Source: Mobula hypostoma (Eukaryota). From it: a stretch of 64,000 nucleotides of DNA. Of this stretch, positions 1 through 64,000 are shown piece by piece; position 1 is the stretch's first letter; each line of letters opens with the position of its first letter. Location of the stretch: assembly GCF_963921235.1 (NCBI RefSeq), contig NC_086109.1, forward strand, positions 2,108,001-2,172,000, in the 5' to 3' direction. The position numbers and the translations under genes are program-made. Under the pieces are notes generated by a model that saw only the letters and a program-made list of their open reading frames with translations, was not told the origin of the DNA and made no database searches.

Positions 1-620
1 TGGGGACAGTGTGACCCAGTGACTGACTGGGTGTGTGGGGACAGTGTGACCCAGTGACTGACTGGGTGTGTGGGGACAGTGACACCTAGTAACTGGGTGT
101 GTGGGGACAGTGTGACCCAGTGACTGACTGGGTGTGTGGGGACAGTGTGACCCAGTGACTGAGTGGGTGGGGACAGTGTGACACAGTGACTGACTGGGTG
201 TGTGGGGACAGTGTGACCCAGTGACTGACTGGGTGTGTGGGGACAGTGTGATCCAGTGACTGGGTGTGTGGGGACAGTGCGACTTAGTGACTGGGTGTGT
301 GGGGACAGTGCGACCCAGTGACTGACTGGGTGTGTGGGGACAGTGTGACCCAGTGACTGACTGGGTGTGTGGGGACAGTGTGACCCAGTGAATGGGTGTG
401 TGGGGACAGTGTGACCAAGTGACTGGGTGTGTGGGACAGTGCGACCTGGTGACTGGGTGGGTGGGGATAGTGTGACCCAGTGATTTGGTGTGGCGTGGGT
501 GCAGTGTACCCCAGCAACTGGGTGTGCAGGGACAGTGTACCCCAGTGATGGACTGTGCGGGAGGATAGGGTACCCCAGTGACTGGGAGTGTGAGGGCAGT
601 GTACCCCAGTGACCAGGTGT
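1..620. repeat. 35-bp minisatellite (tggggacagtgtgacccagtgactgactgggtgtg)n, truncated by the window start and decaying rightwards
   Basis: Unit is directly visible many times; the 284..517 ORF is just its translation. Confidence 0.95.
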
Positions 621-689
621 GTGCAGGATAAGGAACAGGAAATGGAGAGTCAAAGATCGAGTAGTGTGGTCAGCGCAATTTACTGCAGA

Positions 690-1690
690 TCCGTAAGACC
701 ATAAAATATAGGAGGAAATTTAAGACATTTAGCCCTTTGAGCCTGTTCCATCATTTAATTATTGTTGGTTCCTTATGCAGCCGCATTCTCCTGCCTTTTC
801 TCTGTAACTCTGAACTACTCTCCCAATTGAAAACCTTTCAATCTCATCCTTAAATTCCAGATTCCTGGCCTCTGGCTGAAAAAATTCCTTCTCACCGCAG
901 TTCCAAAAGCACATTTCTTTATTCCGAGTCTGTGCCCTTGTGTCCTGGACTCTCCCACTGACATAAACATCCTCTGCACCTTCATGTCATCCAGGCGTTT
1001 CAGTATCTGTTATGATTTAGTGAATCCTTTCCATCACCCTTCTGAAGTCCATCCCTTTCAGGCCCAAAGCTGCCAAACACTCATACCTGAAGACTTCCAC
1101 TCCCGTAATTATTCTTGTGAACATTATCTGGACCCTCTCCAGAGGCAGCACATATTTCCTTAGATACAGTACCCAAATTGTTCACAACATTCCATATGGG
1201 GTCTAAGCAACTTCTTATAAAGCCTCAGCAGTTCGTTCTTGCTATTATATCCACACCCTTTCCAAACTAAATACTAACAATGCATTCCCCTTCTTTAATA
1301 CTGACTCAACATGAATTGTCTGTCCATTTCATTCCAGGCTACAACATTATTCTTCCTCTCGGAGTGCACAAACTCTCATTTCTAAAAATTGTCTTCTTTG
1401 CCCATTCTCCCAACCTCTCCAAGTCCTGCAGCAGACTCGACCCTGTGCCTCTGTGACACCAACTGTACGTCCAGCTATCTTGATCCTGATATATCCACAA
1501 TGCCATCTGCTCCTTCATCGAGACCATTCATGTGTAATGTGAAAAGGTGCCGTGCCAGCCCAGAACCCTTTGATACTCCATTGGTCTGCGGCAGGTGTTC
1601 GAAAAAGAACATTTATATCCCCCTCTCTCTAACTTCTGCCAGTCAGACAATCTTCTATCCATGCTGTACCTTACCAACGATGCCATAGGC
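690..1690 (-). mobile_element. Degraded CR1 LINE, RT to 3' end
   Basis: Minus-strand ORF 1339..1527 contains LLQDLERLGEWAKK, a CR1 RT C-terminal motif. A CR1-like tail lies near 695-720. Confidence 0.7.
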
Positions 1691-1694
1691 TCTT

Positions 1695-2300
1695 AAAAAC
1701 ATAAGAACATAAGAAATAGGAGCAGGAGTAGGCCATCCAGCCCATCGAACCTGCCCCACCATTCAATAAGATCATGGCTGATCCGTATGTAAACTCATCG
1801 CCATCTACCTGCCTTTTCCCCATAACCCTTAATTCCCTTACTATGTAAAAACCTATTTAACTGTTTCTTAACTATATCTTGTGAGGAAGCCTCAACTGCT
1901 TCCCTGGGCAGAGAATTCCACAGATTCACCACTCTCTGGGAAAAACATTTTCTCCTCATCTCCATCCTAAATTTTCTCCCCTGAATCTTGAGGTAATATC
2001 CCCTAGTTCTCGTCTCACCGAGCAATGGAAACAACTTTTCTACTTCTATCTTATCTATCCCTTTCAAAATTTTGTATCATCTTGTTTAATAGCCTCGTGA
2101 GTGTAACTTTGTCAAATACCTTGTGAAAGTACTTGTAAATTGCTGGAGCTTATACCCTCCTTTCTCAGCTGGCCTGTTACGTTCTCAAATAATTAGAACA
2201 AAATTGTGCGAACTTCACCCTATTCTATCGCCTGCTTCCAAGTATCCTGAAATTTTATCTTTTATAATCGATTTAAAAACCTTCCCAATTGCCAAGTTCA
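1695..2300 (-). mobile_element. CR1 LINE 3' end
   Basis: ORF 1795..2067 (LFPLLGETRTRGYYLKI...FSQRVVNLWNSLP) is the CR1 ORF2 C-terminus. Reverse-complement tail aacataagaacataagaa at ~1698. Confidence 0.9.
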
Positions 2301-2369
2301 AGTGAACCATCTACTAGGGTTCAGGTGTTATTCAACCCTATTGCACAGGTCATCCTTCCCCAGAGCAGA

Positions 2370-2990
2370 TCCCAATGATCCAGAAATCAGAAGAGGTGAT
2401 GATAGGAGGTACAATGAGGTGGTAACTCCCAAGTTGCAGAAGGCAGGTAATTGGGTGACTGTCAGAAGACAGGGAAATGGGCAGCCAGTACAAAGTACCC
2501 CTGTGGCCAATCCCCTCAATAATGATGATACCTTGTTGGATGCTGTTGAGGGGGATGACCTACCGGAGTGGGGGGAAGGGATGGCAGGGGAGGTCCCACT
2601 ATGACCAGGTCTCTAGACTCTGGAACTACGGCCCAGAAGGGAATGGAAAAGACTGCAGTAGTGATAGGGAATTCCAAAGTTAAAGAAGTACAGAAGGTTT
2701 TCTGTGGACGTAATAGAACCCGGATGATATGTTGCCTCGCAGGTGCCATGGTCAGTTACATCTCAGATCGAGTCCATGGCATTCTAAAGGGAGAGGGTCA
2801 GCATCCAGAAGTCTTGGTACAAAATAGGATCATTGGGCAGAGAACTGTGCACCTGAGGACAGGTGCAGGGGGCAGGGGTTCAGATTTCTGGATCAAAGGG
2901 ATCTCTGCTGGGGAATCTATGACCTGTTCCAAAGGGATGGGTTGCACCCGAATCCAAGGGGAACCAATATCCTTGCAGGCAGTTCGTTAA
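2370..2990 (+). mobile_element. CR1 ORF1 remnant (SGNH esterase-like part)
   Basis: AVVIGNSKVK...RMICCLAGAMVSYISDRVHGILKGEGQHPEVLV resembles the CR1 ORF1 esterase domain; frameshifted. Confidence 0.7.
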
Positions 2991-3742
2991 AGATGTTGAA
3001 ATTTTTTTTTTACATTATTGGATAATTTACCCTTGTCTTTCCATCTTTTTTGCCTTATTGGTTTTACAATTGTTCCCCACTAGGTCTTAAAAGCTTCCTG
3101 CTAAACTTTGCCATATTGTATGCCTCCTTTGCTTTGCTTCTATGCTGCATCTGAATCCTTGTCCTCTCGATAGAGTGAGGGTCCAACCCCACTGGGACTG
3201 TGGAACAAGAACAGAAGTTCCACCGGGATAGAAACCCACTCCCAACCTCCTCACTCTGCATTGGGTCTGGGCTCCATTACCCAATAACTGGGTCTGTGGC
3301 GAGGTACTAGATGTCCAGGTGAAGGGGGTGGCTTGTGTTGCAGTCTTCCTCAGTGGCTACCTGTGAGCTGGGGACTCCCTCCTGGGATGCTGGCATCTGT
3401 GGTCTCTTTCAAGGGAGTCTGTGCTTGGTGTCTCCCTCGGGGGGGATACCAGAACCCAGACTGATCCACTGTTCAGCCCTGATGTCCCCACCGAGTCGAT
3501 GGGACAGAGTGCTGTGGCCAACTCCTTTCCCCCAACTCCTCTCCACAGCCCTCTACCCAGTTCAACTCCTCCTCCCAAACCTCACACTCTTGCCCCAGCC
3601 TGAACCTTATTCCTGAGGTGGGACCCCATGTCCTCAGGGTCGGAATGGGAGACACTTGCCTGCAGACCGAGCCCCTCCTGCTGCTATTCCTGGCTAGAGT
3701 TTTCGGTACTGGATTTTTTTTTGGGGGGGAGGAGACACCTAC

Positions 3743-3928
3743 CGTCAGGTGTACCAGATTTCTTTCCCTTACTTCTGTTCCCACGTGAGCAAGAATCATG
3801 CAGCTTTATGCAGCTTTTATCATAAACCAGATACAGAATGACGATTACGACGAGGATGAGGATGAGGATCACGATGAGGATCACGGTGGCAACCTTCCAA
3901 CCATTGTATGATGTTCTGAGATCTGGAT
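3743..3928 (-). CDS. Gene A transmembrane/juxtamembrane exon: (D)PDLRTSYNGWKVATVILIVILILILVVIVILYLVYDKSCIKLHDSCSRGNRSKGKKSGTPD
   Basis: Acceptor ttttatctccccag|AT at 3929/3928 and donor GACG|gtaggt at 3743/3742; 186 nt, phase 1-1. Encodes a hydrophobic helix of about 23 residues. Homologous to 61318-61470, including the flanking intron. Confidence 0.85.
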
Positions 3929-4840
3929 CTGGGGAGATAAAAGATTTTGTCATTAATCCCATCCTTACACTCCCAGTGACAAGGAATTGATGGATCCAGT
4001 CCATCCCACCACAGGGCAGAGAAAACTCCCTGTCACTGCAACACCGTGCCCCAGTCCTCTGTAGTCAGCCCCACATCACTCTGCTCCACCACCCCGCTCA
4101 CCTTGAATATCTCCATCCCCTCCAAACAGCCCCTCATCACTCCACTCCATATCGCCCCTTCTAATTGTAGTCTCCAATGTCTCTGACAGTATCCTCAATG
4201 ATGTTAGTCCAGCATCCTCACTCAGACCCTCAGTAACCCCTCTCCCCCAGCACACTCTGACTGACTGACTGCCTCTAGTATGAAACGGTGACACAGTCCT
4301 CCCACACTCACAGGACAGGAATTAGACACAGAGGCAAGATCCGTTCACACTGACCCATCACCCACTCGCAGAGCCTGAGTTAGTTGCAGGAATCTGCGCT
4401 CAGTCGGTATATGGAAAGCTGTGGAGATGGAGGGAGGTGATCTGTCTCCCTCTGACTGATGCTGGTGGGAAAGAGGGGAGGGGGTAGTAGGTGGAGATGA
4501 CAATGTTCCTTACACTCTATGATTGGTGTCTGTGGAATGAAATACTGTTGGTAGAGGCTGGAAGATCACCTGGGTGTGACCCTGAAAGAGTGAGATGGTA
4601 AAGTGCACAGCCCAGGTCAGCAGGGCCTCTCTGCATGAAGAAGATTGATTTTTATATCAGGGGCTTTTGTGAGGCCTCAACAATCCTGGGTGAAGAGGCC
4701 GCACAAAGTCAAAGACACAGCACAGGAGGGCAGGAACAGATCCCCCAACCCACACTTCCACTCCCTGCCCCACAATAATTTATCTCTTCCCCCGCTGTGC
4801 TGTTGTTACTGGATTGTACTGTGGTTGTATCTCCTAATGT

Positions 4841-5215
4841 CTGTGGACCTGATGGTCATTGCATTCTCACCACTGGTGGGACACTCCCATAGTTACATCA
4901 CTGTGGACATGGCGGACGGCTTATATTCTCTGGTGGTGGGACCCTCCCACAATTACTACTGTGGACCTGATGGACATCTCTCACCGGTGGTGGTACCATT
5001 CCATTGTTACACCACTGTGGGCCTGGGGAACAGTTCATTCTCTCTGGTGGTAGGATGTTCCCACAGTTACACCACTGTGGGCCTGGGGGACAGATCATTC
5101 TCTCTGACGTGGGACGATCTCACAGTTATACTACTGTGGACCTGGTGGACAGATCATTCTTTCTGGTGGTGGGACGTTCCCACAGTTACACCACTGTGGA
5201 CGCAATGGATACCTC
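4841..5215. repeat. ~60-bp minisatellite, about 6 diverged copies
   Basis: Recurring cccacagttacaccactgtgg(a/g)cctgg unit; ORF 4645..5229 is its translation. Confidence 0.9.
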
Positions 5216-5319
5216 GCTTTCTCCAGTGAGTGATTATCGGACACCCAGTGATATTGCAGCTTCATTCATTCATGTTTCACAGTCGCTGTTCAAACTATTA
5301 TGAAAGAGTGTGGAGAGAA

Positions 5320-5988
5320 ACTATGGTCACACCAACATGAACCTCAAAGTCTGTTTAAAGGGAATGGTTGAGATTGTTGTCTCTTTTGCAACTGTCACAG
5401 CATTGGAAATGTAGGGTTAGACCAAGCTCAGCCTGACAATCGAGTGGATTATGTTGCTTGCCATCAGGAGAACACCTGTAATTAGGACATTGTAGCCATT
5501 TGGAAGACATGATTGCAGGAGGGGCAAGACTGGCAGCTCAATATTACGGGGTTCCGTTGTTTTAGATGTGACAGAGTGGGAGGGATTAAAGGAGGAGGGC
5601 TGGCGTTACTAGTCAGAGAGAATATCACCGCAGAGCTCCATCAGGATTGACTCGAGATCTTGACTAGTGAGGCCTTATGGGCGAACTGAAAAATCAAAAA
5701 AGGATGACCATGTTAATGGGGCTAAATTACAAAATGGCCAATAGTCCGTGGGACTTAGAGGAACAAATTTATAGAGAGCTCGCAGGCTGTTGCCAGAAAC
5801 ACAAGGTTCTTGTAGTAGGTGATTTTAACTTTCCACATAATGGCTGGGAATCCCATACTGTAAAAGGACGAGATGGGATAGAGTTTGTCAAATGTGTTCA
5901 GGAAAGTTTCCTTCATCAGTGTATAGAAGTCCCAACGAGAGTTGCTGATACTTAGTCTGCTATTAGGAAATGAGACAGGGCAGATAAC
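5320..5988 (+). mobile_element. CR1 ORF2 endonuclease region, left part of an element split by the hAT insertion
   Basis: ORF 5677..5955 (VLVVGDFNFPHNGWESHTVKGRDGIEFVKCVQESFL) is an APE endonuclease; the reading resumes at 9515. Confidence 0.85.
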
Positions 5989-8900
5989 CAGGGGCAGCGC
6001 TAGGGTGGTGCTAGCTGGGGCTATAGCCCCAGCAGAAATTGCAATAGCCCCACCATAGCACCACCAAGAAATTAACTGCAGCTGCTTTGCTTTCTCTGTA
6101 CAGTTTTGAATACAACTTGTTTCTCCAGTTGATCTAGTGAAACAGTGTCCCCAATTACCAGAGCACCCACGCAGCAATAAAGTTATAAACTCTGTCAGAT
6201 CCACTCTACACTTCTGCTTATTCGTTCGTTGTCAATGTCTTGCCGTTGCTGTCCTCTGATCAGTTAAGCTGATCTAAGATCACTTAAGGTGATGATGTCA
6301 CTCACTCTCACTCACGCGAGAGATTGATAGTATACATCCAGGCGCAGATCCGTGGTCTCGCAAGATTAACGGATGCCACGCGCACATTGTGCTTTTAGAA
6401 GCGAGCGTGGGCCTGGCACATGCATTATTTTGGCCGACGTGAAAAATGGATCCAGTTTTAGTGAGAAAACGACCTCATCCAGAGGAATCAGTGATGGCTC
6501 AGCCTGAGCATGTCTTAATTGAAAGTGACATGCAGAAAGAAGTAAGTGGGGATGAGGACGACAGCAGTTCATCAAAGGAGTGTGAGGGCGAAGTAGAGGA
6601 ACGAGAAATGGAGCAGGATTCGGAAGAGAACATGGATGAAGCTGCTCTTAGTGCGAGTGGGAATACTGTTAGCGATGTCAGCCAGCAGCCTGAGGAAGGA
6701 CCCCGTCGGCCAGCATTGAAAAAGTACCCTTCGCTGCTCGCAACAGTTTGGCAATCAGCAAAGGATTTTTATTCGTGGCTGGTTTGACCTGTACTCCTGG
6801 CTGGAATATTCAATCACAAAAGATGCTGCATTCTGCTTCGCATGCAGGCATTTCCTGTGTGGAGGACGTGGGTTCCATTCTAAGTCTACCTTCACTGTCA
6901 CCGGTTACTGCAACTGGCGGAAAGCTACAACAGTTTTCATACCCACCATGTAAGTGCAGCTCATAAGTTTGCAATGGAGGCATGGGCCGAATTCAGATTG
7001 AGAAAATAAGACGGTTCAAGATTGGGAAATATGCTTGATAAAGGATATGCAAAGATTGTCCAAGAAAATCGTGAGTATATGAGAGCAGTGGTTGAGTTTC
7101 TATGCTATACTGCGTGCCAAGGCATTGCCCAGCGAGGACACTGGGAGAATGATGGATCTGGCAATAGGGGAAACTTTGCTGAGTTGCTCAGTGTAATTCA
7201 GAAGTTTGATAAGACTGTAGCTAAAAAAAAAGAGGACAATCCTGTAAATGCAAAAGACACCCATCACGATATCCAAAATGAAATTATGGGTATTATGGCA
7301 GATATGGTCAGATGTCAAGTAAGTGCAGAAACCAAGGAGGCTGGATATTTTGCCATCATGGTGAATTAAGGTAAAGACTTGAGTAAAAAGGAGCAAATAT
7401 CAGTGGCGGTGCGGTATTTGAATAACGAAACAGTGCTTGAAGAATTCTTGCACTTCACTCCAGTAGAAGGGTTGGACGCAGAGTCGCTTCTTAAAAGCAT
7501 TGAACAGACACTCGCCCAGTGTGTTATTGATAAGAACGTATGTATAGGTCAGTGTTATGACGGGGCGGCAGTGATGTCCGGGTGCAGTAATGGGGTACAA
7601 GAGAGGTTCAGGAAAGAGGTCCCGCAGGCATTATATATACACTGCCATGCTCACAGACTTAACCTTGTTTTAGTGGATGTTGTGAGCAATGTACAACAAG
7701 CGGGCGGGCGAGTTTTTTGAAACTGTGCAGCTGCTTTACAACTTCTTTTCAAACTCTGTTGCCCATGATCTTTTCATGAAGAAGCAGAGAGAACTGGAAC
7801 CAACTGCACAGCTCGTGGAGTTGAAGAAATTGTCAGATACACGCTGGACATGGCAGTATACAGCTTTGTGGGCTATAAGGAAATCACTCCCTGCCATTCT
7901 AGCTACACTACAGGATATTATGGGTCAACCAAATGCACAGAGGAGGATGGAGGCCAGAGCTGTAAATGGTCTGATTGACGAGCAGTTTGCTTTACTTCTC
8001 ACTCTGTTTGAGGATTTATTCTGAGTCACAAGTTCATGTCAGACCAGCTACAATCTCCCAGTTTGGAGCTTTCATCCGCTGTGGACTTGGCTCAGTCTGT
8101 TATCGATGCACTCTCAGCAAAACGGGGAGAGGAATCATGGAGTGAAATTCAGACAAGAACCAGGGACCTGTGCGTCAAGGCCGGTATACAGAGCAGACCA
8201 CATGAAAGGAGACAGGCCCAGCCACCCCGCCGCCTACATGATTTTGTTGTTGGGGCCCAAAATGAACGCACACCTGTCACATCCTCTGATGACCTTCGCA
8301 ACCACTGTTTCTATCCAGTTATGGACAGACTTCTGACTGAAATGAAAAGACAGTTCTTAATTGAGAATGGGGGTGTTCTGACTGGAGTCTCAGCATTGAG
8401 TCCCAAACACAAGTCCTTCCTAGACAAGAATTGTCTTTGGCCAGTGGCCCAATACTATGGAGTGACTGAAGTGAACCTGAATGCAGAGCTACATCAGGTT
8501 CAGCGTCTGCTGGAAACAAAACAAAAGCAAGGACAGAGAGTGAATGACACAGTGGAGTTTCTAGCTCTAATGAGACCCTACGGCGATGCATTTATAGATT
8601 TATACAAACTGCAAACGGAGTTTCTCTTGCCTCAGACCCCTCAAAAACTACTTAAGGAATAGCAGCGGCGATGCTCGGAACAGCAACTTAGCCCTGTTGG
8701 CCATAAACAGCCGGAGGACGAAAGCACTTGACATCCAGAAAATCATTGATGGTTTCGCCACCAATCAGAACAACAGACGGATTTCACTTCTCTGAAAACA
8801 TTAATGGTGAGTGCAGTTGATTTTTTAAAAATTTGGGCCAAGACAAATGCTGATTATTGTTATTATTTTGTGGTGGATACCCCATAGTCCTTATGTTTCC

Positions 8901-9514
8901 TGCAAATCCTAAAAGATTACATTTACTGCTATTAAGCCTACTGGTTTTGCTTAGACATTCAAGCGGTGATTACGTTGATTTTTGTATTAAATTCAATAGC
9001 CGAATTAATTGAGGTATTGCATGGTCAGAGTACGATTTGTCCAACTCCTGGTAAAGTCTTGCATCTGTTGTTTGCCTTATTTGACTTGAATAACAGTGTA
9101 TCTTTTGGCATTGCTGTCTATGTAATGCGAATAGCAGTGGATTCGTGTTGTGTTTTTCAGTTGAAAAGCAGCCATTTGACGCTGATTGCGGGATTGGTGC
9201 ATGATTCACGTTGTCCACGGTTGCTCAGATGCTCTGTTTGTTTTTTTTTTGTTTATGCTCTGTGTAGCCCGGGTTGTCTCCAATGCTGTTGACACTGTCA
9301 CAGTTCACTTCTATATCAGATCTATCGATTGCTGTTGCTTGTGAATCAACAGAGGCATTTGTAGTAGGCACATAATGCTTGAAACTGACTTTTTAACACC
9401 TCGCATCTGGCCTTGCGAATACATACTTCCATACAGTGCATCCCTCAGCACCATCACTGAATCATTCAGCCCCTCCGTAGCACCAGCAAGGAAAAACCTC
9501 TGGTACTGCCGCTG
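5989..9514 (+). mobile_element. hAT DNA transposon (ZMYM1/DUF4371-like transposase), near full length
   Basis: Imperfect TIRs caggggcagcgctagg at 5989 and (rc) cagcggcagtaccaga at 9514. 8-bp TSD cagataac (5981-5988) / cagatgac (9515-9522). Subterminal agcccc repeats. Host CR1 is continuous across the insertion. Confidence 0.92.
6446..8795 (+). pseudogene. Disrupted hAT transposase: TTF-type zinc finger, DUF4371-like region, RNase H-like core, hATC dimerisation region
   Basis: Consecutive ORF pieces 6446-8662 contain SWLEYS...AFCFACRHF, GHWEND...GNFAELL, CYDGAAVM, YIHCHAHRLNLVLVD and LSDTRW, plus a C-terminal ERSFS-like motif (CKRSFSCLR). Several stops and frameshifts, and a short deletion near 8610. 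Confidence 0.88.
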
Positions 9515-11730
9515 CAGATGACAGAAGTTTATGCAGAGGAACACTTTCTATCTAGTGACAACAATGCCATTAGTTTCAAAGTGAATATACAAAGAGGTGG
9601 TCCAATCACAAACAAGAAAAAATCTGCAGATGCTGGAAATCCAAACAACACCTACAAAATGCTAGAGGAACTTAGCTGGCCAGGCAGCATCCATGGAAAA
9701 GAGTACAGTTGACATTTCAGGCTGAGACCCTCAGGGTCGACAGTACTGTTTTCTTTAGGTGCTGCCTGACCTGTTGAGTTCCTCCCGCATTTTGCATATA
9801 ATACAAAGAGATAGGATCTGGTTTGTGAGTTGAGATCCTAAATTGGAGAAAGGCCAATTTTGATGGTATCAGAAATTATCTGGATAGTGTGGTTGGGACA
9901 GGCTATTTCTGACAAAGGTGTACTTGGAAAGTAGAAGGCCTTCAAAAATGAAATTTTGAGAATACAGAGATTTTATGTGCCTGTGAGAATAAAAGGTAAC
10001 GATAACATGTGTAGGGAACATGGGTTTTCAAGAGATCTTCAGCCCCCGTTTCAGAGATAAAAGGGGGTATATAGCAGGCATAGGCAAGTATGAACAAATG
10101 AGGTGCTTATGAAGTACAAGTAATGCAAGGGAAGACTTAAGACAGAAATTAGAAAGACTAAGAGAAGGTTTGAAGTTGCTCTAGCAGACAAGGTGAAGGA
10201 GAATCCTAAAGGATTCTACAGGTATGTTAAGAGCAAAAGGATTGCTAGGGACAACATTGGTTTGCTGGAAGACATGAATGGTAGTCCATGTGTGGAGCCA
10301 GAACAGATGGGGAGATGGGAAATGCATTCTTTGCATCTGTATTTACTCAGGGGGTGGATACAGAGTCTACAGAAGTGAGCCATAGGGGCAACTTCATGGA
10401 TCCTCCACAGATTACAGAGCAGGAGGTGTTTGCCACCCTGAGACAAATCAGCGTGGATAAATCCACAGCACCTGACAAGGTGTTCCCTCGGATCCTGTGG
10501 AAGCCAAGTGCAGAAATTTCCAGGGGCCGATCAGAGATATTTAAATCACCCTTAACTATAGGAGTGGTACCAAAGGATTGGAGGATAGCCAATGGTGTCT
10601 CACTGTTTAAAAAAGGCTCTGAGGGATCAGATATATCAGTAATTGGATAAATTTAGACTGATTAAGGATAGTCAGCAAGGCTTTGTACGTGGCAGGTCAT
10701 GTCTAATTAATCTTGTAAAGTTTTTATCGAGGAAGTTACCAAGAAAGTGGATGAAGACACAGTAGTGGATGTTGTCTACATAGATTTTAGAAAGCCATCT
10801 GACAAGGTCCCACATGGGAGTCTGGTCAAGAAGGTTCTGTTGCTTGGCATTCAGGATGAGAGAGTAAATTGGATTAGACATTGGTTTTGTGGAAGAAGCC
10901 AGAAAGTGGTAGTAGAGGGTTGCCTCTTGGACTGCAGGCCTGTAACTAGTGGTGTCCTAGTGGTGTCAATGCTGGGTCCTTCGTTGTTTGCCATCTGTAT
11001 CAATGATCTAAATAATCATGTGGATAACTAGATCAGCAAATTTGTGGATGACACAGTTTGGGGGTGTAGTGGACAGTGAGGAAAGATATCATGGATTGCA
11101 AAGTGATCTGTATCAGCTGGAAAAATGGACCCAAAAATGGCAGATGGAACTTAAGGCAGACAAGTACGAGGTTTGGCATTTCAGTAGGACCAACCAGAGC
11201 AGGCCTTACGCAGTGAATGTAGGGCACTGAGGACTGTGGTAGAACAAAGGGATCTGGGAATACAGATACATAATTCATTGAAAATGACATCACAGACAAA
11301 TGGGGTCATAAAGAAAGCTTTTGGCACATTGGCCTTCATAAGATGAGATGTTATGACGAAGTTGTATAAGACATCGGTGAGGCCTAATTTGGAGCATTGT
11401 GCGGAGTTTTGGTCACCTACCTCCAGGAAGGATGTAAACAGGGTTGAAAGAGTGAAGAAAAAATTTACAAGGCTGTTGCTGGGTTGGGAGGACCTGGGTT
11501 ATAAGGGAAGATTGAATAGATCACAACTGTTTTCTTTAGAATGTAGACAATTGGGAGGAGATTTATAAAGGTATACAAAATTATGAGGGTATAATAGGGT
11601 AAATACAAAGGCTTTTTCCACTGACGTTGGGTAGGACTCCCACCAGAGATCATTGGTTAAGGTTGAAAGGTTAGAAGTTTAAGGCAAAAATGAAGGGAAA
11701 CTTCTTCACTCAGAGGGTCACAAGATTTTG
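9515..11730 (+). mobile_element. CR1 ORF2, endonuclease end through RT to 3' region, degraded
   Basis: ORFs KENPKGFYRYVKSKR, VDVVYIDFRKPSDKVPH, KLYKTSVRPNLEHCAEFWSP. Confidence 0.88.
9610..9800. repeat. Penelope-derived palindromic repeat with a decayed hammerhead region
   Basis: aaatgctagaggaacttagctggccaggcagcatc...gctgcctgacctgttgagttcctcccgcatttt inverted arms; same family as 14930-15200 and 31875-32390. Confidence 0.7.
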
Positions 11731-11789
11731 GAATGAATCTATCAACCATAGCAAGTGCATCATCATCAGGGAAAATTTCAACTATACCC

Positions 11790-12090
11790 CCAAAGGGGGA
11801 TAGCTCCAGTCTCCATTGTGGCCAGACATCTGTGAAGAAGTTGAGGGAACTGGTCGGCTCCTTGGACTTTGTGGACATCTGGTGAAATGTTCTTCCTGAC
11901 TCAGCACCTTCACCTGGAGATCTGGAAGAGGAGCAGGGTCTGACTGACCATCTATATGTACAACAGGCACACACCTCCTGTCTCAGTGGCCTCCACCTGG
12001 CCAGTGTTGAGCTCAGACCAGAACCTGGTTTGGGTGGAGTTCAGTTCATTGCCTTTGCAAGTCAGATTCACACACTGCCACTGTAACACC
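11790..12090 (+). mobile_element. Tx1/L1-type APE endonuclease fragment
   Basis: Translates (with frameshifts) as VKKLRELVGSLDFVDIW...FTWRSG...DHLY...SSDQNLVWVEF, matching the DxWR..FTW..SRID..SDH order of these endonucleases. Confidence 0.5.
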
Positions 12091-12194
12091 TTGGGTGCGT
12101 CTGCTGTTCAGAGTTCAATTCCACCACCATTCTGTAAGGAGTCTCTGTACATCTTCTCTTGGGCTTCTGGTTTCTTCACAGAGTACAATTTTTT

Positions 12195-12640
12195 ATACTT
12201 TATACATTACCACCAGTCCCCTTTCCAAACGTCTCACACACACACCCATTAACGTCAGCCCCTTTCCAAACCTCTCACACACCTATTACCGTCAGTCCCC
12301 TTTCCAATCACCTCTCACACACACCCATTACGTCAGTCCCCTTTCCAAACCTCTCAAACACTTCCATTACGTCAGTCCCCTTTCCAAACCTCTCTCACAC
12401 ACCCATTACCATCAGTCTCCTTTCCAATCACCTCTCACACCCATTACCGTCAGTCCCCTTTCCAATCACGTCTCTCACACACACCCATTACCGTCAGTCC
12501 CCTTTCCAATCACGTCTCTCACACACACCCATTACCGTCAGTCCCCTTTCCAATCACCTGTCATATACCCATTGCTGTCAGTCCCCTTTTCAATCACCTC
12601 TCTCACGCACCCATTTCCATCAGTCCCCTCTCTGACTATT
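12195..12640. repeat. ~37-41-bp minisatellite (cagtcccctttccaatcacctctcacacacccattaccgt)n
   Basis: Directly visible, about 11 copies. Confidence 0.93.
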
Positions 12641-12825
12641 TCACACACTCCCAAAAGCAAATCCCTGGATTAGACCACACTGGGAGCACCAGGATCAGTT
12701 CTGGGCCCAGTAACACTGAGGGCACCAAACACATTTTGATGAGGGTTTCAGAGGGACCTTCTGGGAGCAGAACCAGGAGAACCTCAAAATGGTGAGCTGC
12801 CAGCTGGTGAAGCTGTAACACAGGG

Positions 12826-13148
12826 TGTTACGTACCAGCAGCAACAGATCACAAATGGAGTCAGGTTTTAATGTTAAAACCATTATCTTTATTAGTATCT
12901 ACTCAAAAATATAAGAGATTAAATGAAATAAACAGAAGTTAACAGTGTTATACGTGTGTGGCTCCCAAACTGTCAAGCTTAGGAATTGTTCTTAAAATCT
13001 TAACATGTCAAAATAGAAATGGTCCAATAACCCACGGAATAAATGATGGGAGAGATGTGTAACCAGGTTAAAATGTAGCGAGGGGGCAATCACGAAAAGT
13101 TCCACAGTTTTCACACTGGGTAAATGAAGTAACAGTCGCCGAAGATCT
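12826..13148 (-). repeat. Partial third LTR fused to a gag 5' fragment
   Basis: tgttacgtacc...gaagatct matches the left half of the other LTRs. ORF 12992..13276 repeats the gag N-terminus of 20544..20750. Confidence 0.88.
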
Positions 13149-13499
13149 AACTTCATTTCTTCCAGCTGTAACTGATCTGGTTTACTTTCAGGAAACCTTT
13201 CTAACACCTCCTCTTTAAACTCCCTTGAAGAAATATAGTACTCTGCTATTCTCCTCTGAATCTCCATCTTTTTCATAGACTATTTACCATAACAAATCCC
13301 AGCTTTTTAGCAATGGCCAACAAGTCATCCTTTTAGGCTTCCCCTAATGCCTCAGGGGTTGTCAATGCCAGAAATCCCTCAATATCCATTGCTGCTGGTT
13401 TCCAAACACAACTTAATCAAAAGGGAAGTAACCAATCAGATCAATAATCAATCAATCAGGAGGCTCCAATTTTGTTCAAATTGCGCCTGAACCCCTATC

Positions 13500-14186
13500 T
13501 TTTAAAACCACTATCTTTATTAGTATCTACTCAAAAATATAAGAGATTAAACAAAATAAACAGAAGTTAACAGTGTTATATGTGTGTGTAGCTCCCAAAC
13601 TGTCAAGCTTAGGAATAGTTCTTAAATCTTAAGATGGCAAACTAGAAAAGGTCCAATAATCCACGGAATAAATTATGGGAGAGATTTGTAACCACGTTAA
13701 AATGTAGAGAGGAGGCAATCACGAAAAGTTCCACAGTTTTCACGCTGGGTAAATGAAGTAACAGTCGCCGAAGATCTTATCAGTCGAGTCATTCCGAAAT
13801 GCTCATAGAAATATCACAAGGTGACGGTCACAGAATGTCCTTCAGCACAAGTGGTTACCACATAACACACCCGAATCCAGGTAAGGGTCAACAAAAGTGG
13901 TTGCCACAGGATACTCCGACAAAAATCCACATATGGATCACACATCCAATGTGTTGATCAACCCAATCCTTTGGGCATGGGAAAGTATCAGACTCTACCC
14001 ATTTTACAGCAAGCCCCTGTTGGCAGCTTGTGGTCCAAAGCTTCCTCGCTCTCTCTCTCCCTCTCTCTTCTTACTACTGAAAATTCCAGTGATCCATGGC
14101 AACTTGTTATACTGACATCATAGTCCCACCTGATCCTGGTGTGTTAAGGTGACACTCACAGTAAACGAAACAGTGGTCACGTAACA
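13500..14186 (-). repeat. Shared middle LTR, lacking ~50 bp at its left end
   Basis: Matches 21025-21705. A PPT (minus-strand ggtgggagg) abuts 14186; a PBS-like and leader/gag sequence lies on the other side. Confidence 0.9.
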
Positions 14187-14929
14187 CCTCCCACCAAAAA
14201 GGAGAATTTTGATCTGTAAGAGTAAAATTTTACCTGCAAACTGCAATATTTAAAACAATACATATAAGGCTACCATATAGAATACTACAGACTAATACAA
14301 CATATTGCAGAACCGTATACAAATAGTAAATTCAACTCCACTATTAAAAAAAATATATAGCAAGCTTAACATCTGGAAAGACAATCGGCCATTATATTAT
14401 CCTTGCCTTTAATGTCAGTTATCAAGAGATCATACTCCTGCAAAATCAAACTCCAATTTAACAACCTTCTAGTTTTGTTTTTCACCTTACTCAAAAACAC
14501 CAATGGATTATGATCTGTATAAACCACAAGTGGTTTCTGAGCTGGGTAAACATACACATCAAAATGCCACAATGCCAAAATAAGTGATAATAATTCCTTC
14601 TCTATTGTGGAGTAATGTATTTGATGCTCATTGAATTTCTTTGAAAGGTAAGCCACAGGATGGTCAACATCATCATAATCATCCTTCGTAGTAACACTGC
14701 TCCTGCAGCTTCATCACTGGCATCCACAGCTATGGAGAATGGCTTTGCAAAGTCAGCTGACCTGAGCACAGGTTGGTGACAGAAGATGGCTTTCAATTTA
14801 TCAAATGCCTCCTGACAAGGCTCTGTCCAAACAAACTTTTCACTCTTCTTCAGGAGGTTAGTCAATGGGAGAGCAATAACAGCAACGTTTTTACAGAACT
14901 GGCAATAATATCCAACCAGTCCCAACAAT

Positions 14930-15200
14930 CTTCCCACATCAAAGTTGCTGGTGAACACAGCAGGCCAGGCAGCATCTGTAGGAAGAGGTGACTAACTGAA
15001 GGAAGAGTGAGTAAGGGATTTGAAAGTTGGAGGGAGAGGGGGAGATCTCTTACTAGCTCTTCCTTCAATTAGTCCTGACGAAGGGTCTCGGCCTGAAACG
15101 TCGACTGCACCTCTTCCTAGAGATGCTGCCTGGCCTGCTGCGTTCACCAGCAACTTTGATGTGTGTTGCTTGAATTTCCAGCATCTGCAGAATTCCTGTT
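14930..15200 (+). repeat. Penelope-derived inverted-repeat element inserted in Gypsy pol
   Basis: Arms aaagttgctggtgaac...gcagcatct / agatgctgcc...ttcaccagcaacttt flank the hammerhead motif. Confidence 0.8.
15071..15106 (+). ncRNA. Minimal type I hammerhead ribozyme motif
   Basis: AGUC-CUGACGA-A-GGG-UCUCGG-CCU-GAAA-C-GUC/GACU: complete catalytic core, helix I AGUC:GACU, palindromic ACGU helix III, predicted cleavage after C15102. Activity not shown. Confidence 0.75.
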
Positions 15201-17862
15201 GTTTGTTGCCAACAATCTTCTGAGAGCTATTTTACCAGTTGGAATGGGAACCTCAGAAATTGCCTGAACTTTTGCCTGAACAGGAGCCAGCCTGCCCTGA
15301 CCTACAACATAACCAAGATAGGTCACAGTGGCATGGCTAAATTCACTCTTAGCTAAGTTAAGTGTACGTTTGGCCTTTGAGAGCCTGTCAAACAGCTTTT
15401 CCACTGCAGAGATATGGGTTTCCCATGTGTCATTCCCTGTGACCAAATCATCAATATAGGCATCCTTTGAATTACAGAATTAATCATTCCCTGGAATGTT
15501 CTTGGAGCATTTTTCATTCCAAATGGCAGAACATTGTATTCATACAACCCAGAAGGCATTAGAAATGCAGTAATTTTCCTACCTCTCTCCGTTCATGGAA
15601 CACACCAATATCCTTTTAACAGATCGATCTTTGTAAGAAACTTAGCCTTTCCAACCTTGTCCACACAATCATTCACTCTAGGGATGGGATAAGCACCTGT
15701 TTTTATTATAGCATTCACCTTTCTGTAATCTGTGCAAAACCTGATACTACCATCTGCTTTAGGTACCATAACACAAGCTGAGATCCAACATGAAGTAGAA
15801 TGCTTAATAATACTATTTTCTAACATATACTCAATTTCTTGTTCAGCAACTCTACATTTTTCAATATTCATGCAATATGGATGTTGTTTTATAGGTTTGG
15901 TATCCCCGACAGCTACATCATGTGAAGCTACTGTGGTTCTTTTTGGGACATTAGGGAACAAGTCCCTAAATTTCATGATCAACTGCTTCATTTGCTGCCG
16001 CTGCTGTGGTTATACATGAGCCAATTTCTCATCAAGAATTTCCAAAACAGTCAAATTCGTCAGTCTGGCAGAAATAATGTTTGGTTTAAAATAGGCCTCA
16101 GATGGATCAGCTAATAAGTTCCCAGAGAGGTTAGATTCATTGTTATTGACAACAACAGTCACAGCTTCTGTCTGTTTCTGATGATACAGCTTAAGCATGT
16201 TTATGTGACAAAGCTGCATTGGCCTTTGTCTATCTGGTGTTTTGACTACATAATCCACCACATTGACTTTAGACACAATCTCATAGGGACCATGAAACCT
16301 GGCTTGCAGAGGGTTTGTCTGGACTGGGAACAACACAAGGACTTTATCTCCTGCCTGGAATGACCTCAATTTGGCTCCCTTATCATACCAAGTTTTTATT
16401 CCTTCCTGGGCTGATTTTAAATTTTCCTTTTCTAAGTTGCAAGCCCTTTGCAATATGCCCTTGAATTTTAAAACGTAGTTTAGCAAATTAATATGCAGTT
16501 TATTGTTAATCCACTGTTCTTTTAATAAAGCCAAAGGTCCTTGGACCCGGTGCCCAAACACAAGTTCAAAGGTCCCTTACTGCAAATAAAAGCAAGTAAA
16601 CTTCCTCATCCCAATCCTTCTCATTTTCAATACAGGATGCCTTAATTGTGGTTTTGAGGGTAGAATGGAATCTTTCTAAGGCCCCTTGGGATTCTGGATG
16701 GTACGCAGACGACGCAGTTTGTTTGGCTCCCAGTTCATAAACTACCTGCTGAAATAATCCTGACATAAAATTACTTCCTTGATCAAACTGGATTTCTTTA
16801 GGCATACAAAATAAAGTGAAAAACTTTATGAGAGCCTTTGACACAGTTTGAGCTTTTATATTCCTAAGAGGTATTGCTTCTGGAAATCTAGATGCTGTAC
16901 ACATGATGGTTAACAAATACTGATGGCCAGCTTTACTCTTTGGCAATGGGCCAACACAATCCACAATAACTTTAGAAAAGGGATCACCAAATGCAGGAAT
17001 AGGCTTCAGTGGGGCCACTGGGGTAACCTGATTAGGTTTAGCCACAACCTGCCCACTATGACAAGTTCGACAAAATGTCACAACATCTTTCCTCAAACTA
17101 GGCCAGAAGAATTGTTTCAAAACCTTGTCCACAGTTTTATTCACACCTAGATGGCCACCCAAGGGCATATTATGGGGCCAAGTTAAAATCTAATTCCTAT
17201 AGACTTCAGGAACTACAACCTGGTAAACAATTGCCCGTTCCTCACTTGCAAATATATCAGGTGGTCTCCACTTCCTCATTAACACCCCATCCTTGATATA
17301 ATATCCTACTGGCACTTTCTCAACCTCATCACCTGAGAGAGCTTTTTCTCCTCAAGGTTGCAATCTCAGGGTCTCTGTTCTGTTCTGCTATAAATCCTTT
17401 CTGGACAGAGACAAATCTTTATAGTCAGACCTAATACAAGAATCTTGGTCAAACAATGAAGGCAGGAAATTCGCTGACAAGTCACCAAAATCTGAGTGCC
17501 TGTTTGGGCTATCATGAGCAGCGGAACCATGCTGCACAGGATCATCTGCATTTGCAAGTTTCTTTGCCCTAGCTCGAGTTACTGCACACGAGGGATAAAT
17601 GTTAGAATCTATCGTTGGATCATCAGTGATTGGCTTAATTGTCAGCTGCACAGCAGGGACAACTTTGCCATCAGCTAGGTCATTCCCTAACAACACAGAA
17701 ACACCTGTCACTGTAAACTGGGTCATAGTCCTATCTTAACAGGTCCTGAAACTAACTCTGACTTCAAAATTACCTTGTGCAGAGGTACAGAAACAGTGTC
17801 ACCCCCAATGCCTTGAATAAGATTTACCTCACCAGTGGCAGTCTCATCACCAAACTTTAGAA

Positions 17863-19026
17863 CGGGGTTCCCAACCTTTTAAGCACTGCGGACCGGCCAA
17901 CGGGGGGAGGAGATGGTTGCCAACGGACAAGAATAGCAGTCAAATATGTTGTGTTTACCCCGAGAAAGACTACAATGACCATGAAGCCTGGCTCGGGCAC
18001 CTGTGGGCGCATGCGTGTACGTGCCCTTTTTTTTCTACAAATCGTTTTTGGCGATTCTGTTCGTGGGGGGCGTTAATCATGATCGAAATACAGGTGATAA
18101 GTGGCTAATACACTCAATTTCATTTCTAAAAGGGTTTACCTAACAAATTTAATATTAAACACACACCGCATATTTTCCTCACATGAATATAGTGATAAGT
18201 CAATTATCAGGGGAGGACAGGGGAGCTTGAAGTAAGTGTTGAACAAACTTCCAGTAGAAGTGGTAGAGGCAGGTTCGTTATTATCATTAAAAGAAAAATT
18301 GGATAGGTATATGGACAGGAAAGGAATGGACGGTTATGGGCTGAGTGCAGGACTAGGTGAGAGTAAACGTTCGGCACGGACTAAAAGGGCCGAGATTGCT
18401 TGTTTCCGTGCTGTGATTGTTATATGGTTATATAAGTCACTTATAAGTCAATAGCATCATAACATTTCAAGTAACGTTTGGATATTAAACACACAGCACA
18501 TATTTTCCCTGTATGAACATATAAAATCATTGCAACACACCAATATCGCTAAATCAGTGGGAGCCCTGGGCTTGTTTCCCTGCAACAAGACGGTCCTATC
18601 GAGGGGTGATGGGAGACAAGGATACTCGAAGGGGGTTCCTTATGTCCAGTCTATTCCACAATTTAGTTTTTGTTACATTCATTGCAGAGATATGTTGGAA
18701 ATGGAAGCAATGTTTTCAGTGCTTTCATGGCTATCTCAGGCTATTTAGCCTTGACTTTGATCCAGAATGCCGGCAGAGACGTTATGTCAAACATATTTTT
18801 CAGCCCGCCGTCATTTGCAAGCTCGAGGAGTTGATCTCCTTCCCGCACTGACATGGATGATACGCGGGTAAGGACCTCGCATGCGTTCAAGGTCAACAGT
18901 GCGTGACAGGGAATGAGGAAAGGTGCAGCTGACTCATATCGCCAAATCAATTCGTTTCCTTGCGGCCCGGTAGCACATGCTTTGTGGCCCGGTACCGGTC
19001 CACGGCCCAGTGGTTGGGGACCGCTG
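17863..19026. mobile_element. Non-autonomous hAT (Charlie-like) element inserted in the Gypsy protease region; carries a CR1 3' fragment at ~18215-18420
   Basis: Ends cggggttcccaacc and (rc) cagcggtccccaacc. Flanks ctttagaa/gactagaa match 5 of 8. The Gypsy frame DSVL|KFGDETATG rejoins when the element is removed. Confidence 0.75.
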
Positions 19027-19986
19027 GACTAGAACACTGTCTAACAAGAGTGACTGAGAAGCCCCCGTATCTCGAAGAATTTTCACTGGTACCACGGTTG
19101 ACCCCTCATTCACTGAAGCAAACCCCACTGACACAAAAGGAATGAATTCTTTCCTAACCGGGTCAGACATCTCAGCCCCTGTCAGAGCTTCATCAGAAGG
19201 TCTGGAACTCTGTGGGTTTACAGGTGTTTCAACATATTGAACACAGGCATCTGGAACTGCCTCCTTTTCCTTCTTCTTCTTTAGGAGGAAACAGTTAGCC
19301 ATAACATGACCAGCTTTCCTGCAGTAGTGACAAATAGGACCAGAACGCCTCTCCTTTAACTGCTTCCCTTCATCCTTACCTTTGTCACTAGTCCCAGATT
19401 TAATTTCTGGTTTACCCTGACTATCCATGCTACTCTTTTGGAAGGTCTTACTCAGGGTAAATTTAAACTTGTGGGATAGAGCAAACTCATCTGACTAATT
19501 TAGCAGATTCTTGCCAAGTGGCCGCATCCTTCTCATCTAAATATGTCTTTATGTCATTATGGACGCACCTTTGAAATTCTTCAATTAAAACTAACTCTTT
19601 CAGTTTGCCGAAATCACCATCCACACTTTTAGATGTGCACAACCGTTCAAAACAAACAGACTTCTCATCAGCAAATTCCACATGAGTCTGGTTCACAGAT
19701 TTCTTCAAATTCCTAAACCTTTGCCTGTAGGCTTCTGGAACCAGCTCCTAAGCTTTAAGCACAGCCTGCTTTACTGTCTCATAATTAGCTGCATCTTCAA
19801 CTGATAGGGCAGAGTAAGCCTGCTGAGCATTACCCTTAATTACACTCTGTAACAGAAGTATTTATCAACCTCAGCCCCATCAAATGGGTGGACCAATTTA
19901 ACTTCCTTCCTAACTGGCAACAAACCTATCACCAGTGTCAAATGCTAGACCCCCCAGCAGTAGCTTCTCTGACCTCGCTAGCTCAA

Positions 19987-20552
19987 ACATAGAACATAGA
20001 ATAGTACAGCACAGTACAGGCCCTTTGGCCCACAATGTTGTGCCGACCCTCAAACCCTGCCTCTCATATAAGCCCCCACCTTAGATTCCTCCATATACTT
20101 GTCTAGTAGTCTCTTAAACTTCACTAGTGTATCTGCCTCCACCACTGACTCAGGCAGTGCATTCCACGCACCAACCACTCTCTGAGTAAAAAACCTTCCT
20201 CTAATATCCCCCTTGAACTTCCCACCCCTTACCTTAAAGCCATGTCCTCTTGTATTCAGCAGTGGTGCCCTGGGGAAGAGGCGCTGGCTATCCACTCTAT
20301 CTATTCCTGTTATTATCTTGTACACCTCTATCATGTCTCCTCTCATCCTCCTTCTCTCCAAAGAGTAAAGCCCTAGCTCCCTTAATCTCTGATCATAATG
20401 CATACTTTCTAAACCAGGCAGCAGCATGGTAAATCTCCTCTGTACCCTTTCCAATGCTTCCACATCCTTCCTATAGTGAGGTGACCAGAACTGGACACAG
20501 TACTCCAAGTGTGGCCTAACCAGAGTTTTATAGAGCTGCATCATTACAACCT
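19987..20552 (-). mobile_element. Young 5'-truncated CR1 inserted in Gypsy gag
   Basis: Intact 164-aa ORF2 C-terminus (20050..20544), tail (ctatgtt)n, nearly identical to 24677-25234. Gag EKQRR|FELAR rejoins across it. Confidence 0.95.
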
Positions 20553-20977
20553 CCTTTGTTTTTCTGCTTCCGCAGCTTCAAACTGTCTTTGTCTTTCCCT
20601 GTCCTCTAATTTAAGTCTCTCTAACTTCATTTCTTCCAGCTGTAACTGATCTGGTTTACTTTCAGGAAACCTTTCTAACACCTCCTCTTTAAACTCCCTC
20701 GAAGAAAAATAGTACTCTGCTATTCTCCTCTGAATCTCTACCTTTTTCATGAATGATTTTACCTAAACAATTCCCAGCTTTTTAACAATGGCCAACAAGT
20801 CATCCTTTTAGGCTTCCCCTAATGCCTCAGGGGTTGTCAATGCCAGAAATCCCTCAATATCCATTGCTGCTGGCTTCCACACACAAGTCAATCAAAAGGA
20901 AAGTAATCAATCAGATCGATAATCAATCAATCAATAAGCTCCAATTTTGTTCAAATTGCAGCTGAACCCCCAATTTT

Positions 20978-21705
20978 TGTTACATACCAGCAGCAATAGA
21001 TCGCAAATGGAGTCAGGTTTCAATGTTAAAACCACTATCTTTATTAGTATCTACTCAAAAATATAAGAGATTAAACAAAATAAACAGAAGTTAAAAGTGT
21101 TATATGTGTGTGTGGCTCCCAAACTGTCAAGCTTAGGAATAGTTCTTAAAGTCTTAAGATGGCAAACTAGAAAAGGTCCAATAATCCACGGAATAAATTA
21201 TGGGAGAGATTTGTAACCACGTTAAAATGTAGAGAGGAGGCAATCACGAAAAGTTCCACAGTTTTCACGCTGGGTAAATGAAGTAACAGTCACTGAAGAT
21301 CTTATCCGTCAAGTCATTCCGAAATCCTCGTTGAAATATCACAAGGTGACGGTCACAGAATGTCCTTCAGCACAAGTGGTTACCACATAACACACCCGAA
21401 TCCAGGTAAGGGTCAACAAAAGTGGTTGCCACAGGATACTCCAACAAAAATCCACATATGGATCACACATCCAATGTGTTGATCAACCCAATCCTTTGGG
21501 CATGGGAAAGTATCAGACTTTACCCATTTTACAGCCAGACCCTGCTGGCAGCTTGTGGTCCAAAGCTTCCTCGCTCTCTCTCTCTCTTCTTACTACTCAA
21601 TATCCTAGCGGTCCATCACAGCTTGTTATACTGACGTCATAGCCCCACCTCATCCAGCCTTTTTAAAGTGACACTCACAGTAAACGAAACAGTAGTCACG
21701 TAACA
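20978..21705 (-). repeat. 5' LTR (728 bp)
   Basis: tgttacatacc...cacgtaaca. A PBS-like tgggggttcagc follows on the minus strand. AATAAA on the minus strand at 21040-21045. Confidence 0.92.
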
Positions 21706-22872
21706 TGTGATGACATGTGAGCTCATTCGCAGTCTGCTGCAGGAGACAGACCTGACAGATCTCACACCCCATGGATCAGATTAAAGCTCCACAGTCCCCT
21801 TACATCTCGTCATGGACAACAGCTGATGGGAGGTGGAGTCTCTATAAACATCCCCTCCCTCACTGACGGTGCGACCCAGCGTGTGAGTGCCAGAGATAAG
21901 GCTGATCATTCACATCCATGTTCAGACAGAAGTGCTGAGTGGATGATCTCCCTCAGCTTCCTCCTGAGATCCCCCATCACAGAAACCAGTCTCCAGACAA
22001 TTCAGTTCATTCCCTGTGATAGCGGTGTACTGGATACAGCAACAGCTATGGGACCAGACCTCACCCAGGTGTGGTACTGAAGACCTGTGCCACAGAACTA
22101 TGTGGATCTCTGTGCGAGCTGTTCCTGTACAGGTACATCATTGGCATCCCCTGACAATGTGGTTTTCTCAGGTCCGGTCCTGTCCTCAACCCTGGGCTGA
22201 TCTCAGAGAGACCACCTGCTCTGAGACTTGGGGGAGCTGGACAGGAGGAAGAAGGGATAGAGGTGGATACTTCACCTTTGATGGAATCTCTGCATCCCTC
22301 AATGAAGGAGAAGGAGGTGACCTTCCTCCCAGGTGGAGGTTGCCCTGAGGTGCAGGAACCACGTGGTGGGGAAGTTGGCTCCTTCAGGGTGCCAAGGACC
22401 ACACTGTGTGGGGGGAGTTGAATACGGGAGGGTGCCGCCTTCTTCCCCTGTCATGGCCACAGTCCAAAGGAGGACACCGTCCCGAAGAGAAGGGACTGGG
22501 GAGACTCCCGGGATACAAACCCCTCTGTAGATCAGGGTGATGCAACCATGATTCTTTTGCAAGGAGACCACTCTTTTCATCTCCATCGACGACGGCAATT
22601 ATCTTATCGTCTGGGGGAATTTCAGCTCCACCACTGGGGTACACAGTGGCCGCTGTGTGTACCTGTCAATGTCACTGCAGATACTCAGACAGGCTACTCC
22701 AACAAACCCTCCCAAACTCTCCACCTCTACCCCCAAGAATGAATGTCTTGGACACGGACAATCAGGCAGTGGGGTTCAGTAAAGAGTGGAATGGCCAGGA
22801 TCTCCCGTCACCCATTAATTAGGATGTTTCAGGAACTGGTAAAACCCAGGCCCCTCGCTGTGTCTCACTCAC

Positions 22873-23175
22873 CGTTCACTTCCAGTCGCACTCTCGCCTT
22901 AAGTTCAGCTCCAGAACCCACAGCAATTTCCACATCATAATCACCGGCATCCTCTCTCTGTAGATCACGGATTTCCAGACTGAAGTCCCCAGGATGAAGA
23001 GCTATCCGTCGCTTGTACTCCTCAGGACCGAAGCAGGAAATGTTTCCACTTCTGTATTCGGCTTTTCTGGTTCCTTTTGAGCTCCACACCACCTGAGAAA
23101 CGCCCGGCCCGACATTGATCCCAGCAGGTAAGGCGACCGTCTCTCCCCGAGCTCCTTTCACAGTCACCATCCATT
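22873..23175 (-). CDS. Gene A Ig V-set exon 3, CD2/SLAM/CEACAM-N-like, no B-F disulfide
   Basis: Acceptor cttttctcctcag|AA, donor AACG|gtgagt; 303 nt, phase 1-1. Motifs VVW, RIALHPGDFSLEIRDLQREDAGDYDV. Confidence 0.9.
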
Positions 23176-23439
23176 CTGAGGAGAAAAGAGGAGGCAGTCA
23201 GCAGGTGAGCTCCGTGACTGGAGCAGGAATCAGAGTGAGGGGGGTGTTGGGAGGGTGTTTCCCCCTCTTGTGGGATCTAGAACAAGGGCACAGTTTTAGA
23301 ATAAGAGACCATAATTTCTGAGAGAGATGAGGAATGATTTCCCCTCTCCAAGGATCAGGAACCTATGGAATTTTCTCCCCCAGAGAGGTGCTGAGTCACT
23401 GTATTCAAAGCTGAGAGGGATATAGTTCTGAGGGTAGTG

Positions 23440-23815
23440 ATACCTTTAAACATCATTACCTGGCATCTGTATGCTGGAATTGCATGGGTTAAATTGAGAG
23501 TGTTTACTGGGAATTAGATATCACTACATCTTGGTAATGACATGTTTCTGTGGACCCAGCTTGGGTTTTATTTACTGGTTCTCTAATGCATTTTAATCTG
23601 ATGAGCGGTCGGGGATGGGGGGGTTGTTGCTCGCCACCGCTTACACGCTGGAAGGGGGAGCTGGAGGGGGGGGGATCTTAGCGGTTCTCACATTTAACTG
23701 TCGTTCATTCTTTGGGGCACTTTGTTTTTGTGGATGTTTTGCGAAGAAAAGGAATTTCAGGATGTATATTGTATACATTTCTCTGTCATTAAATTGAAAC
23801 TCTGAACCTTTGAAA
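23440..23815 (+). repeat. Non-LTR retroelement 3' end; a related copy is inverted at ~52860-53120
   Basis: Shared text ...ttctttggggcact...ttcaggatgtatatt...tacatttctctg(t/a)cattaaat. Absent from the paralogous intron near 27520-27560. Confidence 0.6.
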
Positions 23816-23949
23816 GACGCAGGGAAGTGGAGCTGAGATCAGGGTCAGACCAACCCCGAATTCAGTGAGCGGGGAGTCGGCTTGAGGTGGGTGAAAGGCC
23901 ACTCACTGTTCCTTGGATAGAAATACAGATGGGAGGGTTAGGATGTTTG

Positions 23950-25234
23950 TAGATGAGATAAGGGCAGATCGTGTCTAACAATCCTGTAGATGAGGGCAGA
24001 TCATGTCTAACAAGCCTGATAGAGTTCTTTGAGGAGGTGACCAGGCATATAGATGAGGGTAGTGCAGTGGATGTGATCTATATGGATTTTAGTAAGGCAT
24101 TTGACAAGGTTCCACACGGTAGGCTTATTCAGAAAGTTAGAAGGCATGGGATCCAGGGAAGTTTGGCCAGGTGGATTCAGAATTGGCTTGCCTGCAGAAG
24201 GCAGAGGGTGGTGGTGGAGGGAGTACATTCAGATTGGAGGGTTGTGACTAGTGGTGTCCCACAAGGTTCAGTTCTGGGACCTCCACTTTTCATGATTTTT
24301 ATTAACGATCTGGATGTCGGGGTAGAAGGGTGGGTTGGCAAGTTTGCAGACGACACAAAGGTTGGTGGTGTTGTAGATAGTGTAGAGGATTGTCAACGAC
24401 TGCAGAGAGACATTGATAGGATGCAGAAGTGGGCTGAGAAGTGGCAGATGGAGTTCAACCCGGAGAAGTGTGAGGTGGTACACTTTGGAAGGACAAACTC
24501 CAAGGCAGAGTACAAAGTAAATGGCAGGATACTTGATAGTGTGGAGGAGCAAAGGGATCTCGGGGTACATGTCCACAGATCCCTGAAAGTTGCCTCACAG
24601 GTGGATAGGGTAGTTAAGAAAGCTTATGGGGTGTTAGCTTTCATAAGTTGAGGGATAGAGTTTAAGAGTCGCGATGTAATGATGCAGCTCTATAAAACTC
24701 TGGTTAGGCCACACTTGGAGTATTGTGTCCATTTCTAGTCACCTCACTATAGGAAGGATGTGGAAGCATTGGAAAGGGTACAGAGGAGATTTACCAGGAT
24801 GCTGCCTGGTTTAGAGAGTATGCATTATGATCAGAGATTAAGGGAGCTAGGGCTTTACTCTTTGGAGAGAAGGAGGATGAGAGGAGACATGATAGAGGTG
24901 TACAAGATAATAAGAGGAATAGATAGAGTGGATAGCCAGCACCTCTTCCCCAGGGCACCACTGCTCAATACAAGAGGACATGGCTTTAAGGTAAGGCGTG
25001 GGAAGTTCAAGGGGGATATTAGAGGAAGGTTTTTTACTCAGAGAGTGGTTGGTGCGTGGAATGCACTGCCTGAGTCAGTGGTGGAGGCAGATACACTCGT
25101 GAAGTTTAAGAGACTACTAGACAGGTATATGGAGGAATCTAAGGTGGGGGCTTATATGGGGGGCAGGGTTTGAGGGTCGGCACAACATTGTGGGCCGAAG
25201 GACCTGTACTGTGCTGTACTATTCTATGTTCTAT
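23950..25234 (+). mobile_element. Young 5'-truncated CR1, RT to 3' tail
   Basis: ORFs 23971..24651 (YMDFSKAFDKVPH, PQGSVLGP, KFADDTK) and 24760..25173, separated by two point stops; tail ctattctatgttctat. Confidence 0.95.
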
Positions 25235-25659
25235 AAAGATTGATGGTGCAGAGAATAGATGCAACTGGACATGGATCAGATGCAGACATGGGTGGGGAAA
25301 CGTGGCTGCATGTTGATCAGGGGGGTAAAGAAGGGACTTTACATGCTTGTCCTCATCAGTCGAGGCACTGAGTTCAAAAGTCCAGAAGTTATGCTACATC
25401 TTTAAAAACTCTGATTGAGCGACATCTGGAGTGTTGCATTCATTTCCAGCCACCGCGTTAAAGGAACAACGTGGAGGCTTTGGAGAGGGAACAGACATTT
25501 ACCATCTGGGTGCCTGGACTACAGGGCATGTGCTGGAAGAAAAAGTTGGAGAAATTTTGGTTGTTTCCTCACAGTGTTGGAGGTTGAGGATAGACCTGAT
25601 ACAAGTGTTTAACATTTATAAGAACACAGATAAAGTAGACAGCCAGTATTCTTTCCCCA

Positions 25660-25950
25660 AGGGTTGTACTATAGCGTAGTGGTTAGCACAACACTTTACA
25701 GTACCAGTGAACCAGGTTGAATTCCCGCTACCCGTAAGGAGTTTGTACATTCTCCCCGTGTCCACGTGGGATTCCTCTGCGTGCTCTGGTTTCCTCCCAC
25801 AGTCCAAAGACGTACCGATTGGATGGTTAATTGGTCATTATAAATTATCCTGTGATTAGGCTGGGTTACAACCGGGGGATTGCTGGGCAATGTGGTTCAA
25901 ATCCCAGAAGGGACTATTCCCTGCTGTATCTCAATAAAATATAAAAAAAC
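25660..25950 (+). mobile_element. tRNA-derived V-SINE (HE1-like)
   Basis: A-box-like gtagtggttagc, B-box-like gttgaattccc, conserved gtgctctggtttcctcccacagtccaaagac core, A-rich tail. Confidence 0.75.
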
Positions 25951-26987
25951 AAATGAAATTGTCTAACACCAGAGATGGTGTATTTACAGTGAAGATGATC
26001 AAAAATTCAAAGGAGATGTGTGGGGCAAATTTGTCTTTACACACAGAGTGGTGGGAGACTGAAATGGGCTGCCGGGAGTGGTGATAGAGGCAAAGGCCAG
26101 AGAGATTTTTGAGAGGCTGTCACATACACACATGAATGTGTAGAGAATAAAGGCATATGGAGCACGAACAGTCAGAAGGGATTAGCTTAACTGGGTTCCA
26201 TTAGCAATGAGTTTGGCAGCACATCATGAGCTGAGGAACTGTTCCTGTGATGTTCCATTCCCCACGTTCTGACGTTCTCCTCCCTCCAATGGAACCCGTT
26301 AAATCTGGGGTGGAGGAGATTTCTCAGACAAACGTTGCTGAGTGAGATTATTGTGAATGTGATATTACTGTTGGAGTGAGTCAGGAACCATATTGGTGTG
26401 TGTGAGTGTGCTGCTGTGTCCGTGTACTGTGTCACTCACTGGGACACTATATTCAGTGTAATGAACACACAGGGTCTCACTCAGCACAGCACAGCATGAA
26501 GGCTGAGGAATAAACACCTTGCTGAGCTCAGACCTCAGTCTGGAGAATTACCAAGCAGTGCCTTCTGAAAATGGGATCCCTGAACATGAAAGACCAGGTC
26601 TTTGACCTGGGGATACGGAGGGATCTGTTGAAAAGACCCACAGATATAGACTGTTCGACCCAGTCATCAGCCCCTCCCACCAGATTGGCCTATCTCCTGT
26701 TCCCCCACACCACCTGCTCATCTCCTCCAACCTCGGAGTCACGAGGTTCCCCATTGACAGTTCGATGCTTCACAGCCTCTGGTCCAGTCTCCGGGGATGT
26801 GGTGAGTGTGTCCTCCAGACTCACACTGTCTCAACCCCACTACACTGGGACCGTGAGCCCAGCTCTGGACACGGACAGTCAGTGGGGTTTAGAAAACAGG
26901 GGAACACACAGGATCTGCCTTCACCCATTAATTGGAAGTGTTAGAGGAACCAAAGAAACCTGGGCCCCTCTGCAATGCTTCACTCAC

Positions 26988-27290
26988 CGTACACCTCCAG
27001 TCGCATTTTGTTCTGAGTCTGTGTTCCTGAACTTGCTGTAACAGCCACCTCATAATAACCAATGTCCTTTATCTGTAGATCACGGATTTCCAGACTGAAG
27101 GTCCCAGGATGAAGAGTTATCCGTCGCTTGTACTCCTCAGGACCGAAGTAAGAAATGACTCCATTTGGATATTCTGCTATTGTGGTTCCATCTCTTCTCC
27201 ACACCACCTGAGAAACGTCCAGCCCACGTGTGATCCCAGCAGGTAGGGAGACCAACTGTCCCCAAGCTCTTGTCACGGTCCCCATCCACT
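26988..27290 (-). CDS. Gene A Ig V-set exon 2 (chimeric V3/V1 type)
   Basis: Acceptor cttgtctcctcag|AG, donor TACG|gtgagt; 303 nt, phase 1-1; open frame; DLQIKDIGYYEV. Confidence 0.9.
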
Positions 27291-27969
27291 CTGAGGAGAC
27301 AAGAGGAGGCAGTCAGCCGGTGAGTTCAGTGACTGGAGCAGGAATCGGGGATGTTTCCCCCTCCTGTATGATCTAAAACGAGGGCACAGTTTCAGAATAA
27401 GGGACCATAATTTCAGACAGATATGAGGAAGGATTTCTCTTATCTAAGGTTCAGGAATCGATGGAATTTTCTTCCCCAGAGAGTTGTGGAGGCTGAGTCA
27501 CTGTATTCAAGGTTCAGTCAGAGTTTTGATCTGGAGAGGATTTGGGGAGAGGGTGGAAACAGGCAGGAAAGTAGAGCTGAGATCAGGGTCAGACCAACCC
27601 TGATTTCAGTGAGTGGGGAATAGGCTCTAGATGGGCCAAAGGCCTCCAACAGACTGTCGGTGTTGTGGATGGTGCAGAGGAGCGCCAATAGATGCAATTG
27701 GACATGGATCAGATGCAGACATGGGTGGGGAAACGTGGCTGCATGTTGATCGGGTGCCCAAGAGGGTCTTTACATGCATGTCTTCATCAGTCGAGGCACT
27801 GTGTTCAGAAGTCAGGAAGTTATGCTACATCTTTAAAAACTCTGATCAAGCTACATCTGGAGTATTCCATTGGACTAATTTGGGCTGTTTCCTCTGAGTG
27901 TCAGAGCTGATACAAGCTTATGACATTTATAAGGACACAGATGAAGTAGACAGATAGTATTTTTTTCCC

Positions 27970-28262
27970 AGGGGTGGCACGAATGGGTAGTCCTTAGCAC
28001 AACACTTTACAGTACCAGTGAACCAGACTGAATTCCCGCTGCCCGTAAGGAGTTTGTACATTCTCCCCGTGTCCACGTGGATTCCCCTGTGTGCTCTGGT
28101 TTCCTCCCACAGTCCAAGGACATACCAATTGCATGGTTAATTGGTCATTATAAATTGTCCTGTGATTAGGCTGGGTTACAATTGGGGGATTGCTGGGCAG
28201 TGTGGTTCAAATCCCGGAAGGGACTATTCCCTTCTGTATCTCGATAAAATTTTTAAAAAAAT
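27970..28262 (+). mobile_element. Second HE1-like SINE copy, duplicated together with its intron
   Basis: Same SINE with the same flanks as 25660-25950. Confidence 0.75.
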
Positions 28263-29091
28263 CAAATAAGAGGAGTCCAATACCAGAGATTGTGCATTTA
28301 CAGTGACAGGGGTAAATTCAAAGGAGATGTGTGGGGCAAGATTTTCTTTACACACAGAGTGGTGGGAGCCTGAAATGGGCTGCCGGGAGTGGTGGTAGAG
28401 GCAAAGCAAACCCATTAAACCTGGGGTGGAGGAGATTTCTCCGGCAGACGCTGCTGAGTGAGATTATTGTGAATGTGATATTACTGTGAGAATGAGTCAG
28501 GAACCATATTGCTGTGTGTGAGTGTACTGTTGTGTCTGTGTACTGTGTCACTCACTGGGACACTATATTCAGTGCAATGAACACACAGGGTCTCACTCAG
28601 CACAGCACAGCATGAAGGCTGAGGAATAAACACCTTGCTGAGCTCAGACCTCAGTCTGGGCAATTACCAAGCAGTGCCTCTGAAAATGGGATCCCTGAAC
28701 ATGACAGACCAGGCCTTTGACCTGGGGATACAGAGGGATCTGTTTAACTGACCAACAGATATAGACCGTTCAGCCCATCCACAAGTCCCTTCCACCATAT
28801 TAGCCTATCTCCCGTTCCCTGTTCCCCATCTGCTCATCTCCTCCAACCTCGGAGTCACGAGGTTCCCCATTGACAGTTTGATGCTTCACAGCCTCTGGTC
28901 CAGTCTCCGGGGATGTGGTGAGTGTGTCCTCCAGACTCACACTGACTCAACCTCACTACACTGGGACCGTGAGCCCAGCTCTGGACACGGGCACTCAGTG
29001 GGGTTCAGTAAACAGGGGAACACACAGGATCATTAATTGGGGTGCTTCAGGAACTGATGAAACCCGGGCCCCTCCGCAGCATCTCACTCAC

Positions 29092-29412
29092 CGTACACAT
29101 CCAGTCGCATTTTGTTCTGAATCTGTGCTCCTGAACTTGCTGTGACAGTCACCTCATAATCACCAGTGTCCTCTCTCTGCAGATCACGGATTTCCAGACT
29201 GAAGTTCCCGGGATGAAGAGTTATCCGTCGCTTGTACTCCTCAGATCCGTAATAGTCACTGATCTTGTTTGAATATGACACTATCTTCATCCTGGGTGAC
29301 AACCGTCTCCACACAAGCTCAACAACGTCCGGTCCGACTGGGATCCCAGGATGTAAGGAGACCGACTGTCCCCGTGTTCCATTCACAGTGGTCGGGGAAT
29401 CCCCAGTCCCAG
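29092..29412 (-). CDS. Gene A Ig V-set exon 1 (N-terminal domain)
   Basis: Acceptor ctcttgtctcctcag|CT, donor TACG|gtgagt; 321 nt, phase 1-1; GTGDSPTTVNGTRGQSVSL...LVW...DLQREDTGDYEV...RLDVY. Confidence 0.9.
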
Positions 29413-30109
29413 CTGAGGAGACAAGAGGAGACAGTCAGCAGGTGAATACAGTAACTGTAGAATCAGAGCCGGGTGGATCATAGTTACAGGAGCAGGCCAT
29501 GTGGCCCATCATCTGACTTCTGACCCTGAGAGAGACCCGGCACACAGTTCCTCCATCACACAGTGAGCCCACCGGGGGAACAGAGTGAAGACTCTCCACA
29601 CCCGGCCCTGAGGAAGGGAGTTGCAGCCTGCAGCCAGATATCGATGGTCATGACAGGGAGGCAGAGACATGGCAAATGGGCTCCAGTCTGGAGAAAAGGT
29701 TTGTAGTGTTTGGAGAGAGTGAACACAATGAGGGAATACGGGAAATCACCGTCTACACTGTCCCTTCACCCACTCCCAGTGCACAGGTCATGTACAGAAT
29801 GAAGCTCGTCCACCCTGTCCTTCTGCAGAGGTCGACCGTGGCACTGGTCCTCTCGGCTGACCCTGACCACTGGTTCTTCACAGTGACGTTGTCGGATTAA
29901 CATGACATTGTTGGATTAAGGTCTACAATTTTTGTTTTTTAATTGTCCTTTTCCTTGTTGCTTTAGCTTTCTTTTTGAGTTTATATTTGAATTATCACCT
30001 GTTTGTTAACTTTTAGTAAGTGTGGTATCTTTGGTTCTAGCCTTCTGCGGGGGGAGAGGAAGGAGAACTGGCTGGAAGATGGTGGGTGGTCAGGTGGGTG
30101 GGGAAAGGT

Positions 30110-30240
30110 AAAGACAAGAAAATCTGCAGATGCTGGAAATCCGAGCAACACTCACAAAATGCTGGAGGAACTCAACAGGCCAGGCACTATCTATGGAAAA
30201 AGAGTGAATCGTCATTGTTTTGGGCTGAGACCCTTCATGA
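30110..30240 (-). repeat. Penelope-derived repeat with a decayed hammerhead
   Basis: aaatctgcagatgctggaaat...aaaatgctggaggaactc...gggctgagacccttcat. Confidence 0.65.
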
Positions 30241-31446
30241 GTGGATGTGGTATATTTGGATTTTCAAAAGGCTTTTGGCAAGGTCCCACACAGGAGATCA
30301 GTATGCAAACTTAAAGCACACAGTATTGGGGGTAAGATATTGATGTGGATGGAGAATTGGTTGGCAGACGGGAAGCAAAGACTGGGAATAAACGGGACCC
30401 TTCCAGAATGGCAGGCAGTGACTGGTGGGGTACCGCAAGGCTCAGTGCTGGGACCCCAGTTGTTTACAATATATATTAATGACTTAGACGAGGGAATTAA
30501 ATGCAGCATCTCCAAGTCTGCGGATGACACGATGTTGGGTGGCAGTGTTAGCTGTGAGGAGGATGCTAAGACGATGCAGGATGACTTGGATAGGTTAGGT
30601 CAGTCGGCAAATTCATGGCAGATGCAATTTAATGTGGATAAATGTGAGGTTATCCACTCTGGTGGCAAGAACAAGAAGACAGATTATTATCTGAATGGTG
30701 ACCGATTAGGAAAAGGGGAGGTGCAACGAGACCTGGGTGTCATTATACACCAGTCATTGAAAGTGGGCATGCAGATTCAGCAAGTGGTGAAAAAGGCGAA
30801 TGGTATGCTGGCATTTATAGCACGAGGATTTGAGTACAGGAGCAGGGAGGTTCTACTGCAGTTGTACAAGGCCTTGGTGAGACCACGCCTGGAGTATTGT
30901 GTGCAGTTTTGGTCCCCTAATCTGAGGAAAGACATCTTTGCCATAGAGGGAGTACAAAGAAGGTTCACCAGATTGATTCCTGGGATGGCAGGTCTTTCAT
31001 ATGAAGAAAGACTGGATGAACTAGGCTTGTACTCGTTGGAATTTAGAAGATTGAGGGGGGATCTTATTGAAACGTATAAAATTCTAAAGGGATTGGACAG
31101 GCTAGATGTAGGAAGATTGTTCCCGATGTTGGGGAAGTCCAGAACGAGGGGTCACAGTTTGAGGATAGAGGGGAAGCCATTTAGGACCAAGATGAGGAAA
31201 AACATCTTCACACAGAGAGTGGTGAATCTGTAGAATTCTCTGCCACAGGAAACAGTTGAGGCCAGTTCATTGCCTATATTTAAGAGGGAGTTAGATATGG
31301 CCCTTGTGGCTAAAGGGATCAGGGGGTATGGAGGGAAGGCAGGTACAGGGTTTTGAGTTGGATGATCAGCCATGATCATACTGAATGGCGGTGCAGGCTC
31401 GAAGGGCCGAATGTCCTACTCCTGCACTTATTTTCTATGTTTCTAT
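30241..31446 (+). mobile_element. 5'-truncated CR1, RT to 3' tail
   Basis: Continuous 330-aa ORF 30241..31233; tail ttttctatgtttctat. Confidence 0.93.
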
Positions 31447-31874
31447 ATTTCTGAAGGAAACAGGCTGGGGAAGAAGGTATCTGATCAGAGAGAAGAGAGG
31501 GCAATGGGAGAAAGGGAAGAGGAGGGGCATTTCTGTTTCAAAGGCTCATCATTGTGTTTTGAGGCTGTGCCCTGTGGTCGAAGACACCCCACCCTGCACA
31601 TATGAAACATCCTCTCCAAGTCCATCGGTTTAGCTGTTTCAATATTCAGAATCAGAATCAGGTTTATTATCACCAGCATGGGTCGTAAAATTTGTTAATT
31701 TTGAGTTAGCAGGACAATGCGATACATGATGATAGAGAAAAAGAAACTAAATTGCAGTAAATATATGTATAGAATGTATAATATGTATACGAAGCTTCCC
31801 ATGGGACATCTGTAGAAATTTTCAACTCTTTTCGCAGACAAAACAAATATCCTCAAACTCCTAATGAAATATAG

Positions 31875-32380
31875 CTGTTGTTCATTATAGCAACACACAC
31901 AAAAAATGCTGGTGAAGGCAGCAGGCAAGGCAGCATCTATAGGAAGAGGTTCAGTTGACGTTTCGGGCCGAGACCCTTCGTCAGGACTAACTGAAAGAAG
32001 AGTTAGTAAGAGATTTGAAAGTGGGAGGGGGAGGGGGAGATCCGAAAATGACAGGAGAAGACAGGAGGGGGAGGGATGGAGCCAAGAGCTGGACAGGTGA
32101 TTGGCATAAGGGATAAGAGGCTGGCGAAGGGAGAGGATCATGGGAGAGGAGGCCTAGGGAGAAAGAAAGGGGAAGGGGTACCCAGAGGATGGGCAAGGAG
32201 TTATAGTGAGAGAGATAGAGGGAGAAAAGAGGGGGGGGGGGGACAAAAAAAAAAGAGGAAAAATAAATAAATAAATAAGGGCTGGGGTACGAGGGGGAGG
32301 TGGGGCATTAGCAGAAGTTAGAGAAGTCAATGTTCATGCCATCAGGTTGGCGGCTACCCAGACGGAACAGAAGGGGTGGT
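31875..32380 (-). mobile_element. Penelope-like element 3' end: GIY-YIG C-terminus plus terminal repeat with hammerhead
   Basis: Minus strand 32373-32308 reads LLFRLGSRQPDGMNIDFSNFC*. The hammerhead core CUGACGA-A-GGG..CCC-GAAACGUC lies at 31988-31953. Confidence 0.8.
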
Positions 32381-32389
32381 TCCTCCAAC

Positions 32390-32880
32390 CTGAGTTGGTC
32401 ATTATAGCAGTGTCAATATTTTATGTCCAGGTTCGGTCCTCAGTGATATTGACACCCAGGAACTTAAAATTACTCACTGCCTTCACTTGTGATCACTCCC
32501 TGAGGAGTGTTTATTCCCTCGCCTTGTCCTTGCTGAAGTCCACAATCAGTTCCTTGGTCTTACTCATGTTGAGTGCAAGTTAGTTATGGCAACATCACTC
32601 AACTAGCCGCTCCTGTACGCCCGCTCATCACCACCTGAGTTTCGATGAACAATGGTTGTATCATCAGCAAATTGATAGATGACAGTTGAGCTGTGCCTAG
32701 CCACATGGTCATGGGTGTGCAGTAAGCACGCATCGCTGAGATGTGCCAGTGTTGATTGTCAGCGAAGTAGAGATGTTATTTCCAATCTGCACAGATTATG
32801 TCTTCTGGTTAGAAAGTTGAGGATCCAGCTACAGATGGAGGTACAGAGGCCCAGGGTCTGGAGTTTCCCAGGATTTGCAA
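32390..32880 (-). mobile_element. Rex1/Babar-type LINE RT fragment
   Basis: Minus strand reads YQFADDTTIV...LALNMSKTKELIVDF, same family as 40912..41586. Confidence 0.7.
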
Positions 32881-33789
32881 CTCAACCTGTTAACTACAAT
32901 TTTGTCCAGTCATCAGCCTCTCCTTGCTAGTAGTCTCACTACTCGCTGCCTCCATTTGTAAACCCACCTCCCCATCCTCAGTGCTATCACTGGCTCCCAT
33001 CCCCCTGCCAAATTAGCTTAATTCCCAGACAACAGACCTGAAAAGATATTGGTCCCCTTCAGCTTCAGGTGTAACCCATACCTTTTGTACATGTCATACC
33101 TTCTCCGTAGGAGAGATCCCAAATAAAACACGAGTCGCCTCTTTACCATTCTGTGGTGTGTGGAAGTAGATTTGGTACGGTCTGCTCCTACAGACTCTAC
33201 CATTCCTTATCCTTGTCTGCAAACCATTCCTGCCTGATGATCTGCTGTGCCATCTGGTGGGAGATGAGACTCTCAGTGAAGGTCTCTCTGTGGAGAGACC
33301 TCGGGTGGAGAGTGGTGCACACTGTGGTCAGAATCAAATTCAGGTTTATTCATTCATTCATTATGTTCTGTTTCGTCTAACATGGACGATCATGGTCTTG
33401 ACCATGATTGCTCTAGACAAATTTTCTACTAAAGTTTTTTTGCCATTGCCACCTTTTGGCAGTGTCTTTACAAGATTTGTCACCCAACTATTATTAATCC
33501 TCTTTAGAGATTGTCTGCCTTGTGTCAGTGGTTCCATAAGCAGGATTTGTGATGTGCACCAGCTGCTCAATCGAACATCTGCCACCAATCCGGTTAATTG
33601 TCACTGACCAATGCTGTGAAATCTGTTGTCCAGTGCAAGGCTGCCATGAAACAACAATTACACTAAATGACAAACAATAAACCATGACAAAGAGGAATAG
33701 CAAGGTATTGTTACTGGGTCCATGGTTCAGAAATCTGATGGCGGACGGGAAGAAACTGTTCCTCAATCAGAGTGTGGCTGTTCAGGTAT

Positions 33790-35310
33790 CGAAAGGAAAG
33801 CAGACAGGCAGAGGGGTGGTGCAGCTCTGTTGGTAAAAAATGAAATCAAATCATTAGAAAGAGATGACGTAGGATCAGAATGTGTAAAATCGTTTTGGGT
33901 TGAATTAAGGAACTACAAGGGTAAAAAGATTGTGATGGGAGTTATTCACAGAATCCCAAACAGAAGTAAAGATGTTGTTGACAAAGTACAACAGCAGCCA
34001 GAAAATGCATGTCAAAAGGGCAGCATTACAATTGTCATGGAGGATTTCAATGTGCAGGTAGATTGGGAAAATCAAGTTGCTGCTGGAGTTTCTGGAATAA
34101 GTATGAGATCTGTTTTTGGCCCACGAGGGGATCAGCTATTCTGGATTGGGTGCTGTGCAATGTACTAGGATTGAATAGAGGGCTTCAGGTAAAGGAACAC
34201 TTCGGGACAAGTGACTTGAGCAGAGAAGCTGAAGTTTGCTGTATTGTCATCACAGTGGAGTAAAGGGAATTACGGAGGCATGGGAAAGGAGCTGACCAAA
34301 ATTGAATGCTACCAGGGATTATTGTAAAGCAGCAATGACTGGAATTTCTGGAGCAATTCGTAAGGTGCAGGATATATACATCCCAACGAAGAAGTAAAAA
34401 TTATAAGGAGTTAGTGGATCGCGAAGATTTTAAAAACTAACAGAAGGCAAACAAAAAGTCATAAAGAAGGAAAAGAGGGAATATGAATGTAAGCCAGCCA
34501 ATAGTATTAAAGAAGACCAAAAGTTTCTTCAGATATTCAAAGTGCAAAAGTGAGGTGCCAGTAGAAATTGGACCACTGCAAAATAATGCGGGAGAGGTAG
34601 TAATGTGTTGACAAGGAAATGGCAGATGAATTGAATAACTATTTTGCATCAGCCTTTACTGTGGAATACACTAGCAGAATGCTGGCAGTTCAAGAATGTC
34701 GGGGAGCTGTACTGTATAAAGTTGCCATTCCTAAGGACAAGGTTCTTGGGAAACTGAAAGGTTTGAAGATTGGTAAGTCACCTGGATTGTGAAGATGTCG
34801 GTAACAATCTTTCAAGAATCAAGAGATTCTGGCATTGTTCAGGAGGACTGGAAAATTGCAAATGTCACTCCACTCTTCAAGAAGGGAGGGAGGTAGTAGA
34901 AAGGAAATTATGGGCTAGTTAGTCTGACCTCAGTGGCTGGGAAGATGTTTGAGTTGATCGTTAAGAATGTCATTTTGGGGTATTTGGAGGGACATGATAA
35001 AATAGGCAGCAGTCAGCATGGTTTCCTCAAGGGGAAATCATTTCTAACAATCTGTTAAAGAGTTCTTTGAAGAAATAATAAGCAGGATAGATAAAAGTAA
35101 AGAAGAATCGGGCGCTGTTGTGTACTTGGAATTTCAGACGGTGTCACACGTGAGGTTGCTTAACAAGCCCATAGTATTACAGGGAAATGGTTGTCTGGCA
35201 GGAGGCAAAGACTGGGGATAAAAGGAGCCTTTTCTGGTTGGTTGCCAGTGACTGGTGATGTTCTACAGGGGTCTATGTTGAGACTGATTCTTTTCACGTT
35301 ATATGTCATT
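33790..35310 (+). mobile_element. Degraded CR1 endonuclease-RT
   Basis: GGGAALLVKNEI...FWVELRNYKG...VMEDFN; later CR1 RT-type motifs. Confidence 0.8.
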
Positions 35311-35585
35311 TCATTTTTAAATCTTTTTACTAATATATAATCTTCTACAGCTATAAAATACAGAAATTCAACAAATTAGTAAATACATAATTAATAAAGC
35401 TGAAGAGAAAAAAAACTTGTATATGCTAATGAAAAAACAATTTTATAAAAGAAAAAGAAGGGAAAAAGAGAACCCCAGCTAACTTAAAAAAAACCACTAA
35501 CTATAAAACAAAAAAAAAGAGGAAAAATCCCATTAGGAACCAACTCTCGGAGCAATACATCTTACAATCATTTCAATCATTTATT

Positions 35586-35648
<63 letters not shown>

Positions 35649-36525
35649 AGAAAAAGAAAACAACAACCGCCAAATCACATTTATATAACATAAAACTGGA
35701 AGGAAACAATGTAAATTGATTCAAATTAAATGATAATATTTAGCAAAAGAGCCCCACCTTCTCTCAAAATCAAATCAGGTATCAAAAGTTCTACTTCTAA
35801 TTTTTTCCAAACTAAGACATAACATTACTTGGGAAAACCATTGAATTAGTGTAGGAGCAGAGGTATCTTTCCACTTCAAAAAAATAGCTCTTCTTGCCAA
35901 CAATGTAACAAATGCAATTACATGTTGGTTTGAAAATGAAATACCCTGAATATAATGTGGAACTATTTCAAATAGAACAATCAATGTATTAGGCATTTGA
36001 TAGAGTTGAATGGATTTATTTGTTTAATGTATTAGAGAGATTTGGCTTTGGTAATAATTTTAATAAGTGGATTCAAATAATCTCTAAGAACCCTATCACT
36101 ACTGTCATTACTAATAATCTTAGGTCTCCCTTTTTTTCCTTTCACGAGGTACTCGACAAGGGTGTCCATTAAGTCCTTTATTATTTAATCTCACATTGGA
36201 GCCTTTGGCTATAACAATTCACGAAGCTAAAAATATTGATGGTATTTCTATAAATGGGACCATACATAAGATTACTCTTTATGCAGATGATCTTTTGGTT
36301 TATATCTCGAATCCTGAAGAATCAATTCCTAATCTTTTGGAATTATTAAATGATTTTGGAAAATTTTCAGGATATAAACTTAATTTAAATAAAAGTGAAT
36401 TGTTCCCTTTAAATGTTCCTGTTTTTATATACTGTATAAGGATATTCCATTTAGAATTGTGAACTCTTTTAAATATTTGGGTATTATCATTACAAAAAAA
36501 TAAAGATCTTTATAAAGCTAATCTG
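35310..36525. mobile_element. L1-clade LINE with 5' inversion: 3' end on minus (35310-35996), RT segment on plus (35997-36525)
   Basis: Minus ORF LARRAIFLKWKDTSAPTLIQW..LEKIR abuts plus-strand FDRVEW...RQGCPLSPLLF...LYADDLL...FGKFSGYKLNLNKS. Confidence 0.75.
35587..35647. repeat. Compound (TA)n(TG)n(TA)n microsatellite
   Basis: Directly visible. Confidence 0.97.
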
Positions 36526-36799
36526 CAAAATCCACTGTAGTCACACACCCAAGCTACTGTGACAGGACCTTGCAAACCTGTCACCTCTCCCAACAGGAAG
36601 GATAAGAGCAGCAGTACAGGAGAACACCACCACCTGCAGGTTCCCCTCCATGTCCCACAGCCTCCCTGGCCAGCTGGACAAACCACCTCCAGCCAGCTGG
36701 ACAGATCATCTCCTTCTCACTGTGGCATGGAGTTCTCCGCCACACTGCAGTTCACAGAAGCAATGTTTGTACCATCCAGAGGGATTCTTCACCCTGTCC

Positions 36800-37030
36800 C
36801 CACAGTGGCCTCCACGTGTAGTAAAGACACCTACCTTAGGCTATTGTTTAACAAACACAGATCCATCCTCCATTCCACAATTCCAAGGAAAATCATCTCC
36901 AAACTCCTAGAAATGAGACACAACACCTCCCTTTGCAACTGTATGCTTGGCCTCCTGACCAACAGAACACAATCAGGAAGGAAGCACTGTGACATCCACA
37001 GCACAATTATTCTCACAGCGTTTGCACCAT
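36800..37030 (+). mobile_element. Highly decayed Rex/Babar RT fragment
   Basis: STIPRKIISKLLEMRHNTSLCNCMLGLLTNRTQS resembles TIIP..L..KL..LGL..SLCNWILDFLT.R.Q. Confidence 0.55.
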
Positions 37031-37248
37031 GAGGAAAACCTCTCTCCAACTCTAGAGTTTGATCGAAATCATTTCTGTCTGCATGGACGAAGGGAGAGAG
37101 AGCGAAAGGCAAAGGTAGGCTCTGAGTTATGAAGAGAGGTAGACAGAGCTCTGAACACTGGGAACAGGGAGCGGGATAAACAGAGCTCTGACCATAGGGG
37201 ACGGGGGAAGAAGAAGAGGGGGTGTGGAGAGGAGAGGGGGGAGTGATG

Positions 37249-37503
37249 AGGGAGAGACAGAACTCTGAACACAGGGGAGAGAGGACAGGGAGAGACAGAA
37301 CTCTGAACACAGGGGAGAGAGGACAGGGAGAGACAGAACTCTGAACACAGGGGAGAGAGGACAGGGAGAGACAGAACTCTGAACACACGGGAGAGAGGAC
37401 AGGGAGAGACAGAACTCTGAACACAGGGGAGAGAGGACAGGGAGAGACAGAACTCTGAACACAGGAAGAGAGGACAGGGAGAGACAGAACTCTGAACACA
37501 CGG
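37249..37503. repeat. 38-bp minisatellite, about 7 copies, at the start of gene A intron 1
   Basis: (ggagagacagaactctgaacacaggggagagaggacag)n. Confidence 0.95.
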
Positions 37504-37570
37504 GAGAAGGGCGAAGCTGGAAGATCTCCCTGTTCTCTAATAACTATCGATCACCACAATCTGACCTTAC

Positions 37571-37622
37571 CCACACGGGCGACCCAGGCGGCAACACATA
37601 GCAGGGACGAGACCATCCACAT
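37571..37622 (-). CDS. Gene A signal-peptide exon MWMVSSLLCVAAWVARV(A)
   Basis: ATG at 37622 with A at -3; 52 nt ending in phase 1 at GTGG|gtaagg; joins V1 in frame (VAGTGDS); CpG-rich context. Confidence 0.8.
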
Positions 37623-37659
37623 CGTGAAGGCGTTTTGTCGATCTGGAGTTTCGGAGAAT

Positions 37660-37730
37660 CTCGGGGAAAAACAGGAAGGGACTTCCGGTTACACCCGGCC
37701 CGCCACTCCCGGAAGAGAAAAGTCAGGAAT
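37660..37730 (-). promoter_or_regulatory. Putative TATA-less promoter of gene A with ETS and GC-box motifs
   Basis: acaggaag (37671), acttccgg (37681; minus-strand CCGGAAGT), ccggaag (37709) and ggcccgcc GC-box-like motif (~37697), 50-95 bp upstream of the ATG. Confidence 0.6.
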
Positions 37731-38364
37731 TCTGTGAGACGACACTTGTCTGTTTAACACATCGACCCGTTGTATCTTTACCCACAGACTTTTTAAATCT
37801 CTCTACCCGACTGTTTCCTCAAACTATTTCCACCCGCTTTGTTGCCCTCACTTCTATCTCAACCCTCACTCCACCACAATCGTCGTCCAGCAGTCTGAGG
37901 ACCAGCCCCGTGTGGCGGTCGGGTTTGCAGGAAATCCGCGGTCAGGGACCGGACCTACACACACACAATCAGAATCAGGTTTAATATCATTGCGTAATTT
38001 GTAGTTTTGCGGCAGCAGTGCAATGCAATACGTTATAAAACTATAAATTACAATAATTATTAAATCACTCGCGAAAAACGGGGGGGGGGGGGAATAGTGA
38101 GTGCCTGGATTCTTGACCATTCAGAAATCTGATGACGGAGGGTAAGAAATTGTTCCTGTAACTTTGAGGAATTCGGTAATGGGAAGGATTCGGAGCCGAG
38201 GAGAGGTGCTGGTTGCCTGAAAGAGACATCTTGTAACCGACTTTCATCCGTGGCTCCAATCACCGCCTCTCCGAGCAGCCAGGGAGGGGGTTTCGTTACG
38301 AGACGTTTCCAACCGCGACAGCTTCTGGGATTCAGACATTCGAACACTGGCTACTGTCAGCAGT

Positions 38365-38570
38365 GATACACAAAATACTGGAGGAACTCAGCAGGCCAGG
38401 CTGCATCTATGGAAAAGAGGACAGTCAACGTTTCGGGCCGAGACCTTCGGCAGGACTAGAGTAAAAAGCTGCAAAATAGATTTAAAAGGCGGGAGAGGGG
38501 TGAAAGGGAGAAAGATGAGCTGATAGGTATGAAACCTGAAGGAGGAAGGATGCAGTAAAGAGTTGGGAAG
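38365..38570 (-). repeat. Penelope-derived repeat; hammerhead core mutated (CUGCCGA)
   Basis: Minus strand agtcctgccgaaggtctcggcccgaaacgttgact. Confidence 0.7.
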
Positions 38571-39214
38571 CCGTGGCGGCGCCAGAGATTTTTTCCTGTT
38601 GGTTCTACAGTGGGGCTGAATTATTCAGTGATGGTGCTGAGAGATGTATTGTGCAAGGCCAGACGCGTGGCGTTCAAGCATTATGTGCCTACTATAAATG
38701 CCTCTGCAGACATCCCACCCTGCAAAAACTGATTTCGGGGAGGTAGCACCATCAATTTGCGGGAGATTCCCGGAACTTCTGAGAGAGGTGGGATGTCTGC
38801 AATAGAGTAGCTCCTTAGCAGCTAGCCAGCTAGTTTAAATAACGTTAGCTATGCTAATGAACGAATGACACCTGTTAAACTCACCTCAACATGTCTTTTA
38901 CAGTCTTAACCCACCATGGGCAATAGAAAAGTCACTGTTGCAAACAGTGCAGCGAGCAACACTGTCATTACTTTTGACCCCTATTAGGCAGGGGTACGCT
39001 TTAGGGTAGTCTGGGGTGAAGTACATTTTATATTTTCTTTTTTTTGGAACACTCTGCCATGGCGCGCTCTCTCTCTCGTGCTCTCGCTTGCTTTTCTCTC
39101 TCTCGCTCTCAAAAAAATTGATTTATGTGATATTGTATATACTTTGCAGGCATCAGGGAGCCACTATTAATATGTGGGAGACTCCCGGAACTTCCGGGAG
39201 AGGTGGGATGTCTG

Positions 39215-39720
39215 CCTCTGTTGATTCACAAGCAACAGCAATTGATAGATCTAATATAGAAGTGAACTGTTACAGTGTCAACAGCATTGGAGACAACCCG
39301 GGCTACACAGAGCATAAACAAACAAACCAACAGAGCATCCGACCCACGTGAATCACGTACCAATCCCGAAATCAGCCTCAAATGCGTGCTTTTGAACTAA
39401 AAAGCACAACACTAACCCACAATGTCCACTGCTATTCACATTACATAGACAGACAATGCCAAAAGATACACGGTTATTAAAGTCAAATAAGGCAAACAAC
39501 AGATATGCAAGGCTTTACCAGGAGTTGGACAAATCATACTCTGACCATGCAATACCTCAATTAATTCGGCTATTGAACTTAAAACAAAAATCAACAGAAT
39601 CACTGCTTGGAAGTCTAAGCAAAACAAATAGGCTTAATAGCAATAAATGTAATATTTTAGTATTTGTAGGAAACATAAGGACTATGAGGTATCTACCACA
39701 AAATAATAATAATAATAATA
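39215..39720 (-). mobile_element. Inverted copy of the 3' subterminal non-coding region of the hAT at 5989-9514
   Basis: Matches the reverse complement of ~8830-9350; both give the spurious peptide ARLYQELDKSYSDHAIPQLIRLLNL. Confidence 0.8.
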
Positions 39721-40349
39721 ATCAGCATTGGTCTAGGCGTAAATTTAAAAAAAATTGTCCATCTTTAACCAGACCAACCTCAGAAAGGCGCTGTCAAAGT
39801 TATACCAACATGTCTCCTGCCCCACTAGAAGCCTGAATATACTTGACCACTGCTACACAGCAGTCAAGGATGCTGACCATCTATGACCACCTCACAGTCC
39901 CATATCGCGGAAAGGCAATTAACCAGAACCTTTCAGCCTCTATCATGGACCTCCAGTGCCGCCGGCCCAGACAGTGGTGAGGTGGTGATGTCATGTGTCA
40001 CATGTGGGACTCTATGCAGGCAATATAACAGTTGCCTTTTCTCTCCACTTCCATCACAGTCGGGGACGCATGTTTGGCACAGCTTTGTGGGCCGAAGGGC
40101 CTGTATTGTGCTGTAGGTTTTCTATGTTTCTATGACACACCCGGTAGCCAGGGTTAGTCCCAGTAACAACATGCCCCTTTCAGGGGATGGGGAGGACTGA
40201 GATTAGTCAGGTCCGTACAGGTAATTTTACTGCTCTCCAGAAAGGGACCCTTGCTCTTCCAGTTGCAGTGACGTTAACTGATCAACAGCCTCGGTTCCAG
40301 CAACAGCCATTTGAACCCTCTCTCAATCATTGGCAGACTAACAACCAAC

Positions 40350-40515
40350 AGGAAATACACAAAAAATGCTGGAGGAATCCAGCAGGCCAGGTAGCATCTA
40401 CCAAAAAAAGTAAAACAGTCGACATTTCGGTGCGAGACCCTTCATTAGGACTGGGGGTAAAAAAGATGAGAAGTTGGAGCAAGAAGGTGGGGGAGGGGAG
40501 GAAGTAGTACAAGGA
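40350..40515 (-). repeat. Penelope-derived repeat; hammerhead core mutated (CUAAUGA)
   Basis: Minus strand cagtcctaatgaagggtctcgcaccgaaatgtcgactg. Confidence 0.7.
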
Positions 40516-40745
40516 TGCTGTCGGTCTCCAAGTACTTGATTTAAGACTGTTATTGTGTGTTTCTGATTGACATACAGAGTGAATTGCCCAGCTGTATCTG
40601 GGATTCTTAATGCACGTGTCACCTTTAAAGTTTCAAATGCATCCAGCTGTTCCTCAGAAAGAATCACAGGATCGTCTGCGCACTTCCTGTGCTTCAGCAG
40701 GTTGTTGAGTGGTTGAAGAATGGTCAATGAATCTGCCACTAGCCT
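40515..40745 (-). pseudogene. Retrovirus-like pol fragment (RT connection/RNase H-like region)
   Basis: EQLDAFETLK..ALRIPDTAGQFTLYV...VLNQVLGDRQHP resembles class I ERV 'AF..LK..L..P....F.LFV.....VLTQ..GD..RP'. Confidence 0.5.
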
Positions 40746-41900
40746 GTCAATACATCATTTAGCAATCATTTCATCCTTTCACTGCTACGGGCGGAAGTTC
40801 CCACTTGCTTCAAAATGGCAGCAATTATACCAGTGCCTAAGAAGAATAATGACTTAATGACTATCGCCCGGTAGTACTCACATCTACAGTGATGAAATGC
40901 TTTGAGAGGGGTTGGTCATGACTAGATGGAACTCCTGCCTCAGCAAGGACCTGGACCCACTGCAATCTATCTATCGCCACAATAGGTCAATGGCAGATGC
41001 ATCCTCAATGGCTCTCCACACGACTTTAGACCACCTGGACAACACAAGCACCTACATCAGGATGCTGTTCATTGACGGTAGCTCAGCATTTAATACCATC
41101 ATTCCCACAATCCTGACTGAGAATTTGCAGAACTTGGGCCTCTGTATCTCCCTCTGCAATTGGATCCTCGACTTCCTAACCAGAAGACCACAAACTGTGC
41201 GGATTAGTGGTAATATATCCTCCTCGCTGATGATAAATAAGGGCGCACCTCAGGGGAGTGTGCTTAACCCACTGCTCTACTCTCTATATACACATGACTG
41301 TGTGACTAGGCAAAGCTCAAATACCATCTATAAATTTGCTGACAGTACAACCATTGTTGGTAGAATCTCAGGTGGCGAAGAGAGGACGTACAGGAGTGAG
41401 ATATACCAACTAGTGGAGTGGTGTCGCAGCAACAGCCTGGCACTCAATGTCAGTAAGATGAAAGAGCTGATTGTGGACTTCAGGAAGGATAAGACAAAGG
41501 AACACATACCAATCCTCATAGAGGGACAAATGTGGAGAGAGTGGGCATCTTCAAGTTCCTGGGTGTCAAGATCTCTGAGGATCTAACCTGGTCCCAACAT
41601 ATCGATGTAGTTATAAAGAAGGCAAGACAGTGACTATACTTTGTTAGGAGTTTGAAGAGATTTGGCATGTCAACAAATACACTCAAAAACTACAATAGTT
41701 GTACCGTGGAGAGCATTCTGACAGGCTGTATCACTGCCGTATGGAGGGGCTACAGCACAGGACCGAAAGGAGCTGCAGAAGGTTACAAATCTAGTCAGAT
41801 CCATCTTGGGCATTAACTTACAAAGTACCCAGGACATCTTTAGGGAGCGGTAGCTGAGAAAGGCAGCGTCCATTATTAAGGACCCCTAGAACCCAGGGCA
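40745..41900 (+). mobile_element. Rex1/Babar-type LINE, RT region
   Basis: 224-aa ORF 40912..41586: YIRMLFIDGSSAFNTIIP, GAPQGSVLNPLLYSLYT, KFADSTT. Confidence 0.88.
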
Positions 41901-42179
41901 CGGGGCTTCCCAGACGGAGCGACAGCAGTCACATCACCACCATCATCCTCCCAAGGCGTCACTGGCTGGCTATGCTTTCACGTTTTGTTTTTCGTTTTGA
42001 GATTTCATACAAAGCATATCCATTGATCCACAGTGTTCTTTCGCTCATTGGGTTAATGCAGAGATTTGCTCTTCAAATTTTTCACTGTCTCTAACATGCT
42101 GGTTTTAGAGTTTTATGCATGTTTGGTGTACCTTTCGATTAAAAATAACTTCACTCACCTCGTTAACTTTCAATCGGCC

Positions 42180-42400
42180 ACACATTTTACTCAGCTTATT
42201 TTATCTATACCATTCACCCTTTCTACTAAGCCTGCCGACTGAGGATGGGAGCGACAATGGAAATGTTGATCAATCTCTGAGGCCTTACATACTTCTCCCA
42301 TTACCTTCCCATAATGTGTGTACCGTTGTCGCGAGATGGTTTCCAAGGTATCCTGAACCTCAGGATGAATCACTTCCAAAATCTAGGTAATGATAAAACC
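42180..42400 (-). pseudogene. ERV-like integrase core fragment
   Basis: PRF..PEV....HYGKVMGEVCKASEIDQHFHCRSHPQSAGLVERVNG. Confidence 0.65.
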
Positions 42401-42749
42401 TAGAAGATTATAAGGCTAGCAGGAAGGAGCTTAAGAATGAAATTAGGAGAGCCAGAAGGGGCCATGAGAAGGCATTGGTGGACAAGATTAAGGAAAACCC
42501 CAAGGCATTCTACAAGTATATGAAGAGCAAGAGCATTCAGATGTGAGAGAATAGGACCAATCAAGTGTGACAGTGGAAAAGTGGGTATGGAACCGGAGGA
42601 GGTAGTGGAGGTACTTAATGAATACTTTGCTTCAGTATTCATGGTGGAAAAGTATCTTGGTGATTGTAGGGATGACGTGCAGTGCACAGAAAAGTTTGAG
42701 AGTGTAGATATTAAGGAAGAAGATGGGCTGGAGCTGTTGGAAAGCATCA

Positions 42750-45384
42750 CATTTCCATTATCTTTAAATAAACTAACTGACAATGTGGTGATCAAACACA
42801 CTTTGAGGATTTGGTTTCGAAAATATTTTGGTTTATTGTGATTCTCCCTGTCAAGTCCCAACTTTTCTAATTGTTTTTAATACCATCTTTAATTGACTTA
42901 TCGTTTAAAGAATGAGATAGATTGGGTATTAAACAACTTCAAGATTTTTTTGATGGAGGGAATCGCTCTTCTTTTGTCCAACTTTCAATGAAATTTAACC
43001 TTTCCAATACCCACTTTTTTCCATACTTACAGATTACAGATTACAGATTTTTTAAGATTTCAATCACAAACATTTCCTACATCCAGATAAGAATATAATA
43101 GATACAATTTTTAATCTGAAACCCTTTGACAATGGTTCAATATCTTACATTTACGGTCTGCTGTTGGGACTGAAAAAGGCCTCTTTAGATAAAATTAAAG
43201 GAGATTGGGAAAAGGATTTGCAGATTTTCATATCTGAAGAAAGCTGGAAGATTATTTTAAAATTGATTAATTCTTCATCATTATGCGCTCGTCATTCTTT
43301 ATTACAATTCAAAGCGGTACATAGAGTTCATATGTCTAAAGACAAGCTCTCTTGTTTCTATGTGGATATTTCTCCCTACTGTGATAGATGTACTAATGGA
43401 GTGGCCACACCAATTCATATGTTTTGGATATGTCCGAACCTTGAAAAATATTGGAAAGATGTATTTCAAACTTCTTCTGTACTTTTCAATAAAGTTTTAA
43501 GCCCGATCCCTTGTGACTGCCATGTTTGGTATTGTTGAGGATAATACTACAAAACTGAAGCCATCCAGTTTGCGGATATTGGTCTTTATGTCTCTTATGG
43601 CCAGGAGGGTGATCTTGCTCGAGTGGAAGGAGGCCGCCCCGCCCACTCATGCTCAATGGCTATCTGACGTTATGTTATGCGTTGATTTAGAGAAGATTCG
43701 TTGTTCGATTTCTGATTCTAAATGTGATTTTCTAATGTCATGGGGACCCTTTCTGAGTTATTTTCATACTCTTTGAACTCTTATTAAAGTATGGATCTGT
43801 GCCATTATTATTATAATATTATATGGTCAGGTAGTTTTTTTAACCAACCAGCTCATTTTGGTAGTGGGGGTAGATGTTTTAAATAAAATACAACTATTAT
43901 TTTATCTCATTTTATAATTCAACCTTTTTTTTCTACATGATTGATTTGGAATATGGGATACTGTGATCATATTACTGTGATTTAAATGAATATAATTTGT
44001 ATTACTTGTTCCTTATGAATTTTTGTATTCGTATTTATGCAATTTATATAATAATACAAATAATTTAGATTATTAGATGATGAGGATATGCAGTCCTCTT
44101 TTATTGTCATTTAGTAATTCATGCATTAAGAAATGATACAATATTCCTCCGGTGTGATATCGCAGAAACACAGGACAGACCAAGACTGAAAAACTAAGAA
44201 AAACCACATAATTATAACATACAGTTACAACAGTGCAAGAATACCATAACTTAATGAAGAACAGGCCATGGCACAGTAAAAAAGTTCAAAGTCTCTTGAA
44301 TGTCCCAAATCCCATGCAGACGGGAGAAGGAAGAAAACTCTCCCTGCCATGCCCGACCACAGTCCAACTCTGAGTCGTCCGAAAACTGCGAGCTCTGATC
44401 AGCCCTCCGACACTGAGTACCGAGAACCATCTCTGCCAAATGGTTCGACCTCAGCCTCGGCCGCCAGCAGCAGGCAAAGCCGGGGATTTTGGGGCCTTCC
44501 CTCCGGAGATTCTCGATCACACAGTAGCAGCGGCAGCAAACCGGGCATTTCAGAAATTTCTCCAGATGTTCCTCTGCTTCTCACGTCTGTCTCCATCAAA
44601 TCACAATTGTGCACGGCATCCTACTTACAGATACGATATCATTTCACCGGGGAGCTGCGTGCGCTGCGTTGTGCTGCCATCTTCTCCTCCCATACTCTTG
44701 AGGAGAGGAGAAGCTGGTTCGAGGTAGCTTGCAGCGGCCACTCCGGTGGTGATGTCTGTTATTTGTCAAGTAGGGTGCCGTGCACAATCTTGATTTGATG
44801 GAGACGGACATGAGAGCATGGAGGAACATCTGGTGAAACTTCTGAAATGCCTGCTTTGCTGCTGCTGCTACTGTGTGGTCCACAATCTCCGGAGGGGAAG
44901 GCCCCGAGTCCTCGGCTTTGCTTGTTGCTCGGCGGCCGGGGCAGGGTCAAAGCGATCAGCAGAGGATGGTGCTCGGTGCTCGGTGTTGAAGGGCTGGTTG
45001 GAGGCTCGAAGTTTTCGGACGGACTCAGAGTCTGCTGCGGTCGGGTGCTTCCAATGGTGCTGCATCGGCAAGTTTGCGGTGCTTGGAGGTTCATGGCAGG
45101 GAGGGTTTCTCCCTTCTACCATCTGCGTGAGATGAGGCTATCGGGAGTTTGAGACTTTTTTTTATCATGCCCATGGTCTCTGCTCTTATCAAATTATGGT
45201 ATTGCTTTGCACTGTTGTAACTGTATGTTTCATTATGTGGTTTTGTCAGTTTTAGTCTTGGTTTGTCCTGTATTTCTTGTGACATCATTCTGGAGGAACA
45301 TTGTATCATTTTTTTATGCATGCATTTCTAAATGACAATAAACGAGGACTGAGTGTCCTCATAATCGAAAAAAAAATTGAAAGA
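42750..45384 (+). mobile_element. 5'-truncated L1-clade LINE with an 11-bp TSD
   Basis: ORFs 43164..43776 are the L1 ORF2 C-terminus (QFKAVHR...CDRC...HMFWICP...YW). TSD ggaaagcatca at 42739-42749 and 45385-45395, with an A-rich tail before the right copy. Confidence 0.85.
44065..45366. repeat. Long imperfect inverted repeat (two head-to-head copies of one element) in the L1 tail
   Basis: 44075 tgaggatatgcagtcctcttttattgtcatttag pairs with 45330-45366 ctaaatgacaataaacgaggactgagtgtcctca. Similarity continues inwards to ~44630/44765. Confidence 0.85.
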
Positions 45385-46941
45385 GGAAAGCATCAGGTTG
45401 GATAAGTCACCGGGACTGGATGGGATGTACCCCAGGCTACTGTGGGAAGTGAGGGAGGAGATTGCTGAGCCTCTGGCAAATATCTTCGCATCATCAATGA
45501 GGACAGGACAGGTTCTGGAAGATTGGAGGTTTGTGGATGTTGTTCCCTTATTCAAGAAAGGGAGTAGAGATAGCCCAGGAAATTATAAGCAAGTGAGTCT
45601 AACTTCAGTGGTTGGTAAGTTGATGGAAAAGATCCTGAGAGGCAGGATTTATGAACGTTTCGAGAGGCATAATAGGATTAGGAACAGTCCGCATGGGTTT
45701 GTCAAAGGCAGGTCGTCCCTTACGAGCCTGATTGAATTTTTTGAGGATGTGACTAACCACATTGATGAAGGTATAGTCGTAGATGTAGTGTATTTGGATT
45801 TTAGCAAGGCATTTGATAAGGTACCCTATGCAAGGCTTATTGAGAAAGTAAGGAGGCATGGGATACAAGGGGACATAGCTTTGTGGATCCAGAACTGGCT
45901 TGCCCACAGAAGGCAAAGAGTGGTTGTAGATGTGTCATATCTGCATGGAGACCGATGACCAGTGGTGTGCCTCAAAGATCTGTTCTGGGACGCCTACTCT
46001 TGTTGATTTTTATAAGTGACCTGGATGAGGAAGTGAAGGGATGGGTTAGTAAATTTGCTGATGACACAAATGTTGGGGCTGTTGTGGAGGGCTGTCAGAG
46101 GTTACAACGGGACAGTGATAGGATACAAAACTGGGCTGAGAAGTGGCAGATGGAGTTCAACCCAGATGTGTGAGGTGGTTCATTTTGGTAGGTCAAATAT
46201 GATGACAGAATATAGCGTTAATGGTAAGACTCCTGGCAGTGTGGAGCATCAGAGGGCTTTTGCGGTCCGAGTCCATAGGACACTCAAAGCTGCTGTGCAG
46301 GTTGACTCTGTGGTTAAGAAGTCATGTGGTGCATTGGCCTTCATCAATTGTGGGATTGAGTTTAAAAGCTGAGAGGTAATGTTGCAACTATATAAGTCCC
46401 TGGTCTACCCCACTTGGAGTACTGTGCTCAATTCTGGTCGCCTCACTACAGGAAGGACCTGGAAACCAAAGAAAAGGTGCAGAGGAGACTTACAAGGATG
46501 TTGACTGTATTCAGGAGCATGCCTTATGAGAATAGGTTGAGTGAACTCGGCCTCTTCTCCTTGGAACGACAGAGGATGAGAGGTGACCTGATAGAGATAA
46601 TGAGATGCGTTGATCGTGTGAATAGTCAGAGGCTTTTCCCCAGGGCTGAAATGGCTAGCATGAGAGGGCATAGTTTTAAGGTGCTTGGAAGGAGGTACAG
46701 AGGAGATGTCAGGGGTAAGTTTTTTTATGCAGAGAGTGGTGAGTGCGTGGAATGGGCTGCTGGCAATGGTGGTGGAGGCAGAAACGAAAGGGTCTTTTCA
46801 GAGATTCCTGGATGAATACATGGGAGCTTAGAAAAATAGAGGGCTATGGGTTAAGCCTAGGTAGTTCTAAGGTAGGGACATGTTCAGCATAGCTTTGTGT
46901 TTGAAGGGCTTATATTGTGCTGTATGTTTTCTATGTTTCTA

Positions 46942-47240
46942 TTAAACAGTTAGCTTCTGTGACTGTATGATTCTTTCGAAAAAAGAAATGCGTCAACCCA
47001 CCATGAAAAAGCACTCAGAATGACCAATACGTATGTATATCCTTCGCACGTAGGTAATTCTGCAGTCTCCATCTGTAAATGCACGAACAATCCATTGGAG
47101 GGTGGTGTATGAGATCCTCCCACCTTCACTGGTTTTTCTAGATTTTGTAAAGTACATTTCAAACATTTAAAACCTGATTTACTGTTTGTGATAAACCATG
47201 GACATATCATGTTTGATTGACACAATCCATCAAACTCCTC
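46942..47240 (-). pseudogene. ERV-like integrase N-terminal zinc finger and start of the core
   Basis: W...KCLKCTLQNLEK...GLFVHLQMETAELPTCEGYTYVLVILSAFSWWVDAF. Confidence 0.65.
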
Positions 47241-47869
47241 TTCAACCTGGGGGAAAGACTTCCAGCCGAGTCATGGCTCTCTGATATATGCACATTATGT
47301 CCCTCGGGAGTGCAGGTAATTGTAGCTCTCATTTTACATAATAAATCTCGTCCATGTAGGTTTATGTCAGTTTCTGAATAGCTTTTTCTAAACAGTATCT
47401 GGGCCAAGCAGTTCTTATACCATGCCCCGTAATTCCCTTTCCATCCAAGATCGTCATACTTCACTTGGTTCCTTATCTGCTTGTCTTTCTGCAGGTTTCC
47501 ATATACCGTACTCAAGGTCCACCACCACAATGTTGCACCAACACTATTAGCAAAGCACTCGGTAAAATTTTGTTCCAGACAATAGAATACCATTTTGTTA
47601 CTACAAGTATATTTCCATAGTGCAATATTTATAAGCATACCTCTTTTGAATTACTCTCACTGCAACCTGCAGCATGCAATTTACCTTTAAGCAATGTAAT
47701 TTTAGATTGGATTTAATGAACTACAGATTTCACAACCTTCTAAAGGACTTGGAGACTTAACTCTCAAGCTGGCAGGTATGGAACCATTAAGTGGGTGAAG
47801 GTTAATTTCAGTGGCTGGAAGCTAGGCAGGTGGGTGGCACTCCAAGCCAGGCTGAAACACAAAGGAATG

Positions 47870-48100
47870 AGACCCCCACAAAATGCTGGAAGAACTCGGC
47901 AGGCCAGGCTGCATCTATGGAAAAGAGTACAGTCAACATTTCGAGCTGAAACCCTTCAGCAAGATTATGTGAAGGGTCTCAGCCCAAAACGTCGACAACT
48001 CTTTTCCACAGATGCTGCCTGGCCTGCTGAGTTCCTCCAGCATTTTGTGTGTGTGTTACTTGCATTTCCAGTATCTGCAGATTTTGTCTTCTTTGGGAAT
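47870..48100. repeat. Palindromic Penelope-derived repeat with two opposed, decayed hammerhead regions
   Basis: aaatgctggaagaactcggcaggccaggctgcatct ... agatgctgcctggcctgctgagttcctccagcatttt. Confidence 0.7.
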
Positions 48101-48199
48101 GAGACTCCCTTGACCCAGCATCTTGTTAGCAAATCTCTAGTTGCTGGAGAACAAAATTGAGTAGCTGAGGGCTGTATTCTGTATTGGAGGTAAATGTGA

Positions 48200-50520
48200 G
48201 ATTGTGGTGTTCTATGCTCACAACCCTGATAGGAAACATGCACTCCACATCCACTCTATCCACACCTTTCAATATTTGATTAATTTCAATGAGATCCCCC
48301 TGCATTCTTCTAAACTGCAGCCAGTACAAGCACACACTCATCATATATTAACCCTTTCATCCTTCAGATCATTCTCGTGCACTGTCACTGGGCTGTTGCC
48401 ACAATCTATGGACCCACTTTTAAGACTCTTCATCTCATGTTCTCAATATTTATTGCTTATTTATTTATTTTTCCTTTTGTATTTGTATAATTTGATGTCC
48501 TTTGCACATTGGTATTTGTCCTTCCTGTTGGGTGCTATCTTTTATTGATTCTATCGTGTTTCTTGGATTTATTGTGAACACCCTCAAGAAAATCAATCTC
48601 AGGTTTGTATATGGTGACAGCTATGTACTTTGATAACAAATTTACTTTAAACTTTGGAAGAGAATCCAATGATCCAAGTATCTGAATTCCTCCTCCTGCA
48701 CCATCTCCTTAGCCACATTGTCCTCCTAGTTCTGGCCTCACCAGCATGTGGCAAGAGTCCTTTAACGTAGCACTTCACTCCCTGAATGCACTTTACAGGA
48801 GTTCATCACCCTTTCTGCCTCTGTGACTGGTACTGACGTGGACCCTGACTTCTGGCTCCTCACCTTTCCTGTTAAGAATGCAACGGACTCAGTGATGTCT
48901 CTGACCCTGGCACCTGGAAGGCAACATAACATCTGTTAGTCATGTTTTCATCCACAGAATCTCTTCTGTCCCTTTAACCAGTGAATCCTCTATCACCACT
49001 GTTCACCTCTTCTCCCACCTTCTCTCCGGAGCCACAGAAGTAGACGTTGCCAGAGACCAGACTGCTGTGGCTTTCCTCTATAACAGAGTCCACTAGTATC
49101 CAGAACAGTATGCGTTTCATTGACAGGAACACCCACAATGATTATTCATGCAGTCATAGAAAAGTACAGCACAGAAACACCCCTTTGGCCCAAGTCGTCC
49201 ATGCAAAAAGCAGTTAAACCGCCTATTCGCACTGACCTATCCCATGACCCAACTTAGTTAGACTCCACTTGGAGGACTGTGTTTTATCCCTGGTCACCTC
49301 ACTACAGGAAAAGTGTGGATATTTATAGAGAGTGCAGAGGAGATTTACAAGGATGTTGACTGGATTGGAGAGCATGCCTTATGAGAATAGTTTCAGCGAA
49401 CTTGGCCTTTTCTCCTTGTAGCGACTGAGGATGAGAGGTGACCTGATAGATGATGAGAGGCAATGATTGCCGGGATATCCAGAGGCTTTTTCCCAGGGCC
49501 GAAATGCCTAACAAAAAGGAGCATAGCTTTAAGTTGCATGGAAGTAGGTGCAAGGGGGATGTCAGAAGTAACCACATAGACAGTGGTGGGTGCGTGGAAT
49601 GCACTGCCAGTGATGGTGGTTGAGGTGGATAGAATAGGATCTTTTGAGAAACTCTTAGATAGGTACACTGAATTGAGAAAAATAGAGGGTTATTCAGCAA
49701 GGAAATTCTAGGCAGTTTCTAGTGTAGGTTACATGATCAGCACAACATTGTGGGCAGAAAGTCATATGACGTGCTATCGATGTCTATGTTCGATGGGACC
49801 ATAGTCCTCCATATGTCTACCTATGTGTCAATTCAAACTTCACAGTAACAGTGAAATCAAGCTCATATGCACCAATTGTGCTTCCACACTCTCACAACCC
49901 TCTGAGTGAAAAGGTTTCCCCTCATGTTCCTGTTAAACCTTTCACCTTTAACCTATGACCTCTGGTTGTAGTCCCACCCAACCTCACTAAAGCCTGCTTA
50001 CATTTACTCTATCCATACTCCTCATCATTTTGTATACCTGTGTCAAATCTCTCAATCTTCTACATTCCAGTGAATAAAGTCCTAACCTATTCAATCTTTC
50101 CTTATAATTCAGATCCTCCACACCTGGCAACATCCTTGTAATTTTTTTCTGTACTCTTTCAACCTCAGTTACATCTTTCCTGTAGGTAGGCCTCACCAAT
50201 GTCTTCTTCAACTTCAACATAACATTCAATCACTGGTCCTCAATACTTTTCCCTTTCACTCTCCTGACGGTCACCCAGTTACGTGCATCTGGCAACATAG
50301 GTAAGACTGCCTCCCTGTAATGCTTAATCAAGCAACTTCTCTGTCTCCCGAATGATCCGCAGCTCAACCAGTTCCAGCTCCATTTCCCTAACGTAGTCTG
50401 TAAGAAGTTGCACCCAAGTGCACTTCTTGCAAATGTGATCATTGGGGACACTGGAGCTCAGCCCGACTTCCCACATTGTACAGGAGGGGCAAGCCACTTC
50501 CTTGGGTTCCATTCTCACTG
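48200..50520. mobile_element. Cluster of CR1 fragments in both orientations (3' ends and ORF1 pieces)
   Basis: ERVQKKITRMLPG..YKERLNRLGLYSLE (49987..50229, minus); ORF1 zinc finger VACPSCTMWEV...HICKKC (50324..50518, minus); plus-strand 3' end 49280-49800. Confidence 0.75.
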
Positions 50521-50589
50521 ATCTGCCTGTGCAATAATAAAGAAAGAGATCTCCATAGAAACCGTGAGCTGCCTCTATCTCGGCACCAA

Positions 50590-51915
50590 AGTCTTTTCTC
50601 GGTGGGTTGTCATTTGGGATGAGGGTGTTGTCATTTTCAACTAACTTAACAACGTTCTGGATGAGAACAATACTCTAGAGAAGTTTCAGAGCAAACCACT
50701 GGGTGGAGACAGCCCTCACCAAAATTGTCTGTGACCTTCGGCTCAGCACCGATGCCGACAGGGTCTTAGTTCTCATTCTCCTCAATCTACTTTCAGTGCT
50801 GCCTTCAACCCAATTGAACATAACATTCTCTGAGATCACCTTGAGAACTGGGTTCACCTCACTGGTGTTGCCCTTAATGTATCTCAGAAAGAAAATTAAT
50901 TGTCTGTCTTTGTGACCATTTCTCTAAGAGATACGATGTAGCTTTTGGTGCTCAGGGAAGCTGCCTTGGTCCCCTACTCTTCTCCTTGTACATCCTCCCC
51001 TCAGGAGACATCATCAGAGAGCGTAAACTTGATTTCCACAATTGTATCTCTCAGTCGAGCCTGACGATAACACCCTATCTTTGACTTCTGGTACAGCTTC
51101 AATAAACAAAAGGATGAGCAATAATTTCCTGAAACTAAATGAAGGTAAAACTGAAATATTTCTGGTTGGTCCCAGAGCCAAAAGAGATAAACTTCTTCAT
51201 AAACTTGGGAACTTGGCTCCCCTTGTAAAATCAGAAGTAACAAATCTGGGAGTCTTCCTTGATTCAGATTTGCAGATTCAATCCCGCATAAAGAAAGTGA
51301 CCAGAGCAGCATTTCTACACTTAGAAACATTGCAAAGGAACATCCATTTCTGTATCGTAATGATGCTGGAAAACTAATTCACACCCTTACATTAAATAGA
51401 CTAGATTACAGCAATGCAATTTTTACTGGCCATCCAATGCTGTCTATTGATAAACTTCAACTTATTTAGAACACCACTGCTAGACTTTCAACTAAAACCA
51501 GGATGAGAGAGCATATCACTCCCATCCTAATTATTTAGCATTGGCTCTTGTATCTTTTAGAATTGATTTTAAAATTCTATAACTTTTGTTTTTAAAGCTC
51601 TCAATGGTCCGGGACCAGAGGATGCCAGAATTACTTTTGTTTTATAATTCTGCTTGAGCTCTCAGGTCTTCTTCAGCTGGTGTCTTGAATTTCAATGAAA
51701 ACTGGTAGGTCATCTTTTTTAAAGTACATTGCCTATCTGTGGAACTCAGTACCTACAATGAAAAGGGATGCAGACTCGCTGACACTTTCAAACCTATTTA
51801 TTCAACCTCACTTTTAACTAACATCTTTTTGTTTTTTATTTTTATGTTTGCACTTGTAAAACACTTTGAACTACATTGTCTGCACAAAGAGCGCTGTATA
51901 AATAAGTTATTATTG
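50590..51915 (+). mobile_element. Degraded L2-clade LINE, RT to 3' end
   Basis: ETALTKIVCDLRL..D....LILLNL; NNFLKLNEGKTE...VTNLGVFLDSDL; end gagcgctgtataaataagttattatt. Confidence 0.8.
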
Positions 51916-52169
51916 TGGGGTTGAAGTGTTGCTTGGATGAGGAATATTGTTGTCTGTGTGCAGATTTTTTTCACCAGAGGTGTTCATGTCATTGTGATTG
52001 GATGTTGATTGATCTTGAGTGTGGTGTTTTTCGATGAGATTGTCATTTCGGGGTTGAGATATTTTTTATATATTGGTTTATATTTACCGTAGGGTTACTG
52101 ATTGAAGTGCAGTATTGTTTGGGGATCAGGAGTTGTTGGGAACCAGGGGTTGTTTGAGAGTGGGACTGG

Positions 52170-52740
52170 GGTGTCTTTATTGTGCAATGAGGGTCAATGG
52201 AGGTCAGAAGTGGGGATGTTCACTGGTGACTGCACAATGTTCAGTTCCATTCACACGTCAGCAGGTGAAGCAGCCCGTCTGCATGCAGTAAGCCCAGGAC
52301 AACAGTCAGACACAGGCTGAGAAGTGACAGGTAACATTCACACCACACATGTACCAGGCAGTGACCATCTCCAACAAGAGAGAGTCTGACCACCTCCCTC
52401 TGACATCCCCATTGTCCAGTTCCCACCATGAACACACTGGGGTCAGCACTGAAACTGACCAGAAACTCACGGGACCAGTCACATCAACATCATGGGGTCA
52501 CCATTGACCAGAAACTCACGGGACCAGTCACATCAACACACCAGGGTCACCGCTGAACAGAACCTCAACTGGACCAGTCACATCAACACCATGTCTACAG
52601 CAGCAGGTCAGAGACTGGGGATCCTGTGGGAGTGACTCATCTCTTCACACCCCAACACCTTTCCCCCATCAACAAGTCAGCAGTGTGATGGAACACTCTC
52701 CACTTACCTGGGTGAGGTCAGCTCCAGCAACACTCTAAGG
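52170..52740 (+). mobile_element. Decayed LINE RT C-terminal fragment with an internal triplication (~52438-52595)
   Basis: FTGDCTMFSSI motif; three copies of gggtcaccattgaccagaaactcac-ggaccagtcacatcaac (LGVTIDQKL.WTSHIN-like). Confidence 0.55.
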
Positions 52741-53312
52741 ACTGAATCATCCTCCCTATCTTTGTAACCCTCTCTGGCCCCTGGGCCCCTACCCCACTCT
52801 GTAACCCCTTACAGCTTCATGAATGTCCAACAACAGAATAATATTTTAGGTTACAATAGGTACATTTAATGTCAGAGAAATGTATAAAATATACATCCTG
52901 AATTCTTTTTCTTTGCAAACATCCACGAAAAGAGTGCCCCAAAGAATGAATGACAGTTAAATGTTAGAACTCCAACACCCCCCGCATCTCCCCCCCATGC
53001 ATAAGCAGCAGCAATGATCACCCCCTCCCCCATCAGCAAAAAAGCATTGGCACCCCCCACCGAGCACTCAAGCGCGCAGCAAAGCATCAATAAAGACACA
53101 GACAAGCAGTACCCCAAAGACTGGTTTTAGAACGGTTCTTTAATGTTATTGTATGTTTACATATTTCGAGCAGAGAGTGAAAATCTGAAGCAACAGTTGG
53201 AAATGATGGAAGACCTGGGAAGGTAAGCCAGTATCTAGTACACACTGTTCCGATGGAGTGGGTGTCTATGAGCTGTGTTCTCCACCAGGTCGACTGTTCA
53301 AAGGTTGTGTCA

Positions 53313-53323
53313 CTATCGGATCT
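53313..53323 (-). CDS. Possible terminal coding exon of gene B (E-I-R-stop), 3' UTR to ~53120
   Basis: Strong acceptor ctcacctctgctctctgtctcag|AG; phase 1 gives GAG ATC CGA TAG; ATTAAA at 53144-53139. No transcript evidence. Confidence 0.4.
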
Positions 53324-53399
53324 CTGAGACAGAGAGCAGAGGTGAGGAGGCCCCATCAGTGCCTTTCCCGATTGACACATACATCCCTCCAATCCACTG

Positions 53400-56300
53400 C
53401 CTCAGCCCCTCCACTCCTCCTCCCTGCTCCCCCAGACCCTACCCTCCTCCTCCCTGCTCCCCAGACCCTCCCCTTCTCCTCCCTACTCCCCAGACCCTCC
53501 CCTCCTCCTCCCTGCTCCCCCAGACCCTCCCATCCTCCTCCCTACTCCCCTAGACCCTCCCCTCCTCCTCCCTACTCCCCCAGACCCTCCCCTTCTCCTC
53601 CTTACTATCCCAGACACTCCCCTCCTCCTCCCTACTCCCCCAGACCCTCCCCTCCTCTCCTCCTCCTTACTATCCCAAACATTCCCCTCCTCCTCCCTAC
53701 TCCCCCAGACCCTCCCTCCTCCTCCCTACTCCCCCAGAAACTCCCCTCCTCCTCCCTACTCTCACAGACCCTCCCTTCCTCCTCCTTACTATCCCAGCCA
53801 CTCCCCTCCTCCTCCCTACTCCCAGAACCTCCCCTCCTCCACCTTATTCACAGAACCTCCCCTTCGCCTCCCTACTCCCCCAGAAACTCCCCTCCTCCTC
53901 CCTACTCTCCCAGACCCTCCCCTCCTCCTCACTACTCCCAGAACCTCCCATCCTCCACCTTCCTCTCACAGAACCTCCCCTCCTCCTCCCTACTCCCCAG
54001 ACCCTCCTCTCCTCCTCCCTGCTCTCCCAGACCCTCCCCTTCTCCTTCCTATTCACACAGACCCTCCTCTCCTCCTCCCTACTCCCCCAGATCCTCCCAT
54101 TTTCCTCCACTGCAGACACACCCCTCCCCACCTCCTCCGTACTCTCCCAGACCATCCCCTCGTCCTCCCTACTCCCCCAGACACTCCCTTCCTCCTCCCT
54201 ACTCCCCCAGAAACTCCCCTCCTCCTCCCTACTCTCACAGACCCTCCCTTCCTCCTCCTTACTATCCCAGCCACTCCCCTCCTCCTCCCTACTCCCAGAA
54301 CCTCCCCTCCTCCACCTTATTCACAGAACCTCCCCTTCGCCTCCCTACTCCCCCAGAAACTCCCCTCCTCCTCCCTACTCTCCCAGACCCTCCCCTCCTC
54401 CTCACTACTCCCAGAACCTCCCATCCTCCACCTTCCTCTCACAGAACCTCCCCTCCTCCTCCCTACTCCTCAGACCCTCCTCTCCTCCTCCCTGCTCTCC
54501 CAGACCCTCCCCTTCTCCTTCCTATTCACACAGACCCTCCTCTCCTCCTCCCTACTCCCCCAGATCCTCCCATTTTCCTCCACTGCAGACACACCCCTCC
54601 CCACCTCCTCCGTACTCTCCCAGACCATCCCCTCGTCCTCCCTACTCCCCAGACACTCCCTTCCTCCTCCCTACTCCCCCAGACCCTCCCCTCCTCCTCC
54701 CAACTCCCCACACTCCCCTCCTCCTCCCTACTCCCAGACCCTCCCCTCCTCCTTTTTCCCCAGACCCTCCCTACTCCCCAGACCTTCCCCTCCTCCTCCC
54801 TACTCACCCAGAACGTCCCCTCTTCCTCCCTACTCACCCAGAACGTCCCCTCCTCCTCCCTACTCACCCAGACCCTCCCCTCCTCCTCCCTACTCACCCA
54901 GACCCTCCCCTCCTCCTCCCTACTCACCCAGACCCTCCCCTCCTCACTCCACAGACACTCTCCTCCTTCTCCATACTCTCCCACACCCTCCCCTCCTCCT
55001 CTCTATTCCCCAAGACCCTCCCCCCCTACTCTCCCAGAACTTCCCTCCTCCTGCCTGCTCCCCCAGAAACTCCCCTCCTCCTCCCTGCTCCCCCAGACCC
55101 TCCCCTCCTCCTCCCTACACTCCCAGACCCTCCTCTCCTCCTCCCTGCTCCCCCAGAAACTCCACTCCTCCTCCCCAGACCATCCCCTCCTCTTCCCTAC
55201 TCCCCAGACACTCCCACCCTCCTCTCTACTCTCCCAGACCATCCCCTCGTCCTCCCTACTCCCCCAGACACTCCCTTCCTCCTCCCTGCTCCCCCAGACC
55301 CTCCCCTCCTCCTCCCAACTCCCCCAGTCCTTCCCCTCCTCCTCTCTACTCCCCCAGACATTCCCCTCCTCCTCGCTACTCCCCCGACCCTCCCCACCTC
55401 CTCCCGCAGAACCTCCCCTCCACTTCCCTAGTCTAACAGACCCACCCCTCCTCAGATGCTCCCCTCCACCTCTCTACTCCCCCAGACCTTCCCCTCCCCT
55501 CCTCCCCCCCACTACCCAGACCCTCCCATCCTCCTCCCTACTCCCCAGACCCTCCCCTCCTCCTCCCTACTCACCCAGACCCTCCCCTCCTCCTCCCTAC
55601 TCACCCAGACCCTCCCCTCCTCACTCCACAGACACTCTCCTCCTTCTCCATACTCTCCCACACCCTCCCCTCCTCCTCTCTATTCCCCAAGACCCTCCCC
55701 CCTACTCTCCCAGAACTTCCCCTCCTCCTGCCTGCTCCCCCAGAAACTCCCCTCCTCCTCCCTGCTCCCCCAGACCCTCCCCTCCTCCTCCCTACACTCC
55801 CAGACCCTCCTCTCCTCCTCCCTGCTCCCCCAGAAACTCCACTCCTCCTCCCCAGACCATCCCCTCCTCTTCCCTACTCCCCCAGACCCTCCCACCCTCC
55901 TCTCTACTCTCCCAGACCATCCCCTCGTCCTCCCTACTCCCCCAGACACTCCCTTCCTCCTCCCTGCTCCCCCAGACCCTCCCCTCCTCCTCCCTCTCCC
56001 CCAGAAACTCCACTCCTCCTCCCCAGACCATCCCCTTCTCTTCCCTACTCCCCCAGACCCTCCCACCCTCCTCTCTACTCTCCCAGACCATCCCCTCGTC
56101 CTCCCTACTCCCCCAGACACTCCCTTCCTCCTCCCTACTCCCCCAGACCCTCCCCTCCTCCTCCCAACTCCCCAGACACTCCCCTCCTCCTCCCTACTCC
56201 CTAGACCCTCCCCTCCTTTTTCCCCAGACCCTCCGCTGCTCCTCCCTACTCCCCAGACCTTCCCCTCTTCCTCCCTACTCACCCAGAATGTCCCCTCCTC

Positions 56301-59300
56301 CTCCTACTCACCCAGACCCTCCCCTCCTCCTCCCTACTCACCCAGACCCTCCCCTCCTCCTCCCTACTCACCCAGACCCTCCCCTCCTCACTCCACAGAC
56401 AGTCTCCTCCTTCTCCATACTCTCCCAGACCCTCCCCTCCTCCTCTCTATTCCCCAAGACCCTCCCCCTCCTCTCCCAGAACTTCCCCTCCTCCTGCCTG
56501 CTCCCCCAGACCCTCCCCTCCTCCTCCCTGCTCCCCCAGAAACTCCACTCCTCCTCCCCAGACCCTCCCCTCCTCTTCCCTACTCCCCCAGACCCTCCCC
56601 TCCTCCTCCCTACTCTCCCAGACCCTCCCCTCCTCCTCCCTGCTCCCCCAGAAACTCCCCTCCTCCTCCCTGCTCCCCCAGACCCTCCCCTCCTCCTCCC
56701 AACTCCCCCAGTCCTTCCCCTCCTCCTCCATACTCCAGCGGACACTCCACTCCTCCTCCCTACTATACCAGACCCTCCCCTCCTCCTCCCTACTCCCCAG
56801 ACTCTCCACTCCTCCTCTTTACTCCCCCAGACATTCCCCTCCTCCTCGCTACTCCCCCGACCCTCCCCACCTCCTCCTGCAGAACCTCCCCTCCACTTCC
56901 CTAGTCTAACAGACCCACCCCTCCTCAGATGCTCCCCTCCACCTCTCTACTCCCCCAGACCTTCCCCTCCCCTCCTCCCCCCCACTACCCAGACCCTCCC
57001 ATCCTCCTCCCTACTCCCCAGACCCTCCCCTCCTCCTCCCTACTCTCCCAGACACTCCCCTCCTCCTCCCTACTCCCCAGACCCTCTACTCCTCCTCCCT
57101 ACTCTCCCAGACTCTTCCCTCCTCCTCCCAACTCCTCAGACACTCCCCTCCTCCTCCCTACTCCCCGGACCCTCCCCTACTCCTCAGACCCTTCCCTACT
57201 CCTCCCAACTCTCCAGACACTCCCCACCTCCTCCCTACTCCCCCAGACACTCCCTTCCTCCTCCCTACTCCCCAGACCCTCCCCTTCCTCCTCCCTACTC
57301 CCCAGACCCTCCCCTTCCTCCTCCCTACTCCCCAGACCCTCCCCTTCCTCCTCCCTACTCCCCCAGACCCTCCCCTTCCTCCTCCCTACTCCCCCAGACA
57401 CTCCCCTCCTCCTCCCTACTCCCCCACACTCCCCTCCTCCTCTCTATTCCCCCAGACCCTCCCCTCCTCCTCACTACTCTCCCAGACCCTCCCCTCCTCC
57501 TCCCCAGACTCTCCCCTGCTCCTCCCTACTCCCCAGACCTTCCCCTCCTCCTCCCTACTCCCCAGACCATCCCCTCCTCCTCCCCAGACTCTCCCCTCCT
57601 CTTCCCTAGTCTAACAGACCCACCCCTCCTCCTCAGATGCTGCCCTCCTCCTCCCTACTCCCCAGTCCCTCCCCTCCCCTCCTCCGCCCCACTCCCTAGA
57701 CCCTCCCATCCTCCTCCCTACTCCCCCAGACACACCCCTCCTCCTCCCTACTCCCCCAGACACTCCCCACCTCCTCCCTACTCCCCCAGACCATCCCCTC
57801 CTCCTCCCTACTCCCCAGATACTCCCCTCCTCCTCCCCCACACTCCCCTCCTCCTCCCTACTCCCAGAACCTCCCCTCCTCCACCTTCCTCTCGCAGAAC
57901 CTCCCCTCCTCCTCCCTACTCCCCCAGTCCCTCCCCTCCTCCTTCCTATTCACACAGACCGTCCCCTCCACCTCCCTACTCCCCCAGACACTCCGCTCCT
58001 CCTCCCTCAGACACTCCCTTCCTCCTCCCTACTCCCCTCCTCCTCCCCCACACTCCCCTCCTCCTCCCTACTCCCAGAACCTCCCCTCCACCTTCCTCTC
58101 GCAGAACCTCCCCTCCTCCTCCCTACTCCCCCAGACCCTCCCCTCCTCCTTCCTATTCACACAGACCGTCCCCTCCACCTCCCTACTCCCCCAGACACTC
58201 CGCTCCTCCTCCCTCAGACACTCCCTTCCTCCTCCCTACTCCCCCACACTCCCCTCCTCCTCCGTACTCCCAGAACCTCCTCTCCTCCTCCCTACTCCCC
58301 AGACCCTCCCCTCCTCCTCCCTATTCATCCAGACCCTCCCCTCTTCCTCCCTACTCACCCAGACCCTCCCCTCCTCCTCCCCAGACCCTCCCCTCTTCTT
58401 CCCTACTCCCCCAGACCCTCCCCTCCTTCTCCATACTCTCCCAGACCCTCCCTTCCTCCTCTCTATTCCCCCAGACCTTCCCCTCCTCCTCCCTACTCCC
58501 CAGACCATCTCCTCCTCCTCCCCAGACCCTCTCCTCCTCTTCCCTACTCTCCCAGACCCTCCCCTCCTTCTCCATACTCCCGCAGACACTCCACTCCTCC
58601 TCCCTACTATACCAGACCCTCCCCTCCTCCTCCCTACTCCCCAGACTCTCCACTCCACCTCTCTACTCCCCCAGACATTCCCCTCCTCCTCGCTACTCCT
58701 CTGACCCTCCCCACATCCTCCCGCAGAACCTCCCCTCCACTTCCCTAGTCTAACAGACCCACCCCTCCTCCTCAGATGCTGCCCTCCTCCTCCCTACTCC
58801 CCAGTCCCTCCCCTCCCCTCCTCCTTCCTATTCACACAGACCGTCCCCTCCACCTCCCTACTCCCCCAGACACTCCGCTCCTCCTCCCTCAGACACTCCC
58901 TTCCTCCTCCCTACTCCCCCACACTCCCCTCCTCCTCCGTACTCCCAGAACCTCCTCTCCTCCTCCCTACTCCCCAGACCCTCCCCTCCTCCTCCCTATC
59001 CATCCAGACCCTCCCCTCTTCCTCCCTACTCACCCAGACCCTCCCCTCCTCCTCCCCAGACCCTCCCCTCTTCTTCCCTACTCCCCCAGACCCTCCCCTC
59101 CTTCTCCATACTCTCCCAGACCCTCCCTTCCTCCTCTCTAGTCCCCCAGACCCTCCCCTCCTCCTCACTACTCTCCCAGACCCTCCCCTCCTCCTCCCCA
59201 GACTCTCCCCTGCTCCTCCCTACTCCCCAGACCTTCCCCTCCTCCTCCCTACTCCCCAGACCATCCCCTCCTCCTCCCCAGACCCTCTCCTCCTCTTCCC

Positions 59301-61075
59301 TACTCTCCCAGACCCTCCCCTCCTTCTCCATACTCCCGCAGACACTCCACTCCTCCTCCCTACTATACCAGACCCTCCCCTCCTCCTCCCTACTCCCCAG
59401 ACTCTCCACTCCACCTCTCTACTCCCCCAGACATTCCCCTCCTCCTCGCTACTCCTCTGACCCTCCCCACATCCTCCCGCAGAACCTCCCCTCCACTTCC
59501 CTAGTCTAACAGACCCACCCCTCCTCCTCAGATGCTGCCCTCCTCCTCCCTACTCCCCAGTCCCTCCCCTCCCCTCCTCCGCCCCACTCCCCAGACCCTC
59601 CCAACCTCCTCCCTACTCCCCCAGACACTCCCTTCCTCCTCCCTACTCCCCCACACTCCCCACCTCCTCCCTACTCCCAGAACCTCCCCTCCTCCTCCCA
59701 ACTCTCCAGACACTCCCCTCCTCCTCCCTACTCCCCCAGACACTCCCTTCCTCCTCCCAACTCCCCCAGACACTCCCTTCCTCCTCCCTACTCCCCCACA
59801 CTCCCCTCCTCCTCCCTACTCCCAGAACCTCCCCTCCTCCTTCCTATTCACACTGACTGTCCCCTCCACCTCCCTACTCCCCCAGACCCTCCCCTCCTCC
59901 TCCCTACTCCCCAGACACTCCCCTCCTCCTCGCTACTCCCCCAGACACTCCCCACCTCCTCCCTACTCCCCCAGACCATCCCCTCCTCCTCCCTACTCCC
60001 CAGACTCTCCCCTCCTCCTCCCTACTCCCAGAACCTCCCCTCCTCCACCTTCCTCTCACAGAACCTCCCCTCATCCTCCCTACTCCCCTAGACCCTCCCC
60101 TCCTCCTCCCTACTCCCCAGACACTCCCCTCCTCCTCCCTCAGACACTCCCTTCCTCCTCCCTACTCCCACAGACACTCCCCACCTCCTCCCTACTCCCC
60201 CAGACACTCCCCACCTCCTCCCTACTCCCCCACTCTCCTTCACCTCCCTACTCCCCAGACCCTTCCCTCCTCCTCCCTACTCCCCAGACCCTCCCCTCCT
60301 CCTCCCTACTCACCGAGACCCTCCCCTCCTCCTCCCCAGACCCTCCCCTCTTCTTCCCTACTCCCCCAGACCCTCCCTTCCTTCTCCATACTCTCCCAGA
60401 CCCTCCCTTCCTCCTCTCTATTCCCTCAGACCCTCCCCTCCTCCTCACTACTCTCCCAGACCCTCCCCTCCTCCTCCCTACTCCCCAGACCCTCCCCTGC
60501 TCCTCCCTTCTCCCCAGACCCTCCCCTCCTCCTCCCCAGACTCTCCCCTGCTCCTCCCCACTCCCCAGACCTTCCACTCCTCCTCCCTACTCTCCAGACC
60601 ATCCCCTCCTCCTCCCCAGACCCTCCCCTCCTCTTCCCTACTCCCCCAGACCCTCCCCTCCTTCTCCATACTCTCCCAGACCCTCCCTTCCTCCTCTCTA
60701 TTCCCCCAGACCCTCCCCTCCTCCTCCCTACTCCCCAGACTCTCCCCTGCTCCTCCCTTCTTCCCAGACCCTCCCCTCCTCCTCCCCAGACTCTCCCCTG
60801 CTCCTCCCTACTCCCCAGACCTTCCACTCCTCCTCCCTACTCCCCAGACCATCCCCTCCTCCTCCCCAGACCCTCCCCTTCCCTACTCCCCCAGACCCTC
60901 CCCTCCTTCTCCATACTCTCCCAGACCCTCCCCTCCTCCTCCCTACTCCCCCTGACCCTCCCCTCCTCCTCCCATTCCCAAAGCCCCTCCCCTACTCCCC
61001 AGACCCTCCGCCCCTCCTCCCTACTCCCCCAGACACTCCCCTCCTCCTCCTCCCCCCATTCCCAATGCCCCTCCC
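53400..61075. repeat. ~7.7-kb C/T-rich satellite, ~29-30-bp unit (ccccagaccctcccctcctcctccctact), with higher-order blocks
   Basis: Directly visible. Block marker cttccctagtctaacagacccaccc recurs at ~55425, 56900, 57605, 58742 and 59500. Confidence 0.97.
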
Positions 61076-61079
61076 TCAC

Positions 61080-61265
61080 CTCCGCCCCATCATCACATGT
61101 ATCCTTCTTGATGCCTTTCCCATCGGGGTGGACTTGCATGAGTGACAATGATGCCAGAGTTTACAGAGCAAAGATGACCCCGGATTATATACAGTACGGC
61201 ACACGCAATGATCAAACTGAGTATCACAATGGGAATTATAAAACCAGTGTGTGACGATCTGTAAT
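61080..61265 (-). CDS. Gene B second TM-like exon (D)YRSSHTGFIIPIVILSLIIACAVLYIIRGH...EGYM*
   Basis: Acceptor ccagtgccag|AT at 61266/61265; stop at 61095-61093; donor GGAG|gtgagg at 61080/61079; 186 nt; DNA clearly homologous to the neighbouring TM exon. Confidence 0.55.
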
Positions 61266-61317
61266 CTGGCACTGGTTGTGTGTGGGCGGGGGGGGGGGGG
61301 TTGGGGAAGGCACCTAC

Positions 61318-61470
61318 CGTCAGATGTTCCGGATTTCTTTCCCATACATTTGTCCCAGTGTGAGCGAAGATACGCCCTCTTTCTATATATACAGCAACAC
61401 ACAAGTAACAGAATGAGTATCACAATGACGGGAATGATCCAAGCAGCGGGTGACGATCTGACACCAGGAT
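61318..61470 (-). CDS. Gene B transmembrane exon (D)PGVRSSPAAWIIPVIVILILLLVCCCIYRKRAYLRSHWDKCMGKKSGTSD
   Basis: Acceptor cttttctcctccccag|AT, donor GACG|gtaggt; 153 nt, phase 1-1; paralogous to 3743-3928. Confidence 0.85.
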
Positions 61471-61861
61471 CTGGGGAGGAGAAAAGATTCTGTGATTAAT
61501 CCCATCCTCATACACCCAGTGACAAGGAATCGATGGATCCACTCCCTCTCACCACAGGCCAGATAAAACTCCCCATCATGAAGGGGGAGGGGGATGGAGA
61601 GAAAGGATTACAGAATTAATCCCATTCCCACACTCCCAGTTCCAATCATCCTCACATCACTCCCCTTAAATCACTGCCAACAATGTCACCAACTGTATCT
61701 CCACTGATGTTAAACAAGTTCCTTCACACTGTCACTTGGTAACCACACTCCCACAGTGCCCTGTATCGCTGACTGTATCTCAATTGATGTTAATCCAACT
61801 CCCTCACACCTTCCCACAGAAACCCCTCTCCATCACCCTGTATCCCTGACTCTATCCCCAA

Positions 61862-62770
61862 TTAAAGTTCAAAGTACAAAGTACAGTTTATCAAAATGTG
61901 CATACATTATAGAACCTCCAGATTCATCTCCTGACAGGCAGCCACGAGACAAAGAAACACAAAAACAAACACACCGATATGAAAAAAGACCGTCGAATAC
62001 TCAATGTGCAATAGAAACAATCCATCATGTAAACAGTAACTGCAAGCCAGTCGTGTTTCTGAACTGAGGTCTGCAAGAGAGTCCCATACTTTAGTGTAGA
62101 GCCATGTAAACATTGTGGAGCAGCGATCTTAATCAGCCCGAACCTCACCTCGGTCCCCGTCACCCAGACCTTTCTGACACCCTGACGTTTCCAATCTGGC
62201 TCGGAGCGTAACTCTCCATCGCAACATCTGAGGTTGCCCAAGCCTTGCCTCAGGCCTCAACAACCTGACCTTTTCTACCACTTCAATTCTCCTGCAAATC
62301 TCCATCCAAAGATCATGCTTAGTTGTGTCTGGTGCCTGACCCCGTGGCATTGATTCGGTCTGTAAATCTCCGTCCGTAGATTGTGCTCAGTCACGTCTGG
62401 TGCCTTGACCATGCAGTTTCGATTCCGCCTGTGCCTGATCTTTCTTGATTTCCCACGCTGTCGGCAATGGGTCCGCCGCCTCGCCTCGCCTCACCTCCCC
62501 CACCTCGCCTCGGCTCCGCCGCCTCGCCTCCGCCACCTCGCCTCGCCTCGGTTCCGCCACATCGAATGGCCTCGGCTCTGCCACCTCGCCTCGCCTCGGT
62601 TCCGCCACATCGAATTGCCTCGGCTCCGCCACCTCGCCTCGCCTCGGTTCTGCCACATCGAATTGCCTCCAACCCCGAAGGAAAATTACAGACTATTGTT
62701 ATGATTGTTTGCCAGAAGTTTGGTTAACAAAGTATTTAGTTAATGTCCTTGTTTCATTAACTACCAGCCA
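61862..62770 (-). mobile_element. Unclassified retroelement-like insertion, CpG-rich
   Basis: Starts with a reversed simple tail (aaagttcaaagtacaaagtac) followed by non-coding CpG-rich sequence; family not identified. Confidence 0.4.
62470..62670. repeat. 48-bp CpG-rich tandem repeat (3 copies) plus (cctcg)n
   Basis: (ctccgccacctcgcctcgcctcggttccgccacatcgaat(g/t)gcctcgg)n. Confidence 0.9.
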
Positions 62771-63249
62771 GAGATCACAGAGGTTCAGCAGCACCATCTT
62801 AACCGGAAGGAGTTACGAGTAAAACACAGATCCTTGTTCATTCCGCGCTGTTCCACACACTCCTGAGATCGGACACAGAGAGGAGCTGTCTTGTTGAGCT
62901 GGGAGTATGGGAGGAGAAGTCAAAAAGAACAGCTGAAGGCAACACTGGAAAATGGGTGAGAGGAAATTTTGAGGGTTAATGAAAATGTATGACCACTGAA
63001 TGTTCTGGTAAAAGGGAACAGAAAATGTTGAAAAGATAAAAGGGAGTGTGGAAAACCACAAGTATTATTAAAACATAACAGCAAGATGCTGAGCTCATTG
63101 CTAACCACCCTCCTCCAGCTGCAGGGCTTGTTGTGAAAAGGTACTTCCATTCAGTCTCACAAATGCTTGGATTACATCTACTTACATTATCAGGAAACCT
63201 TGACTTGAAGTCTATAGCTGTCTGAAAAGGGAGAATTATGAATTATATA

Positions 63250-64000
63250 CACGTTTCCTCCGCCATCCGAAGGTAGAGCGTTCCTATGAAACGGTTCATA
63301 AAGCCGAAATGTCGTGAAGTGAAGAAGCAATTACCATTGATTTATATGGGAAAATTTTGTGAGCATTCGCAGACCCAAAAATAACCTACCAAATCATGCC
63401 AAATAACACATAAAACCTAAAATATCAGTAACATATAGTAAAAGCAGGAATGATATGATAAATACACAGCCTATATAAAGTAGAAATACTTCTCTACAAC
63501 GATTGCCTGCACAGATCTCCATAGCGAAAATCTCACGCAAGCGCTGTTGGCATAAACGCGCTCTCCAGTAACCTTTAAACTATGAAGCTGCCAAATCTAC
63601 CAAATAACACGTAAAAATACACAGCCTATATAAAGTAGAAATAATGTATGTACAGTCTAGTATCACTTACCGGAATTGGGAAAACAGCGCTGAGCACACT
63701 GATGATGGTGTGTTAGACTGAGTTGTCGCAGGCTGGGTGGTACAGTGGCCCCCACCCTCCGGGCCGCCAACCCGATACATTGCCGCGAAGAATGCAGCAG
63801 TAGCCTGGAGGCACACAGCACATCTTTAAGAAAAAAGCCGAAATAAACATGCTAATTAATTAGGTGCTGCCCGGCACGTAAGTGTCGGCGCAGATCAGAG
63901 GCGACTACCGATTGCATCACCTCTGATCTGGGCCGACAATTACGTGCTAGGCGGCACCTAATTAATTAGCATGTTTATTTCGGCTTTTTTCTTAAAGATG
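63250..64000. mobile_element. Non-autonomous DNA transposon, probably Tc1/mariner/pogo-type, truncated by the window end
   Basis: Begins after a TA with cacgtttcctccgccatccgaagg. Internal direct repeat aaatacacagcctatataaagtagaaata (~63460, ~63616). Long palindrome 63821-64000. The second TIR is not visible. Confidence 0.5.

Follow-up and report, generated by a model that had tools for sequence, protein, structure and literature searches.

The DNA analysed is a 64-kb stretch of Mobula hypostoma (referred to as the window). Its minus strand very probably carries five of the six coding exons, all but the last, of LOC134355361, an intact and transcribed gene whose product, a CD2/SLAM-family member of type I membrane topology, has a V-V-V ectodomain and no C2 domain. 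An earlier sequence-only reading had proposed five minus-strand phase-1 exons in one frame, and the exon limits re-derived from the sequence agreed with it (Table 1). Spliced together, the five exons give 1165 nt and 388 open codons, and all junctions are in phase 1. A polypyrimidine tract and AG precede every internal exon, GTGAGT or GTAGGT follows it, and each Ig domain occupies a single phase-1 exon, with the leader and the transmembrane (TM) segment on exons of their own. The same reading had also let the frame end at position 3743, and this part did not stand: 3743 marks a splice donor, and a final coding exon of 21 residues is situated past the start of the window.

Table 1. Exons of LOC134355361, exons of the neighbouring paralogue, and members of the V-only subfamily (positions are those of the window)
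Feature	Position	Strand	Remarks
Exon 1: ATG and signal peptide, 17 codons + 1 nt	37571..37622	minus	52 nt, donor GTAAGG
Exon 2: V1, N-terminal V-set domain	29092..29412	minus	321 nt, phase 1-1
Exon 3: V2	26988..27290	minus	303 nt, phase 1-1
Exon 4: V3, membrane-proximal V-set domain	22873..23175	minus	303 nt, phase 1-1
Exon 5: short stalk, TM helix, first 27 cytoplasmic residues	3743..3928	minus	186 nt, ends at GT donor
Paralogue, TM exon	61318-61470	minus	equal to P0162
Paralogue, tail exon	near 53269-53325	minus	equal to P0162
V-only subfamily, M. hypostoma			LOC134355361/63/64/65
V-only subfamily, M. birostris			P0164
V-only subfamily, Hemitrygon akajei			P0002/P0157/P0159
V-only subfamily, Hypanus sabinus			P0158/P0160

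Over residues 1-388 the spliced protein matches P0165, the 409-aa RefSeq model of LOC134355361, at 100% identity; exon 1 supplies residues 1-18 and exon 5 residues 328-388 (both identical). The model is annotated as "uncharacterized protein LOC134355361"; the gene has therefore already been predicted by public automatic annotation as an uncharacterized protein. P0165 joins V3 straight to the TM exon. Because the gene of P0165 spans 40.1 kb, its last exon falls off the window, and the last 21 residues of the model are not encoded anywhere in the window. The TM helix contains no charged residue, and the tail of about 47 residues has tyrosines only at the membrane boundary, none of them in an ITSM or ITIM context. 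Positions 1-3742, searched for exons bearing either motif, gave chance motifs only. In the signalling SLAM receptors SLAMF1 and SLAMF3-7, the ITSM (TxYxxV/I) recruits SAP or EAT-2.

The adjacent gene, also on the minus strand, is a paralogue with the V-V-V layout. Exon 5 is homologous to the TM exon of this paralogue, preceding intron sequence included, and the V3 domain of P0162 ends in the same last 19 residues as V3 of LOC134355361. A tblastx comparison of 1-3760 with 37.7-64 kb returned low-complexity and repeat matches only. V-C2-V models with neighbouring LOC numbers lie on the same 98-Mb record.

The three ectodomain exons had been read as V-set domains that lack the B- and F-strand cysteines. 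Pfam V-set matches of 41, 32, and 26 bits for V1, V2, and V3, together with inspection of the cysteine positions, confirmed this reading: the B/F pair is absent from all three domains, and the sole ectodomain cysteine lies at a non-canonical site in V3. The domain linkers are one or two residues long. The membrane-proximal two-disulfide C2-set domain of the V-C2 unit, which is present in paralogues, is absent from the window and from the RefSeq model. The sequence-only reading had found no C2 exon in the 19-kb intron between V3 and the TM exon, and homology searches gave the same result for the whole window. A tblastn search with nine C2-bearing or other relatives detected no C2 exon, and a C2 HMM built from 38 relatives and searched against the six-frame translation of the window at maximum sensitivity gave a best E value of about 1. 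The 64 kb contain no V exon beyond the three.

The V-only layout is not confined to this gene. Nine V-V-V-TM models and one V-V-V-V-TM model were found in M. hypostoma, M. birostris, Hemitrygon akajei, and Hypanus sabinus (Table 1); all of them come from automatic annotation and bear the names 'uncharacterized', 'Ly-9-like' or, wrongly, 'unc-89-like'. P0164 of M. birostris is the ortholog (86% identical), and the TM segment and tail of these two proteins share only about 30% identity with the corresponding parts of the remaining subfamily members. The gene of P0002 spans 47 kb. All relatives found in skate, sawfish, and shark have V-C2 or mixed V/C2 layouts. In the domain tree, V2 and V3 of the window pair with V2 and V3 of Hemitrygon, respectively (100/86 and 100/89), and the sequence comparison thus shows the V-V-V layout as predating the split between devil rays and whiptail stingrays. 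The layout is shown to have originated by tandem duplication of a unit consisting of a V exon and its flanking intron. Within the CD2/SLAM family, V-V-V-TM is an architectural variant specific to the lineage of stingrays and devil rays. It had been suspected to be unusual and possibly lineage-specific, and it was indeed found only in stingrays and devil rays, yet in at least ten models from four species.

Expression of the gene was assessed in four sequencing runs (X1, X2, X25, and X26). The records of these runs give their RNA status as a guess; they were taken as RNA because they cover exons only and their joints are spliced. When the V1 exon alone was used for the search, 79-100% of its sampled words were present in the four runs, and a search with a 6.6-kb stretch, in which repeats dominated, gave shares no higher than 0.35. 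Transcript contigs from all four runs cover V2 and V3 at a depth of about 75-560, and unique intron bins have a depth of 0, which indicates that the gene is expressed. The V2-V3 joint (26988|23175) was found in four of four runs, with GT..AG ends on the minus strand. The 3' end of V1 was found spliced to the start of V2: a joint that 'goes back 303' is the V1-V2 splice, as its 12 mismatches against the V2 end are exactly the 12 V1/V2 difference positions and all eight listed substitutions carry the V1 letters. Both joints lie at the exact exon limits in the four runs, in line with the exon order proposed earlier. Further downstream, a 300-nt contig of X1 comprises 113 nt of the V3 exon end and 187 nt unlike the intron, an extension equal to the 186-nt TM exon plus one base common to the intron and the next exon. 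Contigs in three runs end 4 nt past the V3 donor, which marks a branch in the assembly graph. We infer the V3-TM join from the RefSeq model, from the 187-nt extension of one contig, and from the lack of any other exon candidate.

Two other arrangements of these exons were considered. The V exons could be alternative, mutually exclusive or leftovers of duplication, the real proteins being V-TM or V-V-TM. This seems unlikely, since V1-V2 and V2-V3 joints are present in contigs from four runs, no V1-V3 joint is among the joints listed, and all three V frames are open in two Mobula species, with V2 and V3 orthologous by position to those of Hemitrygon. It does draw on the existence of V-TM and V-V-TM relatives, e.g. 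P0001 'isoform X2' (173 aa) and P0166, and on a dN/dS near 1 among the three V exons (0.74-1.04), so that no clear purifying selection is seen in the paralogue comparison; rare exon-skipping isoforms, moreover, would be dropped by contigs. Alternatively, V3 could splice elsewhere than to 3928-3743, either to another terminal exon, giving a secreted or GPI-linked product, or to an exon for a further domain that went unrecognised within the 19-kb intron, and here the indirect nature of the evidence for the V3-TM join and the contig ends 4 nt past the V3 donor are the points in favour. However, transcripts of the neighbouring paralogue would produce just such a 4-nt branch if they had the V3 end in common with this gene: the two TM exons start with ATCC and then diverge, and the 19 residues that P0162 has in common with this gene are consistent with such sharing. 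The X1 contig runs on for the length of the TM exon plus 1 nt, the last V domain is joined directly to the TM exon in the RefSeq models of ten genes from four species, and the sampled open reading frames of the V3-TM intron are retroelement and transposase fragments; the intron itself has no Ig-like exon. Such a different splice of V3 is judged a little less probable still than skipped or alternative V exons. The contiguous V-V-V-TM transcript is preferred over both.

The family assignment was weighed in the same way. It is very improbable that the domains derive from a CEACAM, nectin, HEPACAM-like or pIgR-like multi-V family instead of CD2/SLAM. The automatic names of relatives are admittedly mixed (CEACAM5-like, NCAM2-like, HEPACAM2-like, and unc-89-like), CEACAM and nectin N-domains appear lower down the V1 fold list, and the best whole-chain structural match is pIgR. 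Whole-chain Foldseek was set aside as family evidence, since multi-Ig proteins of every kind (pIgR, titin, contactins) score in it. A profile search against solved chains gave SLAMF5 as the best match (7.7e-7), followed by CD2 and CD48, with SLAMF6 also among the best. Receptor_2B4 exceeded its Pfam cut-off on V1 (21.5 bits against 21), and no other family-specific Pfam model did so. The V1 model (pLDDT 90.7) returned 2B4, CD48, CD84, and CD2 as its top 12 Foldseek matches (TM 0.75-0.90), all of them CD2/SLAM members. In addition, V1 of this gene shares a starred tree clade with V1 of P0003, a close paralogue whose V-C2 units match the V-C2 of SLAMF6 at an E value of 1.5e-11, and close paralogues carry the NCBI names 'SLAM family member 8-like', 'Ly-9-like', and 'CD48 antigen-like'. 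Membership of the V domains in the CD2/SLAM family, as first suggested by the sequence-only reading, is thus supported both by sequence and by modelled fold.

To our knowledge, the CD2/SLAM members studied so far have a V-C2 or V-C2-V-C2 ectodomain. SLAMF8, SLAMF9, CD48, and CD58 resemble LOC134355361 in having an N-terminal V domain that lacks the B/F disulfide, phase-1 exons that each encode one domain, a type I topology, and a short tail without tyrosine switch motifs; they are V-C2, however, whereas the ray protein has no C2 domain and two extra V domains between V1 and the membrane. Ly9 (SLAMF3, CD229) is the only mammalian SLAM receptor that we know to have a duplicated ectodomain, and its V-C2-V-C2 layout is present in the ray paralogue P0003, which has a near-identical signal peptide and a similar V1. 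In Ly9 the V-C2 pair was duplicated and the long tail carries ITSMs, whereas in LOC134355361 the V exon alone was duplicated and there is no ITSM. An all-V chain is also seen in pIgR, with five tandem V-type domains and no constant-type domain. Although pIgR is the best whole-chain structural match, it is only about 20% identical and is unrelated beyond the Ig fold; its V domains retain the canonical disulfide, which those of the ray protein lack, and V1 alone ranks CD2/SLAM first.

The protein was modelled as three Ig domains with block means mostly of 82-93 pLDDT and about 70 at the domain junctions, and residues 328-371 were modelled as a helix. A V1 homodimer model scored 0.48 against 0.02 for the best of three controls, a pass that may reflect memory of solved SLAM-family dimers; the runs agreed in 100% of contacts, and the partner pLDDT was 90. 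Among proteins solved as one-chain pairs, 21 of 30 attained the mark used, against 0 of 23 solved as single chains; the test is weaker on animal proteins (7 of 16). The modelled V1 interface comprises residues 53, 57-61, 72-73, 108, and 110-116, which we read as the predicted C, C', C'', and FG region. The protein may serve in adhesion or recognition at the cell surface, as CD48, CD58, SLAMF8, and SLAMF9 do, and unlike the ITSM-signalling SLAM receptors. The membrane-distal V1 would use its GFCC'C'' face, the front sheet that serves homophilic binding in the signalling SLAM receptors, to contact either a second V1 or a paralogue on an opposing cell, a mechanism given a roughly even chance. V2 and V3 would stand in for the C2 domain as a stalk and might add binding surfaces.

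It is the C2 domain that determines how far V1 stands above the membrane and hence how wide the cell-cell gap is. A conserved, expressed all-V version shows that the CD2/SLAM family can dispense with the C2 domain, and it offers a natural test of stalk composition against adhesion geometry. More tentatively, the rays may hold a fast-diverging multigene CD2/SLAM subfamily, shared by stingrays and devil rays, in which the C2 stalk was replaced by extra V domains, so that each protein carries up to three or four potential binding modules; we consider this doubtful at present. Should V2 and V3 also bind ligands, the proteins would be multivalent receptors for self, paralogues or pathogens, a mode that we know of for no CD2/SLAM member. 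In that case, selection on recognition would account for the 14% by which the two Mobula orthologues differ in amino-acid sequence. The practical gain is modest, in that the gene models are already public, though unnamed or misnamed. Our literature search found no description of the gene or of ray or shark SLAM/CD2 genes; slamf genes have been mapped to the elasmobranch MHC chromosome (PMC10751288).

The limits of the exons were read on the minus strand at the places proposed by the sequence-only reading and then rebuilt by script. All five proposed exons were recovered with their sizes, and they form one frame in which every junction is in phase 1, the joined 1165 nt giving 388 open codons. 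Each internal exon has a pyrimidine tract with AG on its upstream side and GTGAGT or GTAGGT on its downstream side. The frame had been taken to span 3743-37622; its exons stand, but position 3743 is a splice donor and not the end of the gene.

Exons of the CD2/SLAM-family gene and other features of the window
Feature	Position	Strand	Description
Exon 1 (leader)	37622-37571	-	52 nt, begins at ATG
Exon 2 (V1)	29412-29092	-	321 nt
Exon 3 (V2)	27290-26988	-	303 nt
Exon 4 (V3)	23175-22873	-	303 nt
Exon 5 (TM)	3928-3743	-	186 nt
LTR-retrotransposon pol region, V3-TM intron	14366-19428	-	same strand as gene; long open pieces; integrase (200 aa), RNase H, reverse transcriptase, gag-like zinc-knuckle ORF
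TM exon of neighbouring gene	61318-61470	-	translation identical to the P0162 TM
Degenerate TM-like stretch	61165-61284	-	second such stretch, ~35-50 nt downstream of the neighbour's TM exon
Tail exon of neighbouring gene	53269-53325	-	two AG acceptors, 2 nt apart
Minisatellite	53396-61050		7.6 kb; 30-nt C-rich unit, ~265 copies; GC 0.64, GC skew -0.86
Minisatellite	37249-37507		38-nt unit x 6.8, 97% identity; ~60 nt downstream of exon 1 donor
Minisatellite at window start	1-623		35-nt unit x ~15

The predicted product begins with a hydrophobic leader, followed by three Ig domains (~100 residues each), a short stalk, a hydrophobic, uncharged segment of 24 residues and a basic cytoplasmic stretch of 27 residues. 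The architecture is that of a type I membrane protein: three V domains, one uncharged TM and a short motif-free tail. The three domains matched Pfam V-set with 41, 32 and 26 bits, and V1 also passed the cut-off of Receptor_2B4 (21.5 versus 21 bits). The canonical B- and F-strand cysteines are absent from V1, V2 and V3, as had been claimed, and the 64-kb window holds exactly three V exons of this type. All 388 residues of the spliced frame recur unchanged (100% identity) in the RefSeq protein P0165 ('uncharacterized protein LOC134355361 [Mobula hypostoma]', 409 aa), which runs 21 residues further. The coding sequence of these last 21 residues was not found in the window; since LOC134355361 spans 40.1 kb in its record, the last exon would lie ~2 kb past the window start. 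The gene model, including the direct V3-TM junction, is thus already public in RefSeq. A search of the published literature found no paper describing the gene; the sole related statement found was that slamf genes map to the elasmobranch MHC chromosome (PMC10751288).

Contigs of four runs, from a single study and a single organism, were compared with 22500-28499. Of the words sampled from the V1 exon, 79-100% were present in these runs. The summed contig depth over V3 and V2 was ~75-560, whereas unique intron had depth 0 at 26100-26299 and 27300-27499 in every run and at 23300-23499 in three of them; interspersed repeats in the same region reached contig depths in the thousands. Because V2 and V3 are covered while unique intron bins are not, this pattern is that of spliced RNA, although 'RNA' is a guess in the run records. 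The joint 23175|26988 was present in contigs of all four runs and is the V2→V3 splice, the skipped part ending in CT..AC on the plus strand, that is, GT..AG on the gene strand. A joint leading from 27290 back to 26988 was also present in 4/4 runs. In a contig of run X1, 172 nt of the V2 start without mismatch adjoin a 139-nt part that matches the V2 end except at 12 positions; across those 139 nt the V1 and V2 ends differ at exactly 12 positions, and all 8 listed substitutions are V1 letters, so this joint is the V1→V2 splice. The proposed joining of V1, V2 and V3 therefore holds in transcripts, and exon-only cover and spliced joints, from runs recorded as 'RNA' by guess, show that the gene is expressed.

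Unique intron adjoining the V3 donor was nearly uncovered (depth 3). One 300-nt X1 contig follows the V3 end without mismatch for 113 nt and then continues for 187 nt off the stretch, as compared with the 186 nt of the TM exon; since the next intron and the next exon both start with G (split codon GGN), a break of the assembly graph after 187 nt would be expected. In the other three runs, contigs end 4 nt beyond the V3 donor. A branch there is expected, since the TM exon starts ATCCAG in this gene and ATCCTG in the neighbouring paralogue, whose protein (P0162) agrees with this one in the final 19 residues of V3. Both lengths fit a putative V3→TM junction.

Many of the ray and shark relatives gathered by profile search over 1.84 billion representative proteins do have a C2 domain. 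When nine C2-bearing relatives were compared with the window by tblastn, the sole matches were to the three V exons, to the leader and to TM and tail exons. A C2 HMM built from 38 C2 segments of relatives, run at maximum sensitivity over six-frame open stretches of at least 15 residues, found no C2 exon in the window (best E-value ~1). Within the 19-kb V3-TM intron, the ORFs sampled were retroelement or transposase pieces, namely LTR element integrase, RNase H and reverse transcriptase at 14.4-17.2 kb on the minus strand, LINE reverse transcriptases and a DUF4371-type transposase. These three lines of evidence confirm that the intron lacks a C2 exon, and the window holds none, intact or moderately decayed.

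The CD2/SLAM-like character of the V domains, suggested from sequence alone, was upheld by the Receptor_2B4 match, profile search and structure prediction. Among solved chains, a profile of the three domains had its best matches in SLAMF5 (7.7e-7), CD2, CD48 and SLAMF6, and the V-C2 unit of P0003, a V-C2-V-C2 ray paralogue, matched the SLAMF6 ectodomain at 1.5e-11. When the AlphaFold model of V1 (pLDDT 90.7) was searched with Foldseek, the first 12 matches were all 2B4, CD48, CD84 or CD2 (TM 0.75-0.90, rmsd 1.7-3.7 Å). The whole-protein model shows three Ig domains and a TM helix, with block means mostly of 82-93 pLDDT and ~70 at junctions. The polymeric Ig receptor (pIgR), a classic all-V chain, was its top whole-chain structural match; this was attributed to the repeated fold alone, and kinship beyond the Ig fold was rejected. 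The gene has V domains that lack the disulfide and resemble those of CD2/SLAM proteins, and its domain exons are in phase 1; the V-C2 unit is absent, and the tail of P0165 has no tyrosine motif and none of the ITSMs of signalling SLAMs. The gene is therefore filed as an architectural variant inside the CD2/SLAM family, closest in logic to SLAMF8, SLAMF9, CD48 and CD58, which have no ITSM.

Domain parsing of ~85 relatives recovered SP-V-V-V-TM in P0165, P0163 and P0162 of M. hypostoma, P0164 of M. birostris (86% identical to the studied protein), P0002, P0157 and P0159 of Hemitrygon akajei, and P0158 and P0160 of Hypanus sabinus; P0161 of M. hypostoma has four V domains. The sawfish, skate and shark relatives found were V-C2, V-C2-C2, V-V-C2, V-C2-V, V-V or V-only. 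The idea of an unusual, possibly lineage-specific receptor is thus supported, but not as a single case: the gene belongs to a subfamily of at least ten models across four species, and exactly this protein is already predicted in RefSeq. The 404-aa orthologue P0164 is publicly named 'muscle M-line assembly protein unc-89-like', a misnomer.

A maximum-likelihood tree built from 55 V domains pairs V2 and V3 of the window with Hemitrygon V2 (100/86) and V3 (100/89), respectively, so the triple-V layout is older than the devil ray/whiptail stingray split and has been kept in several paralogues. V2 and V3 are sisters (94/96), and V1 falls in a starred clade with V1 of paralogues that are V-C2-V or V-C2-V-C2. 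The duplicated unit took in intron as well as exon: V1 and V2 units share 85% identity over 1066 nt, ~680 nt of it downstream intron, and V2 and V3 units 78% over 669 nt, including ~220 nt of upstream intron. Across 26293-27510, 28409-29460 and 22749-23408, V2 shares downstream intron only with the V1 unit and upstream intron only with the V3 unit, which fits V2 being a V3/V1 chimera formed by unequal crossing-over. The V1-like C-terminal end of V2 is also found in Hemitrygon, so such an event would be old. The last 41 residues of V3 (22873-22985) differ from P0162 at one position while the first half is strongly different, a pattern suggestive of gene conversion in the 3' half of the V3 exon between the two genes.

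The layout is conserved but the sequence evolves fast: 14% of residues differ between the two Mobula orthologues, most of all in V3 and the tail. The dN/dS among V exons is 0.74-1.04. We propose that the protein would act as an adhesion or recognition ligand rather than a signalling receptor, with V1 as its putative binding module; V2 and V3 may serve as a stalk alone or may bind as well. A two-copy V1 model scored 0.48 against 0.02 for the best control, three runs agreeing in 100% of contacts with a partner pLDDT of 90; the pass mark was reached by 21/30 proteins whose solved structure is a pair of one chain, by 0/23 with a single-chain structure and, among animal proteins, by 7/16. The modelled contacts (residues 53, 57-61, 72-73, 108 and 110-116) would, by our reading of the strands, fall within the C, C', C'' and FG elements; SLAM homodimers use this face in the NTB-A and CD84 structures. 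Because such dimers are already solved, the pass may reflect likeness to them and not binding.

Upstream, the neighbouring gene on this strand is a V-V-V paralogue (LOC134355365, protein P0162) that has its V exons beyond 64000. In TM and tail, the studied gene and P0164 are only ~30% identical to all other V-V-V members. Between the two TM exons, the exon ends are kept (DP... and GKKSGT[PS]D) and the preceding intron sequence is similar; the tail of this one lineage is therefore diverging fast. In the neighbour's tail exon, the first acceptor gives '...SDEIR*', matching the RefSeq model. Use of the second yields 18 tail residues that end in GGEHSS and are conserved in stingray orthologues. 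Most of the neighbour's TM-to-tail intron is occupied by the 7.6-kb minisatellite.

Follow-up and report, generated by a model that had tools for sequence, protein, structure and literature searches.

A V3/V1 hybrid exon in a three-V SLAM/CD2-like receptor gene of the ray Mobula hypostoma

Gene layout, product and family membership

The stretch of Mobula hypostoma DNA analysed here (the window, 64,000 nucleotides) carries on its reverse strand the following exons and introns of one gene, with the subdivisions of its middle V exon:

37571..37622, (-): leader (signal peptide) exon, with the ATG at 37622 and a phase-1 donor GTAAGG; located by tblastn with the leaders of homologues and by reading the sequence
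29092..29412, (-): V1 exon, 321 nt, encoding a V-set domain that lacks the canonical disulfide; the 3' part represents the parent of that in V2
27291..29091, (-): V1-V2 intron (I12), one of two copies of the ancestral intron (copy 1)
26988..27290, (-): V2 exon, 303 nt
27077..27290, (-): V3-derived 5' part of V2, with strands A to E (assigned from the model) and the conserved block
27064..27076, (-): best-supported breakpoint interval in V2, from maximum chi-square and the likelihood profile
26988..27063, (-): V1-derived 3' part of V2, the F-G hairpin
23176..26987, (-): V2-V3 intron (I23), the other copy of that intron (copy 2)
22873..23175, (-): V3 exon, 303 nt; the 5' part represents the parent of that in V2
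3743..3928, (-): exon for the transmembrane and juxtamembrane segments, with a phase-1 acceptor

The window has no V exons beyond V1, V2 and V3; each of these is in phase 1-1 and is bounded by an AG acceptor and a GTGAGT donor. Their coordinates (V1 29412-29092, V2 27290-26988, V3 23175-22873), lengths and splice sites are as given in the original prediction. The last coding exon of the gene falls outside the window. Once spliced, the leader and the three V exons show 100% identity to residues 1-326 of the M. hypostoma protein P0164 (LOC134355361), a SLAM/CD2-like receptor with three V domains. Related genes are clustered around it: the Mobula genes are numbered consecutively as LOC 134355361-134355367, and the transmembrane exon of a neighbouring gene (61471-61319) matches P0161, a further paralogue with three V domains, at 100% identity.

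The V domains give Pfam V-set matches, V1 in addition matching Receptor_2B4 (21.5 bits against a cut-off of 21), and the homologues carry the database names Ly-9-like or SLAM family member 5/8/9-like. There is no cysteine in V1 or V2 and a single, non-canonical one in V3, so that the canonical B-F disulfide is missing. The structure model of V2 (pLDDT 93.5) is an intact V-set fold; the best structural matches in Foldseek are CD48, CD84, 2B4, CD2 and NTB-A, with TM scores of 0.80-0.87. In P0164 and its orthologues V3 leads straight to the membrane, with no membrane-proximal C2-set domain, and neither a C2-like exon nor a remnant of one turned up in the introns or elsewhere in the window (all E > 0.25). 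The cytoplasmic tail of P0164 also lacks an ITSM (TxYxxV/I), while the paralogues P0017, P0020 and P0023 carry motifs of the TxYxx[VI/A] type. The ITSM defines the signalling members of the SLAM family; CD48 and SLAMF8/9 do not have it. Ly9/SLAMF3 (V-C2-V-C2) and the other CD2/SLAM receptors resemble the ray gene in having a V domain without intradomain disulfide, and Ly9/SLAMF3 does so too in having raised its domain number through internal duplication. It duplicated whole V-C2 modules, however, whereas the architecture documented here is unusual for a SLAM/CD2-like receptor: three successive V domains without a C2 domain, and a tail without an ITSM. We know of no chimeric domain in Ly9. A search of a limited literature collection for elasmobranch or ray genes of the SLAM family returned nothing relevant.

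Sequence runs that are probably RNA (by the program's guess) cover the V2 exon at a depth of ca. 100-2150 per bin, whereas the adjacent intron bins have 0-13, and one contig ends exactly at the V2 acceptor (27290). The V1-V2 and V2-V3 splice joints are absent among the matches listed, in an output swamped by transposon-derived contigs; the splicing partners of the V exons are therefore deduced from the exon-limited depth, the contig ending at the acceptor, and the identical predicted protein.

Mosaic structure of V2 and the duplicated intron

The three-way alignment of the V1, V2 and V3 exons contains 80 informative sites and was analysed by the maximum chi-square method with 20,000 shuffles. 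To the left of alignment column 233, V2 pairs with V3 at 38 of 54 informative sites and with V1 at the other 16; to the right of column 245, it pairs with V1 at 24 of 26 and with V3 at 2. The maximum chi-square for V2 (27.6) was reached by none of the 20,000 permutations. The nearest relative of V2 thus switches once along the exon, which is not uniformly closer to one neighbour. The original prediction, that the middle V exon is a V3/V1 chimera and that a breakpoint test on such an alignment would bear on this, is hereby confirmed. The best breakpoint is 27076-27064 (2-lnL support interval 27141-27039), in the E-F loop of the predicted V2 fold (with strands taken from the model). It had been placed at about 27075-27150, inside a block shared by the exons; our estimate agrees and refines its position to the 3' edge of the conserved EEYKRRI..FSLEIRDLQ block.

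Within this block, the synonymous distance is 0 between V2 and V3, against 0.14 between V2 and V1; beyond it, the 3' part of V2 has 90% identity to V1 and 63% to V3. The V2 and V3 exons align without gaps, and the junction in V2 keeps the reading frame with no filler or loss. The longest identity runs between V1 and V3 (25 and 23 nt) both lie within the block and abut the breakpoint, the 25-nt run (V2 27101-27077) adjoining the breakpoint interval. At synonymous sites V1 and V3 differ in 2 of 20 codons in the block against 5 of 16 in its flanks; this difference is not significant (Fisher p = 0.20), so protein-level constraint suffices to explain the conservation of the block.

The two introns are collinear homologues, as had been claimed: I12 follows I23 over its full length at ca. 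90% identity (K2P 0.112, interval 0.093-0.133). Self-blastn recovered the predicted matches at almost exactly the expected positions, pairing 27291-27510 with 23176-23408, 27556-27644 with 23812-23900, 27668-27871 with 25242-25440, 27903-28406 with 25592-26095, and 28409-29091 with 26293-26987. The outer exon halves, by comparison, share merely 63-73% identity (5' part of V1 against that of V2, and 3' part of V2 against that of V3), from which we derive a repeat unit made up of the V1 3' part, the intron, and the V3 5' part. A global alignment of V1-I12-V2 against V2-I23-V3 locates its ends: identity between units rises from ca. 70% to ca. 90% at V1 29194 / V2 27090 and falls from ca. 86% to 68% at V2 27083 / V3 22968, the up-step and the down-step coinciding at one place in V2. 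K2P distances are 0.095 for the 5' part of the intron, 0.125 for its 3' part and 0.112 for the 3' exon parts of V1 and V2, with overlapping intervals; those of the unduplicated outer halves (0.34 and 0.52) are far above the repeat unit.

This anatomy bears on two ways in which the mosaic could be spurious. V2 might be a plain copy of one neighbour, the switch in similarity being mimicked by a fast V1 5' half and a fast V3 3' half. The N-part does evolve fast (dN 0.277), but the intron upstream of V2 matches that upstream of V3 in collinear blocks over the whole 1.1 kb (27291-28406), and the intron downstream of V2 matches that of V1 for ca. 700 nt, while the upstream flank of V1 shares only ca. 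56 nt and the downstream flank of V3 only ca. 124 nt; we therefore regard a history without recombination as very improbable. Tandem repeats are also prone to mis-assembly, yet a false duplication or mis-joined segment is scarcely credible for copies that are ca. 10% different and carry several insertions. Moreover, DNA contigs from a second organism extend over every bin of the two introns, there are probable RNA contigs over V2, and the same three-domain protein is encoded in independent assemblies of three other ray species.

I12 contains a high-copy SINE-like repeat at ca. 27935-28334, as judged from repeat depth. I23 has received later insertions at ca. 23409-23811, 23901-25241, 25441-25591 and 26096-26292, the second of which is a LINE reverse-transcriptase fragment (RVT_1 match for 23971-24651); it also carries a sequence 97% identical to 20000-20548, in inverted orientation.

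Origin of the hybrid exon

V2 is in all likelihood the product of one out-of-register exchange between ancestral V1 and V3, guided by homology; the two collinear units described above are the outcome that such an event predicts. The ancestral gene would have had two diverged V exons, a V1-type and a V3-type, with one intron between them. Misaligned copies of this gene may have exchanged strands within a near-identical stretch of ca. 70-80 nt, the block EEYKRRITLHPG.FSLEIRDLQ, yielding the order V1, intron copy, hybrid exon, second intron copy, V3, in which V3 would supply strands A-E of the hybrid and V1 its F-G hairpin. At 303 nt and in phase 1-1, the hybrid exon adds one complete V domain in frame, in agreement with the original prediction. 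The exchange would have preceded both the divergence of manta/devil rays from whiptail stingrays and gene duplication in the cluster; afterwards, amino-acid change in the A-C'' part of V2 and V3 would have outpaced substitution in the intron. This last step is needed by the single-exchange history, since the 5' parts of V2 and V3 are more diverged than the intron (K2P 0.197 against 0.112), which is a point against it unless exon evolution was accelerated.

The patchiness of the intron bears on a two-step history, in which the whole V1 exon and the intron would have been duplicated first, with breakpoints outside the exon, and a gene-conversion tract from V3 would then have overwritten the new middle exon from its 5' side up to a point within the conserved block. 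Divergence of the intron is over-dispersed (variance of 12.4 among 50-nt windows, against a binomial expectation of 4.6), some windows having 0-1 differences and others 11-13, and conversion does therefore seem to act at the locus. In addition, all three V exons share homologous flanks, ca. 56 nt upstream and ca. 124 nt downstream, which could have served as alternative exchange sites. Two events are required, however, where one suffices; the identity steps at both ends of the repeat coincide in V2; and later conversion predicts that the 5' parts of V2 and V3 are less diverged than the intron, the opposite of what is observed. We thus consider the two-step history unlikely and prefer the single exchange. 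Because the over-dispersion makes later conversion patches or alignment problems likely, dating of the event by intron K2P was rejected.

As to the type of recombination, the original prediction spoke of unequal crossing-over. The out-of-register exchange stands, on the evidence of the two collinear units and the hybrid junction, but strict meiotic crossing-over is inseparable here from sister-chromatid exchange or homology-guided template switching. The present-day perfect identity at the junction, 25 nt, is short for classical homologous crossing-over and is a point against the preferred history. That the hybrid domain contributes to ligand-face diversity, as was also proposed, is plausible.

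Known parallels, age and spread

The mechanism is a textbook one, and the ray exon is a new, clean example of it; it neither introduces a new mechanism nor answers a long-standing question. Its closest formal counterparts include the anti-Lepore chromosomes of haemoglobin (delta, beta-delta hybrid, beta), which stem from the same unequal homologous exchange between diverged tandem paralogues, with both parents kept and the hybrid between them; there too, the hybrid takes its 5' part from the downstream parent and its 3' part from the upstream one, as in V1, V3/V1, V3. The anti-Lepore units, however, are whole genes and the hybrid a separate gene, whereas the ray units are exons of one gene and the hybrid is an extra domain. 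The haptoglobin Hp2 allele, an intragenic duplication of exons 3-4, likewise added domain copies in frame by tandem duplication; its breakpoints lie in introns and left no chimeric exon, and it is a human polymorphism, whereas the ray breakpoint lies inside an exon and the event is fixed and common to several genera. KIR, LILR and FCGR2C provide hybrid immune-receptor genes from non-allelic homologous recombination, and resemble our case as immunoglobulin-superfamily receptors in tandem clusters whose domain content is reshuffled by unequal exchange. In those hybrids it is usually whole exons or domains, from different genes, that are joined; in the ray, the joint is within one V exon, at the E-F loop. 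The ray gene would therewith offer a clean natural case of an immune receptor gaining a domain, one misaligned intra-exon exchange having probably yielded a fully folded V domain with two sheets' worth of strands from different parents. Since the duplication, amino-acid change has been fast in that part of the domain which makes up one half of the usual binding face.

Mobula birostris, Hemitrygon akajei and Hypanus sabinus have the same chimeric middle domain, as does the neighbouring paralogue, and the event is therefore ancient and fixed. It is older than the Mobula/stingray split and older than one gene duplication at least, and is no recent or polymorphic allele; the hybrid was long retained and then spread by gene duplication in myliobatiform rays. 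In half-domain trees covering M. hypostoma and these three species, the N-parts of all second domains cluster with the third domains, and the C-parts of the second with the first. Paralogues in the cluster have 2-4 V domains; the 2-, 3- and 4-V genes are paralogues and not alleles of the locus.

A further, rather doubtful reading of these sequences is that the SLAM-like V exons of rays might recombine repeatedly at the conserved D-E block, with the F-G hairpin being exchanged or homogenised without the A-C'' part. This would mix both halves of the GFCC'C'' binding face across the cluster of 2-4-V genes. Hints in this direction come from Pristis, where the C-parts (only 28 residues in this comparison) cluster by species and the N-part of the second domain of P0003 retains its domain type, and from the paralogues P0160 and P0162, which have undergone further V-exon duplications.

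Mosaic structure of the V2 exon

The gene LOC134355361 contains the following exons:

37622-37571, minus strand: leader exon
29412-29092, minus strand: V1 exon (321 nt; AG acceptor, GTGAGT donor, phase 1-1)
27290-26988, minus strand: V2 exon (303 nt; AG acceptor, GTGAGT donor, phase 1-1)
23175-22873, minus strand: V3 exon (303 nt; AG acceptor, GTGAGT donor, phase 1-1)
3928-3743, minus strand: transmembrane exon

Each V exon translates into an open V-set domain (Pfam V-set, E 1.9e-10 to 1.1e-05), V1 lying barely above the threshold of the 2B4 receptor model (21.5 bits vs a cut-off of 21). The predicted splice of leader, V1, V2 and V3 matches residues 1-326 of P0164 without a difference (100% identity); P0164 is a protein of 409 aa named 'uncharacterized protein LOC134355361 [Mobula hypostoma]'. 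Besides these three, no further V exon copies were found within the window, nor was a C2-type exon or remnant, and the tail of P0164 holds no TxYxxV/I motif.

V2 had been predicted to be V3-like in its 5' part and V1-like in its 3' part. The three-way alignment of V1, V2 and V3 bears this out: there are 80 informative sites, at which V2 matches one neighbour only, and up to column 233 V2 agrees with V3 at 38 and with V1 at 16, whereas from column 245 on it agrees with V1 at 24 and with V3 at 2. The breakpoint test found one switch (maximum chi-square 27.6, reached by 0 of 20,000 site-order shuffles), best placed at 27076-27064, with an interval within 2 log-likelihood units of 27141-27039. Within the conserved block common to the three exons V2 shows zero synonymous differences to V3 and a dS of 0.14 to V1, which puts the switch at the block's 3' edge. 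To the left of it, the 16 sites that side with V1 are compatible with substitutions on the V3 branch: the A and D of RRIALHPGD in V3, for instance, correspond to T and to N or E in the V3 domains of stingrays.

In three probable RNA runs (RNA status guessed by the tool), of which the source organism supplied two and a close relative the third, the V2 bins reach depths of ~100-2150 and the adjacent intron bins 0-13; in the DNA run every bin is covered, V2 and introns alike. One contig of 311 nt matches 27119-27290 without mismatch and departs from the genome exactly at the V2 acceptor. Contigs with the variants of V1 also map to the 3' part of V2, as expected at 90% V1/V2 identity. Among the contigs listed, none spans the V1-V2 or V2-V3 joint. 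The hybrid is very unlikely to be an assembly artefact: the copies differ by 10%, and both the independent DNA run and the assemblies of three other species speak against it.

Flanking introns and the nature of the exchange

The flanks of V2 agree with a chimera, as the original prediction had it. Both when the window is compared with itself and when V1-intron-V2 is globally aligned to V2-intron-V3, the V1-V2 intron (27291-29091) and the V2-V3 intron (23176-26987) are collinear end to end, apart from extra insertions in the latter:

~23409-23811, 23901-25241, 25441-25591 and 26096-26292: insertions in the V2-V3 intron relative to the V1-V2 intron

The largest of these is a piece of reverse transcriptase (Pfam RVT_1) that has an inverted counterpart of 97% identity at 20000-20548; found in one intron only, this LINE fragment is younger than the duplication. 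A high-copy SINE-like element, whose contig depth is very high in every run, occupies the same position in both introns (27935-28334 and ~25680-26030) and is thus older. The V3-transmembrane intron (3929-22872, ~19 kb) is packed with mobile elements, among them an LTR-retrotransposon pol region (integrase 16566-17168), a hAT-like ORF series (~6400-8700) and the LINE fragment at 20000-20548. ORFs of repeated short peptide units (…SPLSKPL.HTH…) at 12095-12673 point to a tandem repeat, strongly skewed in strand composition, at ~10-14 kb.

Identity between the 5' parts of V1 and V2 is 68-73% and rises to ~90% at V1 29194/V2 27090; it stays at 77-98% throughout the intron in the unit-against-unit alignment; and between the 5' parts of V2 and V3 it is 78-86%, dropping to 68% from V2 27083 on. 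K2P distances, computed with indel edges masked, are 0.095 (0.073-0.121) and 0.125 (0.099-0.153) for the 5' and 3' intron parts, 0.112 for V1-3'/V2-3', 0.197 (0.133-0.271) for V2-5'/V3-5', and 0.34 and 0.52 for the unduplicated outer halves. From the collinear introns, the identity steps and these distances, the array reads as a1 [b I a] [b I a] b3. Uneven substitution rates without recombination are contradicted, being at odds with the flank matches. A history in two steps, with the entire exon duplicated and then overwritten by a V3 conversion tract, is improbable: it requires two events and predicts a V2-5'/V3-5' distance smaller than that of the intron, the opposite of what is observed.

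The array is probably the outcome of one exchange in which a V1-type exon recombined with a V3-type exon, giving both the duplicated intron and the hybrid middle exon. The joint is seamless and keeps the reading frame, and long perfect V1/V3 identity runs occur only in the block, adjoining the breakpoint (25 nt at V2 27101-27077; 23 nt at 27140-27118), which points to an exchange guided by homology. Of the unequal crossing-over originally proposed, homology-guided exchange is supported; the data do not discriminate between strict meiotic crossing-over, sister-chromatid exchange and template switching on short homology. Synonymous-site conservation in the block shows no significant excess over the flanks (p = 0.20), so protein constraint is enough to account for the surviving block homology. 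The mechanism itself is not new but classical unequal exchange, the anti-Lepore arrangement being an exact analogue of V1, V3/V1 hybrid and V3, and exon or domain duplication is common in immune receptor clusters.

Age and spread among rays

The three-V architecture also occurs in homologous proteins of Mobula birostris (P0163), Hemitrygon akajei (P0001, P0156, P0158) and Hypanus sabinus (P0157, P0159), and in the neighbouring Mobula hypostoma gene (P0161). In pre-block trees all middle domains form one group beside the third domains and apart from the first; in post-block trees they join the first domains, leaving the third in a separate clade. Orthologous pairs match slightly better in the N-part (33/49, 33/50) than V2 and V3 in the window (30/49). 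From the trees and these matches, the exchange is older than the Mobulidae/Dasyatidae split and than one gene duplication or more. The matches in sawfish and skates reach across no more than roughly half the query and carry two V domains of the ordinary type, so the chimera may have originated within Myliobatiformes. Among paralogues in the Mobula cluster, P0162 has near-identical second and third domains (one residue apart), P0160 four V domains (two V1-type, two V2-type) and P0165 two; these counts point to recurrent V-exon gain and loss, some being perhaps annotation artefacts.

Over codons 1-50, V2 and V3 differ by dN 0.277 (0.168-0.413) and dS 0.214, and in 99.5% of bootstraps dN lies above 0.133, the upper limit for the intron distance. 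This suggests that amino-acid change in the A-C'' part sped up after the event, with the caveat that conversion may have lowered the intron distance, since intron divergence is over-dispersed (50-nt window variance 12.4 vs 4.6 expected).

Predicted fold, novelty and the neighbouring gene

Relatives are named in the source as Ly-9-like, SLAM family member 5/8/9-like or CD48-like. The V2 model (42 homologous domains; pLDDT 93.5) is a full V-type sandwich; judged by TM-score and rmsd, it most resembles CD48, CD84, 2B4, CD2 and NTB-A (TM 0.80-0.87). The model places the breakpoint in the E-F loop, leaving strands A, B, C, C', C'', D and E V3-type and the F-G hairpin V1-type. As the GFCC'C'' sheet is the binding face in solved CD2/SLAM structures, the hybrid would join both parents on that face.

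Overall, the observation and the interpretation of the original prediction are both upheld. What is new is the gene family concerned, a SLAM-like subfamily of myliobatiform rays with three V domains and no C2, together with the position of the joint within an exon and the long persistence of the hybrid; in the library searched, no paper on this was found for SLAM family genes of elasmobranchs or rays.

Two exons belong to the neighbouring SLAM-like gene, whose product P0161 is Mobula hypostoma LOC134355365, a V1-V2-V3 protein:

61471-61319, minus strand: transmembrane exon, 100% identical to P0161 residues 325-375
53322-53269, minus strand: last coding exon

A weaker transmembrane-like match lies at 61266-61165 (minus strand). 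Between the two exons, and therefore probably intronic, is a 7.6-kb C-rich minisatellite (53396-61050) of ~265 copies of a 30-nt unit (60-nt higher order), with 73-75% matches, GC ~64% and GC skew ~-0.86.
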